This document shows, in pieces, positions 1 to 64,000 of a stretch of DNA of 64,000 nt. The position numbers and the translations under genes were made by a program. Origin of the DNA: a bacterium (GTDB lineage Bacteria > 4484-113 > JAFGCY01). The notes beneath the pieces are model-generated. The model saw only the letters and a list, made by a program, of their open reading frames with translations, was not told where the DNA came from and made no database searches. Where the stretch lies: positions 5,092 through 69,091 of the forward strand of contig JAGRNR010000009.1 of NCBI GenBank assembly GCA_020440645.1, given 5' to 3'. How positions within the stretch are numbered: position 1 is the first letter of the stretch; every line of letters starts with the position of its first letter.

Positions 1-1580
1 ACATAGACGAACTGGTGGTACATCGAGGCCGGGGCCACGCCGATGAACTGGCCCTTCAGGCCCTGCGGATGGTGCGGGGCTGAGTAGAGCTGGGTCATGC
101 CTAGCATGCTGCCGCCGGTGCTGCCGATGCTGCCATTGCACCATTCCTGCGTGTTGAGCCAGTCAAATGTGTCAACGCCGTCGCGCGGCTCAAGCATGTC
201 CTCCCCTTCCAGCGGGATGGACAGGTTGCCCTCGCTTTCATAGCGGCCACGCATGTCCTGTGTCACCAGTGCGTAGCCGGCATTGTTCATCTCCTCCGCC
301 AGCGGCAGGTAGACCGAGGGGTCCTTGCCATAGGGTGTGCGGACCAGCATCACCGGCCAGGGCCCGCTGCCGGACTGCGGCAGGTAGACATGCGTTGACA
401 GGCGGACTCCATCCGACATCCGCACCTTGTAGGCCGCAGGGCGCATCTGCTGCACCGGTTCCACATAGACCACGCGGCTCGCCACATTGGCAAGCCCATT
501 GCCGTCAGTCACGCGCACGCTGACCCGCCAGGCCCCACTGCCGCCGAAACTGTGGTCCACCGTCGGCGTTGCTCCGGTGGCAGTCTCAAAACTGCCGTTG
601 CCATCCAGGTCCCAGTCGTAGGCCGCGATCCCGGCCTCCGCACTGCTGCCGGATGCATCGAAGCGCCACTCACCGGGTGCCGCGAGGCTCAGTTCAGACG
701 GCAGCTCGCTCCCGTCCAGCATCACACCCGGCCCACCGGCGGAGACACTGGCAGGATTGCCAGCATCCCCCGCTGTCCCGCTCAGTTCGTCAAAGGGCCG
801 GACGCGGAAGCTGTACTGCCCGGCCTGTGGCACCTGCAGCTCGAAGTAATAGCGCACCGGCCGGTAGGGGTCCGCCACCTGGCTGCCCTCGGGGAAGGCG
901 GCGCTGCGCCAGACCGTGAACGGCATGCTGTCGTCAACCGGGTTTGGCAACTGGCTGAAGCCGGACTCGCCGGGCTGCTGCCATTCAATGACATATGCGC
1001 TGATGCGGGAATGCCAGTTCTCCGCAATCACCTGCACGTCAGCTTCGGAGATGGTCCCGTCCCGGTTGGCATCAACCCGCGCCATCCGCCAGTTGGCAGC
1101 TCCACTGTCCGCCGGCGGGATGTCACGGCCCTGGTCATCCCACCAGTAGCCCTGCGGCCAGCCCTGCTCGCCGTGGTATACCCGCGGGTCACGGTAGTCG
1201 ACGGACTTCGAGTGGTGCGCCTCGAGCGCGTCCAGGTCCGCCTTGTCAACGGTGCCGCTCAGGTCGGCGTCACCGGCCAGCACCTCCGTCCAGGACAGCA
1301 GCAGCGTATAGCCCGAACCGTCAGCGCGGGTCTGCTCCGCCACCATGTCAAACACACTCGCATGCGGGGCCGTCGGCGCGGCATGCTCCACGGACAAGGG
1401 CTCCAGCCCCAGCCTCGAGAACTCCGCATCCAGCCGCGACTCAAGCTCGCGGCGGACATCGGGGGGTGTCGGGTCAGGCGTGTTGCCAACGGGGGCAGCG
1501 CTGCCGCCACCGCAGGAGGCAGTTGCCAGGCACAGCAGTCCCGTGGCCAGCAGGCCAAGTCTGTATTTGTTTGCTTCCAT
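1..1580 (-). CDS. Lipoprotein with dockerin-like Ca-binding repeats, a PKD domain and a CocE/NonD (S15-type) alpha/beta hydrolase domain; the C-terminus runs off the window
   Basis: Absent from the ORF track because no stop lies inside the window. My reverse-strand translation from the ATG at 1580 stays open to base 1. Motifs: MEANKYRLGLLATGLLCLATASCGGG (signal plus Cys), DANRDGTISEADVQVI (dockerin/EF-hand-like loop), YDWDLDGNGSFE...VSVRVTDGNG (PKD), and PWPVMLVRTPYGK, GYALVTQDMRGRYESEG, WCNGSIGSTGGSMLG (CocE/NonD-type). The + strand ORFs 167..523 and 552..1631 look like antisense shadows. Confidence 0.8.
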   Translation of the reverse strand, partial: MEANKYRLGLLATGLLCLATASCGGGSAAPVGNTPDPTPPDVRRELESRLDAEFSRLGLEPLSVEHAAPTAPHASVFDMVAEQTRADGSGYTLLLSWTEVLAGDADLSGTVDKADLDALEAHHSKSVDYRDPRVYHGEQGWPQGYWWDDQGRDIPPADSGAANWRMARVDANRDGTISEADVQVIAENWHSRISAYVIEWQQPGESGFSQLPNPVDDSMPFTVWRSAAFPEGSQVADPYRPVRYYFELQVPQAGQYSFRVRPFDELSGTAGDAGNPASVSAGGPGVMLDGSELPSELSLAAPGEWRFDASGSSAEAGIAAYDWDLDGNGSFETATGATPTVDHSFGGSGAWRVSVRVTDGNGLANVASRVVYVEPVQQMRPAAYKVRMSDGVRLSTHVYLPQSGSGPWPVMLVRTPYGKDPSVYLPLAEEMNNAGYALVTQDMRGRYESEGNLSIPLEGEDMLEPRDGVDTFDWLNTQEWCNGSIGSTGGSMLGMTQLYSAPHHPQGLKGQFIGVAPASMYHQFVY

Positions 1581-1627
1581 TCCGCTCGTCCAGCCTTCCG
1601 ATCTATTCCGCCTGCCGGCGGGCCATC

Positions 1628-3922
1628 CTAGTCATCCATGCCCAGCAGCTTCACGGTCTCCCGCGGGCCGGGCACATTGAGCCCTGTTTCCAGCAGCACG
1701 GCGATGCAGTCAACACTGCCCCCGCGCAACGCCCGGGCCAGCAGCTCCTGCTGCCGCTCCGGCGAAAGCTCCGTTCCTTCCTGCCCGGCCAGTGCGGCCA
1801 GCAGGTCACTGCGGTCAAGGTCGATGCAGCAGGCCATCGCGCCCAGCAGCGCATCCGGCGTTGACAATTCAGCCACCTGCGCGACCAGCTCGCGCTCAAC
1901 CCCGGGCCAGCACACGATCGTGCCCAGCAGGTCCGGCAGCATGTCGTCCCGGCCGGTCCAGGCGTCCGACAGCCCCGGATGCTCCGGGTTGTAGATCGCC
2001 AGCAGCACCTTCAGCACCGCCTGGTTCTGGCGGGAGCGCTCGGCATCCGGCATGAGCTCCGTGCCGGCAGCCCGTCCCTGGGTGGCGAAGTAGTCCAGCC
2101 CGCGGCCGGGGTCGGCCCCGAGCTGCAGCAGGTAGCGTACGTTGTCAATCCGGCCGGCACTGCAGGCGCTCACAAGCGCCGTCATCCCGGCGGAGCTGCG
2201 GCGCTCGACCGGCGTGCCGTAATCCAGCAGGGCCTGCAGGAAGCGGCGGTCCTCCAGCTTGGCGGCTTCCATCAGCGCCTGGTCCTGGGCCTCCTCCAGC
2301 CAGTGCTGGTCATGGGGCAGCACGCTGAACAGGAATTCCAGCAGGTCGAGGTTCTGGCGCTTGACGGCCACCGTCAGCGAACTGTCAACGGTCAGGTTCT
2401 CACTGATCAGCAGTTCCTGGTCAAAGAATGCCTTGCCTAGCTCGCTGTCCATTCCAAGCATTACAAGTGCCTGCATCAGCGGGGCCCGCCCGCTGGCAAT
2501 CACCGCCTTGAGCGCAGCCTTGTTGCCAGCCTGCCCGGCCAGCAGCATGCCCTTCTCCAGTTCGCGGTTGGCCTGCTCTTCAGTCAGTCCGAGCTTCGCC
2601 ACCGCATCATTGAATTCGGCGACTCGGCCGAGGGCCACGAGTGCCACCGGCTGCGGGGACTGCGCCTTCGCCAGCCAGGCCGTTGCCAGTTCATCACGGC
2701 CGTTGAGGATCGCGATGTGCAGCGCACTGCGGGACAGGAAGTTCTCATGCAGCGGGTCAATCCCGAGCTGGCTGAGCTCCTGCAGTTCCTTGTCACTGAG
2801 CAGGCCGTTGAGCAGCAGCAGGTTCAGTGCATTGTTGCCATCGCCGTCAGTGGCATTCAGGTCGAGACCCATGCGCCTCAGCATCTGGAAGTAGCGCAGG
2901 TCGTCAATTGCGGTGCAGACCGCGTATTCCTCGCCGGTCAGCTGGTCCAGTTCCTTCAGGCGCTCATCCAGCAGGCCCTTCAGCGCGCCTTCGCGTTGCA
3001 GCTTCTCCAGCAATTCAGTTGTGGTCATCGCAAGTGCACGGCGCGACAGTTCCAGCCGGGCGGCCCCGAGCAGCGGGGCTCGCATCTCCAGGCTGCGGCG
3101 CTGGCCACGGTAGGCCCGGCAGATGGAGACCAGTGGCTGGCGCGATCCGGCCGCGGCATAACGTGCCACATCGAAGCCATTGCTGCTGAGCAGCTTGAGC
3201 TTCGCCGCGTCCGACAGGCAGGCCCCGAGCAGTTCATCTCCGGCGGAGCTGTAGTCCCAGTGTGTGCCCGCTTCCAGCAGGCGACTGAGCTGCTCCGTAC
3301 TGGCGACCGGCACGATCCGGCTTATGAATGCAGTCCATTCCGCCGGGTCCGTGCTGGGCTTGCCCACTTCGAGCAGGCGGCCGAGCAGCTCAGGGTCAAT
3401 TCCTCCCGGCCGCTGCAGCATTTCGCCGGCCACGCCACTGCCGAGTAGCGCTCCACGCCCGGCCAGCAGTGCAGCCATGCCGTCGTTCCCGCTGTGCAGA
3501 GCACTGACCAGCAAGCGGTCCAGCCGCAGCTGTTCGAGGGTGCGGGGATAGGAATCAAGCAGCGTCTCCACCGCGTCCGCATTGTCCAGGACGACGGCGA
3601 GGCTAAGCAGGTCGGCCCCGAGCAGTTCAGTATCCGCAGTTACCGTTCCATTCAGGCAGTCCTCACGGAATGCCGGCGACCAGGCAAGGAAACCATCGAG
3701 CATGCTGCGCTCAGATGCGTCCAGATCCAGGCTTCCGGCACTGCCTATTTGCGCCTGCAGTACGTATGAGAGTCCATTGCCCCTGTCCGCGAGGTCGAGC
3801 TGGCCGATATGGGCCACTTCGGACTGGGACTCGCTGTACTGCGCTGCCAGGGAATTGCCGGCAGCAATAATTACCATGACGCAGGAAAGCAGTAACATGC
3901 GCAAAATCGCATGTCTTTGCAT
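1628..3922 (-). CDS. Secreted ankyrin-repeat protein (about 764 aa)
   Basis: ORF track gives 1628..4021. I prefer the ATG at 3922 (MQRHAILRMLLLSCVMVIIAAGNSLAAQ, a Sec signal) because a TAGAAT hexamer at 3950..3945 lies inside the longer ORF. ANK repeats include SRSALHIAILNGRDELATAWL and GMTALVSACSAGRIDNVRYLLQLGADP. Confidence 0.8.
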   Translation of the reverse strand: MQRHAILRMLLLSCVMVIIAAGNSLAAQYSESQSEVAHIGQLDLADRGNGLSYVLQAQIGSAGSLDLDASERSMLDGFLAWSPAFREDCLNGTVTADTELLGADLLSLAVVLDNADAVETLLDSYPRTLEQLRLDRLLVSALHSGNDGMAALLAGRGALLGSGVAGEMLQRPGGIDPELLGRLLEVGKPSTDPAEWTAFISRIVPVASTEQLSRLLEAGTHWDYSSAGDELLGACLSDAAKLKLLSSNGFDVARYAAAGSRQPLVSICRAYRGQRRSLEMRAPLLGAARLELSRRALAMTTTELLEKLQREGALKGLLDERLKELDQLTGEEYAVCTAIDDLRYFQMLRRMGLDLNATDGDGNNALNLLLLNGLLSDKELQELSQLGIDPLHENFLSRSALHIAILNGRDELATAWLAKAQSPQPVALVALGRVAEFNDAVAKLGLTEEQANRELEKGMLLAGQAGNKAALKAVIASGRAPLMQALVMLGMDSELGKAFFDQELLISENLTVDSSLTVAVKRQNLDLLEFLFSVLPHDQHWLEEAQDQALMEAAKLEDRRFLQALLDYGTPVERRSSAGMTALVSACSAGRIDNVRYLLQLGADPGRGLDYFATQGRAAGTELMPDAERSRQNQAVLKVLLAIYNPEHPGLSDAWTGRDDMLPDLLGTIVCWPGVERELVAQVAELSTPDALLGAMACCIDLDRSDLLAALAGQEGTELSPERQQELLARALRGGSVDCIAVLLETGLNVPGPRETVKLLGMDD

Positions 3923-3944
3923 CACATCAGCATTATTACCGGAA

Positions 3945-3950
3945 ATTCTA
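3945..3950 (-). promoter_or_regulatory. Putative -10 box (TAGAAT on the minus strand), 22 nt upstream of the ATG at 3922
   Basis: The + strand reads attcta. The same hexamer recurs upstream of many genes in this window. Confidence 0.4.
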
Positions 3951-4170
3951 GGGATGAAACCTAATGCGCATTTACACCCGCCATGGATGTTGATTTTCCC
4001 AACATTTAACTTCTGCCCCATCGCAAACCCGGAATTAACCGGTCTGATGAGAATGTAATGTGTCGAGCGCTGGTATGGTCTATTGGACCGTGTAACTCCC
4101 TTCCGGAGCTTTATCGCTAACAGGCATGCAATATGCCGTGGTGCTGATGCAACCTGCTCGTCAGGCTTGA

Positions 4171-4911
4171 ATGAAAATGCTTAGCTATTCCAGGGCCCAA
4201 TGGTACGTGGATCTGATGGATCCAATGGCGGAAGCCCTCAACCAGCTTGATGTGGATCGATTCAATGAATTGCGCGCCCGTGCACTTGCAATCATCTCCA
4301 CTGAGGAAATGGACCGTGACATGGCCGATGCCATCGACATTGTCGTTTCCTACCTGGGTTTCCTGCGCCATGTGGCGTTCCGTGAGAATGGTGAGGCTGA
4401 ACGGGATTACCCGCAGGCTCGTGAAAGGCTGCTGCGCCGGACCCACGGCCCGGAAAGCGACCTGACCCGCCGGCGCTATTACCTGCAGTTGCGCATCATC
4501 GCGGACAACATGAAGCTCGAGCCGCTGCAGATCAATGAGTTCCGCAGCCTGTTCTCAGACCTGGACTTCCATGAGATGCATACCGAGCAATGGTATTTCG
4601 CATCGAATTTCGCCTTCCGGCACAAGGACCTCGAAACCATCTCGCGGGCCTACGAACAGTTCCTGCTGTATCGCGACGAGCACGACAATGAGCTGTTCCA
4701 GTGGGTGCGCCTGAGCGTGATGTACCGCCTGCTCAGGCAGGAGGTCCAGCCGCGGCACATTGAAAAGCTGCTGCTGAGCATCCGCACCTCGGCGAATGCG
4801 CGCGAGGTGCGCTCGCTGCTGCTGCCTGAGATCGAGCGCCAGCAGTTGATGACCCCCGAGCTAGAAGCGCTGCTGGAGCGGACCCAGGACCAGCTGGACA
4901 TGTCCCGCTGA
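4171..4911 (+). CDS. Hypothetical cytoplasmic protein (246 aa), helical-repeat-like
   Basis: Clean ORF from ATG 4171 to TGA 4909..4911 with no competing ORF. No motif I recognise. Third codon positions are less GC-biased than in the neighbouring genes. Confidence 0.6.
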   Translation: MKMLSYSRAQWYVDLMDPMAEALNQLDVDRFNELRARALAIISTEEMDRDMADAIDIVVSYLGFLRHVAFRENGEAERDYPQARERLLRRTHGPESDLTRRRYYLQLRIIADNMKLEPLQINEFRSLFSDLDFHEMHTEQWYFASNFAFRHKDLETISRAYEQFLLYRDEHDNELFQWVRLSVMYRLLRQEVQPRHIEKLLLSIRTSANAREVRSLLLPEIERQQLMTPELEALLERTQDQLDMSR

Positions 4912-4971
4912 TTTCCCACAGCCCAGCGTGCTTTGAAACAATCATGCCTGACTGGGATATGATTAATGAGA

Positions 4972-4999
4972 GGCAGGGACGGACCGCAGATCCCCTGCC
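4972..4999 (+). terminator. Stem-loop downstream of the 4171..4911 gene (ggcaggg, 14 nt, ccctgcc); no U-tract
   Basis: A 7-bp inverted repeat read directly from the sequence, 61 nt after the stop. Confidence 0.25.
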
Positions 5000-5020
5000 G
5001 GCGGGCCGGTCTGGGTAGGC

Positions 5021-6244
5021 ATGATCATCTTCGAAGTCATTCGCATGGCACTGCGCGGTGTGCGCGCCAATCTGCTGCGTTCAATGCTCACCACACTCGG
5101 CATCGCCGTCGGCGTGGGCTGCGTCGTGACGCTGATCGCCTACAGCGCTGGCAACACCAAGCAGCTGCTTGACCAGTTCAGCGGCTTCGGCACCAAGTCG
5201 ATGACCGTCTCGCTGGACAACTTCAACGGCAGCACCGCCATGCGGCTTGACCTCGAAGATGCCGCGGCCCTGCGCCGGGAGATCCCGGTGCTCGAAGTGG
5301 CGGCTGCGGTGATGTTCTTCAGCAATGTCGACCTCGACCTCAACGGCGCGGTCAAGACCGGCGTCACCCTCACCGCCGTCGAACCGCAGTATTTCAAGGC
5401 CCGCACCTTCGAGCTCTCCAGCGGGCACTACTTCAACCAGAATGACAACCTCTCACTGGCTCCGCTGGCGGTGATCGGTGCCAACGTGAAGGACGAGCTG
5501 TTCATGAACCTCGACCCGGTCGGACAGCAGCTGCTGATCCAGGGCAAGCCCTTCACCGTGATCGGCGTGATGGCACGGCGTGACGAGGGCCGCCACGGCG
5601 GCAGCAATGACGAGGTGCTGATCCCGCCCCATACCGCAATCGTCGAGTTCCCGACGATGGACCCGATGGTCAACATTGACATCGAGGTCAAGGACGAGAA
5701 GTACCTTGAGTTCGCGAAGACCCGCGTGACCGAAGTGCTCGAGGGCCGCCACCCGGAAATCGTGCTCGCCAAGAACGAGCGCTGGAGCCCGCTCAACGTC
5801 TGGATGTTCAACGACTGGCTGAAGCGCCGCACAGCCGCTGCCAACTCGATGTCGCGCTTCCTGCTGGTGATCGGCCTGCTGTGCCTGACCATCGGCGCCG
5901 TCGGTGTGATGAACATCATGCTCGTGGCGGTCGAGGAGCGCACGCTGGAGATCGGCCTGCGCAAGGCGCTCGGTGCCACCCGGGCGGGGATCATCGGCCA
6001 GTTCCTGAGTGAGGCGCTGATCGTCTGCCTCAGCGGCGGGGCGATCGGGCTCGGCGTTGCCATCGTGGCCTGCGCCAAGATGGCGGCGATGCCCGAGGAT
6101 GCCAACGTACCCGATCCGCTGCTCACGCAGAACCTGATGATCGGCTCGATCCTCGTTTCACTGGTGATCGCACTGGCGGCCGGCACCTGGCCCGCCGTGC
6201 TCGCATCCTCCACGGACCCGATCGAGTCCCTGTCCTACGAGTAA
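5021..6244 (+). CDS. ABC transporter permease, MacB/FtsX type (MacB periplasmic core domain plus FtsX domain)
   Basis: N-terminal ALRGVRANLLRSMLTTLGIAVGVGCVV, a large extracytoplasmic loop, and C-terminal VMNIMLVAVEERTLEIGLRKALGATRAGIIGQFLSEA, the typical FtsX-family signature. TAA stop at 6242..6244. Confidence 0.9.
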   Translation: MIIFEVIRMALRGVRANLLRSMLTTLGIAVGVGCVVTLIAYSAGNTKQLLDQFSGFGTKSMTVSLDNFNGSTAMRLDLEDAAALRREIPVLEVAAAVMFFSNVDLDLNGAVKTGVTLTAVEPQYFKARTFELSSGHYFNQNDNLSLAPLAVIGANVKDELFMNLDPVGQQLLIQGKPFTVIGVMARRDEGRHGGSNDEVLIPPHTAIVEFPTMDPMVNIDIEVKDEKYLEFAKTRVTEVLEGRHPEIVLAKNERWSPLNVWMFNDWLKRRTAAANSMSRFLLVIGLLCLTIGAVGVMNIMLVAVEERTLEIGLRKALGATRAGIIGQFLSEALIVCLSGGAIGLGVAIVACAKMAAMPEDANVPDPLLTQNLMIGSILVSLVIALAAGTWPAVLASSTDPIESLSYE

Positions 6245-6247
6245 GCC

Positions 6248-7495
6248 ATGTCCACCATCGAGATCATGCTGGCCTGCGTCAAGTCCATCTCCGCGAGGTG
6301 GAACCGCAGCCTGCTGACCGTGCTCGGCGTGGTGGTCGGGGTCGGCACCGTGGTGCTGCTGCTGGCATACGGTGCCGGGCAGAAGGCCGAGCTGCTGGCA
6401 CGCTATGAGGACTGGGGCGCCAATGAGATCCGCGTCAACATCCGCGGGCGCTGGGGCCGTGGCAACTGGATGTCCGAGCGCGAACGCCTGACACCCGGCG
6501 ACCTGGACGCCATCCTGAAGGACTGCGGTGCGGTCTCGCGCGCCGAGCCCTCCGTTGACACCGAAACCACCGTCCGCCTTGGCTCATATGAGCTGGAGGA
6601 GGTCGAGGTGCTCGGTGTCGGCCCTGACTACTTCGACATCCTTGGCGAGGAACTGGTCACCGGCGAAGCCTTCGGCGCCGAGGAGAACGTGCTGCGCGAG
6701 AGGGTCTGCATCATCAACACCACGATGCAGAAGGAGCTGTTCTTCGGCGCCCCGGCGCTCGGGCAGTTCATTGACATTGCCGGCCGGCGCTTCCGCATCG
6801 TCGGCACGATTGACTACGAGGAGGGCCGCCGCGCTGAGCCGACGGCCTTCATGCCCTACCTGACCTTCACGGACCGCACCTTCATCAACCAGCGCGGGCT
6901 CGGTGAGATCGTTGCCAGCGCCGTCAGCAGCAAGCATGTGAAGCTGGCGGCCCAGCAGATCGAGGAGCTGATGTACCTGCGCCACCCGCGCATCGAGAAG
7001 CCGGATGAAAGCGAGATCCGTGGCTGGTGGGACAAGCCGATCCGCGTGATGTACTCCGAGGAGCTGCGCAGCCAGCGAGAGGCCACCGCCGACAGTTTCG
7101 GCCAGTTCCTCGCGGTGATCGGCTTCCTCTCGCTGCTGATCGGCGGCGTCGGTGTGATGAACATCATGCTCGTGACGGTGCACCAGCGCACCGCGGAGAT
7201 CGGCCTGCGCAAGGCGCTCGGGGCCAAGCGCGAGGACATCCTGCGCCAGTTCCTCGCTGAAGCGGTGCTGATCAGCTTCAGCGGCGGGCTGATCGGGCTC
7301 GGGGCCGCCTGGATGGGCGCGAAGATCCTTGCCAACATGCCGGAGGATGCCCAGGTGCCGGACCCGGTGATCTCACCGCTGATCATCTTCATCGCCTTTG
7401 CGGTGACAGTCGGCACCGGCGTGTTCTTCGGCTACTACCCGGCCTGGCAGGCCTCACGCCTCGACCCGATCGAGGCCCTGCGCAGCAGCCGCTGA
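6248..7495 (+). CDS. ABC transporter permease, MacB/FtsX type (second, paralogous copy)
   Basis: VMNIMLVTVHQRTAEIGLRKALGAKREDILRQFLAEA. Same architecture as the upstream gene, with only a 3-nt gap between them. Confidence 0.9.
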   Translation: MSTIEIMLACVKSISARWNRSLLTVLGVVVGVGTVVLLLAYGAGQKAELLARYEDWGANEIRVNIRGRWGRGNWMSERERLTPGDLDAILKDCGAVSRAEPSVDTETTVRLGSYELEEVEVLGVGPDYFDILGEELVTGEAFGAEENVLRERVCIINTTMQKELFFGAPALGQFIDIAGRRFRIVGTIDYEEGRRAEPTAFMPYLTFTDRTFINQRGLGEIVASAVSSKHVKLAAQQIEELMYLRHPRIEKPDESEIRGWWDKPIRVMYSEELRSQREATADSFGQFLAVIGFLSLLIGGVGVMNIMLVTVHQRTAEIGLRKALGAKREDILRQFLAEAVLISFSGGLIGLGAAWMGAKILANMPEDAQVPDPVISPLIIFIAFAVTVGTGVFFGYYPAWQASRLDPIEALRSSR

Positions 7496-7511
7496 ATACC
7501 ACCCTGCTTGC

Positions 7512-8879
7512 CTAGCCGTCCCCGCTGTCCATTCCCGCCTCATTCTCTCCGCGGCTGGCCTGCTCCGGCGCACTGGGCCGCCTGAGCGGCTGGGGCAGGT
7601 CGGAGGATCCACCACGGCGTAGCTCCTGCGGGATGTCGGACGGTCCGTCCATCTTGTGCAGGTACAGCGACTGGCTCGGGAAGGCGAAGTCAACGCCGAT
7701 CTCGGCAAACAGGTCCATGATGCGCAGCATCAGGTCCTCGCGGATGATCAGGTAGTCCGCCCAGACAGCCGTATTGGCAAAGCAGTACACGAGGATATCC
7801 AGCGAGCTGGCACCGAAGTCGGTGAAGTGCACCAGATGGAAGCGCTGGTCGATGCCGCTGTGCTTTTCGATGATGTCGCGAATGCCATCCACGGCCTTGC
7901 GCAGCCTGGTGGCATCCGCGTCATAGGTGATGCCGATCGTCAGGTTGATGCGGCGCATGTCGCGCACGCTGAAGTTCTGGATGTTCTCGTTGGTGACGAT
8001 CTTGTTCGGCACGCTGACAACGGTCTTGTCAAAGCAGCGGATGCGCGTGGAGCGGATGCCGATCTCCTCCACGTCGCCCTCCACGCCGGCCATCTTGATC
8101 CAGTCCCCGCGCTTGAACGGGCGGTCCATGAAGATCATGAAGCTGCCGAAGATGTTGGCAACGGTGTCCTGCGCGGCGAAGGCCAGCGCCAGGCCGCCGA
8201 TGCCGACACCGGCCAGCACTGCGGTGATGTCCCCGCCCCAGCTCTGCACGCAGGTCAGGATCACCAGCAGGATGATCAGCACCTTGGCGGTGTCGCGGAT
8301 CATCGGGATGAACTGCCCGTCCAGTACGCTCGTGCTGTCCGGCCGCTCCTTCTGGCTCAGCCAGCTCAGCGCGACCTCGACGACGCGGAACAGGATCATG
8401 CCGACGTTGACGATCAGCCAGGTTGTCAGCAGCGACCACACGATCGCATTCGCGCGGCCGGGCAGGTCGATGAAGGCGAAGGCCAGGAACAGGCCCCAGA
8501 TCATCACGAAGGTGCCGATCTGCTTGCGCAGTGCGGCCAGGACCCGGTCGTCATACTTCGTCTCGGTACGTTCAACGATCGGCTTCAGGTAGCGGTCCAT
8601 CACCTTCTTCGCGATCTGGCTGATGAACAGTGCCAGCAGCAGGAAGAATGCCGCGGCCAGCAGCCCGAAGGCGTTGAGGCCGAAGACGGTGGTGTTGTTG
8701 AGCTGCCTGTAGGTGCTGGTCACGTTGGCGCCCAGCACGCGTTCTATCAGTTCGTTGGTCTTCTGGCGGGTTTCCTGGCGAGCGCTGTCCGAATCCGGCA
8801 CCAGCAGCGGTATCTGTGCCTGGCCCTCCTGCGAGTCCGCCTGTGCGTTGTCAGTGCTCTGCTGGAGAAGTAGGAGCAT
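7512..8879 (-). CDS. Mechanosensitive ion channel, MscS family
   Basis: IFGSFMIFMDRPFKRGDWIKMAGVEGDVEEIGIRSTRIRCFDKTVVSVPNKIV (MscS beta-domain). The track ORF extends to 9119 but overlaps deoC. The ATG at 8879 is preceded by a perfect TATAAT and a 6-nt spacer. Confidence 0.85.
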   Translation of the reverse strand: MLLLLQQSTDNAQADSQEGQAQIPLLVPDSDSARQETRQKTNELIERVLGANVTSTYRQLNNTTVFGLNAFGLLAAAFFLLLALFISQIAKKVMDRYLKPIVERTETKYDDRVLAALRKQIGTFVMIWGLFLAFAFIDLPGRANAIVWSLLTTWLIVNVGMILFRVVEVALSWLSQKERPDSTSVLDGQFIPMIRDTAKVLIILLVILTCVQSWGGDITAVLAGVGIGGLALAFAAQDTVANIFGSFMIFMDRPFKRGDWIKMAGVEGDVEEIGIRSTRIRCFDKTVVSVPNKIVTNENIQNFSVRDMRRINLTIGITYDADATRLRKAVDGIRDIIEKHSGIDQRFHLVHFTDFGASSLDILVYCFANTAVWADYLIIREDLMLRIMDLFAEIGVDFAFPSQSLYLHKMDGPSDIPQELRRGGSSDLPQPLRRPSAPEQASRGENEAGMDSGDG

Positions 8880-8885
8880 GCGGCC

Positions 8886-8891
8886 ATTATA
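8886..8891 (-). promoter_or_regulatory. -10 box TATAAT, 6 nt upstream of the mscS-family ATG at 8879 (leaderless configuration)
   Basis: The minus strand reads TATAAT ggccgc ATG. Confidence 0.55.
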
Positions 8892-8928
8892 CAGTCGGTA
8901 TTTCTGGCAGCGCTGCTGCGGCAGGCCA

Positions 8929-8934
8929 TACAAT
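8929..8934 (+). promoter_or_regulatory. -10 box TACAAT, 6 nt upstream of the deoC ATG at 8941 (leaderless configuration)
   Basis: The + strand reads TACAAT gtcaac ATG. It is divergent from the mscS promoter within a 61-bp intergenic region. Confidence 0.55.
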
Positions 8935-8940
8935 GTCAAC

Positions 8941-9612
8941 ATGTTCATGCGACCGCCCGCTGATGCTGCATTGCACACGAGGCTTGACCAGGCATTCCTC
9001 AAGGCCGACCCGGCTGCCACGGTGGAGGCCCTGCGTGCCCAGGTGGAATTGGCAACACGCCTGCAGCTGCGCAGCCTGTGCGTGCCGCCGCTGCTGGCCG
9101 GCACGGTGAAGAAGCACAACCCGCAGCTCAGGGTATCGACCGTGGTGGCCTATCCGCTCGGGCTGGAAAGCGCCAGCTGCAAGTACTTCTCGATCGAGGA
9201 ACTGATGGAGCAGGGCATTGACGAGTTCGACGTCGTGCTGGACCTGTTCGCGCTCGTGAATGGCAACATGGCGAAGCTGGCGGCCGAGGCCGGCAAGCTC
9301 GGCACGCTCTGCCGCCGCCAGCAGCGGATGCTGAAGGTGATCATCGAAACCCCGATCCTCAATGAGGCTCGCATCACTGAAGTGGTACACGTGCTGCGCG
9401 ATGCCCCGGTGGACTGCGTCAAGACCAGCACCGGCTACGGCCGCGATGCCACGAAAGTCGAACATGTGGAGCTGATCCGCCGGGAACTGGGCGACGACAG
9501 GCTCGTGAAATGCAGCGGCGGAGTGCGCAGCAGGGAGGATGCCCTGCGGATGGTGGATGCCGGTGCGGACATCATCGGCACCAGCAGCGCCGAGGCGATC
9601 CTCGCTTCCTAG
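8941..9612 (+). CDS. deoC: Deoxyribose-phosphate aldolase
   Basis: KVIIETPIL, VDCVKTSTGYG (Schiff-base Lys context), VKCSGGVRS and AGADIIGTSS. The track ORF starts at 8713, but homology begins at MFMRPP (8941). Confidence 0.9.
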   Translation: MFMRPPADAALHTRLDQAFLKADPAATVEALRAQVELATRLQLRSLCVPPLLAGTVKKHNPQLRVSTVVAYPLGLESASCKYFSIEELMEQGIDEFDVVLDLFALVNGNMAKLAAEAGKLGTLCRRQQRMLKVIIETPILNEARITEVVHVLRDAPVDCVKTSTGYGRDATKVEHVELIRRELGDDRLVKCSGGVRSREDALRMVDAGADIIGTSSAEAILAS

Positions 9613-10070
9613 ACCCCGATCTCCTCGCGGTCCATGCCGACCTGCTCCATCAGCGGGAATGCCATCCAGTACAGCAGGCAGGTGAATACGGCAGCGACGC
9701 TGCTCATCACCCCGGCCGGCCAGCGGTGGAAGTCATTGCTGAAGGTGAAGTACAGCCACATCCCGCCCAGGATCAGGCAGACAACGCCGGCGATTGCGAG
9801 GAAGCGGCTCGTGCCGCTGCTTTCCAGCGTGAACTGCCAGCGTTCATGGTCGCTCGTATCCATGTCCCAGTAGACCACGCCCAGCAGCAGCTGGTAGATT
9901 CCGCCGAGCACCAGCGCCCAGCTGCACATGTAGCTGAAGCCGATGATGCCGTGGTTGAAGCCCTTGAAGATCACCACCGTGTCGGCGGCGTCAATCCAGG
10001 GCAGGCGCGGCCCATTGACCAGCACGAATGCCGTGCAGACTATCGCAGCTATCAGGTAGAGGCTTCGCAT
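9609..10070 (-). CDS. Hypothetical integral membrane protein (153 aa, about 4 TM)
   Basis: Hydrophobic segments, for example LYLIAAIVCTAFVLV and FLAIAGVVCLILGGMWLYF. TAGAAT lies 8 nt upstream of the ATG at 10070. The gene overlaps the deoC stop by 4 nt, convergently. Confidence 0.65.
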   Translation of the reverse strand: MRSLYLIAAIVCTAFVLVNGPRLPWIDAADTVVIFKGFNHGIIGFSYMCSWALVLGGIYQLLLGVVYWDMDTSDHERWQFTLESSGTSRFLAIAGVVCLILGGMWLYFTFSNDFHRWPAGVMSSVAAVFTCLLYWMAFPLMEQVGMDREEIGV

Positions 10071-10078
10071 CCCGTTTG

Positions 10079-10084
10079 ATTCTA
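10079..10084 (-). promoter_or_regulatory. -10 box TAGAAT, 8 nt upstream of the ATG at 10070
   Basis: The minus strand reads TAGAAT caaacggg ATG. Confidence 0.45.
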
Positions 10085-10116
10085 TCCCGGAATCCGCTTG
10101 AATTCCGTGACACTAT

Positions 10117-11271
10117 TCAGACATTGTCCATGCCCACGGTGTTCCCGCCGCCCGGTCCAAGCGCATCCAGCCAGTCACAGAAAGCCTCCAGCTCCTGCAC
10201 GCTGATCTCATGGCCCCCATCAAAGCTGAAGCGGGTCACGGGGCAGCCCTGTTCCTCGAGGAAGTCCGCCAGCATCTCGCTTTCAGCCGGCTTCACGGCG
10301 CTGTCGCGCAGGCCATGCCCCGAGAACACCGGAAAATCGAGTTCGCGGCGCGGCAGTTCGTCATTCACCGCGAGCGTGGTGCTGAAGCAGGCCAGCGCGT
10401 CATACTGCCCGCTGCGGGTCAGGGCGCAGTAGCTCGCCAGCATCCCGCCCTGGCTGAAGCCGGCCAGCACCACAGGGCCGATGCGGAAATGCTCTCGCAT
10501 CCTGGCAACCACATTGCCGACGTACTCCGCATTCTGTTCGAGGTACTGCAGGCGCAGCTCATCGCTGAGGCTGCCCGGCCACCAGATGCGCGAGTCCTGG
10601 TGGTCGCTGAACACCGGGTAGGCCGCCGCCGGGGCCGCCATGATGTAGTCCCTGTGCGGCATCTGCTGGCGCCAGGCAGCGATGTTCTCCGGCGTACCGG
10701 TTGCCCCGTGCAGCATCACCACGAGCGTGTATTCGCGCTCGCTGTCAAAGTCTTCCGGCAGGAAGTAGCGCACGCTGCCCATGCTGCCCATCGGCACTAG
10801 CAGCGTCTCACCCATCTGCTCGCGGTAGCGCAGCTCACGGCTGCGCAGCACCTCGGCCGCCATCCGGAAGCTGTAGTCCTCGCGCACGTTGTCAAAGCGC
10901 GGGTCGTCAATCCGGGCACTGATGTTGCGCAGCCCGGCCTCCTGTGCGAGGCGCAGTGCATCCGATGCCAGGCTGGCCCGCCCGAGCTGGCCATAGCAGC
11001 CAGCCAGGCGCAGCAGCACCTCGAAATTCGAGGCATCGGACTGCAGGGCCGCGATGTAGCAGGCCGCAGCCTGTTCCAGTTCGCCCTGGTTCTCATGCTG
11101 CAGGCCCATCAGCACATAACTGGCCCGGTCGTTGTCCAGTACGGTGAGCGCATCCCCGGCCAGCGGGTCAATCTCATCCGGGCTCAGGTATTCCCACTGC
11201 GCGTGTGCCACCGACAGTGACAGCAGTGCGGCAAGCAGGGCCAGCATGGCAATCCGGTGGATCATCTTCAT
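10117..11271 (-). CDS. Secreted TPR plus alpha/beta hydrolase (phospholipase/carboxylesterase-like esterase)
   Basis: Signal MKMIHRIAMLALLAALLSLSVAHAQ, preceded by GGAGGAA directly before the ATG at 11271. TPR-like N-terminal half. Nucleophile elbow VLAGFSQGG and C-terminal GGHE. Confidence 0.8.
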   Translation of the reverse strand: MKMIHRIAMLALLAALLSLSVAHAQWEYLSPDEIDPLAGDALTVLDNDRASYVLMGLQHENQGELEQAAACYIAALQSDASNFEVLLRLAGCYGQLGRASLASDALRLAQEAGLRNISARIDDPRFDNVREDYSFRMAAEVLRSRELRYREQMGETLLVPMGSMGSVRYFLPEDFDSEREYTLVVMLHGATGTPENIAAWRQQMPHRDYIMAAPAAAYPVFSDHQDSRIWWPGSLSDELRLQYLEQNAEYVGNVVARMREHFRIGPVVLAGFSQGGMLASYCALTRSGQYDALACFSTTLAVNDELPRRELDFPVFSGHGLRDSAVKPAESEMLADFLEEQGCPVTRFSFDGGHEISVQELEAFCDWLDALGPGGGNTVGMDNV

Positions 11272-11311
11272 TTCCTCCACTCCCCCCTGGAGCATTATGA
11301 CAGCCGCAGCT

Positions 11312-12352
11312 TCAGTGGCGTGACCCGAGCTCTGACAGGATCTGCTTCAGGTCCGCCAGGCAACGCTGCTGCCCCGCCGGGCTGCGTCCGTCCACCTTGC
11401 GCACCAGGTCAAACCACGAGTAGGCCAGCACGTTGTCAGCCCCGGCATTGAAGCCGGCCTGCACCATCGCGCGCATCTGCTCGAGCGTCGGGAAGCTGGC
11501 GGAATTGCTGCCCTTGCCGTACATCCGCCAGTCGAAGCTCTGGAACACGAGGATCAGCGGCTGCGATGGCTTGCGCAGCTCATTGGCGCGGCGCACCAGT
11601 GCGTCCACCTCGTAGCTGATCGCCTCGATGCTGTGGCCATCATCCAGCCAATGCGCACCGACGGGGTAGCAGTCCACCATCACCCAGTCGCAGCAGTCGC
11701 GGATCATGCTGCGCATGCTCTGCTCGAACTGCTCATCATGCTGGAGGTAGTCCGGGGTGCCGTGCGGATAGTTGCGGCTATCAAAGCGCCGGTTCATCTC
11801 ATGGCGGTCCGGCAGCTGGTTCCAGACGCAGATCTGCGGCCGGTCGGGGTCGATGCGGCGGATGCTCTGGTACAGGTCGCGCATCTGCCCAAGCGACAGG
11901 CTGTATTTCTCCGTGCCGTCCACCCCGCTGAGCATCGGCAGGATCTCATCATGCACATACCAGGCCCCGATCTGCTCCTCGTTGCGCAGGGCCTCGACCT
12001 CAGCCAGCGCCCTGGCAACCTGTACGGAGGATGTGCGCGGGGTAGCACCTTCGAGGGCATTGAACAGGCTGTAGCCGATGCTGATCCCCTCGCGCCTGGC
12101 AATCGCCATGTAGGCATCGAAGTTGTCACGGTCGGCCGGGCCTTCCGGCCACTGCAGCGCGTAGTCAATCACGAAATTGACACCGCTGTCGGACAGCTCG
12201 CTGAACTGCTCGTTCACCTGAAGCAGGTTCCAGCAGCCCATCGAGATGTAACAGCCCACGAGCCGGTTGGGGTCTGGTGTGCTGTTGGCAGCCAGCGCCC
12301 TGCCACCGTTCAGGCAGGCGATCAGGATCAGGCTGGCCATCAGGGTCCTCAT
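11312..12352 (-). CDS. Secreted TIM-barrel glycoside-hydrolase-like protein
   Basis: Signal MRTLMASLILIACLNGGRALA. An alternating beta/alpha pattern with AWYVHDEI and LILVFQSFDW, resembling acid/base and nucleophile strands. The family is not assignable by eye. Confidence 0.55.
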   Translation of the reverse strand: MRTLMASLILIACLNGGRALAANSTPDPNRLVGCYISMGCWNLLQVNEQFSELSDSGVNFVIDYALQWPEGPADRDNFDAYMAIARREGISIGYSLFNALEGATPRTSSVQVARALAEVEALRNEEQIGAWYVHDEILPMLSGVDGTEKYSLSLGQMRDLYQSIRRIDPDRPQICVWNQLPDRHEMNRRFDSRNYPHGTPDYLQHDEQFEQSMRSMIRDCCDWVMVDCYPVGAHWLDDGHSIEAISYEVDALVRRANELRKPSQPLILVFQSFDWRMYGKGSNSASFPTLEQMRAMVQAGFNAGADNVLAYSWFDLVRKVDGRSPAGQQRCLADLKQILSELGSRH

Positions 12353-13452
12353 TGCTTTTGGTTGAGCTTGCGCATCACGACTTCAGTGGTGCCGGTCGGG
12401 ATGTTGGCAATCAGCATGTCGCCGCTGCGGCGCACAGAGCTGACCGGCTTGCCGTCGGCCAGCACCTCGGCCTGCTCCCAGTCAGCCGGGACGGCGCACT
12501 GCACGGAGATCACGTCCCAGTAGTTCTGGTAGTCCGGCAGCTGGCTGATCTTCGCAATCATGTAGTCCTTATCGAAATCAAGCAGTTCCAAGGTGAACTG
12601 CCGGCTCTCCAGCATGTAGCGGGCCACATTCCTGATCGGGGCCACCCAGACACGGTCCCCGAAAGATGCGAGGTACTCGTAATGTTCGACGAAGTCGTTG
12701 TAGGGGCGCGGACTCCAGCCCACACCGGGCTCGCCCGCCTCACCGATGCCGTGGCACTGCTCGATCATCCAGCCCTGCTTGCTGATGGCAAGGTCCGTCG
12801 TGCTGTTCCACATCCACATTGGCAGGATGTCCTGGTTGGCCCAGCTGTAGAGGTGCATCAGCGGCGGGTTGGCGGAGCAGTTGCGCTGGGCGATGTCCTC
12901 CCTCTCCTGCGGGCCACTGCGGGCGAACATGTATCCGAACTCAGCAGCGGTGTGGAAATTGCCGTAGTGGTACTGCTCATAGGGGTAGATCAGGGTATCC
13001 ACCTGGTCCAGGCCCTCGATGTTATCGAGCAGGAACCGGTGGCAGGTGCCGATCTCATCGCGCACCACTTCCTCGCTGCTTTCCGCCATGTTGAGGTGCG
13101 TCTTCGAATGGTTGGCGATCTCATGCCCATCGTCGAAGGCTTGCTGCAGCTGTTCCTTCCAGCCCTTGCGCTTGACGATGGTGGTGGAGACGATGCCGAG
13201 CGTGACCTTCCAGCCGTACTTGTCCCACAGCGGCATGCCCCGCTCCCAGTGGTCCAGCGAGCCGTCGTCGAAGGTCAGGCTGACCGCACCCTCCGCGCCG
13301 TTGTACCAGCGGCAGATTTCCGGCTTCGGGCGCCATCGCTCATCAGTCTGGGGCACCTGGTCCTTCTGCGGGATCACGATGATGTCTCCCTGGGCCAGCG
13401 CAGTGCCGCCCAGCAGCAGCATCAGCAGTAAAAGGGATAGTGTCTGTCTCAT
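12349..13452 (-). CDS. Polysaccharide deacetylase (CE4 / NodB domain), secreted
   Basis: VSLTFDDGSLDHW (TFDDG motif) and ANHSKTHLNM (His motif). Signal MRQTLSLLLLMLLLGGTALAQ. ATGA overlap with the downstream gene. Confidence 0.85.
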   Translation of the reverse strand: MRQTLSLLLLMLLLGGTALAQGDIIVIPQKDQVPQTDERWRPKPEICRWYNGAEGAVSLTFDDGSLDHWERGMPLWDKYGWKVTLGIVSTTIVKRKGWKEQLQQAFDDGHEIANHSKTHLNMAESSEEVVRDEIGTCHRFLLDNIEGLDQVDTLIYPYEQYHYGNFHTAAEFGYMFARSGPQEREDIAQRNCSANPPLMHLYSWANQDILPMWMWNSTTDLAISKQGWMIEQCHGIGEAGEPGVGWSPRPYNDFVEHYEYLASFGDRVWVAPIRNVARYMLESRQFTLELLDFDKDYMIAKISQLPDYQNYWDVISVQCAVPADWEQAEVLADGKPVSSVRRSGDMLIANIPTGTTEVVMRKLNQKQ

Positions 13453-13470
13453 AGGCGTTGTCGGCTGGAG

Positions 13471-13476
13471 ATTCTA
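13471..13476 (-). promoter_or_regulatory. Putative internal -10 box TAGAAT, 18 nt upstream of the deacetylase ATG at 13452
   Basis: The minus strand reads TAGAAT ctccagccgacaacgcct ATG. It sits immediately after the hairpin at 13480..13495. Confidence 0.35.
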
Positions 13477-13479
13477 CCC

Positions 13480-13495
13480 GCGGACAGCCGTCCGC
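13480..13495 (-). terminator. Short GC hairpin (gcggac agcc gtccgc) after the 13531..15027 gene; no U-tract
   Basis: A 6-bp stem with a 4-nt loop, read directly, 36 nt after the stop. Confidence 0.25.
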
Positions 13496-13530
13496 GCTTC
13501 AAATATGGATGGACTCGAAGCTAATTCCGT

Positions 13531-15027
13531 TCAGCGGAAGGGGTAAACAGGCACCTTGATCGGTGAGATCAGGTCGGCTTCCTTGCGCAGGATATTCGTC
13601 ACCACCGGGTAGGAACTGTGCCAGAACGGGAAACCGGTCGAACCCTGCACCTCTCGGCCGTAGAAGCTGCGGTTGATCTGCAGCGTAAGCTTGGTGTCCG
13701 CCGGGCCCATTGCCTTGCCGAACTCGGTCATCTCGCCTGCCATGTAGTAACTGTTGTAGTGGGTTTCCTTGCGCACGATGGCCGGGATTACCAGCGGCAG
13801 GTCGTGTCGGCGCATCTTGTCCTTGCCACTGTCGGTCAGCTTGAATTCGAAGTCCGCGAGGATCTGGACGGAAGGATCCGGACGAACGGTCACCACATCA
13901 AACCAGTAGGTGAAGGTGCTCGGGCGGCTGCCCTGCATCACGTCCATTTCCATGTAGTCGGTACGGGGCACGAACAACATGCCGCCCGGTGCCACGTCAT
14001 CCGCGTCCGTCAGCACGAAGAATTCGTCCTCGCCATCCTTGCACAGCAGGTAACCGGAGCCGGTCAGGTCCCAGTCCTTTCCATGCTTTTGCTTGTACAG
14101 CTCAAACAGCCACCAGGGCACATCAGTGACATCGCCGAAGTCCACGAAGTAACGACCGATCCAGTGGGTCCAGTCCACCCCGAAGATCTCTTCAAGCCGG
14201 TCCCGCAGTTCCTCATCCGTCGGGGATGCCAGGGTATTGAATTCAGCACAGATCGTGCGCCCACCCTGGTCGAGGAAGCCCTCGATTGCGGTGATCTCCT
14301 CAGGTTTCATGCCTCCGTAGATCTTCGGTGAGTAGATCGTATGTGCGATGTTATCGCCCCAATAGTCGCTGCGGAACTGCCAGTAGTCAGCGCTGTAGAC
14401 GCCATAGCTGTCACAGATGTAAAGCAGGTCACGGTCCGCAAGATCGGCGGAGTCGATGTAATCAAATCGCCAATGTACATCATTCTTGAGGCGGGCATCC
14501 TCCGCGGGATTGCTGCTGCTTGGCACCGGCCCGACGAAGTTCGGGTTGAATTCCTGCGAGAACATCGCGTTTTCCTGCTCAGGGGGCGCAAGGATCCTGT
14601 CATCCGGCGGCGGGTAGAAGCCGGTGTAGTCCAGGTCCTCCGCATAGAAGCGGTTGTCGGTCTGCTTGGTCGGGTCGACGAACTTGTTATTGGTCAGCAG
14701 CCAGAACAGGCCGCGGTGTTCGCGGTAGTCCTGGAACGGCACCGTCTTGTCCACGATCATCATCTTGAGCGGGATGTCCGGCGTACGCTCCCAGAACAGG
14801 TGCGGAATCAGCACGCAAAGGTAGATGATCAGCGCCAGGATCAGGATCGTGTGCAGGCGCCGGCTCGTGATGAAGGCCACAAGAAAGGGCTTCTTGCGCG
14901 GCTTGCCGATGCCTTCAGCTTCGCGCCGGTGGCGGGCCTTGCGGTCCGGCGGCGGCACGAGCGTGGCAGTGGCCGTTCCACCCGGCTGCTGCTCCTCCTG
15001 GTTGTCTCCCTTAATCAGGTCACTCAT
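13531..15027 (-). CDS. Single-pass membrane-anchored protein of unknown function (498 aa), partner of the GT2 synthase
   Basis: Basic N-terminus, one TM (LHTILILALIIYLCVLIPHLF), then a large Trp/Tyr/Asp-rich extracytoplasmic domain. No motif I recognise. A 23-nt gap separates it from the GT2 gene. Confidence 0.7.
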   Translation of the reverse strand: MSDLIKGDNQEEQQPGGTATATLVPPPDRKARHRREAEGIGKPRKKPFLVAFITSRRLHTILILALIIYLCVLIPHLFWERTPDIPLKMMIVDKTVPFQDYREHRGLFWLLTNNKFVDPTKQTDNRFYAEDLDYTGFYPPPDDRILAPPEQENAMFSQEFNPNFVGPVPSSSNPAEDARLKNDVHWRFDYIDSADLADRDLLYICDSYGVYSADYWQFRSDYWGDNIAHTIYSPKIYGGMKPEEITAIEGFLDQGGRTICAEFNTLASPTDEELRDRLEEIFGVDWTHWIGRYFVDFGDVTDVPWWLFELYKQKHGKDWDLTGSGYLLCKDGEDEFFVLTDADDVAPGGMLFVPRTDYMEMDVMQGSRPSTFTYWFDVVTVRPDPSVQILADFEFKLTDSGKDKMRRHDLPLVIPAIVRKETHYNSYYMAGEMTEFGKAMGPADTKLTLQINRSFYGREVQGSTGFPFWHSSYPVVTNILRKEADLISPIKVPVYPFR

Positions 15028-15050
15028 ATCCAGTCACTTGCTCCCGTGGA

Positions 15051-16490
15051 TCAGGATCCTGCGGTACGGAATCCACCGCGCCGGATCGCACCCCACAGCT
15101 TGCGGAAGCCGCCGAGGTACTCAAGCATGGCCTGCAGGCGCCAGATCGCATTGATCTGGCGGAAGCCGAAGTTGTACAGGAAGCCGCCCCAGAGCAGCTT
15201 GAACAGGTCGGATGTCCGCTGGTAGCGGTGGAAGCTGAGCTCCTCCACGAGCACCGTGATCACGGTGAACATGAAGCCCAGTGACATGCTCAGCAGGATG
15301 AACATCAGCATCCATTCCAGCGAGAGCACACCGGCCCACCAGAAGATCACGATCAGCACGTAGCCGAACAGCTCGACGATGCAGCCCAGCATCTCGAATA
15401 TAAGGTAATAGGGCATGCCGAACATGCCCAGTGCGCCGAAGCGCGGGTTGAACATCATTTCGCCGTTGTAGCGCAGGCTGTCCACCAGGCCCTTCTGCCA
15501 GCGGCGGCGCTGGCCGGCGAGGCTCTTCATGTCCTCCGGCACCTCGGTCCAGCAGACCGGGTCCGGGTTGAAGAACATCTTGAATTCCTGCCGCTTCTTC
15601 TTGAAGATGCGGTTGAGGCGCACCACCAGCTCCATGTCCTCGCCGATGGTGTCCTCGCGATAGCCGCCGACCTCGATCACGGACTCCTTGTGGAACATCC
15701 CGAAGGCACCGGAGATCAGCAGCACCACACCCATCTGGGCGAAGGCGATGCGGCTGGAGAGGAATGTCATCAGGTACTCGACCGTCTGGGCCAGTGCCAG
15801 CCAGTTGGTGGCGATGTTCACTTCCTTGACGCGGCCGTAGTCCACCACGCAGTTGTTCGCCACGCGGATCACACCGCCGACGGCGATCATCGTGTCCGGA
15901 TGCTCAATGAAGGGACGCATCGTCTTCAGCAGGGCGTCGGAGTCGAGGATCGAATCCGCGTCCAGCGTACAGAAGTAGGGGTACTGGCTGACGTTGATGC
16001 CCACGTTGAGCGCACTGCTCTTGCCGCCGTTGGGCTTGTCCACCACCACGAGGTTAGGGTGCATGCGGCTTTCGTAGATCGCCTTGACCGGCTCGGTCTC
16101 GATCTTGCGCTGGTAGATCTTGCTCACCGGCACGAGGTCGAAGGCCTCAATCAGCACCTGCATGGTGTTGTCCTTCGAGCCGTCGTTGACCACGATCACC
16201 TCGAACTGCGGGTAATGCAGGGTCAGGAGCGAGCGCACCGACTCCATGATCACCTTCTCCTCGTTGTAGGCGGGACAGAGGATGCTCACGGGCTTGGTCA
16301 GCGATGTCTTGAACAGGGCGTGCAGGTCCACCACATTCACATAGTGGCGGTAGCGGCCGAGGTTCATGATGCCGATCAGGAAGAATGCAATATACGAAAT
16401 GATCAGGCCGAGGGTGTACAGGATGAAGAACCCCGAGAGCCAGAGGATAACGATGATCGCATAGCTGTTATCAAGGTCATAGCCAAACAT
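15051..16490 (-). CDS. Processive family-2 glycosyltransferase (PgaC/IcaA/cellulose-synthase-like polysaccharide synthase)
   Basis: ILCPAYNEE, VVNDGSKD, CTLDADS, GAFGMF, GEDMEL and QRRRWQKG (the QxxRW processivity motif), with TM helices at both ends. Confidence 0.9.
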   Translation of the reverse strand: MFGYDLDNSYAIIVILWLSGFFILYTLGLIISYIAFFLIGIMNLGRYRHYVNVVDLHALFKTSLTKPVSILCPAYNEEKVIMESVRSLLTLHYPQFEVIVVNDGSKDNTMQVLIEAFDLVPVSKIYQRKIETEPVKAIYESRMHPNLVVVDKPNGGKSSALNVGINVSQYPYFCTLDADSILDSDALLKTMRPFIEHPDTMIAVGGVIRVANNCVVDYGRVKEVNIATNWLALAQTVEYLMTFLSSRIAFAQMGVVLLISGAFGMFHKESVIEVGGYREDTIGEDMELVVRLNRIFKKKRQEFKMFFNPDPVCWTEVPEDMKSLAGQRRRWQKGLVDSLRYNGEMMFNPRFGALGMFGMPYYLIFEMLGCIVELFGYVLIVIFWWAGVLSLEWMLMFILLSMSLGFMFTVITVLVEELSFHRYQRTSDLFKLLWGGFLYNFGFRQINAIWRLQAMLEYLGGFRKLWGAIRRGGFRTAGS

Positions 16491-17629
16491 CAGTTATCAC
16501 CCTCCGTGTCACGGCTTCCCGGCAGCTCCCGCTCCCGGCTCGGGGTGGCGGCGGATTCAAGCTGCTCTTCCCCGAAGAAGCGGCTGAGGTTACCGTTGGA
16601 CCGCTCGAGCTGGTAATTGGCCACATCCCTGGCGAAGTCATCATCATCACGCCGGGCCTGGTGCAGGATCTCACCACCTCTGCGTCCATAGGCCGCCAGT
16701 GACTGGGCTGCGTTGCGGCGTACCCAGTAGCTCGGGTCGGACAGCGCATCCCGCAGGATCGGCAGGCCGTCCTTGACCTGCATGGTGCCCAGTGCCTTGA
16801 CGGCCTGGGCCCGGATCTCCCAGGAACGGTCCTTGGAAAGCCGCAGGAACTCGGGGATGCTGCGCGGGGAGGCGATCTTGCCCATCGACTTGATGGTGCG
16901 GATCACCTTTTCCTTATGGGAAGAGCGCAGCACCTCATGCAGCTGGTCCACCAGCCGGTATTCCTGCAGGTCGCCGACAAGGTCAATCGCCATCAGCTTG
17001 GACTCAAGGGCGAAATCCTGGTGCTCCAGCATCTGCTTGAGGGGGACAATGGCCTGGCCGCGCATCTTCTGCACAATTTCCACCAGGCGGGTGGTTTCCA
17101 TCAGTTCGGGCCGGTTGAGGATGCTCAATAGAGCGGTGCCGGCCTCGGGCGTACCAATCATTCCCATGCTGCGCGCGGCGGTGAAGCGTACTTCCATCCG
17201 CTTGTCGCGCAGGTTGTTTGACAGGATCGGCACCGTTTCCTTGAGTCCGTAGATGCCAAGCTGCATCGCGGCGATGTCACGGATGCGCCAGTCCCAGTTA
17301 TTGAGACGGCGGGCGGTGCGGTTGAGCAGTTTCAGGCGGTCAGCGAGGGTCAGGAGCTTCTTGCGCTCCGAGCCTGTCAGCTGGCGCAGCATCCCGAGGA
17401 TCATCTCCTCAGCGAGGTCGACGTGGTTGCCGATGCTGGAGATCATTTCCTCAATGGAGCTGTCACCGCTGAGGTAACGGGCGAACACGGGCAGGAGCTC
17501 GGCGCGGCGGTTGCTGGCCCATGTGTTGTGGCTGGCCGACATCATCCGCTGAACGACGATGATCAGGAACAGCAGCGCTGAGTTGAGGAAAATTCCCGCA
17601 ACCAGATATTGCACGCTGTCAGCAAACAT
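16490..17629 (-). CDS. N-terminally TM-anchored HEAT-repeat protein
   Basis: N-terminal TM VAGIFLNSALLFLIIVV. Repeated pattern D..WR.R..AA..LG (IRDIAAMQLG, EVRFTAARSMG, EIRAQAVKALG, WVRRNAAQSLAA). A 1-nt overlap with the GT2 start. Confidence 0.8.
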   Translation of the reverse strand: MFADSVQYLVAGIFLNSALLFLIIVVQRMMSASHNTWASNRRAELLPVFARYLSGDSSIEEMISSIGNHVDLAEEMILGMLRQLTGSERKKLLTLADRLKLLNRTARRLNNWDWRIRDIAAMQLGIYGLKETVPILSNNLRDKRMEVRFTAARSMGMIGTPEAGTALLSILNRPELMETTRLVEIVQKMRGQAIVPLKQMLEHQDFALESKLMAIDLVGDLQEYRLVDQLHEVLRSSHKEKVIRTIKSMGKIASPRSIPEFLRLSKDRSWEIRAQAVKALGTMQVKDGLPILRDALSDPSYWVRRNAAQSLAAYGRRGGEILHQARRDDDDFARDVANYQLERSNGNLSRFFGEEQLESAATPSRERELPGSRDTEGDN

Positions 17630-17697
17630 TGGTTAACCCCGCTCCGATCCTTTCTTTTTCCGGGCGATGCCCCGCCCGTCACTCCAACATTAGTACG

Positions 17698-18111
17698 TCA
17701 GCCTGCCTGTGCAGTACCTCTGACATGCTTCAGGGCGTTGTACAGTCTCGCAATCAGCACGTTGATGCTGAACGGGATGGTGACGTAGTCGACGCATCCC
17801 AGCCGGAACGCATTGAGAATGTCATCCTCATCCTCCCGGGCGCTGATCACGATCATCGCCCCGGGTTCGTTGACCTTCTCACGCTGCTGGATCTCCCTCA
17901 TCACCTGAAATCCATCCAATTTCTGGATGAGGATATCTATCAACAACAGGTCAAAGGTTTCCCGCTCCATCTGGTCGAGCGCTTCAATGCCGTCAACGGC
18001 CCGACTGACCCTGAAGCCCTGCCGTTCCAGCTTGTATGACAGAATGCCAAACAGACTGTCATCCTCGAGTACGACAAGGATCTTCGGGTTGGAGACTGGG
18101 GTAGAATCCAT
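17698..18111 (-). CDS. Stand-alone response-regulator receiver domain, atypical (conserved Lys replaced by Ile)
   Basis: KILVVLEDD, DLLLIDILIQKLDG (phospho-acceptor Asp context), IVISA, then DYVTIPF where canonical receivers have KPF. The start is set at ATG 18111 because TAGAAT (18163..18158) lies inside the longer track ORF. Confidence 0.8.
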   Translation of the reverse strand: MDSTPVSNPKILVVLEDDSLFGILSYKLERQGFRVSRAVDGIEALDQMERETFDLLLIDILIQKLDGFQVMREIQQREKVNEPGAMIVISAREDEDDILNAFRLGCVDYVTIPFSINVLIARLYNALKHVRGTAQAG

Positions 18112-18157
18112 TCCCAAAATCACCTTTCGATAGTATGTGCCCTGATTTGAGCGACTG

Positions 18158-18163
18158 ATTCTA
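18158..18163 (-). promoter_or_regulatory. Putative -10 box TAGAAT, 46 nt upstream of the receiver gene
   Basis: The + strand reads attcta. It is followed by AAAGGTGA (SD-like) about 10 nt before the ATG at 18111. Confidence 0.4.
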
Positions 18164-18342
18164 CCACACACATATTTATATGTGAAACGATTTGATTGTA
18201 CATAATGTAATCTTAGTTTAACTAAAGTTTAATAATAGACAATATGAACAGTCAGTTTTCCCTGACTGTCAACACTAAGTGCAAGCACCTTGTTAATACA
18301 TGGTTTATCATTCTGGCAATACTCTGCTGCGCGGAGGAGCAC

Positions 18343-20775
18343 GTGTCTCACACAACCCGGAACTTGAAACTTGTCGCAATTGCGTTGACAATTTGCATGC
18401 TTGCTGCGACTGAATCTCAGGCAGCACCTGATGTGCCAACACGTGCCGGCGAGAACTTCCTCGAGATCCGCCAGCCGGATGGAAGCTACAAACCGATCTT
18501 CGTGAAGGGTATGAGCCTGTCTGCGGCACTTCCCGGCAAGCACCCCAGTGAATTCCCACACGACGAGCAACTCTTCCGGGACTGGCTGAAGAAACTGGCG
18601 GACATGAACTGCAATGTGATCCGCCTTTATACAATTCTGCCGCCCGAAGTCTATCGCGCCCTGCGCTACCACAACACCACCTATCCGGACCAGACCATCT
18701 GGCTGATCCAGGGCTGCTGGGTCACTCCGCCGACGGACCCCGACTACGATTTCTGGGGCCAGAAGTTCAACGATGAAGTTGAGCTGAACTCGCGCCATGC
18801 AGTAGACCTGGTCTATGGAAATGCGAACTTTGATGACAGGCCGGGCTGGACGGGCGGCCGCTATGACGCGGATGTGTCCCCCTGGCTGCTGGCCTGGCTG
18901 TGGGGCCGCGAGTGGGAACCCGATGACATCGAGCGCTTCCACGAGCTGACCAACCGCCGCGAGTACAAGGGCCGCTACATCAGCGCGATCGATAAGCAGC
19001 CGATTGACTGCTGGCTGGCCAAGATGTGCGATTACGCCGTTTCCTACGAAATGGACCAGTACAACAAGCAGCACCCGATCACCTACAGCTCATGGCCGGT
19101 GACTGACCCGATGGAGCATGTCAGCGAGAGCAAGCTGTCCGTCAACTCGGCCGAGAATGAGGGCCGCGTGGACATCTTCAGCAGTGACACGATCCAGATG
19201 ACCGTGAAGGACTTCACCGTCTCGCCGGACTTCAAGGCCGGTGTGTATGCCTCATACCATATTTATCCTTACTGGCCCGACTTCTTCGACAATGAGGTCG
19301 AGTACAGCCTGTGCAAGGACCGCTTCGGGGTCAGCAACTACTACGGTTACCTGACCCACCTGAAGGAGCATTACGGCACGATGCCGCTGCTGGTTGCCGA
19401 GTATGGCCTGCCCAATGGTCCGATGCCGGCGCACAAGCAGAAGCAGGGCCTGCACCACGGCGGCCACTCCGAGGAGGAAGTGATTGACGGCATGGAACGG
19501 CTGACCTATGACATCTGGGACAGCGGCTGCGCCGGTGCGATCGTGTTCGCCTGGATCGATGAGTGGTTCAAGAAGACCTGGATCTGGGCTGATTTCTATG
19601 ACCCCTGGGATGACCGCCGGCTTTGGTACAACCAGTATGACCCGGAGGAGAACTACGGCATGATCGCCCTGCTGCCCGGCGAGGGTGGCCCGAACAACAC
19701 GCTCAGCGGCAATGACGCTGAGTGGGAGGATGTCAGCGTCCTGCCCGGCGATTCGGTGGCCGTCGCTGACAACGCCCCGGTGATCACGAGCGTCAAGGCG
19801 ATGCATGATGAAGGCTGGTTCCACCTGCGCATCCGGCTGGACAACTTTGATGACTGGGACTTCGACAAGACGGAGCTGAGCATCGGTTACGACATCCTCG
19901 ACAGGCTGGGTGGCAACTTCGCCTGGCCCGGCCCGCTGAAGTTCCTCAGTGACAGCGGCCTGGAGACCGTAGTGCAGATCAAGAGCGGCCAGGCCTACAT
20001 GTACCAGACCGAGACCTGGCGCTTCTGGCGACCCTTCAATGATGAGGTGTCCAAGTCCATCTCGCTCGGTGAGGCCAAGCCGCACTACCTGCAGATGGAG
20101 GAGAACCGCTGGAGCTGGTTCGAGCCCTGGGTGGAAACCAACATCTACCGGCTCGGGCGTGACGGGACCTTCTTCCCGTCCCAGTCCTTCAAGCTCAACC
20201 CGCTGCCGCGCGGCACCCTGATCGAGGGCCAGCCGCGATACACCCAGCAGGCAATCTGGAACTCCGACCCCGATAGCAAGGTAGTGGAGATCCGCATGCC
20301 CTGGATCCTGCTCGGTTTCGTCGGCCCGCACCAGCGTCGCGTGTTGCAAAGCGATATCGACGAGCCCTCGAAGAATTCAAGTGTGGTGACTGATGGCATC
20401 GGCGTGGGACTGGCGATGTCCAGCGCGCGCGGTGATGCGCTTGCGGTCTGGCCCGGCATGGATGTCTATGACGCGGACGACCCAAACAGCATCCTCAGCT
20501 CACAGTTCGACGGCTGGAACCGCATCCTGACCAGCAAGAGCGGGATCTACACCTGGGACGAGTGGGGCGTGGAGGATATCCGGTACCACGGACGCATCAA
20601 GCCGATCTATTACGCGATGCGTGACCTGTTCGGAAGCATTGAACAGGTGCGACCACTTTGGAAGGATGGGCCGCAGCGCCAGCCGGTTCCGGATGGCACG
20701 GAGATGCCGGAGACGCCTCCGCTGGCTGAGCCCCTCAAGATCGACCACGCGGCGATCCTGCGCCAGCAGAACTGA
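18343..20775 (+). CDS. Secreted TIM-barrel glycoside-hydrolase-like protein (about 810 aa)
   Basis: GGAGGA at 18333..18338, then 4 nt, then the GTG at 18343, giving VSHTTRNLKLVAIALTICMLAATESQA (signal). The track start at 18244 adds 33 AT-rich, atypical codons. Motifs CNVIRLYTILPPEVY, LLVAEYGLPNG and FAWIDEWFKKTW resemble GH clan-A strands. Confidence 0.7.
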   Translation: MSHTTRNLKLVAIALTICMLAATESQAAPDVPTRAGENFLEIRQPDGSYKPIFVKGMSLSAALPGKHPSEFPHDEQLFRDWLKKLADMNCNVIRLYTILPPEVYRALRYHNTTYPDQTIWLIQGCWVTPPTDPDYDFWGQKFNDEVELNSRHAVDLVYGNANFDDRPGWTGGRYDADVSPWLLAWLWGREWEPDDIERFHELTNRREYKGRYISAIDKQPIDCWLAKMCDYAVSYEMDQYNKQHPITYSSWPVTDPMEHVSESKLSVNSAENEGRVDIFSSDTIQMTVKDFTVSPDFKAGVYASYHIYPYWPDFFDNEVEYSLCKDRFGVSNYYGYLTHLKEHYGTMPLLVAEYGLPNGPMPAHKQKQGLHHGGHSEEEVIDGMERLTYDIWDSGCAGAIVFAWIDEWFKKTWIWADFYDPWDDRRLWYNQYDPEENYGMIALLPGEGGPNNTLSGNDAEWEDVSVLPGDSVAVADNAPVITSVKAMHDEGWFHLRIRLDNFDDWDFDKTELSIGYDILDRLGGNFAWPGPLKFLSDSGLETVVQIKSGQAYMYQTETWRFWRPFNDEVSKSISLGEAKPHYLQMEENRWSWFEPWVETNIYRLGRDGTFFPSQSFKLNPLPRGTLIEGQPRYTQQAIWNSDPDSKVVEIRMPWILLGFVGPHQRRVLQSDIDEPSKNSSVVTDGIGVGLAMSSARGDALAVWPGMDVYDADDPNSILSSQFDGWNRILTSKSGIYTWDEWGVEDIRYHGRIKPIYYAMRDLFGSIEQVRPLWKDGPQRQPVPDGTEMPETPPLAEPLKIDHAAILRQQN

Positions 20776-20801
20776 CCGTTGTCAATTCCAGGTTAAGCAA
20801 T

Positions 20802-20821
20802 GTGCCGGAGCAATCCGGCAC
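20802..20821 (+). terminator. Hairpin gtgccgga gcaa tccggcac (8-bp stem, GNRA-type loop), 27 nt after the stop at 20775
   Basis: Perfect inverted repeat read directly. No U-tract follows. Confidence 0.35.
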
Positions 20822-20863
20822 GGGAATGCGCGCACGGCCGGCGCCGGTCAAATCCGCATCTAA

Positions 20864-20974
20864 TCAGAGCAAGTGGCGCCAGTTGCTGAAGAACACGTAC
20901 CAGCAGCCGTTAAATATCCCAGCAACCACGACCGCGATCAGGATGTAGAGCAGGGTATCCCTGGCTATCCGCAT
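20864..20974 (-). CDS. Small hydrophobic peptide (36 aa), not in the ORF track
   Basis: My translation is MRIARDTLLYILIAVVVAGIFNGCWYVFFSNWRHLL, with one TM. TATACT (20986..20981) sits exactly 6 nt upstream of the ATG, the same leaderless geometry seen at about 9 other genes. Confidence 0.45.
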   Translation of the reverse strand: MRIARDTLLYILIAVVVAGIFNGCWYVFFSNWRHLL

Positions 20975-20980
20975 CCGATC

Positions 20981-20986
20981 AGTATA
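20981..20986 (-). promoter_or_regulatory. -10 box TATACT, 6 nt upstream of the small-ORF ATG at 20974
   Basis: The minus strand reads TATACT gatcgg ATG. Confidence 0.45.
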
Positions 20987-20988
20987 GT
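20983..20988 (+). promoter_or_regulatory. Putative -10 box TATAGT for motA, overlapping the divergent minus-strand -10
   Basis: The + strand reads TATAGT, 36 nt before the GTG at 21025, which is preceded by GGAAGG (21015..21020). Confidence 0.35.
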
Positions 20989-21024
20989 CCATCGGGCAGC
21001 TCGAGCCGGCTGCCGGAAGGTGTC

Positions 21025-21825
21025 GTGGAATCCACGGGATGGCTCACGGCAATGGATATTGCAAGCCTTGTAGGAGTGCTGATCTGCTTCGGCGGAGTGT
21101 TTGCAGGCTTCTCGATCGAGGGCGGGTCACCGACGCAGCTGATGGCTATCAGCGCTGCATGCATCGTGTTCGGCGGAGCCGGCGGGGCCACGATGGTGGC
21201 CTTCCCGCTGTCTACCTCGATCAACCTCTGGAAGGTGATCATGCAGTGCTTCATGCGCCCCAAGGTCGACCCGATCCCGGTGATCAAGAAGTTTGTCGAG
21301 TTCTCCGAGAAGGTGCGCCGCGAGGGCCTGCTTGTGCTGGAAGAGGATGCCAACAACGAAAGCGACCCCTTCCTGCGCAACGGCCTGCAGCTGGTGATCG
21401 ATGGCAATGACACCGAACTCGTGAAGGACATCCTGCATACGGACATCAAGTTCGTGGAGGAGCGCCACCACGTCGGCCAGGCCTACCTGCAGACGATGGC
21501 GGGCTTCACGCCGACCTTCGGGATCGTGGGCACCGTGATGGGCCTCGTGCTGGTGCTGTCAAACCTCTCCGACCCCGGCAGCCTCGGCCCGATGGTGGCG
21601 GCGGCATTCATCGCCACGCTCTATGGGGTGGGCAGTGCCAACGCCCTTTTCCTGCCATGGGCCTCCAAGCTGAAGATTGCCAGCAAGGAGGAGGTGCTCG
21701 TGCGCGAGATCATGGTGGAGGGCATCCTCTCGATCCAGGCCGGTGACAACCCGCGCATCGTGCAGGAGAAGCTCGCGGCATTCCTGCCGCCCAAGGAGCG
21801 TTCCCACGTCAAGCAGGAAGGCTGA
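21025..21825 (+). CDS. motA: Flagellar-type stator protein MotA (MotA/TolQ/ExbB channel family)
   Basis: TPTFGIVGTVMGLV and ATLYGVGSANALFLPWASKL (the two conserved Pro contexts). The cytoplasmic loop VRREGLLVLEED has an Arg and a Glu 8 residues apart, as in the FliG-contacting pair. An alternative start is the ATG at 21052 (MDIASLVG). Confidence 0.85.
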   Translation: MESTGWLTAMDIASLVGVLICFGGVFAGFSIEGGSPTQLMAISAACIVFGGAGGATMVAFPLSTSINLWKVIMQCFMRPKVDPIPVIKKFVEFSEKVRREGLLVLEEDANNESDPFLRNGLQLVIDGNDTELVKDILHTDIKFVEERHHVGQAYLQTMAGFTPTFGIVGTVMGLVLVLSNLSDPGSLGPMVAAAFIATLYGVGSANALFLPWASKLKIASKEEVLVREIMVEGILSIQAGDNPRIVQEKLAAFLPPKERSHVKQEG

Positions 21826-21851
21826 CGGGGAAGCCCCGCGAGGAGTGATAC

Positions 21852-22784
21852 GTGTACATACCACAGGCACCACAAGGCAATGAAGGCGGCGATGAGCGCT
21901 GGCTGATCAGCTATGCTGACATGATCACGCTGCTCACCGTCGTGTTCATCATCCTGTTCTCGATGTCCAACATCGAGATGGAGAAGTTCAAGGCCCTCGC
22001 CGAGAGCATGACGGACGGCATGGGTGCCAACCGCAAGAGCACCACACTTGACCCCGAGCAGAGCATCGGGGAGGACGCCAGCACGACACCGATTGACATC
22101 GGCACGATCAGTGGCGGCGAGTCGCCCTCGATCCTGTTCCCCGAGCACCAGACCCCGATCCAGATCTTCCGCTTCCGCCGCATCATGGAGGGCGAGAACG
22201 GGGATGAGGGACTGCTGGAGAAGCTGCGCGACATCCTTGACAACGAAGCCCGCCGGGAAGGCGAGCAGATCATGCAGGAATTCGGGCACGACGAACGCGT
22301 CAGCATGCGCTTCACGGAACGCGGCATCGTGCTGACCTTCCTTGACGACCAGCTGATGTTCGACAGCGGCAGCGCCGACATGAAGCCGGGATTCCGTAAT
22401 GTGCTGGCAGCCCTCGGCTCGGAGCTGAACCGCCTGCCGAACTCGGTCGAGGTGCTGGGCCACACGGATGACCGGCCGATTGCCAGTGCCCGCTACCCCA
22501 GCAACTGGGAACTGTCAGCCGCACGCGCGGCAAGCGTTGCCAGGCTACTGATCGCCAATGGATTCCCGCGGGACAAGGTCAGCGTGGCCGGCTATGCCGA
22601 CACCCATCCGCTGGCGGGCAACGACAGCGTGCATGGGCGGGCCGCCAACCGCCGGGTGGAAATCGTGATCCTGCGGGGCTATAACGAACCGGCCGCGGAT
22701 GACACGGAGGAACCGGCCCAGCCGCTAGTCGGGCCACAGCCCAGCCCGGGCATGCCGGTGCACAGCCTGGGGGCGGGACACTGA
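21852..22784 (+). CDS. motB: Stator protein MotB with an OmpA-like peptidoglycan-binding domain
   Basis: AGGAG at 21841, then 6 nt, then the GTG at 21852. WLISYADMITLL (conserved channel Asp). GHTDDRPI...NWELSAARAASVARLL...NRRVEIVIL (OmpA-like). Confidence 0.9.
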   Translation: MYIPQAPQGNEGGDERWLISYADMITLLTVVFIILFSMSNIEMEKFKALAESMTDGMGANRKSTTLDPEQSIGEDASTTPIDIGTISGGESPSILFPEHQTPIQIFRFRRIMEGENGDEGLLEKLRDILDNEARREGEQIMQEFGHDERVSMRFTERGIVLTFLDDQLMFDSGSADMKPGFRNVLAALGSELNRLPNSVEVLGHTDDRPIASARYPSNWELSAARAASVARLLIANGFPRDKVSVAGYADTHPLAGNDSVHGRAANRRVEIVILRGYNEPAADDTEEPAQPLVGPQPSPGMPVHSLGAGH

Positions 22785-22785
22785 G

Positions 22786-23097
22786 ATGGAGGATGCATGG
22801 TACAGCAGGAACTGGTTCAGGCTGGTAGTCCTGCTGCTGCCGGTCTGCCTGGTCGTGCTGCTGGCCTGGGGCTGCCCAGGCGGGGAAGGCACCGGGTTTG
22901 GCCAGAATTTCATGGACGTTGCCAGTACCGGGCACAGCACGATTGACGACTACCGCTACGTGGCGGACAGCAGCCGGCACCTGTACTGGCCTAACACGCC
23001 GAAGTACCGCAACCGGATCAGGAGAGAGGACCGCGTGTACATCCTTGACTATGACACGCTCAAGGAGTTCCACGGCTACAAGCCGGGAGAGAAATAG
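22786..23097 (+). CDS. Small lipoprotein of unknown function (103 aa)
   Basis: FRLVVLLLPVCLVVLLAWGC (signal plus Cys). It starts 1 nt after the motB stop. Confidence 0.6.
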   Translation: MEDAWYSRNWFRLVVLLLPVCLVVLLAWGCPGGEGTGFGQNFMDVASTGHSTIDDYRYVADSSRHLYWPNTPKYRNRIRREDRVYILDYDTLKEFHGYKPGEK

Positions 23098-23165
23098 GAC
23101 ACAAGTTCGAAAACTGCAGGTTATAGATACTGTTGAGTTGAACCCCCGAAGAGAGGGATTTTTAT

Positions 23166-24071
23166 ATGGCTGACAATCAGGCAATTGACGTTGATGAGGT
23201 GCAGGAAAGCAAGCCTGCCAAGAAGGTCCGCAAGGCTGCGGGCGGAGGCGCAAAGCCGCCGCTGATGATGATCGTCTCACTGGCGGTCGCGGTGGCAGCC
23301 ATCGCCTTCAGCGCACTGCTGTTCATGCAGCTAAACGGGCTGAAGGCAAAGCTGGAGGACAGCGGCACACTGGCAGTGCCCGGCGAGGAGGATGCGATGC
23401 ACGCCGACGACGGGCATGGAGAGCACGGGGATTCCCCCGACAACTTCGTGATCCCGGCGGAGGGCGTGCTGTACGAGCTCGGCGAGTTCAAGACCAACAC
23501 CGCTGACAACGAGTTCGTGCAGATGAACGTGATCCTCGAGATTGACAGCCTCTACGACCGCCATGAATGGGAGGTCTACGAGGCGATGATGGAGAAGTAC
23601 GACAGCGGCGTGCAGCTCTACCGCAACTACCAACTCGGCCTTGACGAGGAGGGCAACCCGAAGGACGGGGGCAAGGGCGGACATGCCGCCCTGCCACCGG
23701 AGGATGTCCAGCAGTTGGACCCGGCGCCGGCCGATGGCCCGGTGGAGGTTGTCACTGCAGCGGCGGGCAGCACGGACGGGGTGGAGGTGGTGCCGGCGAT
23801 GCACGGCGCCCCGAAGGAGGCCCCGCCGCCGGAGATGCCGGAGCTGCCGGAGAAGCCGCGCTCGATCATGGAGATCCGCCTGATGGAGAATGAATCGCGC
23901 ATCCGTGACATGATCATCGACGAGATCGCGCGCACGGTGTCCGACGACTTCATCCGCCCGAGCGGCAAGGACCTGTTCAAGGACAACATCCGCATCAAGA
24001 TCAATGACATCATCGGCGAGCAGTACGGCCGGGTGACCGAGGTGCTGCTGCCCAACATCGTCAGTTCATAG
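23166..24071 (+). CDS. fliL: FliL-like stator-associated protein with a long acidic/Pro-rich insertion
   Basis: One TM (LMMIVSLAVAVAAIAFSALLF). FliL-like blocks YELGEFKTNTADNEFVQMNVILEI and ESRIRDMIIDEIARTVSDDFIRPSGKDLFKDNIRIKINDII...VTEVLLPNIV are split by roughly 100 extra residues. Confidence 0.65.
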   Translation: MADNQAIDVDEVQESKPAKKVRKAAGGGAKPPLMMIVSLAVAVAAIAFSALLFMQLNGLKAKLEDSGTLAVPGEEDAMHADDGHGEHGDSPDNFVIPAEGVLYELGEFKTNTADNEFVQMNVILEIDSLYDRHEWEVYEAMMEKYDSGVQLYRNYQLGLDEEGNPKDGGKGGHAALPPEDVQQLDPAPADGPVEVVTAAAGSTDGVEVVPAMHGAPKEAPPPEMPELPEKPRSIMEIRLMENESRIRDMIIDEIARTVSDDFIRPSGKDLFKDNIRIKINDIIGEQYGRVTEVLLPNIVSS

Positions 24072-24082
24072 GAGGGCCTGCG

Positions 24083-25750
24083 ATGAGGGGAAGGAGCCTG
24101 TGGGCTGCACTGGCGGCCCTCGCGCTTGCGCTGGCCGGTTGCGGCGGCGGTGCACGCTACATACAGTTCAGTCCGCAGGAGCAGACCGTCACCAGGCTGC
24201 AGAGTGACGGTGGGCGGATCACGGCGATCATCCAGCCGGGCACCCTGGCTGACGACGTGGAGATCGCGCTGCGTGACCGCAGCGAGGGCGACCGCGGACT
24301 GCCCGGAGTGGAGGGCCGCAGCCTGGCAATCTCCTTCGAGATCAGCGGCAGCATGCCGGCCCCGCCGGTAGAGACAGCTGATGATGGCAGTGCAGCGGTT
24401 TCCGCGGTACAGGGACGCTTCATCCCGGTCGAGCTGAGTGGCAGCATTGAGATCGAACTGGCGCTGGCCAGCGCCTGGCCGCTGGCAACGCCGCTCGATG
24501 TGCAGTCGTGGAATGAGTCCAGCCAGCGCTACGAGGAGGCCGGCCTGTCCGCCAGCCTGGCGGAAGGCGGCCTGAGCCTGAGCTTCAGCATCACGAACTT
24601 CGGGCGCTATGCACTGTACGGCCCGCTGCCGGTGGAGTATCCGCTGGCGGCACCACCGGCACCACGGTTATCTGCCGCATCCACGCAGCTGCGCGGCCTC
24701 GAATGGGACAGCGTGCCTGGTGCGGCGGGCTTCAACCTGTACCGCAGTGCGGCCGGAGAGGAATCCTTCAGCAAGCTCAATGAGGAACTGCTGCAGGCCG
24801 GCAGCCATACGGACATCCTGCCTACAGCCGGTGGATATGAGTACGCACTCAGCGTGCTGCGTGACAACGGCATCGAAAGTGAGTTGTCAGCCGTGCTGGC
24901 CAGTCCGGCGGTGGACTTCGACCTGCTGCGCGAGTTCATGAGCCCGCAACTTGATGCACCGGGCAGCCTGCTGTTTGATGCTGCCAACCGGCGCCTGCTG
25001 GTCTGCGACGAAGCGGATCCGGCCCTGTTGGCCTTCGATGAGGAGGGCCACCTGCTGCGCCGCATAGACAAACTGGGCAGTGCCGCAATGCGTGAGCCGG
25101 CAGCGCTGGCAATCGACCCCGGCACCGGCGAGGTGTACCTCTGTGACAATGGCTACAGCCAGGTGTTCCGGCTCAACAGCCAGCTTGACTTCCGCTCCAA
25201 GTTCGGCGCGGGTGGCAATAGCCCGGCCGAGTTCGATGTACTGAGTGGCATCTGCTGCGATGGCGAACGGATCGTGACTCTGGACAGCGGACGCAACCTG
25301 CTTTCGACTTTCACCCCGCTTGGCGTCTACCTGGACGCGCCATTGGATCCGCTGGATGCACAGCTTGCGTTGGCCGGGGCATCCGGCATCCTGCTCATGC
25401 CCGATGGCGGCATGGTGCTGGCCGATACTGGCAATGACCGTGTGCTGCTGCTCGACAGTGAGTTCGCCGCTTCCGCCGAACTGGCCCGCCCTGCCGGCAA
25501 CGGAACACTCACTGCGCCACGCGCTGTGGTGGCTGATGTATTCGGCCGCCTGTTCGTCAGCGAACCTTCGATGGGACGGGTGAGCGTGTTTGACAGCAGC
25601 GGGGAGTACAGCTTCCAGTTCGGCAGCGATGGCCTGCTCAATGTGGAGTTCGGTGCCGCAGGTCCGACGGGGCTGGCCTATGACCCGGCGACGGGCTACC
25701 TGTATGTCAGCGACCCCTCGGCTGGGCGGATCGCGGTGTTCGCCAGCTAG
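24083..25750 (+). CDS. Lipoprotein with an FN3-like domain and an NHL-repeat beta-propeller
   Basis: MRGRSLWAALAALALALAGCGGG. NHL-like repeats PAALAIDPGTGEVYLCDNGYSQVFRL, LADTGNDRVLLLD, LFVSEPSMGRVSVFD and PTGLAYDPATGYLYVSDPSAGRIAVF. GGAGGG lies 7 nt before the ATG. Confidence 0.85.
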   Translation: MRGRSLWAALAALALALAGCGGGARYIQFSPQEQTVTRLQSDGGRITAIIQPGTLADDVEIALRDRSEGDRGLPGVEGRSLAISFEISGSMPAPPVETADDGSAAVSAVQGRFIPVELSGSIEIELALASAWPLATPLDVQSWNESSQRYEEAGLSASLAEGGLSLSFSITNFGRYALYGPLPVEYPLAAPPAPRLSAASTQLRGLEWDSVPGAAGFNLYRSAAGEESFSKLNEELLQAGSHTDILPTAGGYEYALSVLRDNGIESELSAVLASPAVDFDLLREFMSPQLDAPGSLLFDAANRRLLVCDEADPALLAFDEEGHLLRRIDKLGSAAMREPAALAIDPGTGEVYLCDNGYSQVFRLNSQLDFRSKFGAGGNSPAEFDVLSGICCDGERIVTLDSGRNLLSTFTPLGVYLDAPLDPLDAQLALAGASGILLMPDGGMVLADTGNDRVLLLDSEFAASAELARPAGNGTLTAPRAVVADVFGRLFVSEPSMGRVSVFDSSGEYSFQFGSDGLLNVEFGAAGPTGLAYDPATGYLYVSDPSAGRIAVFAS

Positions 25751-27348
25751 AGCCGGCAGTCCAGCAGCAGCACGGTGATGTTGTCTGGCCCGCCGGCTGC
25801 ATTGGCGGCGTCCACCAGCGCCTGGGCCGTGACAGCCAGGCTGGCCTGCGCATTGGCGGCCAGCACGGCGGCGATCTCAGAGTCGCGCAGCGCATCACTC
25901 AGCCCGTCACTGCAGATGAGCAGGCGTTCGCAGGGGCCGGGGCGGAAGCTGTAGACATCGGCCTGGATCTCCAGCCCGTCGCCACCGAGGCAGCGAGTGA
26001 TCACGTTCTTGCGCGGATGGTCGAAGGCCTCATCCTCGCTCACGCTGCCGTTGTCAACCAGCTCCTGCACGAAGCTGTGGTCACGGGTGATGCGCTTCAG
26101 CGACTGCGCCGTGACCAGGTAGCAGCGGCTGTCCCCGACATTGAACACCGCCGAGCTGGCGGTCGTGTCACTGCTGAGCGTGCTGCCGGAGCCGAGCATC
26201 ACGAAGCCGCACAAGGTGGTGCCCATCCCGGCCAGCGCGGCATCGATCGCCGAGCGCTCGATCAGGGCACGGTTGATGCCGGGGATGATCGTGGCCAGCT
26301 GCATTGGCAGCACGCCGGTGTCCTGCGTCCTGGTGCTGGGTGCCGTCAGCGCGGCCTGCAGCTGCTGGCGCAGCATGGCCAGCGCAAGCGAACTGGCGAT
26401 CTCCCCGCTTTCATGACCCCCCATCCCGTCGGCCACGGCGGCGATGCTCAGCGAACTGCCGATTGCACTGTGCTGGCGCATGTCCAGCATCAGCCAGGCG
26501 TCTTCATTGTGCTGGCGCCGCATGCCGTTGTCAGTGGTGGCATGGCCCTCGAGCCTGATCCGGTGCAGGCAGCGCTGGATCTCGCTTGCCAGCATGCCGA
26601 GGCTCAGGCCAGCATTATTCTGCAGGCCGTCCAGCAGCCTGTCCAGTTCAGTCGCGATGTTTGCGGCGGGCAGCAGTTTCGGTGCCGCCAGCAGGCTGTC
26701 AACGAGCGGCCTGAGCAGGGTGACGATCTCCGAGGCGTCCGTCGGCTCTCCGGGCTGCAGTTCGCCAAAGCCCGTGAAGCGCAGTTGCCAGCCTGCCGGA
26801 GCGGTGTCCAGCCTGCGGCAGAAGCCCAGCGCATCCGCATTCAGCCGCCAGCCAAGTCCGCCGGCCTCGCAGCGCGCGAAACCTGTCGCCAGGTCATGCA
26901 TTGCATTCAGGATGTCAAGTACGCGCACGCGCAGCTGGCCGGACTCGATGCCCGCGGAGAATTCGCGGAAGCCCAGGTCCACCGGCTCGAGCGCGGCACT
27001 GAGTACAGCCGTGTCGTCAGCCAGCAGGTCACGCAGGCCGAACATTGCACCGCCCTCCAGCAGGATGCCGGGCAGTGCGTCAGCGACTGCACCGCCCTGC
27101 TCCAGCACCAGCTTGAGGAATCCGTCGGCAGCGTCCCCGGTTCCGATGCTGACGCGCTCCAGGCGCATGCCGTCCCAGCGCTGGATGGTCTCGCTCTCCT
27201 CGCGGTAGCTTGCGACATTGATCAGCGGGTCCGTCGGGTCGTCATCGGCAGGCATGGACGGAGCGGCAGCCGCGGCATCATGTGCAGCGGCCTGCTGGGC
27301 CGGCTCCTCATCTTCCCTGCGCCTGAACGGGTTCCACGACATCTGCAT
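25747..27348 (-). CDS. PP2C-family Ser/Thr phosphatase with an unknown N-terminal domain of about 280 aa
   Basis: NEDAWLM, AVADGMGGHESGEIAS, NVGDSRCYL, LTRDHS, LLICSDGLSD and GGPDNITVLLLD. Confidence 0.9.
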   Translation of the reverse strand: MQMSWNPFRRREDEEPAQQAAAHDAAAAAPSMPADDDPTDPLINVASYREESETIQRWDGMRLERVSIGTGDAADGFLKLVLEQGGAVADALPGILLEGGAMFGLRDLLADDTAVLSAALEPVDLGFREFSAGIESGQLRVRVLDILNAMHDLATGFARCEAGGLGWRLNADALGFCRRLDTAPAGWQLRFTGFGELQPGEPTDASEIVTLLRPLVDSLLAAPKLLPAANIATELDRLLDGLQNNAGLSLGMLASEIQRCLHRIRLEGHATTDNGMRRQHNEDAWLMLDMRQHSAIGSSLSIAAVADGMGGHESGEIASSLALAMLRQQLQAALTAPSTRTQDTGVLPMQLATIIPGINRALIERSAIDAALAGMGTTLCGFVMLGSGSTLSSDTTASSAVFNVGDSRCYLVTAQSLKRITRDHSFVQELVDNGSVSEDEAFDHPRKNVITRCLGGDGLEIQADVYSFRPGPCERLLICSDGLSDALRDSEIAAVLAANAQASLAVTAQALVDAANAAGGPDNITVLLLDCRL

Positions 27349-27383
27349 TCTGCTCCGGGCCGCTAGCGGCCAGCCACACGGAG

Positions 27384-27389
27384 TATACT
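27384..27389 (+). promoter_or_regulatory. -10 box TATACT, 6 nt upstream of the plsY GTG at 27396 (leaderless configuration)
   Basis: The + strand reads TATACT tcccgc GTG. Confidence 0.5.
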
Positions 27390-27395
27390 TCCCGC

Positions 27396-28061
27396 GTGCC
27401 CCTATATTACTTGACAGTGCTGGCGCTCGCCGGGTTCCTGAGTGGATCCCTGCCCTTCGGCTGGCTTGTGGCGCGGCTCGGGGGCATGGACATCCGCAAG
27501 CATGGCAGCGGCAACATCGGCATGACCAATGTCTGGCGCGTGATGGGCTGGAAAGCGGGCCTGACTGTGCTGCTGCTGGACGTGGCCAAGGGCCTGCTGC
27601 CCGTGCTGCTGGCCGGGCGCCTGATGGACACCGTCAACCCACCGGGGCTGACGATCAGTGGCCGCGCCTGGCTGCTGCTGATCACCGGGCTGGCCGCGAT
27701 CCTCGGGCATACATTCACGCCCTGGCTGAAGTTCAGGGGCGGCAAGGGTGTCGCCACCAGCCTCGGTGTGCTGATCGCGCTCTACCAGTTATGGGTGTTG
27801 GCGCCGCTTGGCGTATTCCTGCTGGCGCTGGCAATCACGCGCATGGTGAGTGTCGGCAGCATCCTCGCCGCACTGAGTGTGGGCATCCTTGCGGTGGCCG
27901 TGCCGGCACTCAGGCCCTACATGGCGTTTGGCATCCCAGTGGCTCTGCTCGTGATCTGGACGCACCGCAGCAACATCCGCCGCATCCTCGACGGCACGGA
28001 AAGCCGCGTCGGCAGCGGGAAGAAAAAGCCCGCAGCGGAGTCAACCCAGGCGGATCAGTAG
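27396..28061 (+). CDS. plsY: Glycerol-3-phosphate acyltransferase PlsY
   Basis: GSLPFGWLVARL, HGSGNIGMTNVWRVMG and GHTFTPWLKFRGGKGVATSLG. Confidence 0.95.
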   Translation: MPLYYLTVLALAGFLSGSLPFGWLVARLGGMDIRKHGSGNIGMTNVWRVMGWKAGLTVLLLDVAKGLLPVLLAGRLMDTVNPPGLTISGRAWLLLITGLAAILGHTFTPWLKFRGGKGVATSLGVLIALYQLWVLAPLGVFLLALAITRMVSVGSILAALSVGILAVAVPALRPYMAFGIPVALLVIWTHRSNIRRILDGTESRVGSGKKKPAAESTQADQ

Positions 28062-29755
28062 ATCCCGGCGGAGTGGATCGAATCCAGCATTGCCGAATAG
28101 CCCGCTGACATATGCATCAGCCAGTTCGGATAGATGCCGAGGAAGATGATCGCAGCGCCGAGTGGCAACAGCACGATGGCCTCACGCAGCGGCACACGGC
28201 CCTTCGCCGACTCCGGTGCATCCCCCGGCAGCGTGCGCTGCAGCAGGCTGATCATGTACACCGCGCTCGTCAGCACGCCGATCACCGCCAGGGCCGAGAG
28301 GATCTGCAAAAGCAGGCTGCCGTCGATGCTGCCAACCAGCACCGTCTGCCAGCCCGGCCCGTTCTCGAACGCGCCCATTAAGCTGTACAGCTCGCCCCAG
28401 AAGCCGGCCAGCGCCGGGAAGCCCATGCCGGCGAAGGCCGCCAGCGAAAGCATGCCCGCCAGGAGCGGGGCCGCGCTGCCCAGCCCAGCGATCTCATGCA
28501 CGTTGCGTGTGCCGTAGCGCCGCTCGATGCTGTCCGCCAGCAGGAACAGCGTGGTGATGATCACGCCGTGGCCCACCATGTGGTAGATCGCGCCGGTCGT
28601 TGCCAGCGGGTTCATTGCGCTGCAGCCGAGGATGATGAAGCCCATGTGGCTGATCGAGCTGTAGGCGATCATGCGCTTGATGTCGGTCTGTACCAGCGTG
28701 ACAGCCGCGCCCCAGACGATGCCGATCACCGCCAGCGTGGCAACCACCGGGCCGATCGCGTAACCCTGGTCCGGCAGCGCCCAGTACAGCACGCGCAGGA
28801 ATGCGTATGTCCCGCTCTTGAGCATCACCGCCGCGAGGATCACCGACATTTCCGCCGGGGCCTGGGTATGGGCCGGCGGCAGCCAGGTGTGCAGCGGGAA
28901 CAGCGGTGCCTTGACGGCGAAGGCCACGAGGAAGCCGAGGAAGATCCACATCCTCAGCCAGGGCACGACATCCGTATAGCCCTCGTTCAGCAGGAAGGTT
29001 GCCAGGTTCGGGATCTGGAAGCTGTAAACGCCGGCGCTGATCACCTTGCAGATGATGAGCGACATCAGCATGAACACCGAGCCGGCCATGGTGTACACGA
29101 AGAAGCGGATCGCGGCGCGCGCCGCCTTCTCGCGGTCCTTGCCCCAGCCGCCGATCAGCACGTACATCGGGATCAGCATCCATTCCCAGAACAGGTAGAG
29201 CAGCACGAAGTCCAGCGCCACGAAGGAGCCGATCAGGCCGACCTGCATGAACAGGGTCAGCGCGAGGAATTCCTTCACCCGCTCCGTGCGGTACCAGCCC
29301 CAGATGATGATCAGTGGCAACAGCGCACAGGTCATCAGCACCAGTGGCAATGACAGGCCGTCGATGCCGACGTCGTAGTGCACGCTGAAGCTGCGGCTCT
29401 CGCCGATCTTGATCGCCATCCATTCGATGTCCTGGCGGTACTGGAAGCCCGGGAACTCCGCCTGGAAGGGCGTGTACTGCCCGAGCGGCTTCAGGTCCTG
29501 CACGTTCTGCGAAGTGTCCGTGTATCCGGCGTAGGGCCGCCAGCTGGTTGCACTTTCGGGCAGCCCGGTCAGCAGCAGCACCGCAAACAGCAGGCTGAGC
29601 AGCGAGAACACCAGGGCCACGATCTTGATTGGCAGGATCTTCTTCTTCGGGATCAGGCAGACCAGCAGGCAGCCGACCAGCGGGGCCAGCATCATCTGGG
29701 TGATGGGGTTGCTGATCCACGAGATGAAGCCTATGAAACTCTGCGTCTGGTCCAA
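28055..29755 (-). CDS. nuoM: Complex I antiporter-like subunit, NuoM/ND4 homologue
   Basis: LYLFWEWMLIPMYVLIGGWG, FAVKAPLFPLHTWLPPAH, VMLKSGTYAFLR, AYSSISHMGF and GFWGEL. TTG start at 29755, preceded by GGGAGGT 8 nt upstream, directly after the nuoL TAG. Confidence 0.9.
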   Translation of the reverse strand: MDQTQSFIGFISWISNPITQMMLAPLVGCLLVCLIPKKKILPIKIVALVFSLLSLLFAVLLLTGLPESATSWRPYAGYTDTSQNVQDLKPLGQYTPFQAEFPGFQYRQDIEWMAIKIGESRSFSVHYDVGIDGLSLPLVLMTCALLPLIIIWGWYRTERVKEFLALTLFMQVGLIGSFVALDFVLLYLFWEWMLIPMYVLIGGWGKDREKAARAAIRFFVYTMAGSVFMLMSLIICKVISAGVYSFQIPNLATFLLNEGYTDVVPWLRMWIFLGFLVAFAVKAPLFPLHTWLPPAHTQAPAEMSVILAAVMLKSGTYAFLRVLYWALPDQGYAIGPVVATLAVIGIVWGAAVTLVQTDIKRMIAYSSISHMGFIILGCSAMNPLATTGAIYHMVGHGVIITTLFLLADSIERRYGTRNVHEIAGLGSAAPLLAGMLSLAAFAGMGFPALAGFWGELYSLMGAFENGPGWQTVLVGSIDGSLLLQILSALAVIGVLTSAVYMISLLQRTLPGDAPESAKGRVPLREAIVLLPLGAAIIFLGIYPNWLMHMSAGYSAMLDSIHSAGIY

Positions 29756-31918
29756 CTACTCGTACCTCCCGAGGAAGCTCTGAATGATGCGCCGCAGTGT
29801 CTCGTTGAGCGGGAAGGAGACGACAATGCACATCAGCACGGCACCCAACAGCAGCACGAACATGTAGTTCTGGATCTGCCCGTTCTGCCAGTAGCGGCCG
29901 TGCAGCCGCTTGATGATCCACCAGATCTCGCAGCACCACCAGCGGATGCCGTCGACGAAGTGCAGGTCAAGCCAGGCACTGGCATTGGCCAGCCCACGGC
30001 CGCCGCGCCCGATGCGCGTTGACAGCCAGTCGATCAGGCGGATGTCTGAAATGCCTGCAAGAATTGCGAGGAACTCGCCGAAGCCGCCCACCAGTCCCGT
30101 GAAGAAGGGCTTCAAGTACAGCCCCTCGCGGAAGAATCCGGTCACGCCTGTCAAGAGCGGGGTCGGGCTGGCCAGCCCGCGCTCCGAGGCGGAGACGAAT
30201 CCAAGCACTGCGCCGGCCAGCACCAGCACGACCGAGAGGCCGGCGGCCAGTGGTTCGAAGTTGCCTGCCCATTGCAGGTCGTGCAGCCGGCCCTCGAAAT
30301 AGGCGCGGTAGGATGGCCAGAAGGCGGCGATGCCGATGCTGCCGATGAGCGCCAGCAGGATGGAAATCACAGTCGGTCCGGCCCAGCCATTGCCTGCGGA
30401 CGCTTGCTCCGCCAGGCCATTGGCAGCCTCCTTGCCGGGGGAAGGCATCAGCCCGCTCAGCAGGCGCGCACAGTAGGCTGCGGTAAAGGGAATCGATGCG
30501 ATCAGCAGCAGCGCTCCGGCCTGCCAGTAACCCGGCATGGCGGGCATTGTGCTTGCCAGTGCGTTGCCACCGTAGTCCTGTCCGGCGCGGGACAGCAGCG
30601 CGGAGAGGATCTGGTCCTTGCCGAAGTAGCCCGCCAGCCCGATCACACCGGCCAGGCTCAGGCCGGCCGGCAGCAGGGCCAGCCAGAACAGCTGTCCGCT
30701 GGCGGGGGACTGCCTAAGGTCGTCAAAACTCGGTTCGTCGTCATTATGTGTTGCCTGGGCCTCATGCCAGCGCGCCACCACAATGCCGACCGCAAGGAAC
30801 AGCGCGGCCTTGAACCAGGCATGTGCCAGCAGCTGGAATCGCGCGGCCTCCATCGCCAGCGCCCCGCTGCCCATCACGCACAGCCCAAGCTGGCTGACCG
30901 TGCTCCAGGCCAGCAGCTTCTTCGGCTGCTGCTGGCAACAGGCCACGATCGAGCCCATGAGCATCGTCAGGCCGCCGAGCATCACCGCCCAGGCCAGCGG
31001 GGCCACGTACCAGCCGGGGTTGCCACTGTCCGCCTGCACCGGCACGACAGTTCGCCCGAACAGCAGGTCACTGGCCAACAGCGGCCCGGCCGCCACCAGA
31101 GTTGCACTGTGCAGCAGGGCACTGACCGGGGCCGGGGCCACCATCGCATCCGGCAGCCAGAATGACAGCGGCAGGAGTGCTGCCTTGCCGAGCACGGCCA
31201 GCAGGACTAATAGTCCGGCCACGATCATCCAGTTCACGGCGGACAGCTGGTCCGGTACATGCTGTGCCACCCAGCCGATGCTGACCTGGCTGAGCTGCAC
31301 CATGTGCACACCGAAGCGGCCGAAGCCGAACATGAAGATGAAGATCGCGAACAGCAGCCCGAAGTCCGTGGCGCGCGTCGTCCAGAAGGCCTGGCGCGCT
31401 GCCCGGTTGGCCTCCGGCGTGCCCTTGTGGCGGATCAGCAGGTAGCCGGCGAGGCCCATCATTTCCCAGGCGATGTACAGCAGGATCAAAGTGTCACTGA
31501 CGAGGAACAGCAGCATTGAGCCGCAGAAGAATGTCAGCAGCGCATGGAATTGCGCGGCCTTCGGGTCAGCGCGCCGCTCGCGGATTGCATACAGCAACAC
31601 CGCCACGCCGATCAGGCAGGTTGTCAGGATGAACAGCACCTGCGTGTAGTCCGCGCGCAGGGCCAGCGGGATCGGCGGGAAGGCGCGGATCTCCGTGGTG
31701 TAGCCGCTGATCCAGTTGACCATCCATACCGCGCGGCCGGTCTCGGCATCCAGTCCCGCATTGACGGCGAGCGCCATCCCGGCACTGGCCACAAGCGACA
31801 GCACGCCGAGCAGGGCCGTGACGACGGCCGGCACACGGCGCATGAGCAGGCCCGCCCCCGCCGCCAGCAGCGGCAGAAGCGCGATCAGCGGCAGCAGTCC
31901 CTGCATCTCAGGCACCAC
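29756..31918 (-). CDS. nuoL: Complex I antiporter-like subunit, NuoL/ND5 homologue with a C-terminal lateral-helix region
   Basis: AWEMMGLAGYLLI, GKAALLPLSFWLPDAMVAPAPVSALLHSATLVAAG, HAWFKAALFLAVG and C-terminal FVDGIRWW...LHGRYWQNGQIQNYMFVLLLG. AGGAGG at 31927..31922 precedes in-frame GTG codons at 31918 and 31915. Confidence 0.9.
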   Translation of the reverse strand: MVPEMQGLLPLIALLPLLAAGAGLLMRRVPAVVTALLGVLSLVASAGMALAVNAGLDAETGRAVWMVNWISGYTTEIRAFPPIPLALRADYTQVLFILTTCLIGVAVLLYAIRERRADPKAAQFHALLTFFCGSMLLFLVSDTLILLYIAWEMMGLAGYLLIRHKGTPEANRAARQAFWTTRATDFGLLFAIFIFMFGFGRFGVHMVQLSQVSIGWVAQHVPDQLSAVNWMIVAGLLVLLAVLGKAALLPLSFWLPDAMVAPAPVSALLHSATLVAAGPLLASDLLFGRTVVPVQADSGNPGWYVAPLAWAVMLGGLTMLMGSIVACCQQQPKKLLAWSTVSQLGLCVMGSGALAMEAARFQLLAHAWFKAALFLAVGIVVARWHEAQATHNDDEPSFDDLRQSPASGQLFWLALLPAGLSLAGVIGLAGYFGKDQILSALLSRAGQDYGGNALASTMPAMPGYWQAGALLLIASIPFTAAYCARLLSGLMPSPGKEAANGLAEQASAGNGWAGPTVISILLALIGSIGIAAFWPSYRAYFEGRLHDLQWAGNFEPLAAGLSVVLVLAGAVLGFVSASERGLASPTPLLTGVTGFFREGLYLKPFFTGLVGGFGEFLAILAGISDIRLIDWLSTRIGRGGRGLANASAWLDLHFVDGIRWWCCEIWWIIKRLHGRYWQNGQIQNYMFVLLLGAVLMCIVVSFPLNETLRRIIQSFLGRYE

Positions 31919-31953
31919 CCACCTCCTGCTGTGTCGTCGTCATCTGCAAGTCG

Positions 31954-32439
31954 TCAATCCTTCATCAGGTTGGCATCATCAAGCATGATGCTCTTCTTCA
32001 TGCGGTAGAAGGCGATGATGATCGCCAGCCCGACCGCAGCCTCAGCCGCAGCAACGATGATCACGAATATCGAGAACACCTGGCCCATGTTCGTCATCAC
32101 GGATTCCTCCGCGGTGAACGAGGCCAGGGTGGATTTCGGTCCGTAGTAGAAGTTGAACGCGCTCATGTTGATGTTGACGGCGTTGAGCATCAGCTCCAGC
32201 GCCAGCAGCATCCCGATCGCATTGCGCCGCGCGATCACGCCGTACAGCCCGAGGCAGAAGATGAACGCGCTGAGCACGAAGTACTGGTGGTAGTCCACGT
32301 TGGTGAACCACACCATCGGCGTGTCGCCACTTGAGGCGAACCACTGGCGCGAGGCGAACTCGATCGCCTGGATGATCGGCGCCAGGCCCTCGCTCGCCAG
32401 CGAGCCACCCTCGGACTGTTGCAGCAGCAGCAGTAACAT
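31954..32439 (-). CDS. nuoK: NuoK/ND4L homologue, extended (161 aa versus about 100)
   Basis: RRNAIGMLLALELMLNAVN and VAAAEAAVGLAIIIAFYR. The ATG at 32439 overlaps the nuoJ stop (TGATG). The track ORF (to 32652) is over-extended. Confidence 0.85.
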   Translation of the reverse strand: MLLLLLQQSEGGSLASEGLAPIIQAIEFASRQWFASSGDTPMVWFTNVDYHQYFVLSAFIFCLGLYGVIARRNAIGMLLALELMLNAVNINMSAFNFYYGPKSTLASFTAEESVMTNMGQVFSIFVIIVAAAEAAVGLAIIIAFYRMKKSIMLDDANLMKD

Positions 32440-33485
32440 CAGTCCTTCCTCACCAGGATGATCGCGCCGAGCATCGCCATGAGCAGGAGCACGCTGGCCA
32501 CTTCGAAGGGAAGTGTGTACGTTGCCATCAGCGACCAGCCGATGGCCTGGGTATTGCTTGTCAGTACTGCCGCACTGGGCGGGAACTCGGTGTTCTGCGG
32601 GAACTGCATGAACATCCCGACGAGCGCCATGAAGCCGAACAGCATCGTGCACAAAAGCGCGGCCCAGGGGCTCAGGTCAGTGTTCTGCCTGAGCTCGGTG
32701 CCGATGATGTTCTGGCTGACCATGATGCCGAACAGGAACAGCACCATGATGCCGCCGATGTAGATGATCACCTGCACCATCGCGAGGAACTCAGCGTTGA
32801 GCAGGATGAAGTAGCCGGCCACGCCGAACAGCGAAAGGATCAGCATCAGCGCGGAGTGGAACACGTTGCGCATCGTTACGCAACCGATGCCGCCGCCGAC
32901 CACGCCCGCCGTGAACAGCCAGAAGAAGAAGTTCAGCAGCCTGAGCGCGGGCACGCTGAGTGCCAGCATGCCCCAGAAGAAGGCGATGAAGCCAACGACT
33001 GTGAGGATTGCCAGCAGGCGCCGGTGGTCATGGAAGCGGTGCAGCGAAAGCTGCACGCAGGCGATCGTGCCGCCGACCAGCCCGAGGATCAGCATATTTG
33101 AAAGGTTGACAACCAGCGGCTGGAACAGCAGGGAGCTGATCACGAACACCGCCAGGCCAGCGCTGGCTGCCACCCGCAGCAGTCCGGCCTCCGCCGGCAG
33201 GCGGTTGAACAGCATCAGGTTCAGCAGGTAGAAGCCGGCGAGCATGCTGGCGCCCACCAGGATGCGTGCGTCCAGCTGCAAGGCCGCGGACCAGTCCAGT
33301 TTTCCACCCAGCGCTGCCAGCGGGGCGGCCAGCAGCGCCACAAGCACCGCGATCCCGGCCGTTGCCAGCAGCTGGCGGAAGATGCCGTCCAGCCGGTTGA
33401 CGAGCAGTCCGGCGGCCGCCAGCAACGCGGCCAGCAGGGCCACATTGCGCAGCAGCATAAGGGCGGCGGGCAGGCTGGTTTCCAT
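32439..33485 (-). CDS. nuoJ: NuoJ/ND6 homologue with an N-terminal multi-TM extension of about 170 aa
   Basis: The C-terminal half carries RNVFHSALMLILSLFGVAGYFILLNAEFLAMVQVIIYIGGIMVLFLF and PFEVASVLLLMAMLGAI. The N-terminal half is extra hydrophobic helices. Confidence 0.85.
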   Translation of the reverse strand: METSLPAALMLLRNVALLAALLAAAGLLVNRLDGIFRQLLATAGIAVLVALLAAPLAALGGKLDWSAALQLDARILVGASMLAGFYLLNLMLFNRLPAEAGLLRVAASAGLAVFVISSLLFQPLVVNLSNMLILGLVGGTIACVQLSLHRFHDHRRLLAILTVVGFIAFFWGMLALSVPALRLLNFFFWLFTAGVVGGGIGCVTMRNVFHSALMLILSLFGVAGYFILLNAEFLAMVQVIIYIGGIMVLFLFGIMVSQNIIGTELRQNTDLSPWAALLCTMLFGFMALVGMFMQFPQNTEFPPSAAVLTSNTQAIGWSLMATYTLPFEVASVLLLMAMLGAIILVRKD

Positions 33486-34480
33486 CAGGAACTCACCTCC
33501 CCGCGTGGCCGCCTGAGCGGCAGCACCAGCGCCTCGCGATTGGCAACCGGCATCGCCCAGCGCTCCTCGAACACGACGAGCGGGGTGCCGTCCGCGCGCT
33601 TCAGTTCGCCCAGCGCGGGATCATGGTCATAGCGTCCGAGGTCAACGAACAGCACCGTCGGCTGCCCGGGGGCCTGCGCGATTGCACCGCTGCCATCGGC
33701 GGCGATGATGCGCAGCGCTTCCTCCTCAGTCAGTGAGTCGACATTCAAGAGCGGCACGCCGCGGTAGGCCGCCGGCAGCTTCGGCCGGCTGCGCGGATAG
33801 TCCTCGGTGAAGGGCTCGCTCGAAGCCATCCGGGCGGTCTCGCGGAAGCCGGTCAGCACGGAGGTGCCGTAGCGGTGCACGCGGTTGCTGAAGAACCAGA
33901 ATTGGCTGAAGCCGGTTGCAAGGTAGCTCAGGTTGAGCACGAACACCAGGAACCAGAACAGCGCCCAGAGCATGAAGTAGCCGAGCTGGAACTTGAACAC
34001 GGGGAGGCTGCCGGTCTCGCGCCAGATGGCGAAGCCCTCGCCGCTGAGCAGAAGCGTCAGGTTCGGCGTGTCGGCAATGCCCTTCACGCTCATCTTCGGG
34101 TGGATGCGGTCCAGCGGGTCGAATTCCACGATGAAGAAGAACAGGATGATCACGAACAGCAGCAGACGCCAGAGCGTGAAGTCGCGCACCATCCAGCGGC
34201 TGTACTTCACAAGCGCGCCGGATGCCCACCAGAAGAAGCCGAGAATCGCCGGCAGGGCCAGCAGCAGGCCGCTAGCAGTGAACCACATCAGAGAGTACTG
34301 CTCGGAGGGCTGCTTGGAGGCATAGTCGTCAAACAGCGCGCCGTATTTCGTGTAGACGAACACCAACGTGAACCAGGACACGGCGATGAAGCCATAGAAC
34401 TTGAACCAGTCCATCGCGGTGTAGCCGAACCAGCGCTTCGGCAGCGGATGGTGGATTGTCAGGTCATGCCCGTCAGGCAT
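33485..34480 (-). CDS. Unknown polytopic membrane protein with a soluble C-terminal domain (331 aa), embedded in the complex I-like operon
   Basis: The ATG at 34480 (MPDGHDL) overlaps the upstream stop by 8 nt, and its own stop overlaps the nuoJ ATG (TGATG). Trp/Phe-rich TM segments. No cysteine at all, so it is not a NuoI ferredoxin. Confidence 0.75.
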   Translation of the reverse strand: MPDGHDLTIHHPLPKRWFGYTAMDWFKFYGFIAVSWFTLVFVYTKYGALFDDYASKQPSEQYSLMWFTASGLLLALPAILGFFWWASGALVKYSRWMVRDFTLWRLLLFVIILFFFIVEFDPLDRIHPKMSVKGIADTPNLTLLLSGEGFAIWRETGSLPVFKFQLGYFMLWALFWFLVFVLNLSYLATGFSQFWFFSNRVHRYGTSVLTGFRETARMASSEPFTEDYPRSRPKLPAAYRGVPLLNVDSLTEEEALRIIAADGSGAIAQAPGQPTVLFVDLGRYDHDPALGELKRADGTPLVVFEERWAMPVANREALVLPLRRPRGEVSS

Positions 34481-34943
34481 GCTGCACCTCCTCCACCGTT
34501 TCCGGCTCGTTGGCAGCACTGCCGCCCGCTCCTGCTGCGGCGATGTTGCGCAGCTGGGCATGGTGCCCGGGCGCCGTCACCACGAACCAGTAGAGGAAGC
34601 CGGGCAGCAACAGCAGCACCGGCCGCAGTGTGAACTGCAGTTCGTACTGCAGCCACAGCGAATACAGGCAGCCGCAGGCCGCGAAGCTCCACAGCAGGGA
34701 AGCGATGCCGGGCCGCCGCCTGAACCAGGGGTTGATCCAGGCCGCATTGCGCGCCGGCGTCAGCGGCAGCACCGCCAGCAGCAGGCCGATTGCCAGCAGG
34801 GCCAGCGGGCCGAACCACTGCGTTGTCAGCACGGGTGCCACTCCAAGCACGATGCGCAGGTACAGGCCCCAGGCCCCGGCGGCCACGAGCAGCAGCTCTC
34901 CGAGGAGATGCAGCAGGTTCTGGCTGGTTGACAGCATCCTCAT
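34473..34943 (-). CDS. Unknown small membrane protein (156 aa, about 4 TM), embedded in the complex I-like operon
   Basis: The ATG at 34943 overlaps the nuoH stop (ATGA). Sequence MRMLSTSQNLLHLLGELLLVAAGAWGLYLRIVLGV... The track ORF (to 35042) is over-extended into nuoH. Confidence 0.7.
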   Translation of the reverse strand: MRMLSTSQNLLHLLGELLLVAAGAWGLYLRIVLGVAPVLTTQWFGPLALLAIGLLLAVLPLTPARNAAWINPWFRRRPGIASLLWSFAACGCLYSLWLQYELQFTLRPVLLLLPGFLYWFVVTAPGHHAQLRNIAAAGAGGSAANEPETVEEVQHA

Positions 34944-36715
34944 CCGGTCCAGCTCACCTCCCGGCGGGGCTGCGGATGTCGGCGCTGCACGAACAGGATG
35001 CGCCAGGCCATCAGGAGGATGAACAGGCCGAAGAACAGGCACAGCACGTTGTAGCCCCAGAAGAAGGCCTTCTCGGGGACTGTCATCACCGCCAGTGCTT
35101 CAGCTGTTGTCAGCGTCTGGTACTGGGTGACGCGCTGCAGGGCGGTCACGTCGACATCGGAGACGGCCAGCTGGTTCGCGCTGAACCAGGGATGGCGGTT
35201 GACGACGCCGAGCGCGGTGGCCGCCATCACGACCACGCTGGCCGGCAGCAGGAACTTCCAGGAGAAGAACATGATCTGGTCCACGCGGATGCGCGGCATC
35301 GTGGAGCGCGCCCATATGAAGAAGAAGCACACGGCGTAGGTCTTCAGCAGGAACCAGAACAGGCTCGTCAGCCACAATCCGTCGGGGCCGAGGAACATCG
35401 GGCCCTTCCAGCCGCCGAAGAAGCAGACGGTCATGATCGCGCTGACGATGAACACGTTGGAGTACTCGGCGACATAGAACAGCGCGAAGCGCATCCCGCT
35501 GTACTCCACCAGGTAGCCGCCCAAGAGCTCGTTCTGCGCTTCCGGCAGGTCAAAGGGCGGGCGGTTGGTCTCGGCAAGGCTGACAACGAGGTAGATGATG
35601 AAGGCCGGGAACAGCGGCAGGATGCCCCAGGTCATCGTCTGGCGCTGCACGATCTCCGTCAGGTTCAGCGAACCGGCAAAGATGGCAACGCACAGCAGGC
35701 TCATCAGCATCGGGATTTCGTAGGTCAGCAGCATCGCGGCCTCGCGCATCGCGCCGACCAGTGCATATTTGTTGTTGGAGGCGTAGCCGGACATGATCAC
35801 GGCCACGAGGAACATCGCAAAGTCGGCGATGATCAGGAGCAGGCCGACATTCAGGTCCTGGATCATGTAGTAGATGATCTGCCCGTCGACAGCCGCCACG
35901 CCGAACGGGATCACCACCCAGCTCAGGAGCGCCGGCAGGTAGACGAGGATCGGCGCGATCAGGTACAGCAGCTTGTCAGCGCTGAGCGGAACGGTGTCTT
36001 CCTTGAAGAAGATCTTGATCGTGTCGTAGAAGCCCTGGCGCCAGTAGTAGCGCAGCATGTAGCTCATGTAGAGCACGAAGGCGACCACGGTGCACAGCAC
36101 GGTGAGCTGCGGCAAAAACGGGATGTGCGCCTTCGGGATGAAGCCCAGCAGGAGAGCGACGAGCATGCCACCGCAGGACGCGAGGGATGGCCAGGCCAGC
36201 AGTGACAGCAGCGTTGCCAGGAAGCGCCAGACGGAGGTCTGCGCGGCCTGCATCCGGCCGAGCGCTGGCAGGATCATCAAGCGGTTGATCAGCCCCATCA
36301 TGCCCACGGCGAAGAACAGGATGATCCAGCCGCCGAACTGTTGCCAGCCGGCGGTGCCGCCGGTCCAGTAGTTGATGCCGTACAGCAGCGCGGGCAGGCC
36401 GATCAGCACGCCGATCTGCAGGAAGATCCGCCGGAAGCGCTGCGGGGTGACCTCGCCGTACTCCTGCGGGCCGCGGCGGCCCTGCATGCGCGCCATCAGG
36501 CGGCGTTCCCAGACCTGCAGGCCGATGGTGATCATCAGCTCCAGGAGGAAGATCAGCAGGAGCGCCGTCACCAACATGATGCCGTTGGCAACCTCCGGGC
36601 TGAAGCGCAGGCCGGGCAGCGGCTCGGTGTTGAGCCAGGCGCGCATCGCCTCCCAGACGGTGCGGGCCTCGTCCATGTCGTAGCGCTGCTGCAGGATTGC
36701 CAGCATCGGGAGCAT
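34940..36715 (-). CDS. nuoH: NuoH/ND1 homologue, enlarged (591 aa) by a multi-TM insertion after TM1
   Basis: WERRLMARMQGRRGPQ, then about 170 inserted residues, then IKIFFKED, SLAETNRPPFDLPEAQNELLGGYLVEYSG and ARSTMPRIRVDQ. The ATG at 36715 overlaps the nuoD stop (TGATG). Confidence 0.85.
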   Translation of the reverse strand: MLPMLAILQQRYDMDEARTVWEAMRAWLNTEPLPGLRFSPEVANGIMLVTALLLIFLLELMITIGLQVWERRLMARMQGRRGPQEYGEVTPQRFRRIFLQIGVLIGLPALLYGINYWTGGTAGWQQFGGWIILFFAVGMMGLINRLMILPALGRMQAAQTSVWRFLATLLSLLAWPSLASCGGMLVALLLGFIPKAHIPFLPQLTVLCTVVAFVLYMSYMLRYYWRQGFYDTIKIFFKEDTVPLSADKLLYLIAPILVYLPALLSWVVIPFGVAAVDGQIIYYMIQDLNVGLLLIIADFAMFLVAVIMSGYASNNKYALVGAMREAAMLLTYEIPMLMSLLCVAIFAGSLNLTEIVQRQTMTWGILPLFPAFIIYLVVSLAETNRPPFDLPEAQNELLGGYLVEYSGMRFALFYVAEYSNVFIVSAIMTVCFFGGWKGPMFLGPDGLWLTSLFWFLLKTYAVCFFFIWARSTMPRIRVDQIMFFSWKFLLPASVVVMAATALGVVNRHPWFSANQLAVSDVDVTALQRVTQYQTLTTAEALAVMTVPEKAFFWGYNVLCLFFGLFILLMAWRILFVQRRHPQPRREVSWTG

Positions 36716-37866
36716 CACTTGTCGACCTCCCCGATCATGATGTCGAGGCTGCCGTAGATCACGAACAGGTCCGCCAGCAGGTAGCCGCGGCACAGCTCGT
36801 CCAGCAGGAACAGGTGGTACAGGCTCGGCGCACGCAGGTGCATGCGGCTCGGGCGGTTGCTGCCGTCGCTGACGAGTGTCAGGCCGAGCTCGCCGCGCGG
36901 GCTCTCGACCGCCGTGTAGACCTCGCCGCGTGAGACCTGCATCGCAGCGAAGTCTGGGCTGACATCCGCCGCCCGCAGCTCGCCGTTGTCAATGTAAGCC
37001 AGGCAGTGCTCAATGATGCGCAGGCTCTCGCGCATCTCGACGAAGCGCACGCGGTAGCGGTCCAGCACATCGCCATACTCGCCGGTCGGCACATGCAGCT
37101 CCAGCTCGCCGTACATCGCATAGGGCTGGTCGCGGCGCAGGTCATGCGCGATCCCGCTGCCGCGCAGCACGGGCCCGGTGGCACCGTGCTCGAAGGCGAA
37201 CTCGGGCTCGAGCGTGCCGATCAGCTCGCTGCGGTTGACCCAGATCGCGTTGTCAGAGAAGAAGTCCTCGTATTCATCCAGCCGGCCCTGGAACCACAGG
37301 CAGAATGCCCGCACATGGCCGCTGAAGTCCTCCGGCGGGGCAGTGCGCACGCCGCCGGGCACGATCCAGCCGTGGTGGTGGCGGTGCCCGCTGAGCATCT
37401 CCAGCAGGTCGAGCAGCATCTCGCGCTCGCGCAGCGAGATGAAGATCGGGGTGTAGGCGCCGGCCTCCAGGCCGAGGTTGCCAAACCAGAACAGGTGGTT
37501 GCCGATCCGGCTCAGCTCCAGCACAAGGGTGCGCAGCCACTGCGCACGGGCCGGAACCGTGATCCCCTCGATGCGCTCGATGGCGTCCGCCACCAGCCAG
37601 TCCGCATTGCTGCCGGCCAGCCACTCGCAGCGGGACAACAGCCCCGCCGCCTGGGCGTAGTTGCGCTGGGTCACCAGCTGCTCCACGCCGCGGTGCATGA
37701 AGCCGACCTCCGGCGTGATGCGCTCGATCAGCTCGCCGTCCGCCTGTACCCGCAGTTCCAGCGGGCTCGGCAGGCTCGGATGCTGCGGGCCGACGGAGTA
37801 GACCAGCTTCTCGGTCAGCAGCGGGTCGCGGCGGATCTCGACACGGCGATCAGAGCTGCGCGTCAT
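36715..37866 (-). CDS. nuoD: NuoD / 49-kDa / NiFe-hydrogenase-large-subunit-like protein lacking quinone-ligand and NiFe-ligand residues
   Basis: GPQHPSLPSPLEL (canonical GPQHPxxHGVLRL), GFMHRGVE, SRCEWL (canonical RxDY), REREMLLDLLE, SPRGELG, RAPS and C-terminal DIMIGEVDK. GGGAGGTG lies 6 nt before the ATG at 37866. Confidence 0.85.
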   Translation of the reverse strand: MTRSSDRRVEIRRDPLLTEKLVYSVGPQHPSLPSPLELRVQADGELIERITPEVGFMHRGVEQLVTQRNYAQAAGLLSRCEWLAGSNADWLVADAIERIEGITVPARAQWLRTLVLELSRIGNHLFWFGNLGLEAGAYTPIFISLREREMLLDLLEMLSGHRHHHGWIVPGGVRTAPPEDFSGHVRAFCLWFQGRLDEYEDFFSDNAIWVNRSELIGTLEPEFAFEHGATGPVLRGSGIAHDLRRDQPYAMYGELELHVPTGEYGDVLDRYRVRFVEMRESLRIIEHCLAYIDNGELRAADVSPDFAAMQVSRGEVYTAVESPRGELGLTLVSDGSNRPSRMHLRAPSLYHLFLLDELCRGYLLADLFVIYGSLDIMIGEVDK

Positions 37867-38431
37867 CAAGCACCTCCCGCATCGCCGCGTCCGCGCGCTG
37901 TTTCAGCACGTTTTCAGCGTAGTTCTCATGTGAGGCAGCCCTGAACTCCCGCCTGAGCGGGAAGCCCTGCAGCTGCGGGTCGAGGATCAGGCCAATGAGG
38001 TTAGGGTTGCCGGCGAAGGGGATGCCGAAGAACTCGAAGATCTCGCGCTCCATCAGCTCCGTGGCCCGCCAGATCAGGCTCAGGCTGGGGTGCACGCTCT
38101 GCCCGGCATAGGCCGGCGCGGCCTCGCTGTCCTCCCCGCCCGGATCCGTTGCCGGGGGATTGCCCTCCAGCAGGGTGAATTTCCATTTCAGTGTGAGGCT
38201 GACGTCATGCCGCCTGCCGTGCCTGAGCGTCAGGTAGAGGTGGAAGTCCGGCCCGCCGAGGTGGTTGGCGGTCATGTTCAGCGCACGGATGAAGCCGATG
38301 TTCTTCAGCTGGCGGCAGACCAGCGGCAGCTGGCCGCTGTCCGTCAGGATCGCCCAGCCGCGGGCGGGGTCCAGCAGCAGCACATCACCGCAGTCCTCAC
38401 GGATCTGACCGGCAAGCTCATCAGGGAGCAC
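37850..38431 (-). CDS. nuoC: NuoC / 30-kDa subunit homologue
   Basis: SLSLIWRATELMEREIFEFFGIPFAGNPNL and GFPLRREF. GGAGG lies 5 nt before the GTG at 38431. The track uses the TTG at 38434. Confidence 0.8.
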   Translation of the reverse strand: MLPDELAGQIREDCGDVLLLDPARGWAILTDSGQLPLVCRQLKNIGFIRALNMTANHLGGPDFHLYLTLRHGRRHDVSLTLKWKFTLLEGNPPATDPGGEDSEAAPAYAGQSVHPSLSLIWRATELMEREIFEFFGIPFAGNPNLIGLILDPQLQGFPLRREFRAASHENYAENVLKQRADAAMREVLDDAQL

Positions 38432-38537
38432 CAAGTCCTCCCCATCCTGGCTGGATTACGGCAATCGGCATACAGGTATAAACGATCAAAAGCCCCACAG
38501 CGTTACCTTATACATACAAAATGCAAAGGCTTTTGTA

Positions 38538-38543
38538 ATTCTA
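38538..38543 (-). promoter_or_regulatory. Putative -10 box TAGAAT in the AT-rich region upstream of nuoC
   Basis: The + strand reads attcta, about 106 nt upstream of the nuoC start. It implies that nuoC..M is transcribed separately from nuoAB. Confidence 0.35.
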
Positions 38544-38689
38544 GCCGATGGGGCAGCGCTGATCACCGCCTGCAGGCAATTGGTTGAAGGGCGTGTGGGT
38601 CTGCCAGCCCAATTGTTAACAGCGGGAAAATCAAAGTAAAGTCCCGATTCAATTAGTTGATTCATTATCTTGCGAGCCTGGATAATTTC

Positions 38690-38695
38690 TATAAT
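38690..38695 (+). promoter_or_regulatory. Putative -10 box TATAAT for the membrane-protein/histidine-kinase pair
   Basis: The + strand reads TATAAT, 54 nt before the ATG at 38750. Confidence 0.35.
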
Positions 38696-38749
38696 TCAAA
38701 TCGTCAGACCCAGTCTGTACCGGTTGAATTCAAGATTCCAGGTCAAGGC

Positions 38750-39025
38750 ATGCCACAGCAGCATGAATTAATTACTGCAATCCTCGGACTTGGCGTGTTG
38801 TTGCTGATGATCGTGCAACGCCGCCAGCTGCGGCTCATCCCTGACTACCGCTGGCTGTTCCTCTCCTACTGCCTGATCCTGCTGGCCTGGCTGCTGACCA
38901 TTGCGGAAGATTACTGGCTGCCGGTCTACATGAACCTGCTGGAGCATATCTGTTACCTGGCCAGCGCAGCGCTGGTCGCCTGGTGGACACAGAAGTTCCT
39001 CAGAAGGGAAGCGCCACAGCAATGA
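38750..39025 (+). CDS. Small 3-TM membrane protein resembling the kinase sensor membrane domain
   Basis: MPQQHELITAILGLGVLLLMIV... The segment IPDYRWLFLSYCLILLAWLL parallels RRDYLWCLIILLVVLGL in the kinase. ATGA overlap with the kinase start. Confidence 0.6.
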   Translation: MPQQHELITAILGLGVLLLMIVQRRQLRLIPDYRWLFLSYCLILLAWLLTIAEDYWLPVYMNLLEHICYLASAALVAWWTQKFLRREAPQQ

Positions 39026-40836
39026 GCATGCTGCTGACGGTGTTTGACCTGCTGAGCCTGCTGGCCGTGCTGTCTGCACTGTGGCTGGCGGCAGCCAGGC
39101 GGATTGCCGGCCTGCGGCGTGACTACCTGTGGTGCCTGATCATCCTGCTGGTGGTGCTGGGTCTCAACTTCCTCAGCAACCTGCTGGACAACAGCGGGCT
39201 GAGCCCCTGGCTGGAGCGCTTCGAGGACTACCCCGGACTGCTGCAGCCGGTGTTCTGGGGCATCCTCCTGATGAGCCTGGTGCAGGACCGCGCCCTGCGC
39301 CGCACCGAGCTCTCTGAACAGCGGCTGCGCGGCCTGCTGGACGCGATGCGTGACGGGGTTGCCACTATTGACCCGGGTGGCGTGTTCCGCTTTGCCAACC
39401 CGGCGGCCGCGGAAATCCTCGGGGTTGCCCACGGCAGCCTTAGCGGCCGCAGTCTGGACGAGTTCTGGCTGGCTACCGAATCGCATACTTGCCGGATGCT
39501 GCCACATTCCCCGGGCCAGGATTACAGCGCCTACGAATGCGGCATCCGCCATGGCAGCGGCGACAGCCTCGTGCTGCTGCTGCAGGTCTCGCCGATCCCG
39601 GGCCAGCCCCGCCAGCGCCTGCTGTTCATGCATGATGTGACCCCGCTGCGCCGGGCCGAGCACAGCCTGCAGCAGGCCCAGGCCCAGCTCGGACAGGCCC
39701 AGCGGCTGGAGGCGATCGGCACGCTGGCCAGCGGCATCGCCCATGACTTCAACAACATCCTGTTCGCGATTTCCGGCAACAGCCAGATCGCGCTGGATAC
39801 TGAGGGACTGACCGTCGATGCGCGGGAGAGCCTGCGCGAGATCGACACCGCCAGCCGCCGCGCCTCCGACCTGGTGGCGCAGATCCTCAACTTCAGCCGC
39901 AGCGAGAAGAGCCGGACACGGGACCTGTTGCCACTTCCGGTTGTCAAGGAAGTGCTGCGCCTGCTGCGCTCCACCGTGCCGCCGCAGGTCAGCATCCAGC
40001 TCAGCCATGACGAATCGACGTGCCGGATCCATGCCGACCCGACCGACCTGCACCAGCTGCTGATGAACCTCTGCACCAATGCGATCCAGGAGATGGCGGT
40101 GGAGGGCGGGACGCTGCGGGTCCGGTTGGAGTGCAGCAATCCACCGCCGACACTGGCCGAGCGGGGAATGCTGCAGCCTAAACCACACCTGATGCTCAAG
40201 GTCAGTGACACGGGGGGCGGTATTCCACCGGATGCGCTGCCGCACATCTTCGAGCCCTTCTTCACGACCAAGCCAAGCGGTGAGGGCACCGGTCTAGGGC
40301 TGTTCGTTGTCAGCGGGATCGTCAAGCGCCTGCAGGGACAGATCGAGATTGACAGCGAACCGGGCCATGGCAGCAGCTTCACGGTCTGGCTGCCGCTGTC
40401 CAGCGGGGCCGCTGATGCCGACGATGCCGGGCCGGGGCAGGCCACCGGCCGCGGCCGGGGCCGGCTGCTGGTGGTTGACGACGAGCCGGCGGTCAACCGG
40501 GTGCTGGCGCTGATGCTCGGCCAGCTCGGCTACAAGGTGACAACCTATAGCGACAGCTACCGCGCGCTCAGTGAGTTCCAGACCAACCCGGAGCAGTACG
40601 ACCTGCTGCTGTGCGACATCTCGATGCCGGGCCTGCGCGGCGATGAACTGGTGAAGCGGATACGCTCCGTTCGCCCAGGCCTGCCGGTGGTGCTGTGCTC
40701 CGGCAATCCGGATGTTCTGCCTCCGGGCAGTGCAACTGAACTGGGTGTGCATGCAGTGCTTAAGAAACCGGTTGACAAGCCACAGCTGGCGGATTGCATC
40801 GCCGAGGCACTTGGCAGTAACCGTGCACAGGCCTGA
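39022..40836 (+). CDS. Hybrid sensor histidine kinase (TM sensor, PAS, HisKA, HATPase_c, receiver)
   Basis: LASGIAHDFNNIL (H box), LMNLCTNAIQE (N), DTGGGIP (G1), GTGLGL (G2). Receiver RLLVVDDEP...LLLCDISMPG...VLKKPV. Confidence 0.9.
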   Translation: MSMLLTVFDLLSLLAVLSALWLAAARRIAGLRRDYLWCLIILLVVLGLNFLSNLLDNSGLSPWLERFEDYPGLLQPVFWGILLMSLVQDRALRRTELSEQRLRGLLDAMRDGVATIDPGGVFRFANPAAAEILGVAHGSLSGRSLDEFWLATESHTCRMLPHSPGQDYSAYECGIRHGSGDSLVLLLQVSPIPGQPRQRLLFMHDVTPLRRAEHSLQQAQAQLGQAQRLEAIGTLASGIAHDFNNILFAISGNSQIALDTEGLTVDARESLREIDTASRRASDLVAQILNFSRSEKSRTRDLLPLPVVKEVLRLLRSTVPPQVSIQLSHDESTCRIHADPTDLHQLLMNLCTNAIQEMAVEGGTLRVRLECSNPPPTLAERGMLQPKPHLMLKVSDTGGGIPPDALPHIFEPFFTTKPSGEGTGLGLFVVSGIVKRLQGQIEIDSEPGHGSSFTVWLPLSSGAADADDAGPGQATGRGRGRLLVVDDEPAVNRVLALMLGQLGYKVTTYSDSYRALSEFQTNPEQYDLLLCDISMPGLRGDELVKRIRSVRPGLPVVLCSGNPDVLPPGSATELGVHAVLKKPVDKPQLADCIAEALGSNRAQA

Positions 40837-40884
40837 CGGGCGGGCGCGTCAGTGCTTTGTGATATACATGGGGAGGAGGCAGGC

Positions 40885-41250
40885 ATGGCGAAGAAGAAGT
40901 TCGAGGATGTGGACCCGCAGGTGCTGGCGGCCTACATGAAGATGATCGGGGGCGTTGAAGGGGTCGAGGCCAAGGGGGCCGCCGCGCCGTACACCTCCCT
41001 GAATGGCAATATGTACTCCAGTATCTCGAAGTTCAACGAGATCGGCCTGCGGCTGGCGAAGGATGAGCGCGAGGCCTTCCTCGAGAAGTACGACACCCGG
41101 CTCTACCACTCCATCCCCGGATATGTGCAGCGGGAGTATGTCACCGTGCCGCCTGCACTGTTTGGCAACACACGCACTCTGCGCAGCTGGTTCCGGAAGT
41201 CCTACGACTACGTCTCATCACTGCCGGCGAAGCCCACGAAGAAGAAGTAG
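40885..41250 (+). CDS. Small cytoplasmic protein (121 aa), possibly TfoX-N/YjbR-like fold (tentative)
   Basis: GGAGGAGG at 40872..40879, 5 nt before the ATG at 40885. Sequence MAKKKFEDVD...PYTSLNGNMYSSISKFNEIGLRLAKDEREAFLEKY...REYVTVPPALF...LRSWFRKSYDYV. Confidence 0.55.
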   Translation: MAKKKFEDVDPQVLAAYMKMIGGVEGVEAKGAAAPYTSLNGNMYSSISKFNEIGLRLAKDEREAFLEKYDTRLYHSIPGYVQREYVTVPPALFGNTRTLRSWFRKSYDYVSSLPAKPTKKK

Positions 41251-41313
41251 CGGGAAGGATTTCGGCGCTCGCTTGTCGGCAGTAGCGGGCGCGCTTGGCG
41301 ACGCCATGGAGTG

Positions 41314-41471
41314 ATTGCCGCGAAGCAATGAGTGATGGTGTGTTGGTCTGCAGACCAACAGGGCCCTGTGGCTCTCAAGAGCCACACTCCGCCGCGTGCG
41401 CGCAGCCACGCGGAAAGCCCCTCTGCAATGAGCAATGCGGAGCAAGCAATGAGCCCGACGACACTCATTGC
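41314..41471. repeat. Cluster of five hairpins/palindromes with recurring GCAATGAG motifs in a 490-bp non-coding gap between convergent genes
   Basis: Hairpins: attgc..gcaat (41314..41329); a perfect 20-bp palindrome tgttggtctgcagaccaaca (41341..41360); tgtggctct ca agagccaca (41367..41386); ccgcgtg..cacgcgg (41392..41413); gcaatgag..ctcattgc (41446..41471). The motif gcaatgag occurs at 41325, 41425 and 41446. Confidence 0.6.
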
Positions 41472-41741
41472 CAGACTCTGCGGCTCTGCGTTCACCAATA
41501 TCGCTCCACCCCAGCCGCATTGCCAACCAAGTGCAGGCTAGCCTCAGCCCAGTCAAACTGGAGAATTGTCAACACAGAGCCACCGAGCGCACAGAGTTTT
41601 CTGATCAGCTCCAGTCCCCGCATTTCCCTGACTTCGCTGCATCCCCTCCCAATCGCGGCTGGGCCGCGCCGGTTCTTCCGGTAACCCTGACCCTTGTTCT
41701 TCAGGTTGACTGATTCACTGGGAAATCCGAGACGAGCCAGT

Positions 41742-42539
41742 CTATGAATACAGAAGATCCTCAAAATCCTCCGTCAGCTCTCCATGGAAAGTAGGGTAGT
41801 CAACCCTCCGGACATTGCGCCGCCATGGTCGCGGCCCCAGCTCGCTGCTTGTAAGCAGCTTGAGGTGAAGCGGATCGACATCTGTTGCCAGGCTGCATTC
41901 CGATCCGATGATCCCGTCTTTGTCCATGAAGTCCGTGTTTGGCCAGATATTGAAACTGCGACCGGATGACGTCCGGATCGAAGTCGGATTGAAGCCCATG
42001 GCAATCTCCATGGCATTGTAGCTTTCCCTGCGGATATCCAGCGGCAGGGCAAACCTTGACTGCTCAACATGCGCTGCATCCGACAATGCAGACTCTCCCT
42101 TTTGCCATTCGGGAAGGGGCATCGAGGCACTCAGGATGACAAAGGCCTTCTCTTGCCAGACGCCCGCATGATCCCTGACACAGCATGGGAACATCAGCCA
42201 CTTCATCCGCCGTTGAAACGCCGCGAATCCCACGCTGCCAATGTTCAGCAGCAGTTCCGCAAGCACTTTCGCCGGTTTCTCCATACCGGCATCCCAGGAC
42301 CTGGCCTTATCCAGGCAGCCTGCCGGAATTCTGAGCAGAAATCCCGATGCATGATCGAGATACCAGTCGGCATTGCATCTGGTGCAGATGTGCAGGATTC
42401 CGCGTTGCCAGCTTTCCCTGCGGATGATGAGCTTGTGCAGTTTGAAGTATGGGGTTTCCTCCCGGACACTTGCAGGAGGATCAGGATCCCAGGGGAGTGA
42501 TTCCCTGACCTGACAAGGGCAGCTGGCCTTGATACTCAT
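41742..42539 (-). CDS. Hypothetical Cys-rich protein (265 aa), lower GC, 19 nt downstream of nuoB
   Basis: Clean ORF MSIKASCPCQVRES...HICTRCNADWY..., with possible Zn-ribbon-like CPC/CxxC pairs. Codon third positions are visibly less GC-rich than in the neighbours. Confidence 0.6.
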   Translation of the reverse strand: MSIKASCPCQVRESLPWDPDPPASVREETPYFKLHKLIIRRESWQRGILHICTRCNADWYLDHASGFLLRIPAGCLDKARSWDAGMEKPAKVLAELLLNIGSVGFAAFQRRMKWLMFPCCVRDHAGVWQEKAFVILSASMPLPEWQKGESALSDAAHVEQSRFALPLDIRRESYNAMEIAMGFNPTSIRTSSGRSFNIWPNTDFMDKDGIIGSECSLATDVDPLHLKLLTSSELGPRPWRRNVRRVDYPTFHGELTEDFEDLLYS

Positions 42540-42558
42540 GGTTCATGGTAATGCGATC

Positions 42559-43011
42559 CTACCGCCACGCAAACCGCTCATCCAGCGCACCCGAGAGGAT
42601 GCGCTCCCGGAGCGCGATGATGCCGTCGATCAGCTGCTCGGGCCGCGGCGGGTCGCCCGGCACATAGATGTCCACTGGTACGATGCGGTCCACTCCCCCG
42701 TCCACCGCATAGCTGCCGTCGAAGGGCGCGCCGCTGATCGCCCCCGCGCCAAACGCCATCACGAAGGCCGGGTCGGCCATCGAGGCATGCAGCCGGCGGA
42801 TCACCGGGGCCATCTTGTTGTTGACGACGCCGGCCACGATCAAAAGGTCCACCTGGCGCGGGCTGGGGCGCATCACCTCAGAGCCGAAGCGCGCGATGTC
42901 ATAGCGCGGCGAGATCGCGCTGAACAGTTCCAGCGTGGCGTAGTCCAGTCCGAGCATCAGCGGCCACAGGGAATGGGCACTGGCCTCGCGGATGAGGTCC
43001 TTCAGACCCAT
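42559..43011 (-). CDS. nuoB: NuoB / PSST / hydrogenase-small-subunit-like protein with no cysteine (N2 cluster ligands all replaced)
   Basis: SLWPLMLGLDYATLELFS (canonical SLWPxxFGLACCAIEMM), SPRQVDLLIVAG, NKMAPVIRRL, FGAGAISGAPF (canonical MGACASSGG) and VDIYVPGDPPRPE (canonical VPGCPPRPE). There are zero Cys in 150 aa. Confidence 0.85.
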   Translation of the reverse strand: MGLKDLIREASAHSLWPLMLGLDYATLELFSAISPRYDIARFGSEVMRPSPRQVDLLIVAGVVNNKMAPVIRRLHASMADPAFVMAFGAGAISGAPFDGSYAVDGGVDRIVPVDIYVPGDPPRPEQLIDGIIALRERILSGALDERFAWR

Positions 43012-43400
43012 TCCAGCGCTCCCTTGCGGTAGGCATAGGCCCAGCCGACGAGCAGGATGCCGAGGAACACGAACATCTCGCCCAGTGAGGCGGCCCCGAT
43101 CGGCGTGAAGGTGATGTCGTCATTGCCGAACACCAGCAGCCGGAAAGCGGTGGCCCAGGGGAAGATGAACATGATGTCCACGTCGAACATGAGGAACACG
43201 ATCGCGAGGATGTAGAAGCGGATGTTGAAGCGCACCAGCGCATCGCCGGTGGCCTGCGCGCCGGATTCATAGCTCAGGCGCTTGAGGAAGTTCGGCCGCC
43301 GCGGACGCCACAGGTTCAGGAAAGCGAATGCCAGCCCGATCAGCACCGCCCCGCCCAGCAGGAAGAGTGCCACCCAGTTGTACTGTCCAACGGTGTTCAT
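43002..43400 (-). CDS. nuoA: NuoA/ND3 homologue
   Basis: LSYESGAQATGDALVRFNIRFYILAIVFLMFDVDIMFIFPWA. A 10-nt overlap with nuoB. Confidence 0.85.
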   Translation of the reverse strand: MNTVGQYNWVALFLLGGAVLIGLAFAFLNLWRPRRPNFLKRLSYESGAQATGDALVRFNIRFYILAIVFLMFDVDIMFIFPWATAFRLLVFGNDDITFTPIGAASLGEMFVFLGILLVGWAYAYRKGALEWV

Positions 43401-43430
43401 GTCTCACTTGCGGCAGCAGGCCGCTCCCTG

Positions 43431-43436
43431 ATTATA
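43431..43436 (-). promoter_or_regulatory. Putative -10 box TATAAT, 30 nt upstream of the nuoA ATG
   Basis: The + strand reads attata, in the 53-bp gap after the upstream lipoprotein gene. Confidence 0.4.
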
Positions 43437-43453
43437 GGCCAGAGCGGGCAGGC

Positions 43454-45553
43454 CTAGTTCACGGTGATGAACTTGTAGGCGATGCCCGTTTCCCCGAGCG
43501 AATCCGTCACCCGCACGGCAAGTGTGTAGAATCCGGGTGAGTTGAGGGTAGTGTTGATCGTGCTGTTCTCGAAGGTGGCTTCGAAGAAGCCGTCACCGTC
43601 CAGGTCATAGTCATAGATAACCGACAGCCCGTCCTCATCGTCCGAGCTCAGGCTGGCATCCAGCATTACCAGCACCGGTGCAAACCCAGTGTCCGGTGAT
43701 CCAGTCAGCACGGCGTTGGGCGGATGGTTCTCCAGACAGGTCAGCTTGTAGGCGCCCGGGCCGGTCTCGATGGCGGAACCGGGCACGAACACCTTCAGGT
43801 AGTAGCGCCCGGCGGCCGGCAGGCTGAAGTTGATGTATTCACGGTCCACGTTGTCAATCGATTCAATCAACGGAACGACCAGGTCTGACTCATGGTACAG
43901 AGCCAGTGAAAGGTCGACCGTCGCCGAACTGAAGTCCACCCAGAAGCTGGCGGTGGTGGCCCGGTCGGCATCGATCGCGTACCAGTCCTCGGTGTCGCTG
44001 CCGCCGACGCTAGCACTCCAGTCGCGGATATGCTTCGCGTAGTTGAGGAAACCGCCGAGGCTGTCCGCCTCCGTCTCGGCATTGTTGGGCTCAGTCTCCT
44101 GCGGGTCCACCCCGTTTGACACGATCACCTTCAGGCTGGCGGTGGCCTCCCGCTCACCACTGTCGGTGATGCGCACCGTTGGCGTGAATTCGCCGGGCAG
44201 CGTGTAGGTGATGTCACCACCGGGGTTCAGGCCGAGGTCATAGTCAAACGTGCCGTCACCCTCGAAGTCCCATTCGTACTTGACGATGTCATTGTCGGGG
44301 TCCACGAGGCCGCTGGTGTCGATGTAACGGATGATTCCGTTCTGCAGGCAGTAGTAGTCGATGCTCAGTTCAGCAGTGGGCGGGTTCTCACCGCTGATCG
44401 GCGTGATCGTGACATCCGTCGTGGCCGTGGCACTTTCCCCGAAGAAATCGATCACCATCACCCCGACGGTGAAGGTGCCGGCCTCGATGAATTCGCGGTA
44501 GGCGAAGGGGACCGGGGTCTGCAGCTCATGGAACCCGTCGTCGTCAAGGTCCCAGCGGTAATTGACGATGCCGCCATCCGGGTCCATGCTGTTGAAGGCG
44601 TCAAAGTTGATGGCCTGGGGCAGCGGACCGCCGTTCGGCAAGGCCACGATGTCCGCGATCGGTGGCAGGTTGCCCGGTTCACCGGTCACATTGATCGTGG
44701 CGGTGGCTTCGCCGGTGCCACCTTCGTTATCAACCACGCGCAGGGTGCAGGTGAAGGTGCCGACATGGTCGTAGTCGTGGCTGGGGGTCGGCCCGAGGTC
44801 ACCGGGTGTGAAGTAGATTGGGTCCTCGAATGACCAGTGGTACTCGGCGATCGTGCCATCCAGGTCGGAGCTGGCGGAGCCGTCAAACCCTGTGGTGAAG
44901 AAGTACTGGCCGCTGTCCTGGGCCACGGTGAAGCTGGCGGTCGGGGCGAAGTTGCCACCGAGCCGCACACGGGTCAGCTCGAAGCTGCCGCTGCCGGTCA
45001 GCAACACGCAGCAGTAGATCGCGTCGAAGTTCGAGAAATAGCCGTCCAGCGAGCCGAAGTCGAAGTGGTCATCGTCATTGCCAAGCTGCCATTTCCAGCG
45101 GCCGCTGCCGTAATCCGTGATGCCGACGTAGTACTCGCCGGAGTCCGGGCGCACGCCCCACTGCAGGTCGACCTGAGCCTCCCTTGCGAATCCCGGCAGG
45201 TGGTAACCGTAGATGCCCCAGCTCACATCCAGCTTCGGCGGGTTGGCGGCGGGGTCCCAGTCCGGGGCCATCAGCAGGCTGTCCCCGAACACGATCGCAT
45301 TCTCGCGGCTGCCGGGCGTGATGATCTCCGCACCCTTGCGGATGTAGTCCGCCGGTGTATCACTGAAGCTGCGCCCAACGGCGGGCAGCTCGGCCGGGGC
45401 TGGAAGCTGGGCAAGCAGGTCCTGCGGCAGTTCAACCGGACCGGACTGGCGCTCAGGCGTGGCAGCCTTTTCCTGCAGGTTGGCAGCGCCGGATGAACAG
45501 GCTGCCAGGCAGAATAGGCAGCCTGCCAGCAGAAGGGCAAATGAAGCACGCAT
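43454..45553 (-). CDS. Paralog 1: lipoprotein with a conserved unknown N-domain, PKD repeats, a PPC (pre-peptidase C-terminal) domain and a terminal PKD
   Basis: MRASFALLLAGCLFCLAACSSG. N-domain motifs VSWGIYGY and RWKWQLG...LRLGGNFAP. PKD examples YHWSFEDP..., YRWDLDDDGFHE and YEWDFEGDGTFD. PPC motif ETEPNNAETEADSLG...DWYAI...GRYYLKV. Confidence 0.85.
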   Translation of the reverse strand: MRASFALLLAGCLFCLAACSSGAANLQEKAATPERQSGPVELPQDLLAQLPAPAELPAVGRSFSDTPADYIRKGAEIITPGSRENAIVFGDSLLMAPDWDPAANPPKLDVSWGIYGYHLPGFAREAQVDLQWGVRPDSGEYYVGITDYGSGRWKWQLGNDDDHFDFGSLDGYFSNFDAIYCCVLLTGSGSFELTRVRLGGNFAPTASFTVAQDSGQYFFTTGFDGSASSDLDGTIAEYHWSFEDPIYFTPGDLGPTPSHDYDHVGTFTCTLRVVDNEGGTGEATATINVTGEPGNLPPIADIVALPNGGPLPQAINFDAFNSMDPDGGIVNYRWDLDDDGFHELQTPVPFAYREFIEAGTFTVGVMVIDFFGESATATTDVTITPISGENPPTAELSIDYYCLQNGIIRYIDTSGLVDPDNDIVKYEWDFEGDGTFDYDLGLNPGGDITYTLPGEFTPTVRITDSGEREATASLKVIVSNGVDPQETEPNNAETEADSLGGFLNYAKHIRDWSASVGGSDTEDWYAIDADRATTASFWVDFSSATVDLSLALYHESDLVVPLIESIDNVDREYINFSLPAAGRYYLKVFVPGSAIETGPGAYKLTCLENHPPNAVLTGSPDTGFAPVLVMLDASLSSDDEDGLSVIYDYDLDGDGFFEATFENSTINTTLNSPGFYTLAVRVTDSLGETGIAYKFITVN

Positions 45554-45608
45554 CTTTATTCCTCACTGCGCCCGGATACTCTCCAGCAAGCTGGAGGGGC
45601 AGCACAGA

Positions 45609-45614
45609 ATTCTA
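45609..45614 (-). promoter_or_regulatory. Putative -10 box (gTTAGAATTCTGTGC) for paralog 1
   Basis: It lies 55 nt upstream of the ATG at 45553. GAGGAATAAAG ATG supplies the SD. Confidence 0.4.
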
Positions 45615-45675
45615 ACTGAAAGAATCACCAAACTGAGCTTCGCGGCAAGCAGGTCCCAGCTACCCCTGGCACGGT

Positions 45676-47790
45676 TCAAATGGGTAAGGCAGTTACTATG
45701 ACGAAGTCTGTATCCGCGAGGCCCCACTCATCGATTACGCGCACGCTGACGACGATTGCACCGGGTACTGTGATCTGCGTGTCATAGGTGGGCTGGAACT
45801 GGCCGGTCACTTCAAAGATCCCGTCACCGTCGACATCAAACTGGTATTCAGTGATGTAGCCCATCTCAACTGTGCTGGCAGATGCATCCAGCGAAATGTC
45901 AAATGGAACCGACCCAACGAGCGGATCAGCGGACAAAGCGGCGTGCGGGCCGTCATAGTTGCGGCAGCGGAATGTGTAGTCACCGGGGCCCTTCGCCAGT
46001 GCTGAGGGATCTATGCTCACACGGATCAGGTACTGGCCGGCGGAGGGCAGCACGAACTTGAGGATTTCACTATCCAAGATGCCGTGTGCGCTGGCCAATG
46101 GGTTGTCGGTGTCGCCGGCGGAATACAGGTCCAGGCGCATGTCTATCTCGCTGCGGAGGAAATCCGCGACGAACGCCACTGGACCGCTGCGGTCGGATTC
46201 GAAGGAGTACCAGTCCGCGCTGTCGCCGCCGCCCTCATCCAGTGAGCCCTTCCAGTTGCAGATCCCCTTGGAGTAGTTCATGAAGCCGGTGAACTCCTCG
46301 GCCTCGCCCGGGGTACCGTTGGGTTCAGTTTCAGCCAAGCCGGAATTCGGCCCGATCCGCAGCGGTATGCTGGCAACGTCTGTCCGGCCGCCGCTGTCCG
46401 TCACGCGGAATGTCGCGTTGAAAGTCTGCCCTGTCTGGGCATAGGTCGCAACGAATTCCTCACCGGGGGCGAAAGAATAATCGAATATGCCATCACCCTC
46501 CAGGTCCGTCTCGAACGAGACGATGTCATTGTCGGGGTCGCTGCTCTCGCTCCAGTCTATCCTGAAGGCACCCGGTGAGTTGAAGCTGTAGTCGGACTTG
46601 ACGACGATGGTCGGCGGCTCAGTACCATCAACCGGGTCAATCACCACCGTGGTTGAGGCGGTGCTAAAGCTGCCCTGGTTGTCAATCGCCATCACGGACA
46701 CCTCATAGCTGCCGGGTACGGCGAAGAACCACTTCTGCACGGCACTGCCAAAAACCTCGAAATGCCCGTCTCCGTCGAAGTCGAAACGGTAGCCGGCTAT
46801 CGAGCCGTCCGTGTCGCTGCTGCCGCTGCAGTCGAAGTTGATCCACTGCGGGACCGGTCCACCGCTGGTGTCAGGCACGATCGAGGCAAGCGGTGCAGCG
46901 TTGCCATCCACCAGGGCGACCGAAATCGGGATGCTGAGCTCGGCGGTGGCTCCCTCATTGTCCGTCAGGCGCAGTGTGCAGGTGTACTCGCCCGCGTGGT
47001 CGTAAGTCCAGAAAACCACCGGGGCCGGGTACCGGAAATCCGTGTAGACCGGATCCTCCATTGACCATTCGTAGCCTGCAATGCTGCCGTCCGGATCGTG
47101 GCAACCCGAGGCGTCGAACTGGACCTCCAGAGAGCCTGTTCCACTGGTCTGGTTCGGGATCAGGCTGGCCACGGGCGGCAGGTTCTCCCCCAGACGCAGC
47201 CGGCTGAGATTGAAGTTGCCCTTGTCCGCGACCAGGATGGTGAAATAGATGTCGCCATTCCCGGAGAAGTAGCCGTCAAGGCTACCGAAATCAATGATGT
47301 CCTGATCCGTGCCCTGGAACCATTGCCAGCGATTGCTGCTGAAGTCGCTGACACCGATGTAGTGGCGCGCTCCGTCCGGCCTGGGGCCTTCCCACAGTAC
47401 CTGCAGTTCCGGCTGGCGCTGGAAATCAGTGATGTTGAAACCTTAAATCGCCCAGCTCAGCTCACGTGTCGGCGGCTCGGCCACGGGCTCGTAATCAGCA
47501 ACCATCACAAGCATGTTCCCGACAATGCTCGCATTGGCGAATGCATCAGGCTGATAAGTCTGATATCCATCCCGCAGGAAGTCCTCCGGGACATTGCTGG
47601 CGCTGCGCTGCTGCTGAGGCAGGCTGTCCAGTCCCGGCAGCCCGTCAGCCAGCGAGGGACTGAGCTGTACAGCCTCAGCCTGCGCGGAAACGGGCAGGTC
47701 AGCCGCCTGCTCCGGATGGGCCGGCTGGCTGCTGCATGAAGCCGCGAGCAGCAGGCAGCCTGCGCACGCGATGGCGAGAAGAGCTTTCAT
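45676..47790 (-). pseudogene. Paralog 2 of the PKD/PPC lipoprotein family, interrupted by a single in-frame TAA (47445..47443)
   Basis: Track ORFs 47443..47790 and 45676..47172 are in the same frame (2115 nt, 705 codons). My translation across the gap reads LSWAI*GFNITDFQ...YIGVSDFSSNRWQWFQG...LRLGENLPP, aligning with LSWGIYGFNIADYQ...YIGVSDYSSGHWQWRQG...LRLGGNFPP of paralog 3. The stop replaces a Tyr conserved in all three other paralogs. Confidence 0.8.
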
Positions 47791-47843
47791 CTTTATTCCT
47801 TGAACCTGCCTGGTTCCTTATGGCAGTGCAGGAGGCTGGGAAA

Positions 47844-47849
47844 ATTCTA
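47844..47849 (-). promoter_or_regulatory. Putative -10 box TAGAAT for paralog 2
   Basis: It lies 53 nt upstream of the ATG at 47790. AAGGAATAAAG ATG is nearly identical to the paralog 1 leader end. Confidence 0.4.
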
Positions 47850-47903
47850 CTCGATCAGTCTCAATCATTGACTTTCCCAGTAAAGCAATCCGCCAGCGAT
47901 CAT

Positions 47904-49997
47904 TCAGGGGGCGATGCCCGTCACTGTCACCGTGGCGATTGACTCCATTCCCAGCATGTCCTGTACCTTGACGCCGAGCTCCTGCGGTCCTTCCCAGCTG
48001 ACGGTGCCAGTACCGAGCCATCCGCCGGGCTCGCTCTCGAAGATCCCGTCGCCATCCATGTCAAAGAAGTAGATCAGGCCCTCCAGGTAACGGTCATAGC
48101 TGCGGCCCGCGTTGAGCACAACCTCGGTCCCCGTCTCCACTACCGTTGCGGAGGCCGTGACAAAAGCCACCGGCTTGGAGGGGTCCCAGAAGTCCAGCTT
48201 GTAGCCGCTGTCCTGCCCGGCCTCGCCTGCCTGCTTCGTGAACACGCGCAGGAAGTAGTCCCCCGGCGCCGTAATGAGAACGGACATAAACTCGTTGTCG
48301 GTATCCGAGTAGCTGAAGAACAGCGGGTTCACCAGGTCAAGAGGGCTGTACATCTCAATGTCCATGTCCATGAAACTGTGCGTGAAGATCAGGTTGAACC
48401 ACAGCTGGCCGTTGTGCGCGGCATGGATCACATACCAGTCCTCGGTATCCTCAGCGAACTTGAGCTGGCCGGGAAAGTCGCGCACCCGCACACACTCGTT
48501 GCCAAAACTGCCCAGGCTGATCGCCGTCTCCGGGCTGTCATTCGGTTCTACCTCCGGCTGGCCGGAGAATGGCGTGACCATCACTGGACAGGTTGCCGTG
48601 TCACTGCGTCCGCCGCTGTCAGTGACCCTCACGGCGACGTTGAACACGCCGCCATCCTGGGAATAGGTCACGTTATTCACGGGATCGAGCCCTGAATCAA
48701 CGTCGAACGTGCCGTCACCCTCGAAGTCCCATTCGTACTTCACGATGTCATTGTCAGGGTCATAGGATCCCTGTGCGGTGAAGTACCGTGCACCCGCAGT
48801 GTTGTCATACCAGTAGACGGCCTCCAGCTTTGCCACCGGAGGCTCCGTGCCCTCCACGGGCAGCACCTCGATCTGCATCGTGGCCGTGTCGACGGCACCG
48901 AACTCATCAATCACCATCACGCTGGGGTTGTAGGTGCCGGCTGCGATGTACAGAGCCTTGAACACCGGGCTGCCAAAAGTGAACTGCTCGAAGTACCCGT
49001 CCTCGTCAATGTCCCAGCGGAATGTCATGAAACCGTTCTCCGGATCCGTGCTGTCCTGTGCATTGAGCGTGACGGAAAGCGGAACCAGGCCGGATACCAC
49101 ATCAGATTCAGAGTAGATATCGGCCACAGGCGGGTCATTGCCAGGCACGGCGGTGACGCTGATCGGAATGACAAATTCCGTCATTCCGCCTTCGAGGTCA
49201 TGCGCCCTGCCTATGCAGTCGTACTCGCCGACATGGTCATACTCCCAGTACAGGAACGGACCGGCGGGCTCGAAGATCGGCCCACCCTCGGCGGACCATT
49301 CAAAGAAGGTCAGAGTGCCATCCGGATCGTAGCTGGCTGAGGCATCGATGTTGACCGTCAGCTTGCCCTGGCCGCTGTCGTTGTCAATCGTGTAGTCGAT
49401 CACGGGCGGGAAGTTGCCGCCGAGGCGCAGCCTGCTGAAGGTGAACTGGCCCTCCGTTGCCAGCAGCACCACCACATACAGGTCGCCGTTGGCAGAGAAA
49501 TAGTCAGCCAGCCCCGGGAAGTCCACGGTCCCGTCCGCCGTACCCTGGCGCCACTGCCAGTGTCCGCTGGAGTAATCACTGACCCCGATGTAGATGCCGG
49601 AGCTGGCGGGCGCAGTGCCATTCCACTTTGCCTGGATCTCCGTGCCGCGCTGGTAGTCTGCGATGTTGAAACCGTAGATCCCCCAGCTCAGTCCATGCAT
49701 CGGCGGGTCGCCCTGCGGATCATAGGTCGGGCTCATCGAGAGCTTGTCACCGGTCACCTCGGCATTCATCTTCGCCGATACCTTGTAGATGTCGGCTCCC
49801 GTGCGGATGCAGGCTTCCGGCGTATTGCTGGTACTGCGCTGCATGGCAGGCAGGGCAGAAATGGCCGGCAGCTGCGATTCAAGCTGCGGCAGGACAGCGT
49901 CGCCTGCCGGTTGGTTTACCTGGCCGCCACTTCCGCTGGAGCAGGCTGCCAGCAGCAGCATCGCTCCGGCCAGCAGGCCACTGAGCTGTCTGAACAT
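47904..49997 (-). CDS. Paralog 3: lipoprotein with the unknown N-domain, PKD repeats, PPC and a terminal PKD
   Basis: MFRQLSGLLAGAMLLLAACSSGSGG, LSWGIYGFNIADYQ, FRWDIDEDGYFE, YEWDFEGDGTFD, and EVEPNDSPETAISLG...DWYVIHA...GDYFLRV. Confidence 0.85.
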   Translation of the reverse strand: MFRQLSGLLAGAMLLLAACSSGSGGQVNQPAGDAVLPQLESQLPAISALPAMQRSTSNTPEACIRTGADIYKVSAKMNAEVTGDKLSMSPTYDPQGDPPMHGLSWGIYGFNIADYQRGTEIQAKWNGTAPASSGIYIGVSDYSSGHWQWRQGTADGTVDFPGLADYFSANGDLYVVVLLATEGQFTFSRLRLGGNFPPVIDYTIDNDSGQGKLTVNIDASASYDPDGTLTFFEWSAEGGPIFEPAGPFLYWEYDHVGEYDCIGRAHDLEGGMTEFVIPISVTAVPGNDPPVADIYSESDVVSGLVPLSVTLNAQDSTDPENGFMTFRWDIDEDGYFEQFTFGSPVFKALYIAAGTYNPSVMVIDEFGAVDTATMQIEVLPVEGTEPPVAKLEAVYWYDNTAGARYFTAQGSYDPDNDIVKYEWDFEGDGTFDVDSGLDPVNNVTYSQDGGVFNVAVRVTDSGGRSDTATCPVMVTPFSGQPEVEPNDSPETAISLGSFGNECVRVRDFPGQLKFAEDTEDWYVIHAAHNGQLWFNLIFTHSFMDMDIEMYSPLDLVNPLFFSYSDTDNEFMSVLITAPGDYFLRVFTKQAGEAGQDSGYKLDFWDPSKPVAFVTASATVVETGTEVVLNAGRSYDRYLEGLIYFFDMDGDGIFESEPGGWLGTGTVSWEGPQELGVKVQDMLGMESIATVTVTGIAP

Positions 49998-50036
49998 GCG
50001 CTTGTCCTCGCACTTTACCGGGTTCCGTCCGCACAG

Positions 50037-50042
50037 ATTCTA
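50037..50042 (-). promoter_or_regulatory. Putative -10 box (gTTAGAATCTGTGC) for paralog 3
   Basis: It lies 39 nt upstream of the ATG at 49997. The extended motif is shared with the paralog 1 promoter. Confidence 0.4.
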
Positions 50043-50091
50043 ACCCAGGACAAACCAGGACAAGCAGTTGCATCGCAGTCCGGCCTGCAGC

Positions 50092-52914
50092 CTAGGCTTC
50101 CGGCAGGACCTCCATCATGTAGTCCTGCTCGAGCTTCGGGTTCGAGCTGGCCCACACGTAGGCATTGATGTAGTAGGTACCGGGCGCGGTGAAGTTGTAC
50201 GTGATCGACTCGTTGTCAGTGGTGCTTGTCGATGAGCCGATCTGGGACGTGCCGTCGGTGTCATACAGCTTCAGGTCGAGGTCGGACAGCGCATCGGTGA
50301 AGTACATGTTGATCACATAGCTGCCCGGTGTCACGATCTGGATCTTCATCCAGTCCGACTCGTCGCCATCCAGCGGCCCGTCCGGCCCGAGGTTGCCGAA
50401 CCAGCCGGTGAAGTCCGTGCCGGGGAACATGTTGCCGGTCAGGTAGTCGTCATTGTCCTCAACCTCGTCGTAGGTCAGGCTGACCGAGATATCCACCGAG
50501 TCGGTGCCACTGGCACCGTACTGGTCCGTCACGCGCACCATCGCGCTGACTGTGCCGGCCGAGTAGTAGGTATGGGTCACGAAGGGGTCGGTGGTGGTCT
50601 CGTCCCAGGTGCCGTCTCCGTTGTAGTCCCACTCGAACTTCGTCAGGTCATGCCCGTCCGGGTCGGTGCTGCCGCTGGCATCGAAGTCCACCACAAGCGG
50701 GGCCTCGCCACTCAGCGGGCTGGCGGTCAGGACCACATTCGGGTTGCCGTTGATCGAGTTGACGTTTACGGTCTTCGTCACCTTGCCACCCTGGTCGTCG
50801 GTCACGCGCACCTTGACCGCCACCGTGCCGGAAACCGTCATGTCGCCCATGAAGACTGAGGTCGTGCCGGTGTCCTGCTCGAAGCTGCCGTTGCCATCGA
50901 CGTCCCACTCGTACTTGGTGATCGTGCCGTCCGGGTCGTAGCTGCCCGTCGCATCCAGCGTGACCGGGAAGGGCACGTTGCCACTGAGCGGGCTGACGTT
51001 GAAGGTGACCACCGGCAGGCGGTTCACGCTGGCATCGAAGGTGTAGTCCGCCGGACCGCGGTCAGTCGCGCTGGCGTAGATGTAGATCCGGATGAAGTAG
51101 GTGCCGGTCTTGTCAGCCGGGATCGAGTAGCTGATCGACTCCGTGTTGCCCGTGCCGGTGGAGGATGCCACCGAGGTGCTCAGGTCGGATTCATGGAACA
51201 GGCGGATGTCAATGTCAGCCTCGGCATCGATGAAGGCCAGGTTCAGCTGCACCTCCAGTGGCTCGGGTGCCGCGAACACAAGCCAGTCCTCCTCGCTGCC
51301 GTCATAGCCGCCCACTCCGAGGTTGCCACGCCAGCCCTGGATGCCCTTCGCATAGCCGCCATAGCCCGGCAGCTGGTCAGCGGAAGCGCTGTCGTCATTC
51401 GCCTCGGTCTCGTGGTAGTTGCCGGCGCTGTCAACGATGAGCGTGGCCTGGAAGGTGTCATTCAGGCCGCCGCTGTCGGTCACGCGCAGGACCGGGGTGT
51501 AGGTGCCGATGCCGGGGTAGGTATGCTGGGCAGTGGCCGTGCCGCCGTTGTCAAGCTCGTAGGTTCCGTCACCGTCCCAGTCGAACTCGTACTTGACGAT
51601 GTCGTCGTCCGGGTCAGTAGAGACGGAGGCGTCGAAGTTGAACACGCCGTCATCGGTGCGGAAGCCGTAGTCCACCAGCATCAGTGCGTCCGGCGGGCTC
51701 TGCACCCCGACCTCCATCACCTCGATCAGCAGGTTGTCAGTCGCCGTGCTGCCGAGGTCGTCAGTCACGCGAAGCTTGATGTCGTAGCTGCCTGGATCGT
51801 TGAACGTTGTCGATGTGCTGTCGACCACGCCGGTGTCCTTCTCGAAGCTGCCGTTGCCGTCGAGGTCCCATTCGTACTTGACGATCGTGCCGTCCGGGTC
51901 GGAGCTGCCTGTGCCGTTGAACAGCACGGTGAGCGGTGCGGAACCGGTGGTCTTGTTGGCGCCGAGCACCGCCGTCGGCGGGTCGTTGTCAATGACAGGG
52001 GTGACGCTGACAACGGTCTCCGCGATGCGCTGGGCGCCCTCATTGTCAGTCAGCTGCACGCGCACGAGGAAGTTGCCTGTCTGGTTGTAGACATGCTGCG
52101 TGGTCTGGTCGGTACCGGGGGCACCGAAGCCGTCACCGGTGAAGTCCCATTCGAAGCTTGTGATGTCGCCGTCGATGTCATAGCTCGCACTGGCGTCGAA
52201 GTTGACGGTCAGCGGCACGGTGCCGCTGGTCGTGTCAGCCTGCAGGTCCGCCACCGGTGCGATGTTGTCACCGAGGCGCAGCTGGCCGAGGCTGTAGCTG
52301 CCCTGCCCGGTCAGCACCACGGCGATGTACAGGGTGTCCGTCGGGGAGAAGAAGTCCGCCAGGTTGCCGAAGTCCATCGCCGTGCCGGCGGCCGGTCCCT
52401 GGAACCACTGCCAGCGGCCGGCATCGAAGTTGCTGATGCCGATGAAGTAGTTGCCGGCGGGCGGCGTGGTGCCATCCCACCACAGCTGCAGGGTGCCGGG
52501 GCTGACATAGCCGGTCAGGCCGAAGCCGTAGACCGCCCAGGCCAGGTCGCTGGTGGGCGGGTTGGCGGTGCGCACCCAGTCCGGCGTCATCACGAGGAAA
52601 TCCCCGTCCACACTGGAGAAGGACTTCATTTCCGGCGTGATCAGCTGCGAACCAAAGCGGATGAAGTCCTCCGGCGCATTGCTCGAGCTGCGCTCGACGG
52701 CCGGCAGGTCTGAAAGGTCCGGCACCCCGTCCATGGCCACGGTGATCTCCGGCGCGGGCTTGGCATGTTCGATGCTGTATTCGAGGACCGGCTGTTCCTC
52801 ATTGAACTCGAACTTCTCGCGCTTGAAGAGTACCTGGTCTCCGCCCGACCCGCCTCCGCAGGAGGTGAGCAGGATTGAGACGGCGATGGCCCAGACATAT
52901 AGTGCATTTCTCAT
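50092..52914 (-). CDS. Paralog 4 (940 aa): lipoprotein with the unknown N-domain, PKD repeats, PPC, two further PKD and a second PPC
   Basis: MRNALYVWAIAVSILLTSCGGGSGG, LAWAVYGFGLTGY, FEWDFTGDGF, YEWDLDGNGSFE, YEFDWDGDGTYE, and two PPC blocks (ETEANDDSASADQL... and EVEDNDDYLTGN...). Confidence 0.85.
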   Translation of the reverse strand: MRNALYVWAIAVSILLTSCGGGSGGDQVLFKREKFEFNEEQPVLEYSIEHAKPAPEITVAMDGVPDLSDLPAVERSSSNAPEDFIRFGSQLITPEMKSFSSVDGDFLVMTPDWVRTANPPTSDLAWAVYGFGLTGYVSPGTLQLWWDGTTPPAGNYFIGISNFDAGRWQWFQGPAAGTAMDFGNLADFFSPTDTLYIAVVLTGQGSYSLGQLRLGDNIAPVADLQADTTSGTVPLTVNFDASASYDIDGDITSFEWDFTGDGFGAPGTDQTTQHVYNQTGNFLVRVQLTDNEGAQRIAETVVSVTPVIDNDPPTAVLGANKTTGSAPLTVLFNGTGSSDPDGTIVKYEWDLDGNGSFEKDTGVVDSTSTTFNDPGSYDIKLRVTDDLGSTATDNLLIEVMEVGVQSPPDALMLVDYGFRTDDGVFNFDASVSTDPDDDIVKYEFDWDGDGTYELDNGGTATAQHTYPGIGTYTPVLRVTDSGGLNDTFQATLIVDSAGNYHETEANDDSASADQLPGYGGYAKGIQGWRGNLGVGGYDGSEEDWLVFAAPEPLEVQLNLAFIDAEADIDIRLFHESDLSTSVASSTGTGNTESISYSIPADKTGTYFIRIYIYASATDRGPADYTFDASVNRLPVVTFNVSPLSGNVPFPVTLDATGSYDPDGTITKYEWDVDGNGSFEQDTGTTSVFMGDMTVSGTVAVKVRVTDDQGGKVTKTVNVNSINGNPNVVLTASPLSGEAPLVVDFDASGSTDPDGHDLTKFEWDYNGDGTWDETTTDPFVTHTYYSAGTVSAMVRVTDQYGASGTDSVDISVSLTYDEVEDNDDYLTGNMFPGTDFTGWFGNLGPDGPLDGDESDWMKIQIVTPGSYVINMYFTDALSDLDLKLYDTDGTSQIGSSTSTTDNESITYNFTAPGTYYINAYVWASSNPKLEQDYMMEVLPEA

Positions 52915-52959
52915 GAGGAATTCCTCTGGTTTCAGCGTGGAATACGGGTAAACATGCTG

Positions 52960-52965
52960 ATTTTA
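52960..52965 (-). promoter_or_regulatory. Putative -10 box TAAAAT for paralog 4
   Basis: It lies 45 nt upstream of the ATG at 52914, in the AT-rich divergent region shared with the S8 protease gene. AGAGGAA SD lies 6 nt before the ATG. Confidence 0.3.
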
Positions 52966-53103
52966 CCGGATTTTATGGTGACACATGTGAAAGATTAATT
53001 GTGTACCGCCGGTCGGTTTCATCTCAATTTGAAGTACCCTTGAAATTGTGGAAGAATTGTAAGAGGGCAGGCAAGCATGCCTGTCCGGCTGGCTGGACAA
53101 GCA

Positions 53104-56100
53104 ATGAAACGAAGCATCTTCACTCCTATGATCCTGTTTGTGCTGCTGATTGGCGCATGCGCCTCACAGCAGCAGCTCAGTGCTGAACCGGGTGCAGGCG
53201 GCACTACGGTGTTCGATAACGACGCAGGCAGCCCGGGCCTCGTGGATGACCCCGGCATGCTGGCCCTGCCCGGTGAGCCGGGCAACCTGGCCGGACTGCG
53301 CAATGTCGCGGACCCGGAGGCTGAGCTGGAACTGCCGCGGCGCACGGCGCGGGCCGGGCAGGACTTTGCCGCCAACCGCCTGGTGGTGGTCTGGGAGAAC
53401 CAGCCGGACCCGGCGGTGCAGCAGCAGTACATGGGCGGCGGCCCGCAGGCGGACCTCAGGCGGGCGACGGACAACCATCCGCTGGTGGACCACCCCTTCT
53501 ACCGCCGTGTCAGCCACAACTTCGCCCAGCACTACGGCCTCAGTGAGTTCGGCCGGGTGTTCTACAAGGATGTCAACTTCACTGCATATGAAGTGCCCGG
53601 CCTGACGGATGTCAGCCAGCTGGACGCGCTGATGCAGAAGCTGCTCAGCGAGAACCGGGGCCTCGTGCGCGAGGTGAACTACGACTTCTACGTGGACATC
53701 AGCCAGACGGTGGAAACTGAGCCGGTGCCGCTTGATCAGGAGCGCATCCAGCAGGTCATCCAGTCCTCTCCGGCTGCACCACAGCGCATGCGTGAGCAGA
53801 ACCGCAGCACGAGCGCTGCCCCGAATGACCCGATGCACCTGAACCTGAGCGGCAGCGACGGCGGCACCTGGGCAAACTGGCGCATCGGTGCGGTCGACGG
53901 CCAGGCCTGGGACAGCGGGGTGGGCAGCCATGACGTGGTGGTGGCGGTGGTGGACACCGGTGTGCGCTACACGCATGAGGACCTCGCTGACAACGCGATC
54001 GAGCCCGCCGCGGAATTCCCGTACAACGAACCGGGCATCCTGACGGACGTGATCAACAAGGACAACGACCCGTTTGACGACCACGGCCACGGCACCTACT
54101 GCTCCGGCATCGTCGGCGCCGTTGGCAACAACGGGCTCGGGCTGGCCGGTGCCAACCAGCAGGTCAGCATCCTGCCGGTCAAGGTGCTCAGCGGCGGCGG
54201 CAGCGGCAGCGAGACCCAGGTGGCGGAAGGCATGCTGCTGGCGGACTACCTCGGGGCGGACATCATCAGCATGTCGCTCGGCGGGGATTTCCCGGACCGC
54301 ATCATGCAGCTGGCCGCCAAGCAGTGCGACAGTGACGGAGTGCTGGTGGTGGTGGCCGCCGGCAACAACAACTGGGGCGGGCTGTTCTACCCGGCCTACT
54401 ACCCGGAATGCCTCGGGGTCGGTGCGACCACACTTGTCAACGACTCCAATGACCAGGACTTCAGCCAGGTGGACGGCGAGATCCCGACGGCTGACCGGTA
54501 CGACGCGCGCGCCAACTTCTCCAACTACGGCAGCTGGGTGGACATCGCTGCCCCCGGCGTGCAGGTGCGCTCGACATCAAACGGCTCGGACACTTCATAC
54601 GGCGCAAGTGGTGCCGGCACCAGCTTCGCCTGTCCCTACGTGGCCGGCTGCGCAGCGCTGCTGTGGGCGCATATGGGGCCGGACAAAAGCAACCATGAGG
54701 TGCGCGGCATGCTGCAGGGCAGTGCCACCGTGATGGACCACCTCAACAACGGTGCCAACCCGCGCGGCTTCATTGACAACGACACCAACGGCACGGTGCG
54801 CTTCGTGAACGTCTGGGAGGCGATCAAGCTGTACGATGCCGGGCCCTATGAAGCGCCGGCTGTCAGCTGGACCAGCCCGCTGGAGGGAGCGAGCGTCAGC
54901 GGCCTGACCGACCTGCAGCTGGAGATCACGGGCGGCAGCGGCAACATCCTAAAGGTGTCCTTTGAGACCCCGACGCGGCACCTCGGCACGGTGACCGAGG
55001 AGACTGGCGGCTTCTGGCAACTGAGCTGGGACAGCGCGTTTGAGTTCAACGGCGGGCAGACCATCACGGCGACGGTGACGGACGACGTCGGGCACATCAT
55101 CAGCCTGCCGCTGCATGTCAACTGTGACAATGCGCACATCGTGCCGGAGTGGCAGGAGGGCTTCGACGGCCTGGCGGATGACACGCTGCCGGCGGGCTGG
55201 TCCGTGCTGGATGGCAACGCCGGTACCAACAACACCATCTGGGGCGCTGACAACTCAGATGGTGGCGATGCCTCCCCTTCGATGCACTCCAGCGGCAGCA
55301 CGGGGAACTACGCCCCCAACAGCAATGACTGGCTGTATGCGCCGGTGATCGACCTGACAGGCGTTGCCAGCGCCTCGCTCGAGTTCAACTACCTGCACCG
55401 GATGGCCAATGACGGCGGTTTCCTGTTCATCACGGCGGATGACGAGACCTACGCCGGCGACGGATTCTTCGGCGGTGGCAACCCGGACTGGGACAGCTAC
55501 AGCTTTGACCTGACGCCGTTTTGCGGCGCGGAAGTGCGCATCTTCTGGGTGATCGACTGCAATGGCGGCAACCAGGCCGGCGGGATGTGGATTGACGACG
55601 TGCACATCACCGTGCCGGAGGGCACGCCGCCGACCGTCAGCATAGACAGCCCGCTGGCCAATGCCAGCGTGGACGGCATCGTGGACGTGCAGCTGACCCT
55701 GAGCGATGATACGGTGGCGGTCGAACTGATCGGCCTGCCGGTCAGTGCCCCGCCGCTGCTGTTTGACAGCATCCCGGACAACGACCCCGAGAACCCGACG
55801 AAGACATTCACGGCCACATGGGACAGCCGCCAGACCGGCACCGGAAATGTGCTGCTGCGCGCGCGGGCCTATGATGATGAAAGTGACAACGGCGGGCTGG
55901 ATGACCTGGCGGCCGAGGACAGCGTGGTGCTGGACGTGACAAACCCCGTGGCCGGCCCCGGCTGGCTGGAGGACTTCGAGGATGTGGTGGACCTCGGCGG
56001 GACTGACAACGGCCAGCCGGATGGTGCGTGGTTCCGTATCGGCGCTGACCCGGTGCGCTGGCGTACGGGCCTGCAGGCCCCCTGGCGCGGCCTGGGCCAC

Positions 56101-56775
56101 GCCTACTTCGGCCCTGATGGCGGCGGAGACTATGGCAACGATGAACTGGGCTGGCTGTACAGTCCGCTGATTGATCTGGCTGCTGCGGCCCGCCCGCGGA
56201 TCCGCCTGCAGCACAGCCTCGACGTGGACGCTGCCAATGCCGACCGTGCAGTGGTCTACATGGTGCGTTATAACGGCAGTGAGGTGCTGGAAGCCAACCT
56301 GTTTGAACAGCGCAATGACACTGCTGGTTACCAGCCGCTGCTGTTCAACCTTGACGGGATGTCCCAGCAGCCCTTCCGCCTGCTGTTCCTGTTCGACTCC
56401 GATGGCAACAGCCAGGCCGGCAGCGGCTGGAGCCTGGATGACATAGAGGTAATGGATGCTGATCCCTTCCTGCTAGGCCTGACTCAGCCGCGCGGCTATC
56501 CCGGCCAGACGGTGGTGCTCAATGGCAGCAACTTTGGGGTGCTGCAGGAGGACAGCTTCGTCAGCTTCCGCAGTGAGGGTGGCGGCAGCACGCTTGCAAC
56601 AGTCAGCTCATGGAGCAATACGGAAATCAGCGTGGTCGTGCCGCCGGATGCTGATAGTGGCGATGTGTTCGTGACCGTGCTGGGCTTTGAAAGCAATGCG
56701 CGCCACTTCAGCCGGCTGCTGGACCCGACTGAGCTGACCGGCATCGGACAGTTCAGCCTGTCTGACGGCATCTGA
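53104..56775 (+). CDS. Subtilisin-family (S8) serine protease lipoprotein with Ig-like, two choice-of-anchor-J/MAM-like domains and an IPT/TIG domain (1223 aa)
   Basis: MKRSIFTPMILFVLLIGACAS. Catalytic triad contexts VAVVDTGV (Asp), HGHGTYCSGIVGA (His) and GTSFACPYVAGCAALL (Ser). C-terminal DWLYAPVIDL and GWLYSPLIDL blocks, then the TIG-like GQTVVLNGSNFG...GDVFVTV. Confidence 0.9.
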   Translation: MKRSIFTPMILFVLLIGACASQQQLSAEPGAGGTTVFDNDAGSPGLVDDPGMLALPGEPGNLAGLRNVADPEAELELPRRTARAGQDFAANRLVVVWENQPDPAVQQQYMGGGPQADLRRATDNHPLVDHPFYRRVSHNFAQHYGLSEFGRVFYKDVNFTAYEVPGLTDVSQLDALMQKLLSENRGLVREVNYDFYVDISQTVETEPVPLDQERIQQVIQSSPAAPQRMREQNRSTSAAPNDPMHLNLSGSDGGTWANWRIGAVDGQAWDSGVGSHDVVVAVVDTGVRYTHEDLADNAIEPAAEFPYNEPGILTDVINKDNDPFDDHGHGTYCSGIVGAVGNNGLGLAGANQQVSILPVKVLSGGGSGSETQVAEGMLLADYLGADIISMSLGGDFPDRIMQLAAKQCDSDGVLVVVAAGNNNWGGLFYPAYYPECLGVGATTLVNDSNDQDFSQVDGEIPTADRYDARANFSNYGSWVDIAAPGVQVRSTSNGSDTSYGASGAGTSFACPYVAGCAALLWAHMGPDKSNHEVRGMLQGSATVMDHLNNGANPRGFIDNDTNGTVRFVNVWEAIKLYDAGPYEAPAVSWTSPLEGASVSGLTDLQLEITGGSGNILKVSFETPTRHLGTVTEETGGFWQLSWDSAFEFNGGQTITATVTDDVGHIISLPLHVNCDNAHIVPEWQEGFDGLADDTLPAGWSVLDGNAGTNNTIWGADNSDGGDASPSMHSSGSTGNYAPNSNDWLYAPVIDLTGVASASLEFNYLHRMANDGGFLFITADDETYAGDGFFGGGNPDWDSYSFDLTPFCGAEVRIFWVIDCNGGNQAGGMWIDDVHITVPEGTPPTVSIDSPLANASVDGIVDVQLTLSDDTVAVELIGLPVSAPPLLFDSIPDNDPENPTKTFTATWDSRQTGTGNVLLRARAYDDESDNGGLDDLAAEDSVVLDVTNPVAGPGWLEDFEDVVDLGGTDNGQPDGAWFRIGADPVRWRTGLQAPWRGLGHAYFGPDGGGDYGNDELGWLYSPLIDLAAAARPRIRLQHSLDVDAANADRAVVYMVRYNGSEVLEANLFEQRNDTAGYQPLLFNLDGMSQQPFRLLFLFDSDGNSQAGSGWSLDDIEVMDADPFLLGLTQPRGYPGQTVVLNGSNFGVLQEDSFVSFRSEGGGSTLATVSSWSNTEISVVVPPDADSGDVFVTVLGFESNARHFSRLLDPTELTGIGQFSLSDGI

Positions 56776-57900
56776 TCACAGGCTGTCCGGGCCGAATGGG
56801 ACTACAGCATCGCCGTCAATCCAGTGCAGGCCATGCTCGCCGGTGCCCACCCAGGTCCGGCCCGCCTTGTCACGCTGGACCGTCATGGTGAATGCGCCAT
56901 TGCAGATCGGATACTTGTGCACCTTGCCGGCGGCGTACTGCCAGACTCCATCAGTGCCGCAGGCCAGCCACATCGTTCCGTCCGGATCCTGTGTGACTGA
57001 GGCAAAGTAACTGAAGTTGTCAGCATTGTCAGTGCCTGCATCCGGCAGGCCCGGCAGCTTGCTGTAGGCAAGCTGGCTGAATCCAGCTTCCAGCCTGGCT
57101 TCAGCGGAGAACTCAAAGCGCTGCCGCGTGTTACAGATCCAGAAGGCGCCATCCCGGTCCTCGAAGATGGAGCGCAGGCCGAAGTTTCCGCCAGCCGGGG
57201 TGTTCACCAGTTCGTCCTCGTACAGCCAGCTGAACTCCCGGCCATCCCAGCGGCAGGCTCCAAGCGAAGCCGTCCCGAACCAGACATTGCCAGCTCGGTC
57301 CCTGTAAATGGTGTAGACACCGGCCGGGTCATAGCCGAGGTTCGGGTTGCGCCTGCGGTAATCCTCCAGTCCGGGAGCCGGCGGCAGATGCAGGCTTATC
57401 AAGCTGTCGCCATCAAACAGGCAGGGATTGTTCCTCGCAGGGTCCAGGATCAGCCAGACCTGCTTGGGCCCTGGTTTGAGGGTGCCCCAGTCCTGGCCGT
57501 AGTCAACAGGTTCAAGCAGCGAGAAGTTCTGTCCATCGAAGCGTGAAAGGCCCCTAGTGGTGGTGATCAGCAGGCCGCCGGAGCCGTCGCCAGTGATGCC
57601 CCGCACATTGTTGCCAGCCAGGCCGTCGGCTTCCGTGTAGTTCGTGATTTCCTGCCCGGCGATCCGGAACAGGCCGCTTTCCGTGCAGCCCAGCCAGTAA
57701 ACGCCATCCGGGTCCTGGTGGATGCACCAGGCGCCCGATCCCACTTCATTGACAATCCGGCCCGGCTGGGAAACGCCTTCGCTGGCAACAGCCGGACTGG
57801 CCAGCGGGCGCTGAGCCCGGGCCAGCAGGTAAACGGATAAGACCAGCAGCAGTGGCAGGACGAGGCCAGCAATGCGCCAGGCTTGGGGTTTATTGGACAT
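56776..57900 (-). CDS. Membrane-anchored beta-propeller protein (two-component-regulator-propeller-like repeats)
   Basis: MSNKPQAWRIAGLVLPLLLVLSVYLLARA, with repeats such as GVYWLGCTESGLFRI, GLLITTTRGLSRFDG, NVWFGTASLGACRWDG and TMWLACGTDGVWQY. The track ORF (to 58209) is over-extended. TACAAT lies 8 nt before the ATG at 57900. Confidence 0.75.
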   Translation of the reverse strand: MSNKPQAWRIAGLVLPLLLVLSVYLLARAQRPLASPAVASEGVSQPGRIVNEVGSGAWCIHQDPDGVYWLGCTESGLFRIAGQEITNYTEADGLAGNNVRGITGDGSGGLLITTTRGLSRFDGQNFSLLEPVDYGQDWGTLKPGPKQVWLILDPARNNPCLFDGDSLISLHLPPAPGLEDYRRRNPNLGYDPAGVYTIYRDRAGNVWFGTASLGACRWDGREFSWLYEDELVNTPAGGNFGLRSIFEDRDGAFWICNTRQRFEFSAEARLEAGFSQLAYSKLPGLPDAGTDNADNFSYFASVTQDPDGTMWLACGTDGVWQYAAGKVHKYPICNGAFTMTVQRDKAGRTWVGTGEHGLHWIDGDAVVPFGPDSL

Positions 57901-57908
57901 CACAGCGG

Positions 57909-57914
57909 ATTGTA
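57909..57914 (-). promoter_or_regulatory. -10 box TACAAT, 8 nt upstream of the ATG at 57900
   Basis: The minus strand reads TACAAT ccgctgtg ATG. Confidence 0.45.
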
Positions 57915-57965
57915 TGCGCTGCTGGGTGATCAAGGTCTGGATTGGCATCCCAGTCTGGGCTGAAG

Positions 57966-57971
57966 TAGAAT
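57966..57971 (+). promoter_or_regulatory. -10 box TAGAAT, 6 nt upstream of the ATG at 57978 (leaderless configuration)
   Basis: The + strand reads TAGAAT ctatgc ATG. Confidence 0.5.
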
Positions 57972-57977
57972 CTATGC

Positions 57978-60308
57978 ATGGGACAGAAACTTCTGAGCTG
58001 GCTTGCGCGGTGCAGCGCGCTAGCCCTTCTGCTCGCTGGCTGCAGCAATGACAGCGGCAATGCATGGAAACAGAGCGCACAGAATACTGCGAATGCCAGG
58101 CCACCCGTGGCGGGAGAGATCCGTTACCAGCCGCGCAGCATGGTTGAGATCGCCAGTCTGCTGGATGAGCTGCCTGTCCAGGACATGACTGAGGAGCAGC
58201 AGGATGCACTGGCCTTCATCCGCGCCACCGATGCAGATGACGTTGATGGGATCAGGCAGCTGCTTGCGGATGGCCGGGATGCCGCCGCGCAGGTTGGCGA
58301 TGTGACGGCGCTGCACTTCGCCGTACGCAATGGCAATAGCCGGATCATCAAACTGCTGCTGGATGCGGATGACAACCGCGACTACGGACTGCCCGGCGGT
58401 GACGAGCTGACGATGGAACTGGCCTGCCGGGGCATGGATGACAAGGTGCTGGCGGTACTTGTCGAGAATGGCCTGCAGATCAGTTATACGAATTCAGATG
58501 ACTGGAGAATCCAGGACCTGGATTATTCGTCCAACCCGCAGATGCTGGATTATCTGCTTGCAGACAGGCCTGAGGACTACGTCTTTGCCGAGATGATCAG
58601 GAAGGCCTGCTTCAGCTCCAACCCTGATTATCTGCGTCACATGCTGGTCCGCTTTGGCGACATCCGGAAGGAGCCGTTCATGTTTGACGATGCATTGCAC
58701 AACACAGAAATGATGCAGGTGATGATTGACAAGGGCCTTACGATTGAACTTCGGGAATCCAGCATGAAGTATGAGGACGATAAGAATCCACGAAACGTAG
58801 TGGGTAGCTTAGCGCTCAGTGAAGCATTGACGTCAATCATTTCTCCAGGGAAGTACCCCCGCGCCATCCCGGAGATTCCTGCACGCTCCTCAAGTGTTGC
58901 TGAGATACTGCAATTCCTGCATGCTAACGGTGCTCAGTTCGATGCAGCCGGTGAGAAGCATCAGCCCTGGGTCAACCAGATTCTAATGACACCAGACTTG
59001 GAAATCATGCTGTCAATGAAAGACCTTGGCTACGACATCATCGCCTGGGCGAAGCAGGATGACGGCTTTAGTGAATCTCTGGCCTACTTCTGCGGTGCCG
59101 TTGAATATGGGGAGCGGCATCCGGAACTGAGTGCTGCGGAAGTACTTGACCAGCTGCAGTCCCTGGGCATCGACATCAGGCAGGAAAGCATCGCCCTACA
59201 TCTGATGTTGACTTCCATGGAAGCCGGCAATGAGGAAATCATGGCTGAGCTGTTGAGCCGCGGTGTGCCTGTCAGTCTGGCCATGGCTGCTGCGATGGGC
59301 GACGTGGATTCTGTTGGCAAACTGTATGCAGCGGCCGGGGATACCGAGAGAACGAATGCGGCTGGCTACGCTGCCCGGTTTGGGCATTCTGATGTGTTCG
59401 AGCTGCTTGTCAGCCTAGGCGCGGAGATTGAATTGGCTGACATGCTGAGGATGGACAGGGCGGACCTGCTGGAGTCCGAGCTGGAATCCGGCCGGGATCC
59501 TGACGACCTGCTGGATGAGAGTCTGGCCGGGATCCCTCCACTGATGATGATCACGGATGAACCAGTATATGCAACAGCATTGCAGCAAGCCTGCGCCTCA
59601 AATGATGCATCTGTTGTCAGACTGTTGATTGAACATGGTGCCGCAGTGCAGCGGGACACTGAAAGCGGCACACTGCTGCCATTGCTTATGCGGATATGCA
59701 TGAAAGAGGATTCCGCTGCCGCGCTGGAAGTTCTACTTGATGATGGCATTCTCTCTTCGGCGGAAAGTTACGGCAAGGCCATCGACCATGCCTTCCTGTC
59801 CGGCAGTTTCGCCTGTGCAGCGCTGCTGATGGATCTTGCCCCGGCGGACTGGCAGGACTGGTCATTGTCCGATCCCGCTCGCAGCTATGCTGACAACTTC
59901 CCGGTAGCGGATGCAGGGCAGATCGATATACTCAAGGGCCTTGCAGCGGATGGCGGGCAGATGGACACGGTCAACCTCGGATTGCTGACGGAACTCAGCC
60001 AGTTAGCTGCCAACCATGATGCGTACAATGTCTATGGAGAGGCCCAGCCTGTCGCCAACATTCAGAATGTGCGCCTGTGGCTGGAAGCAGGGGCGGATCC
60101 TAATGCAAATGATGGCCCATCCAGCCCGCTGAATGACAGCAGCAATGGCGTAATGGAGCTTGCCGTGCGCAGTGGCAATGCGGAGCTGCTAAGCCTGCTT
60201 GTCGAATATGGCGGCTCTATGCCTCCCGCCAGCGAACTGGCGCCTTTGCTGCTGAAGGATTACCTACTCGGTGAGATCAGGCTGAGCTACGGTTCCCTGC
60301 AGTACTGA
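57978..60308 (+). CDS. Ankyrin-repeat lipoprotein (776 aa)
   Basis: MGQKLLSWLARCSALALLLAGCSND (lipobox). ANK repeats VTALHFAVRNGNSRIIKLLLDA, AAGYAARFGHSDVFELLVSLGAEI and TALQQACASNDASVVRLLIEHGA. Confidence 0.85.
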   Translation: MGQKLLSWLARCSALALLLAGCSNDSGNAWKQSAQNTANARPPVAGEIRYQPRSMVEIASLLDELPVQDMTEEQQDALAFIRATDADDVDGIRQLLADGRDAAAQVGDVTALHFAVRNGNSRIIKLLLDADDNRDYGLPGGDELTMELACRGMDDKVLAVLVENGLQISYTNSDDWRIQDLDYSSNPQMLDYLLADRPEDYVFAEMIRKACFSSNPDYLRHMLVRFGDIRKEPFMFDDALHNTEMMQVMIDKGLTIELRESSMKYEDDKNPRNVVGSLALSEALTSIISPGKYPRAIPEIPARSSSVAEILQFLHANGAQFDAAGEKHQPWVNQILMTPDLEIMLSMKDLGYDIIAWAKQDDGFSESLAYFCGAVEYGERHPELSAAEVLDQLQSLGIDIRQESIALHLMLTSMEAGNEEIMAELLSRGVPVSLAMAAAMGDVDSVGKLYAAAGDTERTNAAGYAARFGHSDVFELLVSLGAEIELADMLRMDRADLLESELESGRDPDDLLDESLAGIPPLMMITDEPVYATALQQACASNDASVVRLLIEHGAAVQRDTESGTLLPLLMRICMKEDSAAALEVLLDDGILSSAESYGKAIDHAFLSGSFACAALLMDLAPADWQDWSLSDPARSYADNFPVADAGQIDILKGLAADGGQMDTVNLGLLTELSQLAANHDAYNVYGEAQPVANIQNVRLWLEAGADPNANDGPSSPLNDSSNGVMELAVRSGNAELLSLLVEYGGSMPPASELAPLLLKDYLLGEIRLSYGSLQY

Positions 60309-60317
60309 GCCTTTCGC

Positions 60318-60530
60318 CTAGTCTTCCTTCGCCGCTTCCAGCTTGCGCAGGCGGATGTCCATTTCCGCGATCTGCTCGCGCATCTGCAGCAGCAGGTCGG
60401 CGGCGTTCGAGATGCCCTCGCCGAGTTTCTGGCAGTAGTCCTTGATGCGTTCGATGTCGGCGCGCTGGCCCTCGAGGCTGTCCTCGCCGAGCTCGACGCC
60501 GTCCGGGTCCTTGTGGTCCTGTTCGCTCAT
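60318..60530 (-). CDS. Small acidic coiled-coil protein (70 aa), unknown function
   Basis: GGAG lies 5 nt before the ATG at 60530. Heptad-like C-terminus LLLQMREQIAEMDIRLRKLEAAKED. Confidence 0.55.
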   Translation of the reverse strand: MSEQDHKDPDGVELGEDSLEGQRADIERIKDYCQKLGEGISNAADLLLQMREQIAEMDIRLRKLEAAKED

Positions 60531-60544
60531 ATGTGCTCCAGTGG

Positions 60545-60573
60545 CCGCCCGCCGCAGCGCGCACGACGGGCGG
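60545..60573 (-). terminator. GC hairpin (ccgcccg, 15 nt, cgggcgg) after the M28 peptidase gene; no U-tract
   Basis: A 7-bp inverted repeat read directly, 31 nt after the stop at 60604. Confidence 0.25.
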
Positions 60574-60603
60574 AGGGATAGGTTAGCAGACGCCCCGCCG
60601 GAC

Positions 60604-62484
60604 CTAGCCGCGGCCCTTCAGCTCAGCGCTGAGCGTGAGCTCTGCCCCGTCGCGCACCACCACGAGCTCCACCACATCGCCGGGCTTGTGCTCCTCCAGC
60701 GCGTAGGTGAAGTCGTAGATGTTGCGGATCACGGCGTCGCCAAGCTTCACCAGCCGGTCACCGGCCTGCAGGCCGGCCTCGCTTGCCGGGCTGTTCTGGC
60801 GAACTCCGGCCAGCAGCACACCGTCGCCACCGAGGTAGCTGTAATCCGGGATCGTGCCGAGGCTGACCTTGTAGCCGCGCCCGGTGTCCACCTCGCCGGA
60901 GCCCTGGCGGTTGATCTGCGGTGAGAGGTCCTCGGTGAAGGTCAGCTTGCCGTCCAGCGCGTTGAGTTCGTCAATCACGCCGCTGACAATCCCGACCACC
61001 TGCAGCGCCCCCTCGTAGTTCAGCAGGTCAGCGGTGTCCGCCGGGGTGTGGTACTGCTCGTGCAGGCCGGAGAAGAAATTCAGCACCGGCAGCTGCTTGG
61101 TGTAGAAGGCGGTGTAGTCACTGCCGCCCACGCCGTCGTCAAAGCGCTTGACTTCAAGCCCGCTGGCAGCGGAGGCACTGTCGAGGATGCCGGCCCATTC
61201 CTCCGCACTGCCCAGCCCCTGCACGGTGATCACCTGGTCCTTCACGCGGCCGATCATGTCCATGTTGAGCATCGCCACGCAGTTGTCGAGCGGCACCGTG
61301 GCATTGCGCACGTAGTGCAGCGAGCCGAGGATGCCGAGCTCCTCACCACTGAAGCAGATGAACAGGATGCTGCGGCGGCTGCCATGCTCGGAGAAGTGCC
61401 GCGCCAGTTCGAGCACGCCGGCGGTGCCGCTGGCGTTGTCATCCGCGCCGTGGTGGATCCGGTCATGCCAGTCCAGCGCGTTGAGTTCCTCAGGTGTGAG
61501 AGAGGTACGGGCCTCGCCATGGCCGAGGTGGTCATAATGCGCGCCGACCACGATGTACTCATCGGGCAGCTCGCTGCCGCGCAACAGGCCGACCACGTTG
61601 TCAGTCTTGCTGAAGGTGCGCTCGAGGTCAGTGTTGAGTTCCACCGTCAGGTAGCTCATGTCCAGGGTCTGCGGCATTAGCTCCGTATCCATTGTGTCCT
61701 GCATCTTCCCCAGGTCACCTTCCCAGAATGTCATCAGCTCCTGCAGGCGCCCGGCCTTGAGCTGCACCACCGGGATCGGCGCCTCGCCGTACACATCGCC
61801 GCTGCCAAGTTCCATCAGCGGGTCGCCCGGCTCCGCCAACCTATCATTCGGGCCGCTGACGACCACCAGCGCCGCGACCCCGTGGCGGTAGGCATTCTGC
61901 GCCTTGTAGCGCAGGTCGCCGTAATGTGACATCCGCCTGCCGGCAAACATCGCCTCGTCATCGGTCTGTGGCTCATGGCGCAGCACGGCGACGATCTTGC
62001 CCTTCACATCGAGGCCTTCGTAGTCGTCATAGCCGAAGTCCTCGGCGGTGATGCCGTAGCCTACGAAGATGATGCCGCTCGCGACCTGGCCGTCCGGGCA
62101 GAAGTGCAGCGGGGTCCAGTCCTTGCCGAGCTCCCATGCGGTGTTCTGGCCATGCGCGCCCCACTGGGCGGAGTTGCCATCCCCGAGCACCACGCCGCTG
62201 GTGAAGTCGAAGGGCTGCATGAAGCTGCCGTCAACACCGGCCGGTTCCAGCCCGCAGTCGATGAAGATGTCGGCGATGTAATGCGCCGCCTTTTCACCCC
62301 CGGGCGTGCCGCTCATGCGCCCTTCCAGCTCGTCGCTGGAGAGGTATTCGACTGCCTCGCGGTAGCGCAGCTCGTCGAAGGCGGCGGATGCACGGATGCT
62401 CGCCGCAAGCAGCAGCATCGTACACAGCAGGGTCAGCGCATTGAATGAAACTCGCATAGCCATACCTCGGACCAGTTGGTCCAC
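60604..62484 (-). CDS. Secreted M28-family metallopeptidase with a PA domain and a C-terminal PDZ domain
   Basis: GAHYDHLGHG, DDNASGTAGVLELARHF and FSGEELGILGSLHYV (M28 metal ligands). PDZ motif GVLLAGVRQNSPASEAGLQAGDRLVKLGD. TATAAT lies 7 nt before the GTG at 62484. Confidence 0.9.
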   Translation of the reverse strand: MDQLVRGMAMRVSFNALTLLCTMLLLAASIRASAAFDELRYREAVEYLSSDELEGRMSGTPGGEKAAHYIADIFIDCGLEPAGVDGSFMQPFDFTSGVVLGDGNSAQWGAHGQNTAWELGKDWTPLHFCPDGQVASGIIFVGYGITAEDFGYDDYEGLDVKGKIVAVLRHEPQTDDEAMFAGRRMSHYGDLRYKAQNAYRHGVAALVVVSGPNDRLAEPGDPLMELGSGDVYGEAPIPVVQLKAGRLQELMTFWEGDLGKMQDTMDTELMPQTLDMSYLTVELNTDLERTFSKTDNVVGLLRGSELPDEYIVVGAHYDHLGHGEARTSLTPEELNALDWHDRIHHGADDNASGTAGVLELARHFSEHGSRRSILFICFSGEELGILGSLHYVRNATVPLDNCVAMLNMDMIGRVKDQVITVQGLGSAEEWAGILDSASAASGLEVKRFDDGVGGSDYTAFYTKQLPVLNFFSGLHEQYHTPADTADLLNYEGALQVVGIVSGVIDELNALDGKLTFTEDLSPQINRQGSGEVDTGRGYKVSLGTIPDYSYLGGDGVLLAGVRQNSPASEAGLQAGDRLVKLGDAVIRNIYDFTYALEEHKPGDVVELVVVRDGAELTLSAELKGRG

Positions 62485-62491
62485 GGCTGCG

Positions 62492-62497
62492 ATTATA
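62492..62497 (-). promoter_or_regulatory. -10 box TATAAT, 7 nt upstream of the GTG at 62484 (leaderless configuration)
   Basis: The minus strand reads TATAAT cgcagcc GTG. Confidence 0.45.
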
Positions 62498-62564
62498 CAA
62501 TGCGCGCAAAGGCGGAAGGCCGATTCTGACTGAATGAATCGCTTATTCGTGAATCAATGGACGA

Positions 62565-62861
62565 TCACGCGACGGCTTCGCGGCCATCCGGCTGGAAGGC
62601 CCGCACCCCGGCCACACGCTCCAGGATGTTGCGGCAGAAGCATTCCACGAGCCAGTCCTCGCCCAGCTCGACATCCGCCTGCGACACCGTGAGCTGCGTG
62701 GATACGCGCGTCCAGCCGAGGTCTATCATCCAGCCGATGCGAAACTCCCCGCGCCGGCCATTGAAGGCCGCCCCGAGGCATTCGATGCGCTGGACCTCGA
62801 CGATTTCCTCAGTCATTACGGCACTTGTCTTTTGTGCCAGTTCCTCGAAAATTCCCAGCAT
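62565..62861 (-). CDS. Hypothetical small cytoplasmic protein (98 aa)
   Basis: Clean ORF. TAGTCT lies 6 nt before the ATG at 62861. No recognisable motif. Confidence 0.5.
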   Translation of the reverse strand: MLGIFEELAQKTSAVMTEEIVEVQRIECLGAAFNGRRGEFRIGWMIDLGWTRVSTQLTVSQADVELGEDWLVECFCRNILERVAGVRAFQPDGREAVA

Positions 62862-62867
62862 GCCAGC

Positions 62868-62873
62868 AGACTA
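62868..62873 (-). promoter_or_regulatory. Weak -10-like TAGTCT, 6 nt upstream of the ATG at 62861
   Basis: The minus strand reads TAGTCT gctggc ATG. Confidence 0.3.
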
Positions 62874-62948
62874 GCACTGCCGGAGCTGACCGTTAATACT
62901 GTTCACCGGGGATTGGCCGGGATTTGGCAATAGTTCAACCCGGCGCGC

Positions 62949-63620
62949 TCAGGGACGCGGCTTGTCAACCGGCTGTCCACGGTCCGGGCCGGGATCGGCC
63001 TTCTGCTCGCGCGCTTCTGCTGCCGCAGTGGCCGCCATTTCCGCCTTGCCCAGCGGCTCAAGCGGCACTTTCGGGCTGTCAATCGTCAGACCGGTGCGCG
63101 CCTCGAAGGAAGCTTCATCCAGCCAGCGCAGCTGCCAGTCCACGGCGCCATTGAACTCCGGGGGCAGCGCCGGCGGGCCGCCGACGAACAGGATGCTCGT
63201 GATGCGGTCCTCGCTGCGCAGCGAGGCGTGGAAATCCTCCGGGCTTTCCTGCCCGGCGATATGCAGGCTGCCCTCCAGCTTGAGGCGCTCGCCGATATGC
63301 GTCATCTGCAGGAACAGGTTGCCATGCCCGGTCTGCTTCGCATTGGTGTGCACGATCCAGCCGCGGGACTCGAAGCCGTCCGTCGGGTCCATCGGCACGC
63401 TGACCAGGTGCCTGCCGTCCACATGCGGCAGGAGCAGGCCGAAGCCGGTGGTCATCTCACTGTCGTCGACGTATTCCTCGACGATGAACAGCTGGCTGCC
63501 GACCAGCTTGCCGTCCTCATCGAGGCCGGCCAGCTCGAAGTAGCCCTGCTCGGGGTACTCGCAGGAACACAGCCCGCACAGCAGCATCAGAATCGCAGTT
63601 GAAAGGATGAAAGCCCGCAC
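62949..63620 (-). CDS. Lipoprotein of unknown function (223 aa)
   Basis: MRAFILSTAILMLLCGLCSC. TACAAT lies 6 nt before the GTG at 63620. Confidence 0.65.
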   Translation of the reverse strand: MRAFILSTAILMLLCGLCSCEYPEQGYFELAGLDEDGKLVGSQLFIVEEYVDDSEMTTGFGLLLPHVDGRHLVSVPMDPTDGFESRGWIVHTNAKQTGHGNLFLQMTHIGERLKLEGSLHIAGQESPEDFHASLRSEDRITSILFVGGPPALPPEFNGAVDWQLRWLDEASFEARTGLTIDSPKVPLEPLGKAEMAATAAAEAREQKADPGPDRGQPVDKPRP

Positions 63621-63626
63621 AGCGCG

Positions 63627-63632
63627 ATTGTA
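63627..63632 (-). promoter_or_regulatory. -10 box TACAAT, 6 nt upstream of the GTG at 63620 (leaderless configuration)
   Basis: The minus strand reads TACAAT cgcgct GTG. Confidence 0.45.
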
Positions 63633-63673
63633 ACTCAGCGCCGACGGGCTTTCGGTTTTCGGTCAGTTTTTGC

Positions 63674-64000
63674 CTAGTTGTCGATCACCTTGCGTACATG
63701 CTCGACCCAGTACTTGGTGGGCAGGATGTCGCCGGTGTCCTCCAGGGCATACAGGTCAATCTTCAGCAGGTCGCCGGCGAGGATGTCATCCGGGTTGAGC
63801 TTGCCTTCGGTGTCATTGATCTTGTCCCGGAACTCAAAGGGCGTGAACTCGGTGAAGTAGACCACCACGTCATTGGGCAGCGGCTTCTCGGTCTCACCGA
63901 CTTCCACAATCGCATTCGTGAGGAAGATCAGGCCGTTTTGGCTGTCGAAACCGGTCACCGTACCCTCGATCTCGATCTCGGGGCGGCTTTCGTAGGCATC
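63674..64000 (-). CDS. Hypothetical protein; the 5' end probably lies beyond the window
   Basis: Track ORF 63674..63958. The same frame stays open to base 64000 (DAYESRPEIEIEGT before VTGFDSQ), so the true start is undetermined. Confidence 0.5.
   Translation of the reverse strand, partial: DAYESRPEIEIEGTVTGFDSQNGLIFLTNAIVEVGETEKPLPNDVVVYFTEFTPFEFRDKINDTEGKLNPDDILAGDLLKIDLYALEDTGDILPTKYWVEHVRKVIDN

Follow-up and report, generated by a model that had tools for sequence, protein, structure and literature searches.

A leaderless-mRNA signature at operon-first genes in a 64-kb contig segment of an uncultured bacterium

The stretch of contig JAGRNR010000009.1 analysed here (64,000 nucleotides, the window) raises the question of whether the TAnnnT hexamers that lie directly before many of its start codons are promoter -10 elements, and whether the genes behind them are expressed from mRNAs without leaders. 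Start-adjacent TANNNT is an accepted marker of leaderless mRNAs; dRNA-seq has borne it out in D. deserti and M. tuberculosis, and mutagenesis in D. radiodurans (PMC3160421, PMC4007540, PMC3898074, PMC6028130, PMC12340547). The first-pass annotation of the window had listed ten TAnnnT-N6-8-ATG/GTG strings, and all 10 can be read back exactly, on the forward strand at starts 8941, 27396 and 57978, and on the reverse strand at 8879, 10070, 20974, 57900, 62484, 62861 and 63620. The Shine-Dalgarno (SD) sequences that it cited for other genes are present as well: AGGAG-6-GTG at motB (21852), GGAGGA-4-GTG at 18343, GGAGGAGG-5-ATG at 40885, and GGGAGGTG before nuoD. As detailed below, the pattern is not due to chance and represents the known leaderless-mRNA signature, found at roughly one in four operon-first genes. 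That start-adjacent -10 boxes drive leaderless operon-first genes, mixed with SD-led genes, is in our view very probable, with the transcription start sites (TSSs) and the leaderless mode of translation predicted from the DNA sequence.

Position of the motif relative to starts and operons

TANNNT occurs 267 times on both strands of the window (0.0021 per position), and the whole window contains 33 TANNNT-N6-8-[AG]TG strings. For the offset test, we took the 5' zones of 48 genes and the 162 in-frame ATG/GTG candidates within them, leaving the motif out of the choice of starts; the expectation came from the same candidates at hexamer offsets -80 to -18. At hexamer offsets -14 to -12, TANNNT was observed 12 times against 3.7 expected (Poisson p=4e-4), and hexamers with at least 5/6 matches to TATAAT 10 times against 1.5 expected (p=5e-6). 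Start-zone codons carry the motif with an odds ratio of 15 relative to the remaining [AG]TG of the window (p=4e-9), and of 3.3 relative to intergenic [AG]TG only (p=0.013). The positional peak of TANNNT is present in the window (approximately 64 kb) and recurs in relatives and unlinked loci, the analysis covering approximately 200 kb of related loci. Scans of the window for tRNAs and Rfam families gave no matches.

As controls, 110 loci of other phyla were put through the identical pipeline. No start-adjacent TANNNT peak was obtained for the control loci of Bacteroidota/Ignavibacteria/Chlorobi, Desulfobacterota, and Armatimonadota, while those of Acidobacteriota gave a moderate peak, with an excess of 0.08 per gene compared to 0.17 per gene in the window. 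Homologues of the M28 peptidase among the matches listed from genome and metagenome contigs (37-54% identity, many phyla, without synteny) were reused as negative and positive controls. In relatives, 24 of the 123 source-called starts have the motif. The pattern also recurs at unlinked loci of more distant relatives (L174 and L175), which carry different genes and have a DeoC that is approximately 53% identical: here TANNNT is found at -12 or -13 for 7/35 source-called starts, versus 0.86 expected (p=3e-5).

Within the window, the motif is present at 9/34 operon-first genes and at 0/15 internal genes (Fisher p=0.026), and a strong SD (anti-SD dG <= -7) precedes 11 of the 15 internal genes. The median anti-SD duplex energy is -2.3 kcal/mol for the nine motif genes compared to -7.5 kcal/mol for other genes (Mann-Whitney p=5e-5). 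These values support two earlier proposals, namely that leaderless first genes are mixed with SD-led internal genes and, for nine genes, that an SD is missing where the motif is present. The affected share amounts to approximately 25% of operons and approximately 20% of genes.

Conservation and start codons of the individual sites

Close relatives were found via homologous proteins and, from these, the contigs that encode them; they are syntenic, with approximately 73-85% protein identity. The footprint analysis comprised 21 window-relative comparisons for nine sites (Table 1), excluding the near-identical L168. T1, A2, and T6 of the hexamer are identical at 63/63 positions, whereas identity is 94% for hexamer positions 3-5, 76% for the spacer, and 55% for the upstream 20 nt. 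The distance between hexamer and start is preserved in 20/21 comparisons, with ATG-GTG switches tolerated, and both the spacer sequence and the DNA upstream of the hexamers drift among relatives, the latter with indels. At nine of the 10 sites, the footprint is of the type left by a -10 element whose spacing to a conserved start codon is fixed.

Table 1. Start-adjacent hexamers and related promoter elements in the window.
Gene or product	Hexamer	Position	Strand	Relation to start codon	Gene extent or remark
MscS family	TATAAT	8886..8891	-	6 nt upstream of ATG 8877-8879	7512-8879, 455 aa
DeoC	TACAAT	8929..8934	+	6 nt upstream of ATG 8941-8943	8941-9612, 223 aa
153-aa hypothetical	TAGAAT	10079..10084	-	8 nt upstream of ATG 10068-10070	9609-10070
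36-aa hydrophobic small ORF	TATACT	20981..20986	-	6 nt upstream of ATG 20972-20974	20864-20974
PlsY	TATACT	27384..27389	+	6 nt upstream of GTG 27396-27398	27396-28061, 221 aa
Reg_prop protein	TACAAT	57909..57914	-	8 nt upstream of ATG 57898-57900	56776-57900, 374 aa
Ankyrin-repeat lipoprotein	TAGAAT	57966..57971	+	6 nt upstream of ATG 57978-57980	57978-60308, 776 aa
98-aa hypothetical	TAGTCT	62868..62873	-	6 nt upstream of ATG 62859-62861	62565-62861
223-aa hypothetical lipoprotein	TACAAT	63627..63632	-	6 nt upstream of GTG 63618-63620	62949-63620
M28 peptidase	TATAAT	62492..62497	-	GAGG 62465-62468, true start ATG 62455-62457	promoter
Response regulator	TGgTAGAAT with -35 TTCACA	18158..18163	-	~45 nt upstream of ATG 18111	same -10 class, leadered

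The MscS hexamer is invariant in L083, L085, and L087, with spacings of 6, 6, and 7 nt; the start codon alternates between ATG and GTG among relatives, and the anti-SD dG is -1.5. At deoC, the spacer in L087 has a different sequence but the same length, the 61-bp intergenic region has indels among relatives that are not multiples of three, and the Pfam DeoC match begins approximately 9 residues after the Met of the 8941 start. For the neighbouring gene starting at 10070, GGGATAGAAT, the 8-nt spacer, and the ATG are kept in L083, L085, and L087, and the upstream DNA diverges. Its product is 153 aa long in all sources, with an N-terminus (MRSLYLIAAIVCTAF) that is hydrophobic from residue 1.

TATACT-6-ATG/GTG of the small ORF is kept in L171, L172, and L173, as is the ORF itself; the differences among relatives are third-codon-position-like as judged by eye, and the ORF is annotated in none of the sources. 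The same three loci keep the PlsY hexamer. A GGAG 12 nt upstream of plsY was considered as an SD and rejected, since it is CGAG in relatives. The PGAP protein P0241 (99% identical) has 221 aa, and the N-terminus MPLYYLTVL is common to six relatives. Alternatively, PlsY may start at an in-frame GTG seven codons downstream (TATATT-8-GTG at 27417).

The Reg_prop site is kept in L168 and L169, has an anti-SD dG of +0.9, and is followed by a signal-peptide-like N-terminus. At 57978, L169 has TAAAAT and a spacer of the same length but different sequence; the encoded N-terminus (MGQKLLSWLARCSALALLLAGC) is a lipoprotein signal. The 62861 hexamer differs among genomes only at positions 3-5 (TAGTCT, TAAGCT, TACTCT), with a constant spacing of 6 nt, a variable spacer sequence, and MLGIFEELAQ conserved from Met1. 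The 63620 site is kept in L168, L169, and L170, with GTG as start in three genomes and ATG in L170, and the signal peptide of the protein begins at residue 1.

The motif had also been used to shorten three genes relative to the longest ORFs, and all three corrections hold. For DeoC, moved from 8713 to 8941, the NCBI protein P0001 (100% identical) has 223 aa, as do all relatives at 82-83% identity. For MscS (9119 to 8879), the annotated proteins of relatives have 456-457 aa, and for Reg_prop (58209 to 57900) PGAP gives 374 aa in CP060262.1. The longest-ORF starts over-extend MscS by 80, DeoC by 76, and Reg_prop by 103 codons; 9119 and 8713 were rejected given their divergent overlap of approximately 400 bp and disagreement with homologue lengths. 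In the database proteins P0009 and P0010, the -10 box is translated as 'YN'. The annotated lengths in NCBI, JGI, and ENA agree with the motif-adjacent starts, and signal peptides, lipoboxes, or conserved N-termini begin at their residue 1. On the basis of homologue and annotation lengths, N-termini, and signal peptides, the start adjoining the motif is the true translation start at 9/10 sites.

The exception is the M28 peptidase, for which the proposed leaderless start at GTG 62484 was not borne out: the aligned position in L169 and L170 has no start codon, and 62484 was rejected in favour of the conserved, SD-led ATG at 62457. Both GAGG and ATG are preserved in these loci, the signal peptide begins at this ATG, and it is the best M28 start by codon log-likelihood. 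M28 homologues have 615-618 aa, compared to 617 aa from 62457, and begin with M-R/Q-x followed by the signal peptide. Most likely, this TATAAT is a promoter that gives a leadered mRNA, with a leader of approximately 27 nt. Because the peptidase starts at 62457, the supported count in the window is nine, and not the 'at least ten' leaderless genes claimed earlier, and a start-adjacent hexamer by itself is therefore insufficient evidence. Two further strings were rejected, TACTAT-6-GTG at 18123 (response regulator), where the hexamer is unconserved and an upstream TGgTAGAAT is conserved (TGGTAGAAT in L083, L085, and L087), and TATGAT-7-GTG at 53140 (S8 subtilase), where conservation points to ATG 53104, with a lipoprotein signal, as the start. 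An 810-aa gene has TATCAT-7-ATA (ATG in L085), with GGAGGA-4-GTG further on at 18343, and probably starts at this downstream SD-led codon.

Promoter architecture and alternative explanations

The TAGAAT/TACAAT consensus suggested for the local -10 element agrees with our data, in that TAnAAT (TAGAAT, TACAAT, TATAAT) is the commonest strong intergenic hexamer and is also present before leadered genes. The same class is found at longer, variable distances before SD-led genes (13476, 18163, 38543, 43436, 45614, and 50042). Among the putative leaderless sites, only 57978 has a -35 at 16-18 nt (TTGGCA 57942-57947; TTGGCA-18-TAGAAT), and the leadered response-regulator promoter has one by the same criterion. 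A two-hexamer sigma-70 scan gave totals that were not above those of shuffles (6 vs 4.5 and 5 vs 4.3). In this respect the predicted promoters resemble the -10-only ones of Deinococcus and Mycobacterium. At two places, -10 hexamers on the two strands overlap by 4 bp (27382-27389, AGTATACT; 20981-20988, AGTATAGT); both are conserved in relatives and have a predicted TSS separation of approximately 21 bp.

In the explanation we favour, the hexamers would be sigma-70-type -10 elements with local consensus TAnAAT and invariant T1, A2, and T6, lying upstream of first genes in operons and separated from their ATG or GTG by 6-8 nt. Counted from the final T of a -10 box, the usual start point of RNA polymerase is approximately 7 nt further downstream, which would place the 5' end of the transcript on the first base (A or G) of the start codon or 1-2 nt ahead of it. 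The mRNAs of the first nine genes in Table 1 would then have neither a 5' UTR nor an SD, and the ribosome would bind the 5'-terminal AUG or GUG directly. Where the spacer is 8 nt (10070 and 57900), the leader may be 1-2 nt rather than absent; the rejected 62484 had 7 nt. Initiation at internal genes and the remaining first genes would be SD-led or leadered in some other way, frequently with the same -10 class placed further upstream.

One alternative is that the motif is a selection artefact, i.e., a chance TAnnnT near one of several candidate starts in a GC-rich genome. The window has 33 strings of the right form and approximately three start candidates per gene, and the motif-bearing 18123, 53140, and 62484 proved to be false starts. 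However, the offset test over all candidates remains significant, the nine sites are conserved in position and invariant bases at 73-85% protein identity, and independent annotation pipelines chose the same starts. In addition, the independent genes of L174 and L175 repeat the pattern, and the controls from phyla for which leaderless genes are not a known trait are null. An artefact is already largely refuted, and we regard it as extremely unlikely. Another possibility is that the promoters are real, but several genes start at downstream SD-led codons, with the start-adjacent ATG or GTG being just the first purine-rich triplet of a short 5' UTR. This is true of 62484/62457, probably also of the 810-aa gene (18343), and PlsY has its second in-frame GTG at 27417. 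By contrast, the other eight sites have no SD-like sequence or conserved alternative start downstream, and residue conservation, the first residue of signal peptides and lipoboxes, and homologue lengths all agree with the motif-adjacent starts, making this a slim possibility.

The hexamers could also be an A/T-rich, non-SD translation signal (S1 or 'group B' type) on leadered mRNAs made from upstream promoters. Most sites are without a -35, and if leadered, the SD-less genes would need another aid to initiation; moreover, an A/T bias at -20 to -10 is not always separable from S1 binding (Nakagawa et al., PMC5397173). However, conservation falls on precisely the bases that define a Pribnow box (T1, A2, and T6) and leaves positions 3-5 free, unlike a general A/U-rich stretch, and identity is low (55%) in the DNA further upstream, which contains indels. 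In group B genomes (Bacteroidetes type), the A/T-rich signal lies upstream of first and internal genes alike, on leadered mRNAs (PMC6028130). A translation signal should serve internal genes too, yet the motif is found in none of the 15, of which 11 have strong SDs, and the same hexamers occur in promoter-like fashion at variable, longer distances before SD-led genes. We consider such a signal quite improbable as an explanation, and favour start-adjacent -10 elements that would give leaderless mRNAs.

Comparison with known leaderless systems

Shell et al. (2015) reportedly found that a 5'-terminal AUG or GUG suffices for leaderless translation. In M. tuberculosis and M. smegmatis, as is predicted here, a TANNNT -10 without conserved -35 precedes leaderless genes, which make up approximately a quarter of the total; their 5'-terminal codon may be AUG or GUG, and they include small ORFs missing from the annotation (PMC3898074). 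Mycobacterium belongs to a different phylum and its leaderless state is experimental, whereas ours is read from sequence; the enrichment of toxin-antitoxin genes among its leaderless genes is not seen in this window. D. deserti and D. radiodurans share the -10-only promoter directly before the ORF, with a weak or absent -35, as well as GGAG-type ribosome-binding sites on other genes and motif-guided corrections of starts (PMC4007540, PMC12340547). In Deinococcus, however, TSSs and motif function were demonstrated by dRNA-seq and mutagenesis, and the leaderless proportion is 30-60% of genes compared to a predicted 20% or so here.

The overlapping hexamers resemble those of bidirectional promoters (Warman et al. 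2021, as summarised in PMC10268837), in which -10s overlap and are near-symmetrical and which are defined by TSSs 7-25 bp apart, a range that includes the approximately 21 bp predicted for the two sites in the window; the latter would drive divergent genes. The usual separation in such promoters is 18 bp, and their -7T and -11A pair reciprocally, whereas the sites here have a TATA core. Unlike the known cases, one arm of each candidate site is predicted to be leaderless and the other leadered.

The start-adjacent -10 pattern is an ordinary, already described mode of expression and involves no new mechanism; it is the bacterial group C pattern, seen in a lineage where it was previously undescribed. 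We found no paper describing a leaderless trait in Planctomycetes in our literature search, in which the sample and assembly accessions likewise gave no match. Whether the lineage (relatives CP060262.1, GCA_020440605.1, and GCA_041395205.1) represents an unrecognised leaderless-rich clade is, in our judgement, evenly balanced. In such a clade, about a quarter of the transcription units would be -10-only, some would have shared palindromic -10 cores serving a leaderless and a leadered strand, and in some a 5'-terminal GUG or AUG ahead of an SD-led start would give two N-terminal isoforms. For annotation, gene finders and ORF tracks that assume an SD misplace starts in this lineage; once the group C pattern is recognised, N-termini can be corrected along with the signal peptides and lipoboxes that they carry, and TAnAAT serves as local promoter consensus.

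The closest match is group C of GeneMarkS-2, or the TA-like signal of Zheng et al. (2011), with TANNNT approximately 12 nt upstream (counted from the first T), a spacer of 6-8 nt, and a motif limited to operon-first genes, the other genes being SD-led (PMC6028130, PMC3160421). The reported share for group C is 25-50% of operons (PMC6028130, PMC3160421), and the value of approximately 25% here falls within this range; a level of about a quarter of transcription units is typical of Actinobacteria. Positions 3-5 of the hexamer carry more information here (TAnAAT) than they do in the bare TAnnnT of high-GC groups. Finally, the phyla highlighted for group C are Actinobacteria and Deinococcus-Thermus, whereas the organism here is uncultured and listed by NCBI as 'bacterium' or 'Planctomycetales bacterium', and would add, to the lineages known to make heavy use of leaderless initiation, one from outside Actinobacteria and Deinococcota.

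Positional enrichment and conservation of the hexamer

The first-pass annotation had read a TAnnnT hexamer 6-8 nt before the start codon of at least ten genes as a leaderless-mRNA signature. On re-reading, hexamer, spacer length and start codon match at all ten sites, and the Shine-Dalgarno (SD) examples quoted alongside were likewise found. TANNNT is rare in the window (G+C approximately 63%), with 267 occurrences on both strands together; TANNNT-N6-8-[AG]TG occurs 33 times. Because starts must not be picked by motif, we took as candidates all in-frame ATG/GTG codons lying in gene 5' zones, 162 codons for 48 genes, and tabulated each TANNNT at -80 to 0, with the expectation taken from offsets -80 to -18. 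Offsets -14 to -12, which correspond to 8- to 6-nt spacers, gave 12 observed versus 3.7 expected (p = 4e-4), and for hexamers at least 5/6 identical to TATAAT, 10 versus 1.5 (p = 5e-6). The motif is 15 times commoner at start-zone candidates than at the window's remaining [AG]TG (p = 4e-9), and the ratio is 3.3 against intergenic [AG]TG only (p = 0.013). Among 110 control loci of other phyla run through the same pipeline, those of Bacteroidota/Ignavibacteria/Chlorobi, Desulfobacterota and Armatimonadota gave no peak. Acidobacteriota gave a moderate one (excess 0.08 per gene, versus 0.17 in the window), consistent with the 13% of leaderless genes estimated by Zheng et al. 2011 (PMC3160421).

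At full or 96-99% identity, the window's proteins match NCBI entries that carry the label 'bacterium' or 'Planctomycetales bacterium', with the 4.1-Mb assembly CP060262.1 among their sources; more distant PlsY homologs carry the labels Planctomycetaceae, Planctomyces or Phycisphaerae. Syntenic loci from several related genomes (approximately 73-85% protein identity) cover the left (L083, L085, L087), middle (L171, L172, L173) and right parts (L169, L170 and the near-identical L168). In 21 window-relative comparisons at nine sites, leaving out L168, hexamer T1, A2 and T6 are identical in 63/63 cases, positions 3-5 in 94%, the spacer in 76% and the 20 nt upstream of the hexamer in 55%; spacer length is unchanged in 20 of 21, the remaining one going from 6 to 7. 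As judged from these alignments, nine of the ten sites have the footprint expected for a putative -10 box at constant distance from a real start codon. Start codons switch between ATG and GTG among relatives for MscS, the 36-aa ORF and the 223-aa gene, and differences in the 62861 hexamer are confined to free positions (TAGTCT, TAAGCT, TACTCT).

Start assignments and rejected starts

The shorter starts proposed in the first-pass annotation hold for DeoC at 8941 (223 aa in the 100% identical NCBI protein P0001, as in every relative with 82-83% identity), MscS at 8879 (456-457 aa in relatives) and Reg_prop at 57900 (374 aa in CP060262.1); PlsY has 221 aa in the database protein P0241. The 61-bp region between MscS and DeoC has indels whose lengths are not divisible by three, so the long ORF-track extensions are excluded. 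N-termini from motif-adjacent codons show a signal peptide, a lipobox or conservation beginning at residue 1, and in relatives TANNNT lies 6-8 nt from 24/123 source-called starts. Two database homologs of DeoC (8941-9612), P0009 and P0010, have N-termini over-extended through the conserved promoter, with the box translated as amino acids ('...YNVNM' = TACAAT GTN AAC ATG), an annotation error brought about by the leaderless layout. The 36-aa ORF, annotated by none of the source pipelines, has orthologs with TATACT-6-ATG/GTG in L171 (start 3543, minus), L172 (3564, minus) and L173 (716, minus), the last in a different gene neighbourhood. Just past the window edge lies a further leaderless ortholog group: in three genomes a MocR-type regulator has TACTTT-7-ATG.

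The count of at least ten leaderless genes loses one member: 62484 (M28 peptidase) has no start codon in two relatives. GAGG followed by ATG at the 62457 position is kept in all four genomes, and homologs have 615-618 aa, versus 617 aa from 62457, and open straight with a signal peptide. The TATAAT is still conserved among relatives and is therefore a promoter, with a predicted leader of approximately 27 nt carrying an SD. An 810-aa gene has the same layout (TATCAT-7, then GGAGGA-4-GTG at 18343). In both genes the predicted-TSS codon is upstream of the conserved SD-led start, and it could give N-terminally extended isoforms or be incidental. Comparison with relatives also exposed the motif-bearing candidates 18123 and GTG 53140 as false; for the S8 subtilase the conserved ATG 53104 (+), with lipoprotein signal MKRSIFTPMILFVLLIGAC, is the most likely start, in preference to the longest-ORF ATG 53077 or GTG 53140 (+). 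The hexamer by itself is therefore no proof, as the false sites (62484, 18123, 53140) demonstrate.

Coordinates of features in the window
Feature	Position (strand)	Observation
MscS-family channel, DeoC	8879/8941	divergent pair
TAGAAT, ankyrin protein	3945-3950 (-)	21-22 nt upstream of predicted start ATG 3922
TAGAAT, polysaccharide deacetylase	13471-13476 (-)	21-22 nt upstream of predicted start ATG 13452
810-aa gene	18306-18345 (+)	predicted-TSS in-frame codon ATA; ATG in L085
Hydrophobic 36-aa ORF	20864-20974 (-)	conserved; MRIARDTLLYILIAVVVAGIFNGCWYVFFSNWRHLL
Palindromic core	20981-20988	AGTATAGT
Palindromic core	27382-27389	AGTATACT
NADH dehydrogenase genes	28055-38431 (-), 42559-43400 (-)	nuoA-nuoB and nuoC-nuoN blocks, ~4 kb apart; histidine kinase and TfoX-like gene between
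nuoH-nuoJ interval	33485-34480, 34473-34943	two genes without Pfam match at expected place of nuoI
Stretches without confident gene	41251-42558, 47173-47903
265-aa ORF	41742-42539 (-)	negative coding score, no Pfam match
Gap upstream of PKD gene at 47172	47173-47903	731 nt; GTG start of the gene putative
M28 peptidase	62455-62497 (-)	predicted-TSS in-frame codon GTG 62484; ATG in L168, none in L169/L170

Probable leaderless genes and SD-led genes

Approximately 49 genes were called by a self-trained codon model and annotated by Pfam. Besides the pair at 8879/8941 they encode two MacB/FtsX permeases, a polysaccharide-related operon, MotA, MotB and a FliL-like protein, PlsY, a split nuo cluster (nuoE, nuoF and nuoG are absent from the window), several PKD-domain proteins, an S8 subtilase, an M28 peptidase and two ankyrin-repeat proteins; tRNA and Rfam scans found nothing in the window. 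For 49 genes with curated starts, operon-first genes were assigned by the GeneMarkS-2 rule and a strong SD was defined as a dG of -7 or lower. The leaderless motif is present in 9/34 first genes (strong SD in 10, neither in 15) and 0/15 internal genes (strong SD in 11, neither in 4), supporting the proposed mix of leaderless first genes with SD-led internal genes. Median anti-SD duplex energy is -2.3 kcal/mol for motif genes versus -7.5 for the rest (p = 5e-5). Strong hexamers of this class (TAGAAT, TACAAT, TATAAT) are also found farther upstream, at distances that vary, of SD-led genes, among them nuoC, nuoA, the PKD genes and the response regulator, which is promoter behaviour and not ribosome-binding-site behaviour. 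A -35/-10 scan found no recognisable -35 in most leaderless promoters. The predicted leaders of 13452 and 3922 (approximately 14-15 nt) contain no SD; these could be short-leader, SD-less mRNAs.

In both palindromic cores, kept in relatives, -10 hexamers on opposite strands share 4 bp. The core at 27382-27389 would serve leaderless plsY on one strand and leadered PP2C (27348, GGAG) on the other, and that at 20981-20988 the leaderless 36-aa ORF and leadered motA (21052). The predicted divergent TSSs are approximately 21 bp apart, within the 7-25 bp that defines bidirectional promoters.

The pattern recurs in two loci of more distant relatives, L174 and L175, whose DeoC is approximately 53% identical and whose gene content is unrelated: 7/35 source-called starts carry TANNNT at -12 or -13 versus 0.86 expected (p = 3e-5). 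Genes there with the start-adjacent box are unrelated ones such as YggT, Cupin_2, DUF4395 and an Nramp fragment. The L175 DeoC ortholog (9955-10003) looks leadered, with TAAAAT, approximately 29 nt including an SD-like AAGGA, then ATG. Judged from this layout, initiation mode switches between orthologs, in agreement with the evolutionary switching on record (PMC3160421).

Proposed mechanism and known systems

What the sequence shows is -10-like elements kept at 6-8 nt from validated start codons, in genes that have no SD, and SDs elsewhere in the window. RNA polymerase starts approximately 7 nt downstream of a -10 box. At this distance transcription would begin at the start codon's A or G, and from established knowledge the resulting 5'-terminal AUG or GUG would be translated without a leader. 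The leaderless signature is confirmed and its interpretation supported with one correction (62484 to 62457); as an explanation of the motif sites, leaderless initiation is, from sequence, highly probable. The main value lies in correct start annotation.

The phenomenon itself is well known, and only its occurrence in an uncultured Planctomycetota-labelled lineage is new; our literature search found no description of the leaderless pattern for Planctomycetes. The window matches exactly the pattern that Zheng et al. 2011 called a 'TA-like signal' and that of GeneMarkS-2 'group C', which comprises 1028/4769 bacteria, mostly Actinobacteria and Deinococcus-Thermus (PMC6028130), and the lineage appears to show it at roughly actinobacterial frequency. 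The same pattern was established by dRNA-seq in D. deserti (PMC4007540) and M. tuberculosis (PMC3898074) and validated by mutation in D. radiodurans (PMC12340547), whereas here it is read from the DNA; as in the window, most leaderless promoters of Deinococcus and Mycobacterium lack a recognisable -35.

Follow-up and report, generated by a model that had tools for sequence, protein, structure and literature searches.

The described systems closest to the locus examined here are PgaABCD and IcaADBC. They have in common with it a membrane glycosyltransferase of family GT2 with DxD, GED and QxxRW motifs and with transmembrane (TM) clusters at the N- and C-terminus, synthase-dependent synthesis and export and, in this genome, a secreted CE4 enzyme encoded after the synthase; PgaC/IcaA is also the nearest named family. 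However, the synthase is 24-26% identical to PgaC/IcaA, reaches one third of the equivalog score, falls in a separate clade and has another C-terminal tail. The locus is without PgaD/IcaD, the PgaA porin, a GH153 domain and c-di-GMP input, and the CE4 gene is not conserved across the GT2 family.

A second likeness is to BcsA-BcsB-BcsZ, which likewise combine a processive GT2 with a secreted endo-glycanase and a TM-anchored alpha/beta partner on the outer side of the membrane; BcsC resembles a TPR/beta-barrel protein of the diderm relatives of the locus. The BcsA core is 16% identical to the present synthase and is under PilZ/c-di-GMP control, where we find a receiver (REC) and a HEAT-repeat protein. 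Unlike BcsB, the 498-aa partner is modelled as GATase1-like, and no similarity to a Pfam family, that of BcsB included, was detected; the putative glycanase would belong to clan GH-A and not, as BcsZ, to GH8.

In Bacillus subtilis the c-di-GMP-dependent exopolysaccharide (EPS) operon ydaJKLMN needs the membrane-bound regulator YdaK for activity (PMC5422440). This Firmicute synthase-type operon likewise holds a GT2, large uncharacterised partners and a hydrolase, but its regulator is a degenerate-GGDEF c-di-GMP receptor and not a HEAT protein with a receiver. The 498-aa and 843-aa families, for which YdaL and YdaN would be the possible counterparts, have no Pfam match. A precedent for the regulatory pair is found in Halobacterium, where a HEAT_PBS protein interacts with CheY (PMC2666748); there a single-domain receiver and a HEAT/PBS-lyase-type repeat protein (OE2401F) control a membrane machine. 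OE2401F is soluble, the output is the archaellum switch and no glycosyltransferase takes part, so the parallel extends to the contact alone.

Layout of the locus

The locus lies in a 64,000-nt stretch of a bacterial contig, hereafter the window, and comprises the following features.

10117-11295, reverse strand: TPR-esterase (Abhydrolase_2, Esterase and weak TPR families)
11312-12352, reverse strand: 346-aa protein, TIM barrel of probable clan GH-A-like type
12349-13452, reverse strand: CE4 protein (Polysacc_deac_1)
13471-13476 and 13480-13495, reverse strand: TAGAAT and hairpin, both in the intergenic region (78 nt) that separates the 498-aa and CE4 genes
13531-15027, reverse strand: 498-aa protein, single TM helix, GATase1/ThuA-like (GIFT-like) model
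15051-16490, reverse strand: GT2 synthase (Glycos_transf_2; best NCBIfam model PgaC_IcaA)
16490-17629, reverse strand: HEAT-repeat protein (HEAT_2, HEAT_PBS)
17698-18171, reverse strand: receiver ORF, reaching a GTG at 18171; likely true start ATG at 18111, giving 137 aa (17698..18111)
18158..18186, reverse strand: promoter-like site TTCACA-17-TAGAAT with TG, from a consensus scan
18244-20775, forward strand: divergent 843-aa protein, clan GH-A model

The locus is a synthase-dependent polysaccharide locus. ORF coordinates along with Pfam and NCBIfam searches confirmed the eight genes and the domains listed for them in the first-pass annotation. The 1-nt overlap it gave for the HEAT and GT2 genes is real, as base 16490 belongs both to the stop codon of HEAT and to the start codon of the GT2, and the ATGA coupling of the CE4 and 346-aa genes corresponds to a 4-nt overlap (12349-12352). 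The four proteins called secreted have signal-like N-termini by hydropathy, among them the CE4 protein (Polysacc_deac_1, 6e-17), in which the TFDD and HSKTH metal/catalytic motifs are intact in the translation. No PilZ, GGDEF, EAL or porin domain was detected in the eight proteins by the Pfam search, and no TPR/YaiO-type barrel or GGDEF homologue elsewhere in the window. Pga/Ica-type partners (PgaA, PgaD/IcaD) and a c-di-GMP module are thus missing from the eight proteins, as had been noted, and since the gaps within the operon are 16-78 nt there is no PgaD/IcaD at the locus. The 498-, 346- and 843-aa proteins gave no match in Pfam or NCBIfam.

The synthase and its conserved partners

The GT2 matches Pfam Glycos_transf_2 (9e-24), further GT2 families and Chitin_synth_2, the last above its Pfam cut-off, and its top NCBIfam model is PgaC_IcaA (TIGR03937, 2.8e-41). 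The score against TIGR03937 is 141.8 bits where the equivalog cut-off is 422.3. Identity is 24% to E. coli PgaC, 21% to NodC and 16% to BcsA (core); the named plasmid matches are PgaC/IcaA, and the family forms its own clade apart from PgaC and IcaA with 77% bootstrap. The description of the enzyme as PgaC/IcaA-like therefore stands as to the nearest named family and fails as to membership. The DxD, GED and QRRRW motifs reported earlier were recovered as D177xD179, G283-E284-D285 and Q327-R328-x-R330-W331, invariant in 19 family members. Hydropathy gave TM clusters of the 2+3 type at the two termini, and the family profile matches the hyaluronan synthase 7sp6 over positions 14-413, membrane part included, and BcsA too. 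The full-length profile match and the fitting TM layout support the proposed processive class. By sequence the GT2 thus appears to be a processive-type membrane synthase, related to PgaC/IcaA yet of a distinct family. Its cytoplasmic C-terminal tail (ENFGYRQ...WG.M.R.GF) is conserved, family-specific and different from that of PgaC/IcaA.

The order receiver-HEAT-GT2 was found in all eight neighbourhoods sampled via the GT2 or individually, independent of the 498-aa protein (Fictibacillus, Niabella, Haloarcula, Erythrobacter, Dehalococcoidales and three MAGs). The triad spans Bacillota, Bacteroidota, Chloroflexota, Alphaproteobacteria and a haloarchaeon, and the GT2 family holds at least 5626 clusters at E<=1e-80. 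The family is thus very widespread; we found no paper that describes the receiver/HEAT/GT2 system, which is apparently undescribed. The expected co-occurrence of the HEAT and 498-aa genes with the GT2 clade was seen, and the divergent 843-aa gene is a conserved partner as well. Synteny in relatives accordingly extends to the receiver, HEAT, GT2, 498-aa and 843-aa genes but not to the CE4, 346-aa and TPR-esterase genes, which are lineage-specific. As no GT2 is encoded within 10 kb of the 498-aa homologues in Acidobacteriota, Sericytochromatia and some archaea, and four of four GT2-sampled loci have neither the 498-aa nor the 843-aa gene, these two are frequent and not obligate partners. In diderm relatives TPR and YaiO beta-barrel genes lie within the operon.

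The HEAT protein (HEAT_2 6e-32, HEAT_PBS 6e-17 in Pfam) has by hydropathy a single N-terminal TM helix at residues 8-26. Such a helix is present in 12 of 12 homologues from bacteria and archaea and is followed by K/R residues in 11 of them; from this basic stretch the HEAT domain is assigned to the cytoplasmic side. The gene adjoins the GT2 gene in 64 of 67 loci, with overlaps of 1, 4 or 8 nt in relatives, and we propose that its product serves the synthase as an adaptor or a regulatory subunit.

The receiver (Response_reg, 1e-18) had been called atypical, rightly: aligned to CheY it retains the phospho-acceptor D57 and T87 (as Ser), while Leu, Glu and Ile stand at the positions of D12, D13 and K109, and two of the five residues conserved at the phosphorylation site are gone. 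It is thus degenerate here and probably acts without canonical phosphorylation. No kinase adjoins it, the sole kinase in the window being 20 kb off, and phospho-control may be absent from the locus of this genome. For the family the suggested phospho-relay input holds better. Receivers are canonical in relatives L008, L009, Niabella, Haloarcula and Erythrobacter, and one GT2 relative has Hpt fused at its C-terminus. Kinases are embedded at the locus in Haloarcula (GAF-HK), in L095 (dCache-HK with several REC) and in Bacillaceae relatives (Hpt-REC-GGDEF(GGEEF)-REC, REC and a hybrid HK). That the synthase travels with a HEAT protein and a CheY-like receiver suggests phosphorelay rather than c-di-GMP control of the family, although the GGDEF domain in Bacillaceae is intact and c-di-GMP may there still be the proximate signal.

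The 498-aa protein, previously described as single-pass and of no known family, has indeed one N-terminal TM helix and no Pfam or NCBIfam match. In the structural model it is a membrane-anchored GATase1/ThuA-like (GIFT-like) domain lacking the catalytic Cys, and prediction puts its globular domain on the outer side of the cytoplasmic membrane. Many polar residues are invariant in the family, H104, D206, E262, N264 and R292 among them, and instead of guiding the chain passively the protein may act as an enzyme. We propose it as a synthase-associated polymer-handling subunit.

The model of the 843-aa protein is a TIM barrel at about residues 65-480 followed by a beta-rich C-terminal region, with both catalytic Glu invariant and at the ends of strands 4 and 7 of the (beta/alpha)8 fold, as in GH157, GH158, GH2, GH5 and GH72. 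On this model it is a secreted clan GH-A glycosidase or transglycosylase, but Pfam and PDB profile searches found no sequence-level membership in these families, and the family profile itself has no Pfam or PDB match. In Bacillaceae the two proteins are fused to one another, 51 of 80 loci have the 498-aa::843-aa fusion, and in a single case the 498-aa domain is joined to the GT2; these fusions, along with GT2::Hpt, physically tie the parts together.

Proposed machine and its polymer

We think it rather probable that the locus encodes an uncharacterised, widespread synthase-dependent EPS machine made up of the GT2, a HEAT/REC phosphorelay switch, chain handling by the 498- and 843-aa proteins and lineage-specific tailoring enzymes. 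We infer the core roles from conserved synteny and homology, and the GT2-HEAT-REC and GT2-498-aa contacts from synteny, overlap and fusions. The PgaC-related synthase would polymerise a sugar nucleotide and move the chain over the cytoplasmic membrane. Translationally coupled to it, the HEAT protein most likely binds the synthase, perhaps via the family-specific tail, and would dock the CheY-like receiver, so that a phosphorelay switches synthesis post-translationally, a task that falls to c-di-GMP receptors in the Bcs, Pga, Pel and Alg systems. The 498-aa protein, without an amidotransferase triad, may sit at the synthase exit in a BcsB-like role and pass the chain to the 843-aa enzyme, which would trim, release or transglycosylate it (a BcsZ- or PelA-like role). 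This lineage, represented by a MAG of candidate group UBP7 with the label Planctomycetales, would further have gained three secreted tailoring enzymes, a CE4 de-acetylase, the GH-A-like 346-aa protein and the TPR-esterase. As the product we envisage a homopolymer or simple polymer with beta linkages, which may contain hexosamine.

The CE4, 346-aa and TPR-esterase genes are lineage-specific additions. The CE4 gene occurs in one of 80 loci with a 498-aa homologue and is restricted to the window and L007; L005, a relative with 68% identity in the 498-aa protein, is without it. A PgaB/IcaB-like deacetylase was rejected for this CE4: its alignment with PgaB is limited to motif 1, and its top PDB matches, weak at E about 3e-4, are acetyl-xylan-esterase CE4s. 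The 346-aa protein alone matched nothing in Pfam or PDB. Its family is rare (53 clusters at E<1e-3 among 1.84 billion representatives), with homologues in L005, L007 and L009 only and an invariant HDE motif. A profile including distant members reached GH158 (1.9e-10) and weakly GH2/GH5/GH42, the GH158 match being lost with the close family only; the protein is probably a clan GH-A-like TIM barrel, judged from these profiles. The TPR-esterase (Abhydrolase_2 1.8e-15, weak TPR) has a homologue at the same position in L005 and L007 only.

The first-pass annotation saw in synthase, deacetylase and hydrolase the logic of PNAG-type systems. Read so, the GT2 would make beta-1,6-GlcNAc, the CE4 would partially N-deacetylate it and the hydrolase-like proteins would be PNAG hydrolases, with different accessories. 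The best NCBIfam model, the named plasmid matches, the higher identity to PgaC/IcaA than to NodC or BcsA, the Chitin_synth_2 match and a CE4 with an intact site in the operon speak for it. We nevertheless regard a functional PNAG system as unlikely, and its logic as weak, because the CE4 is not PgaB-like, its best solved relatives being O-acetyl esterases, and is missing in all relatives beyond this genome lineage, L005 included. The GT2, at one third of the cut-off and in a separate clade, falls outside PgaC/IcaA, and the 346-aa profile showed no similarity to GH20 or PgaB. GH153/GH20 was rejected for the hydrolase-like proteins, which belong to clan GH-A with the beta-1,3-glucanase families GH157 and GH158 as closest characterised families.

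Another reading is that the polymer is a beta-glucan with beta-1,3 or mixed linkages, perhaps O-acetylated. The GH-A pair would then act on it as glucanase or transglycosylase, and its O-acetyl groups would be removed by the CE4 and the esterase. This too we find doubtful: fold rank inside clan GH-A is a poor guide to the specificity of the 843-aa protein, at 19% identity and with GH2 and GH5 mannanases scoring nearly as high, the weak GH158 link of the 346-aa family needs distant members, the GT2 is closer to GlcNAc-transferring synthases than to BcsA, and the locus has no acetyltransferase. Very improbable, finally, is a non-processive or lipid-directed GT2 (for a glycolipid, a cell-wall glycopolymer or protein glycosylation) beside nutritional secreted enzymes. 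The matching GT2 Pfam models are generic and many triad loci have no secreted partner, but the invariant motifs, the 2+3-type TM clusters, the end-to-end hyaluronan synthase match, the fusion to a partner predicted outside the membrane and the TPR and YaiO genes in diderm operons argue against it.

Intergenic elements

The 6-bp GC hairpin (13480-13495) and the subsequent TAGAAT (13471-13476) are present as described. The terminator scan gave no call for the hairpin, which lacks a U-tract; the 498-aa/CE4 intergenic fold is unremarkable at z = -1.13, 25 of 200 shuffles folding equally well, and the segment is missing from L005. Upstream of the receiver gene, TTCACA-17-TAGAAT (18158..18186) shows 10 of 12 consensus matches in the AT-rich divergent intergenic region. 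It is a candidate operon promoter, matched to the consensus alone in a scan that gave 3 sites where 2.7 were expected, and its location points to the ATG at 18111 as the start of the receiver.

Gene content of the locus

The eight open reading frames called and translated here agree exactly in position with those of the first-pass annotation, which from sequence alone had described an exopolysaccharide locus with a logic recalling PNAG-type systems:

10117-11295 (-), TPR-esterase
11312-12352 (-), 346-aa protein
12349-13452 (-), CE4 deacetylase
13531-15027 (-), 498-aa protein
15051-16490 (-), GT2 synthase
16490-17629 (-), membrane-anchored HEAT-repeat protein
17698-18111 (-), CheY-like receiver (REC)
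18244-20775 (+), 843-aa protein

As annotated, the HEAT and GT2 frames have one base in common and the CE4 and 346-aa frames overlap by 4 nt. Pfam and NCBIfam confirmed the receiver, HEAT-repeat, GT2, CE4 and TPR plus alpha/beta-hydrolase domains and gave no match for the 498-, 346- and 843-aa proteins, and hydropathy is in agreement with the proposed membrane anchors and signal peptides. The 498-aa protein is 98% identical to that of CP060262.1, 'MAG: Planctomycetales bacterium isolate HK-STAS-UBP7_A-1'.

The annotated hairpin (13480-13495) and the TAGAAT that follows do exist as sequences, but both are statistically unremarkable and the hairpin has no U-tract; neither a terminator scan nor fold statistics support it as a terminator or attenuator. 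A consensus scan revealed a promoter-like site, TTCACA-17-TAGAAT, in the AT-rich divergent intergenic region, and its position argues for the ATG at 18111 as the start of the receiver. G+C content is 0.56-0.57 at 18001-20000 and 58001-60000 of the window as against about 0.60-0.67 elsewhere in it, the former dip spanning the divergent intergenic region and the 843-aa gene. To the left of the locus lie genes for an ankyrin-repeat protein of 797 aa (1628-4021, -), for two permeases of the MacB/FtsX type (5021-7495, +) and for a channel of the MscS family (7512-9119, -); permeases and channel of these types also lie near the locus in L005, the locus of a relative with a 68% identical 498-aa protein.

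The GT2 synthase and its conserved neighbours

The best named model for the GT2 is PgaC_IcaA (NCBIfam TIGR03937 equivalog), but the score is far below the curated equivalog cut-off (141.8 vs 422.3 bits). Over the core the protein is 24% identical to E. coli PgaC, 26% to staphylococcal IcaA, 21% to NodC (found on pSymA by phmmer), 18% to NfrB and 16% to BcsA, and 37-90% identical to relatives with a HEAT neighbour. In a simple neighbour-joining tree of 442 columns with few reference sequences, the HEAT-linked GT2s form a clade of their own (77% bootstrap) beside a separate PgaC and IcaA clade (89%); NfrB was left out of the final tree because its saturated branch distorted the first ones. A conserved C-terminal cytoplasmic tail found in the family is absent from PgaC and IcaA.

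The annotated DxD, GED and QRxRW motifs were recovered as D177/D179, G283-E284-D285 and Q327-R328-x-R330-W331, invariant in 19 sequences, so that the GT-A core motifs of the processive membrane-embedded GT2 class (DxD, (G/T)ED, QxxRW) are all present, and the catalytic domain is flanked by hydrophobic clusters (residues 6-30 and 364-415). Hyaluronan synthase can be aligned with the profile of the family from one end to the other (profile positions 14-413 with residues 41-426 of 7sp6, E 1.9e-9), and BcsA with part of it, which argues for the GT2 as a predicted member of the membrane-embedded processive class (BcsA/HAS/Chs/NodC/PgaC). Clustering with non-processive GT2 enzymes, which would have spoken against the annotation, was not seen. 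The family comprises at least 5626 clusters at E<=1e-80, every one generically named, from Bacillota, Bacteroidota, Chloroflexota, Gemmatimonadota, Acidobacteriota, Proteobacteria and haloarchaea. On a Bacillus mycoides plasmid (L093, 3763-7113) a 1116-aa protein matches both the CE4 (weakly) and the GT2 (30% core identity) of the window; this fused deacetylase-synthase is outside the HEAT-linked clade.

A pattern derived from the 498-aa family matched 503 species genomes, and the best 80 loci were probed by phmmer with the proteins of the window. Among these 80 we detected the GT2 in 67, the HEAT protein in 64, the 843-aa protein in 58 and the receiver in 53, along with the 346-aa protein in two and the CE4 and the esterase in one each. 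The 498- and 843-aa domains make up one fused protein in 51 of the best 80; in Bacillaceae (Priestia megaterium, Neobacillus, Metabacillus and others) it is of about 1080 aa and directly follows the GT2. One metagenomic protein has the GT2 fused to the 498-aa domain.

Loci sampled via the GT2 (among them plasmids of Haloarcula and Erythrobacter, a Dehalococcoidales MAG and three further contigs) all have the receiver, HEAT and GT2 genes, whereas the 498- and 843-aa genes are missing from most of them. What is invariant is therefore the REC-HEAT-GT2 triad. Outside the cytoplasmic membrane it is often accompanied by the 498- and 843-aa proteins, and the CE4, 346-aa protein and esterase are additions of the window's lineage (L005 has the latter two genes and lacks the CE4). 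Hence the synteny expected from the annotation holds for five genes, the triad and, as frequent company, the 498- and 843-aa genes, but not for the three lineage-restricted genes; the HEAT and 498-aa genes do co-occur with this GT2 clade, the latter frequently and not invariably.

Homologues of the 498-aa protein with no GT2, HEAT or GH-A (843-aa) gene within 10 kb occur in Acidobacteriota, Sericytochromatia and Methanofastidiosa/Thermococci-type archaea (GT2-less loci L010, L016, L017, L019, L023, L027, L034, L036, L048, L031, L045 and L058), beside unrelated neighbours such as an S9 peptidase, MMPL, a PLP enzyme or a sulfate symporter. In Niabella drilacis (L002, 6648-9987) a 688-aa Sulfatase-family protein (PF00884) and a TPR+YaiO beta-barrel separate the GT2 from the 498-aa homologue; the former could be a transferase that modifies the polymer and the latter an exporter in the outer membrane.

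Partner proteins and the nature of the polymer

Neither the 498-aa nor the 843-aa family is covered by Pfam, and PDB searches with single sequences and profiles of the 498-, 346- and 843-aa proteins gave nothing usable. Classified solely through fold comparison, the 498-aa protein has a GATase1 alpha/beta fold, and the 843-aa protein falls into clan GH-A by its (beta/alpha)8 barrel with a conserved Glu after strand 4 and after strand 7. The Cys-His-Glu triad is lacking in the 498-aa protein, as no Cys is invariant or near-invariant in 52 family members.

The 346-aa family is a rare one, with 53 clusters among 1.84 billion representatives; its link with GH158, and weaker ones with GH2, GH5 and GH42, run through distant members only. 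Its annotation as TIM-barrel hydrolase-like seems plausible. It is not evidently a paralogue of the 843-aa protein, no significant similarity being found by BLASTP or hhalign, and its profile has no similarity to a staphylococcal GH20 or to E. coli PgaB. An invariant HDE motif and a Gln at a possible strand-7 nucleophile site led us to consider a substrate-assisted hexosaminidase, which we do not claim as the strands are unplaced without a model. Its N-terminus (...SLILIAC...) resembles a lipoprotein lipobox that is not kept in all relatives.

The locus, which we count among the synthase-dependent exopolysaccharide systems, parallels BcsA/BcsB/BcsZ and Pga in architecture, but its components differ. 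Pga and Ica systems have a small membrane co-subunit, PgaD or IcaD, by the synthase; none of the eight proteins here matches one, and the operon gaps of only 68, 0, 23, 78, 0 and 16 nt leave no room for such a gene. Nor is there among the eight a counterpart of the PgaA TPR/beta-barrel outer-membrane porin, and no homologue of the relatives' TPR/YaiO barrels was found anywhere in the window, so these partners are indeed not evident, as annotated. The CE4 has the motifs T60-F-D-D63 and H115-S-K-T-H119 (Asp-His-His metal site and catalytic Asp; PF01522 6e-17), whereas PgaB joins its CE4 to a GH153 domain; only motif 1 aligns with PgaB and the protein has no GH153-like part. By its sequence the CE4 appears not to be PgaB-like, and it is not conserved in the family.

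With a GT2 outside PgaC/IcaA by both cut-off and clade, no PgaD/IcaD, PgaA or PilZ, and partners without family assignment, the PNAG-type logic of the annotation is not supported; we find the specific PNAG reading unlikely, and 'PNAG locus' would be a mis-annotation for this window. A GlcNAc-type polymer is a candidate in view of the nearest synthase families and the presence of a CE4 in the locus, although that CE4 is of the kind just described. A beta-glucan is also a candidate, as the affinities of both GH-A proteins lie with beta-1,3-glucanase families and the nearest solved relatives of the CE4 are O-acetyl esterases.

Receiver, HEAT protein and possible control of the synthase

The receiver is CheY-like (PF00072 1e-18) with an Asp aligned to CheY D57. 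It was rightly called atypical: the acceptor Asp and the Ser/Thr are kept, but the acidic pair D12 and D13 has become Leu and Glu, and K109 has become Ile. By alignment the complete quintet (D12, D13, D57, T/S87, K109) is kept neither in the window nor in L005, while other relatives are canonical. The HEAT partner has one N-terminal transmembrane helix in all of 12 homologues, and in 11 of the 12 basic residues come after it, which places the HEAT repeats presumably in the cytoplasm.

Signalling genes surround the triad in relatives. Bacillaceae have an Hpt-REC-GGDEF(GGEEF)-REC protein, with intact GGDEF, as the first gene, its last REC corresponding to the receiver of the window, plus one more REC and a hybrid kinase. 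The Haloarcula triad locus has a GAF kinase, that of L098 a GAF-PAS hybrid kinase, and the operon of L095 a dCache-PAS histidine kinase, three receivers, a TPR+YaiO barrel, HEAT and an Hpt fused to the GT2. This L095 fusion (7001-8728) is a GT2 of the family carrying a C-terminal Hpt domain with a GHKMKG motif. In Halobacterium a CheY interacts with a HEAT_PBS protein (PMC2666748). We infer that the receiver would act on the synthase via the HEAT protein.

The phospho-relay-type input of the annotation is thus borne out by kinases, Hpt and REC domains in relatives, but not by the window itself. There the only other two-component protein detected is a hybrid histidine kinase with a receiver domain (38845-40836, +) about 20 kb away, and with a degenerate receiver in addition, control here may not depend on phosphorylation. 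As annotated, modules for c-di-GMP are not evident: the eight proteins contain no PilZ, GGDEF I-site or MshEN receptor domain, and no GGDEF homologue lies within the window.

Exopolysaccharide systems of the synthase-dependent kind, such as those for cellulose, PNAG, Pel and alginate, have a central place in biofilm biology, and to our knowledge all well-studied ones are gated by c-di-GMP. We tentatively propose, as one joint claim that is possible but somewhat doubtful, that the REC-HEAT-GT2 loci, with thousands of bacterial and archaeal lineages carrying them, represent a major class of synthase-dependent polysaccharide secretion systems that had so far gone unrecognised. The CheY-like receiver would gate the processive glycosyltransferase directly by phosphorylation through the membrane-anchored HEAT adaptor, in some lineages with participation of an Hpt domain fused to the synthase, so that a phosphorelay would do here what c-di-GMP does in other systems; the 498-aa (GATase1-like) and 843-aa (GH-A) families would be new subunits dedicated to this class and located outside the cytoplasm. 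If this mechanism holds, it would be a new on/off switch for polymer secretion and would assign functions to three protein families without Pfam coverage. Full-text searches of papers available without subscription yielded no description of the REC/HEAT/GT2 combination. The idea is directly testable in cultivable, genetically tractable carriers (Priestia megaterium, Neobacillus, Metabacillus).

Motility genes were also observed nearby. Downstream of the GH-A gene, on the + strand, the window has MotA (21025-21825), MotB (21852-22784) and a FliL-like protein (23166-24071), in the same order as in L005 (1014-4021). In Erythrobacter aureus (L091, 15539-17233) REC-TPR-HEAT-GT2 is located within a flagellar cluster, adjoining MotAB and a PilZ protein. 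From these MotAB neighbourhoods we speculate that the stator, or motility, may be linked to polymer synthesis.

What the first reader, a model, noticed from the sequence alone, without database searches (positions are those of the whole stretch)
28055..43400. Complex I-like membrane module that appears to lack every redox cofactor site
Co-oriented genes encode homologues of complex I subunits A and B (43400..42559) and C, D, H, J, K, L, M (38431..28055). Several things are missing or changed. (1) There is no NuoE/F/G NADH-dehydrogenase module, no NuoI ferredoxin subunit and no third antiporter subunit NuoN in the window. (2) The NuoB homologue has no cysteine. (3) The NuoD homologue lacks both the quinone-ligand residues and the hydrogenase NiFe cysteines. 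(4) I find no CxxCxxCxxxCP-type motif in any ORF of the locus. In contrast, the ion-translocating parts look intact. The M homologue keeps FWE, VKAP, LKSG and FWGE. The L homologue keeps AWE, GKAA, HSAT, HAWFKA and a C-terminal lateral-helix region. The H homologue keeps [16 protein letters not shown]. This pattern suggests selection on the membrane arm and on a cofactor-free peripheral scaffold, not a decaying operon. Cofactor-poor relatives of complex I and group-4 hydrogenases have been proposed from comparative genomics (the Ehr family, energy-converting hydrogenase related). Whether this locus belongs there or is a further reduced lineage with new subunits is open. As inference, it could be an ion-motive-force-coupled conformational machine or a cation antiporter using a dead Q-module as a cap or regulator.
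Basis: partly seen in the sequence, partly recalled or inferred. Interest (0 to 1): 0.88.

Follow-up and report, generated by a model that had tools for sequence, protein, structure and literature searches.

The report
Redox-dead complex I-like membrane machine
This locus encodes a conserved relative of respiratory complex I that keeps the whole ion-translocating membrane machinery but has lost every iron-sulfur and quinone ligand, so it very probably moves ions without doing any redox chemistry.

Summary
Eleven co-oriented, translationally coupled genes encode NuoA, B, C, D, H, J, K, L, M homologues plus two unannotated membrane proteins. NuoB has no cysteine: the N2 ligands CC/C/C are now YA/G/D. 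NuoD has Pro and Trp in place of the quinone-ligand His and Tyr. No nuoE/F/G/N is present.

NuoI is not missing. The 331-aa "unknown" gene between nuoH and nuoJ is a NuoI homologue that has lost all eight cluster cysteines and is fused to an N-terminal membrane domain.

About 40 protein clusters from uncultured bacteria share this architecture. A rarer sister clade keeps the ligands of just one NuoI cluster. The nearest canonical relatives keep all ligands. dN/dS against a 90%-identical relative is 0.06-0.47, and B and D are among the most constrained genes. All charged residues of the proton pathways are kept.

It is Nuo-derived, not Ehr, and I found no description of it in the literature. 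My best reading (inference) is a gradient-driven cation/proton exchanger that uses a cofactor-free Q-module as lid or regulator. The organism matches closed MAG CP060262.1 ("Planctomycetales bacterium").

The parts
43002..43400 (-). nuoA-like gene (132 aa, 3 TM). The TM1-2 loop reads YESG where canonical NuoA has YECG. The TM2 FDVD acidic pair is kept.
   Evidence: Pfam Oxidored_q4 1e-27. Motifs. dN/dS 0.06 vs L003. Overlaps nuoB by 10 nt.
42559..43011 (-). nuoB-like gene (150 aa) with no cysteine. The N2 ligands are replaced: GLACCAxE is now GLDYATLE, GxCA is GAGA, and PGCPP is PGDPP.
   Evidence: Pfam Oxidored_q6. Alignment to Nqo6/PSST. Same replacements in L001-L004 and L086. dN/dS 0.15. 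100% identical to MCB1186400.1/UNM09588.1.
37850..38434 (-). nuoC-like gene (194 aa). Only the C-terminal half matches the family model. The N-terminal half is conserved within the clade only.
   Evidence: Pfam Complex1_30kDa 1e-15, residues 112-168..
36715..37866 (-). nuoD-like gene (383 aa from the ATG). Quinone-site residues in Thermus numbering: His38 is Pro, Tyr87 is Trp, Asp139 is Glu, Phe146 is Ile, and the Arg of RPGG is Val. There are no NiFe cysteines.
   Evidence: dN/dS 0.15. Passes the NCBIfam NF004739 cut-off (386 vs 360), so pipelines name it NuoD.
34940..36715 (-). nuoH-like gene (591 aa, about 13 TM). It carries a ~135-aa transmembrane insertion in the TM1-TM2 loop, which lines the Q tunnel in complex I, and a C-terminal extension with one TM. 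The TM5-6 loop [26 protein letters not shown] is kept, except that one Glu is Gln.
34473..34943 (-). Family-specific small membrane protein 'unkS' (156 aa, about 4 TM), annotated hypothetical. It is conserved at 31-66% identity in clade 1 and absent from clade 2.
   Evidence: No Pfam or NCBIfam hit. Orthologues in L001, L003, L004 and L086. GGAGG Shine-Dalgarno site and a 4-nt overlap with nuoH. dN/dS 0.47.
33485..34480 (-). nuoI-derived gene 'I*' (331 aa). The N-terminal ~200 aa form a membrane domain (4 long helices). The C-terminal ~125 aa form a NuoI/ferredoxin-fold domain with none of the eight cluster cysteines. It sits in the nuoI slot between nuoH and nuoJ.
32439..33485 (-). nuoJ-like gene (348 aa). 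The C-terminal ~160 aa are canonical NuoJ with the TM3 motif YIGGIMVLFLF. The first ~120 aa (extra TMs) occur only in this sub-branch.
   Evidence: Pfam Oxidored_q3, residues 199-344..
31954..32439 (-). nuoK-like gene (161 aa). Both membrane glutamates are kept (LELMLNA, AAAEAAVG). A ~60-aa N-terminal extension is conserved in clade 1.
29756..31915 (-). nuoL-like antiporter-type subunit (719 aa). The TM5 Glu, TM7 Lys, TM8 His, TM11 Lys and TM12 Lys are kept, as are the C-terminal lateral helix and last TM.
   Evidence: Pfam Proton_antipo_M 7e-46. NCBIfam NuoL model aligned 8-699 to 4-608/615, but below the cut-off. Motifs.
28055..29755 (-). nuoM-like antiporter-type subunit (566 aa). The TM5 Glu, TM7 Lys, TM8 Lys and TM12 Glu are kept. 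It is the last gene of the operon and no nuoN follows.
   Evidence: Pfam 9e-69. NCBIfam TIGR01972 450 bits against a cut-off of 264. Motifs. Next gene is a convergent plsY.

Best explanation
What is shown. The locus encodes a complete, expressed-looking derivative of an 11-subunit-type complex I: A, B, C, D, H, I*, J, K, L, M plus one new small membrane subunit. Every known redox site has been replaced by non-ligand residues. That covers cluster N2 in NuoB, both 4Fe-4S clusters in NuoI, and the quinone His/Tyr in NuoD. The third antiporter-like subunit NuoN and any electron-input module are absent from the operon. The proton-pathway residues of H, A, J, K, L and M are intact. The whole set is conserved under purifying selection in a distinct bacterial lineage.

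What is inferred. With no way to take up or pass on electrons, the only available energy source is an ion gradient. I therefore think the complex works as a secondary, Mrp-like cation/proton exchanger. Protons would enter through the NuoL/NuoM half-channels and the central charged axis. A counter-ion would move through the E-channel region (H/A/J/K plus the new transmembrane parts).

The cofactor-free B-C-D-I* cap would remain because its loops form and gate the cavity above NuoH. It acts as a lid, or as a ligand-responsive regulator.

The transmembrane hairpin in the NuoH TM1-2 loop, the membrane domain of I*, and unkS probably fill the place left by NuoN and re-shape the former quinone tunnel.
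For: - Homology and order of all subunits.
- Loss of N2 ligands.
- Loss of Q ligands.
- NuoI relic without Cys.
- No nuoE/F/G/N and no ferredoxin motif in the window.
- Same 10-11-gene architecture in L001, L002, L003, L004, L086/87, L088 and L090.
- Family size is about 40 clusters at 90% identity for both D and I*.
- dN/dS is 0.06-0.47, with B and D at 0.15.
- All Lys/Glu/His of L and M, both Glu of K, NuoJ TM3 and the NuoH TM5-6 loop are kept in every member.
- Each gene has a GGAGG site and overlaps or abuts its neighbour.
- The identical proteins occur in independent assemblies.
- Precedents in the literature: the deactive, non-turning-over form of mitochondrial complex I acts as a Na+/H+ antiporter (PMC3464577); Mrp antiporters are built from the same L/M/K/J-like modules (PMC7419157).
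Against: - There is no direct evidence for ion exchange or for which ion moves.
- A, B and D are the most constrained subunits (97, 93 and 91% identity to L003, against 70% for L). That is more than a passive lid would seem to need.
- Trp at the Tyr position is invariant, and Asp/Tyr/Asp at the former N2 site are conserved. This hints at a specific new role for the cavity.
- Ordinary Mrp antiporters do the same job with far fewer parts.
- Whether the genome also holds a canonical complex I, quinones or a separately encoded partner could not be checked.
Confidence: 0.5

Rival explanations
1. A proton-motive-force-driven machine that acts on a hydrophobic ligand. The former quinone tunnel has been remodelled by the NuoH hairpin, the Trp-for-Tyr change, the new beta1-beta2 loop and the membrane-anchored I*. 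It would bind a lipid, isoprenoid or quinone-like molecule and either transport it or sense it. The L/M modules would supply or dissipate energy.
For: - The cavity-forming subunits A, B and D are the most strongly conserved.
- Clade-specific substitutions cluster at the Q site: L33, P36, S79, E82, W83, E135, V170.
- The insertion lies exactly in the NuoH TM1-2 loop, which lines the tunnel entry.
- Trp is invariant in about 40 clusters.
Against: - No candidate ligand, and no conserved neighbouring biosynthetic or transport genes across loci.
- The His position is variable (P/A/V/T/I/C/S). Clade 2 uses different residues again (W and I). This looks more like filling a site than building a new one.
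Confidence: 0.2
2. It is still a redox enzyme. It would use a cofactor that does not need the canonical cysteines, for example a metal bound by the conserved Asp/Tyr/Asp of NuoB and Cys81 of NuoD, or a tightly bound quinone or flavin. Alternatively it would use an electron-input partner encoded elsewhere in the genome.
For: - The replacements at the N2 site are conserved rather than random: D-Y-A / G / D in clade 1.
- Cys81 (SRCEW) and Cys360 of NuoD are (nearly) invariant.
- Clade 2 keeps exactly the four ligands of one NuoI cluster.
- The rest of the genome was not searched.
Against: - No chain of centres remains to bridge the roughly 30-40 Å from the NuoI surface to the cavity.
- Clade 1 has no Cys at all in B or in the I* ferredoxin domain.
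- No input-module gene lies in any of seven loci.
- The Q-site acid/base pair His/Tyr is gone.
Confidence: 0.1
3. A structural or regulatory remnant with no transport role of its own. Examples would be a scaffold or assembly platform for another membrane complex, or a paralogue that modulates a canonical complex I encoded elsewhere.
For: A second complex I in the genome could not be excluded. Pseudoenzyme paralogues commonly act as regulators (general knowledge).
Against: - Every charged residue of the proton pathways is kept in about 2,000 residues of membrane protein across deep divergence. A mere scaffold would not be expected to keep them.
- There are eleven translationally coupled genes.
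Confidence: 0.07
4. It is a member of the already named Ehr (energy-converting hydrogenase related) family.
For: Like Ehr, its NuoD-like subunit lacks catalytic ligands and the complex has antiporter-like subunits (PMC6349859).
Against: [quoted passage not shown]
- Here D is twice as close to complex I as to MbhL or HycE in bit score.
- A, C and J are present in nuo order.
- The sister group is a canonical nuo operon.
Confidence: 0.03
5. A decaying operon or a sequencing/assembly artefact.
For: None found.
Against: - All ORFs are intact.
- Identical proteins occur in NCBI, ENA and Logan assemblies, including a closed 4.1-Mb chromosome.
- dN/dS is well below 1.
- About 40 divergent clusters share the same substitutions.
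Confidence: 0.01

Closest known systems
11-subunit-type bacterial complex I / NDH-1 (nuoABCDHIJKLMN without nuoEFG)
   Same: It has homologues of A, B, C, D, H, I, J, K, L and M in the same gene order. The proton-pathway residues and the NuoL lateral helix are kept. The nearest relatives (P0043-46, L084) are of this type, with D directly followed by H.
   Different: - No NuoN.
- No N2, N6a or N6b ligands, and no Q-site His/Tyr.
- NuoI is fused to a membrane domain.
- Transmembrane insertion in the NuoH TM1-2 loop; extended K (and J here).
- One new small membrane subunit.
Mrp (CPA3) cation/proton antiporters
   Same: The function would be non-redox. Both are built from NuoL/M-like (MrpA/D) and NuoK-like (MrpC) modules and a NuoJ-like element, with the same Lys/Glu chain (PMC7419157). 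This is the mechanism I consider most likely here.
   Different: Mrp has no NuoH, A, B, C, D or I homologues, and it has MrpB/E/F/G. None of the Mrp-specific small subunits was detected here.
[quoted passage not shown]
   Same: Both are members of the complex I superfamily whose NuoD-like subunit has lost its catalytic ligands. Function is unknown in both.
   Different: Ehr branches with group 4 hydrogenases and has Ech/Hyf-like subunits. It is assumed to be redox-driven with a partner such as formate dehydrogenase (PMC6349859, PMC7894505). The present family is Nuo-derived and lacks even the Fe-S ligands.
Deactive mitochondrial complex I
   Same: It is a complex I whose ion-transfer domain runs uncoupled from redox chemistry, as a Na+/H+ antiporter (PMC3464577). 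It is a functional precedent for what a permanently redox-dead complex I could do.
   Different: That is a reversible state of a fully cofactor-loaded enzyme, not an evolved cofactor-free protein.

Membership tests
Respiratory complex I / NDH-1 (Nuo type) | Homologues of core subunits A, B, C, D, H, I, J, K, L, M in nuo gene order | tested here: met
Respiratory complex I / NDH-1 (Nuo type) | Three antiporter-like subunits (L, M and N) | tested here: not met
   Only L and M are present. A canonical NuoN query hits only the M gene weakly. The operon ends after M in all seven loci.
Respiratory complex I / NDH-1 (Nuo type) | Four Cys ligands of cluster N2 in NuoB | tested here: not met
   0 Cys. 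The ligands are Y-A / G / D. Of the 150 nearest representatives, 147 keep the Cys (alignment register is shifted by one column; the listed non-ACCC/SCCC patterns were not individually inspected); P0165 is a junk concatemer.
Respiratory complex I / NDH-1 (Nuo type) | Two CxxCxxCxxxCP motifs (N6a/N6b) in NuoI | tested here: not met
   There are no Cys in the ferredoxin-like domain of I*. Clade 2 keeps the ligands of one cluster only.
Respiratory complex I / NDH-1 (Nuo type) | Quinone-site His38/Tyr87 (Thermus numbering) in NuoD | tested here: not met
   His is Pro here and variable in the clade. Tyr is Trp, invariant. Asp139 is Glu.
Respiratory complex I / NDH-1 (Nuo type) | Electron-input module (NuoEFG, FpoF, NdhS/ferredoxin site or similar) | tested here: inconclusive
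   It is absent from the window and from all related loci. The rest of the genome (CP060262.1) could not be searched with these tools.
Respiratory complex I / NDH-1 (Nuo type) | Conserved charged residues of the proton-translocation pathways | tested here: met
   L (E, K, H, K, K), M (E, K, K, E), K (E, E), J TM3, H TM5-6 loop, A TM2.
Ehr complexes | [quoted passage not shown] | tested here: not met
   The NiFe ligands are absent, as in every complex I. The affiliation is with Nuo: 49-kDa subunit 2.6e-84 against MbhL 4e-44 and HycE 5e-32. NuoA/C/J are present and the sister operon is canonical. Definition taken from PMC6349859 and PMC7894505.
Mrp (CPA3) antiporter | MrpA/D-type antiporter subunits plus MrpC (NuoK-like), with conserved Lys/Glu | tested here: met
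   L, M and K homologues with all key residues. NCBIfam Mrp models match only below their cut-offs.
Mrp (CPA3) antiporter | MrpB/E/F/G subunits and no peripheral arm | tested here: not met
   None of unkS, the I* membrane domain or any other ORF matches a Pfam or NCBIfam model at all. A full B-C-D-I* peripheral set is present.
Mrp (CPA3) antiporter | Cation/proton antiport activity | not testable with these tools
   Needs transport assays or complementation.
Group 4 [NiFe] hydrogenase | RxCGxC and DPCxxC NiFe-binding motifs in the large subunit | tested here: not met
   The corresponding stretches read MHRGVEQ and SLDIMIGEVDK.

The most novel reading that the evidence does not exclude
A complex I descendant that has given up redox chemistry altogether and now uses the ion-motive force in reverse through its L/M modules to drive conformational work in the former quinone chamber. 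That chamber has been rebuilt with transmembrane hairpins in NuoH, a membrane-anchored cofactor-free NuoI and an invariant Trp. This would be a new class of gradient-powered transporter or mechanotransducer for a hydrophobic substrate, not a simple antiporter.
Probability: 0.2. Interest if true: 0.95.

Novelty: new variant of a known kind. Interest (0 to 1): 0.82.

Why it matters
How quinone chemistry in the peripheral arm of complex I is transmitted to proton pumps up to 200 Å away is still debated.

- **A natural separation-of-function variant.** Here evolution has deleted all redox centres. It has kept, under strong selection, the Q-module fold, the coupling loops, the E-channel and two pump modules. 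Its structure and activity would show what the conformational machinery does on its own.
- **Evolution run backwards.** It would give a living example of the route from a redox pump back towards an Mrp-like antiporter.
- **Annotation.** Annotation pipelines call these proteins 'NADH-quinone oxidoreductase subunit B/D' and call the NuoI relic 'hypothetical'. Metabolic reconstructions of these uncultured bacteria therefore wrongly credit them with a respiratory complex I.

Tried and rejected
- **Ehr membership.** Rejected on sequence affinity, subunit set and sister group.
- **The 265-aa Cys-rich ORF, the PAS-histidine kinase-receiver gene and the TfoX-like gene between nuoB and nuoC as subunits.** Rejected. 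The operon is contiguous in L001, L002 (where it carries only a toxin-antitoxin insert), L004, L086 and L088. The insert differs in L003. The kinase is absent in CP060262.1.
- **Decay or artefact.** Rejected.
- **Profile of the I* family against PDB sequences alone.** It gave only E = 1.7 to NdhI. Homology needed profile-profile comparison, fold comparison and the clade-2 intermediate.
- **unkS.** No Pfam or NCBIfam match.
- **A correction to my own reading.** My first reading of the NuoB tandem Cys as 'D-Y' was off by one. The register from HMMER is A-C-C to D-Y-A.
- **Taxonomy.** There is no rRNA or tRNA in the window. The Zodletone MAG paper does not list bin 1143. NCBI names are only 'bacterium' or 'Planctomycetales bacterium'.
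- **Literature.** Searches on 'Ehr' were swamped by electronic health records. Nine searches found no description of a cofactor-less Nuo-type complex. The library lacks most subscription journals, including Marreiros et al. 2013.
- **First tree attempt.** It timed out and was redone with my own distance code.
- **A second, canonical complex I in the same genome.** This could not be tested. No canonical NuoD from the 2.7-Mb or 1.9-Mb contigs appeared among the best hits, but those lists are truncated.

Full report
**The observation**

The window is high-GC (about 63%). Between 28055 and 43400, all on the minus strand, Pfam recognises:
- NuoA (43002-43400), NuoB (42559-43011), NuoC (37850-38434), NuoD (36715-37869), NuoH (34940-36793 as an ORF);
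- NuoJ (32439-33485), NuoK (within 31954-32652), NuoL (29756-31918) and NuoM (28055-29755).

E-values run from 1e-15 to 3e-97.

Using gene calls from an independent assembly that carries identical proteins, every gene starts at an ATG, GTG or TTG preceded by a GGAGG-type site. Each gene overlaps or abuts the previous gene by 1-10 nt, and none has an internal stop. The two unannotated genes between nuoH and nuoJ follow the same pattern. These are 34473-34943 (156 aa, 'unkS') and 33485-34480 (331 aa, 'I*').

**The missing cofactor sites**

NuoB contains no cysteine. Its ungapped alignment to Thermus Nqo6 and to mitochondrial PSST (E 6e-38) shows three changes:
- GLACCAIE has become GLDYATLE;
- GACASSGG has become GAGAISGA;
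- PGCPPRPE has become PGDPPRPE.

NuoD aligns end to end with the 49-kDa subunit (E 2.6e-84). That is far better than with MbhL (4e-44) or HycE (5e-32). In Thermus numbering:
- the beta1-beta2 loop STHGV reads SLPSP, so His38 is Pro;
- DRxDY reads SRCEW, so Tyr87 is Trp;
- Asp139 is Glu, Phe146 is Ile, and the Arg of RPGG is Val.

The importance of Y87, F146, D401, H38 and D139 is taken from PMC4758237.

No CxxCxxCxxxCP motif occurs in a genuine reading frame anywhere in the 64 kb. ORFs from five canonical nuo operons find no NuoE, F, G, I or N counterpart in the window. The only hit of a NuoN query is a weak one to the M gene.

**NuoI is not missing**

The 331-aa gene occupies the nuoI slot. 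It has four long N-terminal helices followed by an alpha/beta domain (AF2 with a 31-sequence alignment, mean pLDDT 82.4).

Its family consensus contains SVLTGFRETA..PVT..YP.....LP..FRGVP.L. This is the N-terminal signature of NuoI.

Four lines of evidence support the homology:
- Profile-profile comparison with an 18-sequence NuoI alignment gives 91.9% probability, E 6.8e-7, over 114 columns that span both ferredoxin motifs.
- The orthologue in a sister clade (L088) matches more than 25 NuoI chains directly, with E. coli NuoI at E 3.6e-7. It matches the window protein at 1e-4.
- That intermediate keeps only the 'CP' of motif 1 and the 'CxxCxxC' of motif 2. By the usual ferredoxin ligand swap (my knowledge), these are the four ligands of a single cluster.

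The window protein has no cysteine in this domain at all.

**A conserved family, not decay**

The NuoD search returns a sharply separated group of about 40 clusters at 56-95% identity. Then there is a drop to 46% (four clusters with canonical ligands), followed by ordinary NuoD at about 42%.
- Every full-length member of the group in which the motifs could be read has Trp at the Tyr position.
- Every member has a non-His residue (P/V/A/T/I/C/S) at the His position.
- Of the roughly 200 other NuoD clusters inspected, only the clade-2 pair also lacks both ligands; for about 40 of them the pattern search read only one of the two positions.

The I* protein has 43 clusters, none annotated and none found outside this context.

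Gene neighbourhoods show the same order in every case, never followed by nuoN and never with nuoEFG:
- L001 (a 2.7-Mb contig);
- L002 (GCA_020849855.1);
- L003 and L004 (the only two GTDB species representatives found);
- L086/L087;
- L090.

The order is A-B-C-D-H-(unkS)-I*-J-K-L-M.

Against L003 (90% identical NuoD, dS 0.24-0.63), dN/dS is as follows:

| Gene | A | B | C | D | H | unkS | I* | J | K | L | M |
|---|---|---|---|---|---|---|---|---|---|---|---|
| dN/dS | 0.06 | 0.15 | 0.27 | 0.15 | 0.25 | 0.47 | 0.34 | 0.32 | 0.20 | 0.39 | 0.22 |

The neighbouring plsY gives 0.25.

Identical NuoB, unkS and I* proteins occur in NCBI, ENA and Logan assemblies. One of these is the closed 4.11-Mb chromosome CP060262.1, labelled 'Planctomycetales bacterium'. 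Sequencing error is therefore excluded.

**A second clade and the origin of the family**

I scored the window NuoB against 1.84 billion representatives. Among the best 150, only two real proteins lack the N2 cysteines: the clade representative and P0167.

P0167 belongs to L088, which has an A-B-C-D-H-I*-J-K-L-M operon, again without N. There:
- NuoB reads SED / G / S;
- NuoD has Trp and Ile at the His and Tyr positions;
- NuoH lacks the hairpin insertion.

This clade is rare: one further cluster.

A neighbour-joining tree of NuoD (367 columns, 100 bootstraps) gives clade 1 at 100/100 and clade 1 + clade 2 at 84/100. The canonical P0043-46 group lies nearby without strong support. That group (L084):
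- has a normal CC/C/C NuoB;
- has a NuoH without the insertion but with the same type of C-terminal tail;
- has nuoD directly followed by nuoH, the 11-subunit arrangement without nuoEFG.

The simplest history is this. An 11-subunit-type complex I lost NuoN and fused NuoI to a membrane domain. It then lost its clusters stepwise.

**What was kept and what was added**

Across both clades and five canonical references, the following are all present:
- TM5 Glu, TM7 Lys, TM8 Lys/His and TM12 Lys/Glu of L and M, and the TM11 Lys of L;
- both glutamates of NuoK;
- the NuoJ TM3 motif;
- the FD(V)D/E pair of NuoA;
- the NuoH TM5-6 loop.

The only exceptions are that one Glu of EAExEL in NuoH is Gln or Ser, and YECG in NuoA is YESG.

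The following have been added in clade 1:
- a 50-140-aa transmembrane insertion in the NuoH TM1-TM2 loop, and a C-terminal extension with one TM;
- a ~60-aa N-terminal extension of NuoK;
- unkS;
- the I* membrane domain;
- in the window and L003 only, about 120 extra N-terminal residues of NuoJ.

In complex I, the NuoH TM1-2 loop lines the quinone tunnel (established structural knowledge). Its interruption by membrane helices, together with the changed beta1-beta2 loop, implies a remodelled cavity.

**Mechanism**

The steps shown are these. There are no ligands for any known redox centre. The ion pathways are intact. The whole assembly is under strong purifying selection, and most strongly on A, B and D.

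The rest is inferred. Without electron transfer the machine can only be driven by, or dissipate, an ion gradient. The closest working models are:
- Mrp antiporters, built from the same modules (PMC7419157);
- the deactive state of mitochondrial complex I, which behaves as a Na+/H+ antiporter once the ion-transfer domain is disconnected from the redox domain (PMC3464577).

I therefore favour a cation/proton exchanger in which the B-C-D-I* cap survives as the lid and gate of the E-channel cavity (about 0.5).

The high conservation of the cavity-forming subunits keeps two other readings alive. One is a gradient-driven machine acting on a hydrophobic ligand (about 0.2). The other is an unconventional redox site or partner (about 0.1). 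The operon has no conserved neighbours that point to a substrate.

**Comparison with known systems and novelty**

It fails five defining features of complex I: N2, N6a/b, the Q-site ligands, NuoN, and an input module in the locus. It meets the subunit-homology and proton-pathway features.

It is not Ehr. Ehr is defined by affinity to group 4 hydrogenases (PMC6349859, PMC7894505).

It is not Mrp either, because it has a peripheral arm and no MrpB/E/F/G.

NCBIfam cut-offs are passed by B, D and M. Public annotation therefore calls these proteins NADH-quinone oxidoreductase subunits, while I* and unkS are 'hypothetical'.

Nine full-text searches found no description of a Nuo-type complex without Fe-S ligands or without NuoN. 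The caveat is that much of the bioenergetics literature is not in the searchable library.

I rate it a new variant of a known kind (the complex I superfamily) with a probably new function, and of high interest to the field.

**Limits**

- Function is untested.
- The tree is distance-based.
- The helix counts come from a hydropathy sketch.
- No multimer model could be made.

Noticed in passing
window 38435-42558: The operon is split between nuoB and nuoC by about 4 kb of unrelated genes. These are a small membrane ORF (38657-39025, +), a hybrid PAS-HisKA-HATPase-receiver kinase (38983-40836, +), a TfoX_N-like gene (40852-41250, +) and a Cys-rich 265-aa ORF (41742-42539, -; CxC..CxxC..CC, no Pfam). 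The content of this gap varies. L003 has different genes, and CP060262.1 lacks the kinase. More distant relatives have no gap. It looks like an insertion hotspot inside an operon.
   Followed up: partly
window 43454-52914 (- strand): Four tandem paralogous lipoprotein-like genes with PKD repeats and a PPC (pre-peptidase C-terminal) domain lie immediately upstream of nuoA. The one at 45676-47172 seems to have lost its N-terminal part to a separate ORF (47443-47790), which may be a frameshift or pseudogene.
   Followed up: no
L088 13562-14626: The clade-2 NuoI* keeps exactly one cysteine of ferredoxin motif 1 (the CP) and three of motif 2 (CxxCxxC). These are the ligand set of a single 4Fe-4S cluster, with no neighbouring clusters left. 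It could be an isolated, possibly structural or sensing cluster, or a snapshot of stepwise loss.
   Followed up: partly
L002 13956-14569: A nucleotidyltransferase/HepT-like toxin-antitoxin pair is inserted between nuoH and I* in one relative. That relative also lacks unkS at that place.
   Followed up: no
window 20914-24068: A MotA/MotB/FliL-like gene trio lies a few kb from the locus, so another ion-driven machine is nearby. The FliL-like gene is also next to the locus in CP060262.1 (L090).
   Followed up: no
window 1631-4180 and 57969-60305: There are two large ankyrin-repeat proteins. The second sits in a low-GC stretch (0.567 against about 0.63), which suggests foreign origin.
   Followed up: no
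NuoD residues C81, C289, C360 (window 36715-37866): Three cysteines are invariant or nearly invariant within clade 1. One of them lies two residues before the Trp that replaces the quinone-ligand Tyr (SRCEW). They are not at NiFe-ligand positions, and their role is unknown.
   Followed up: no
P0165: A 533-aa 'NuoB-like' representative is a triple concatemer of a chloroplast ndhK-like fragment with repeated flanks. It is an assembly or gene-call artefact in the public protein collection.
   Followed up: no
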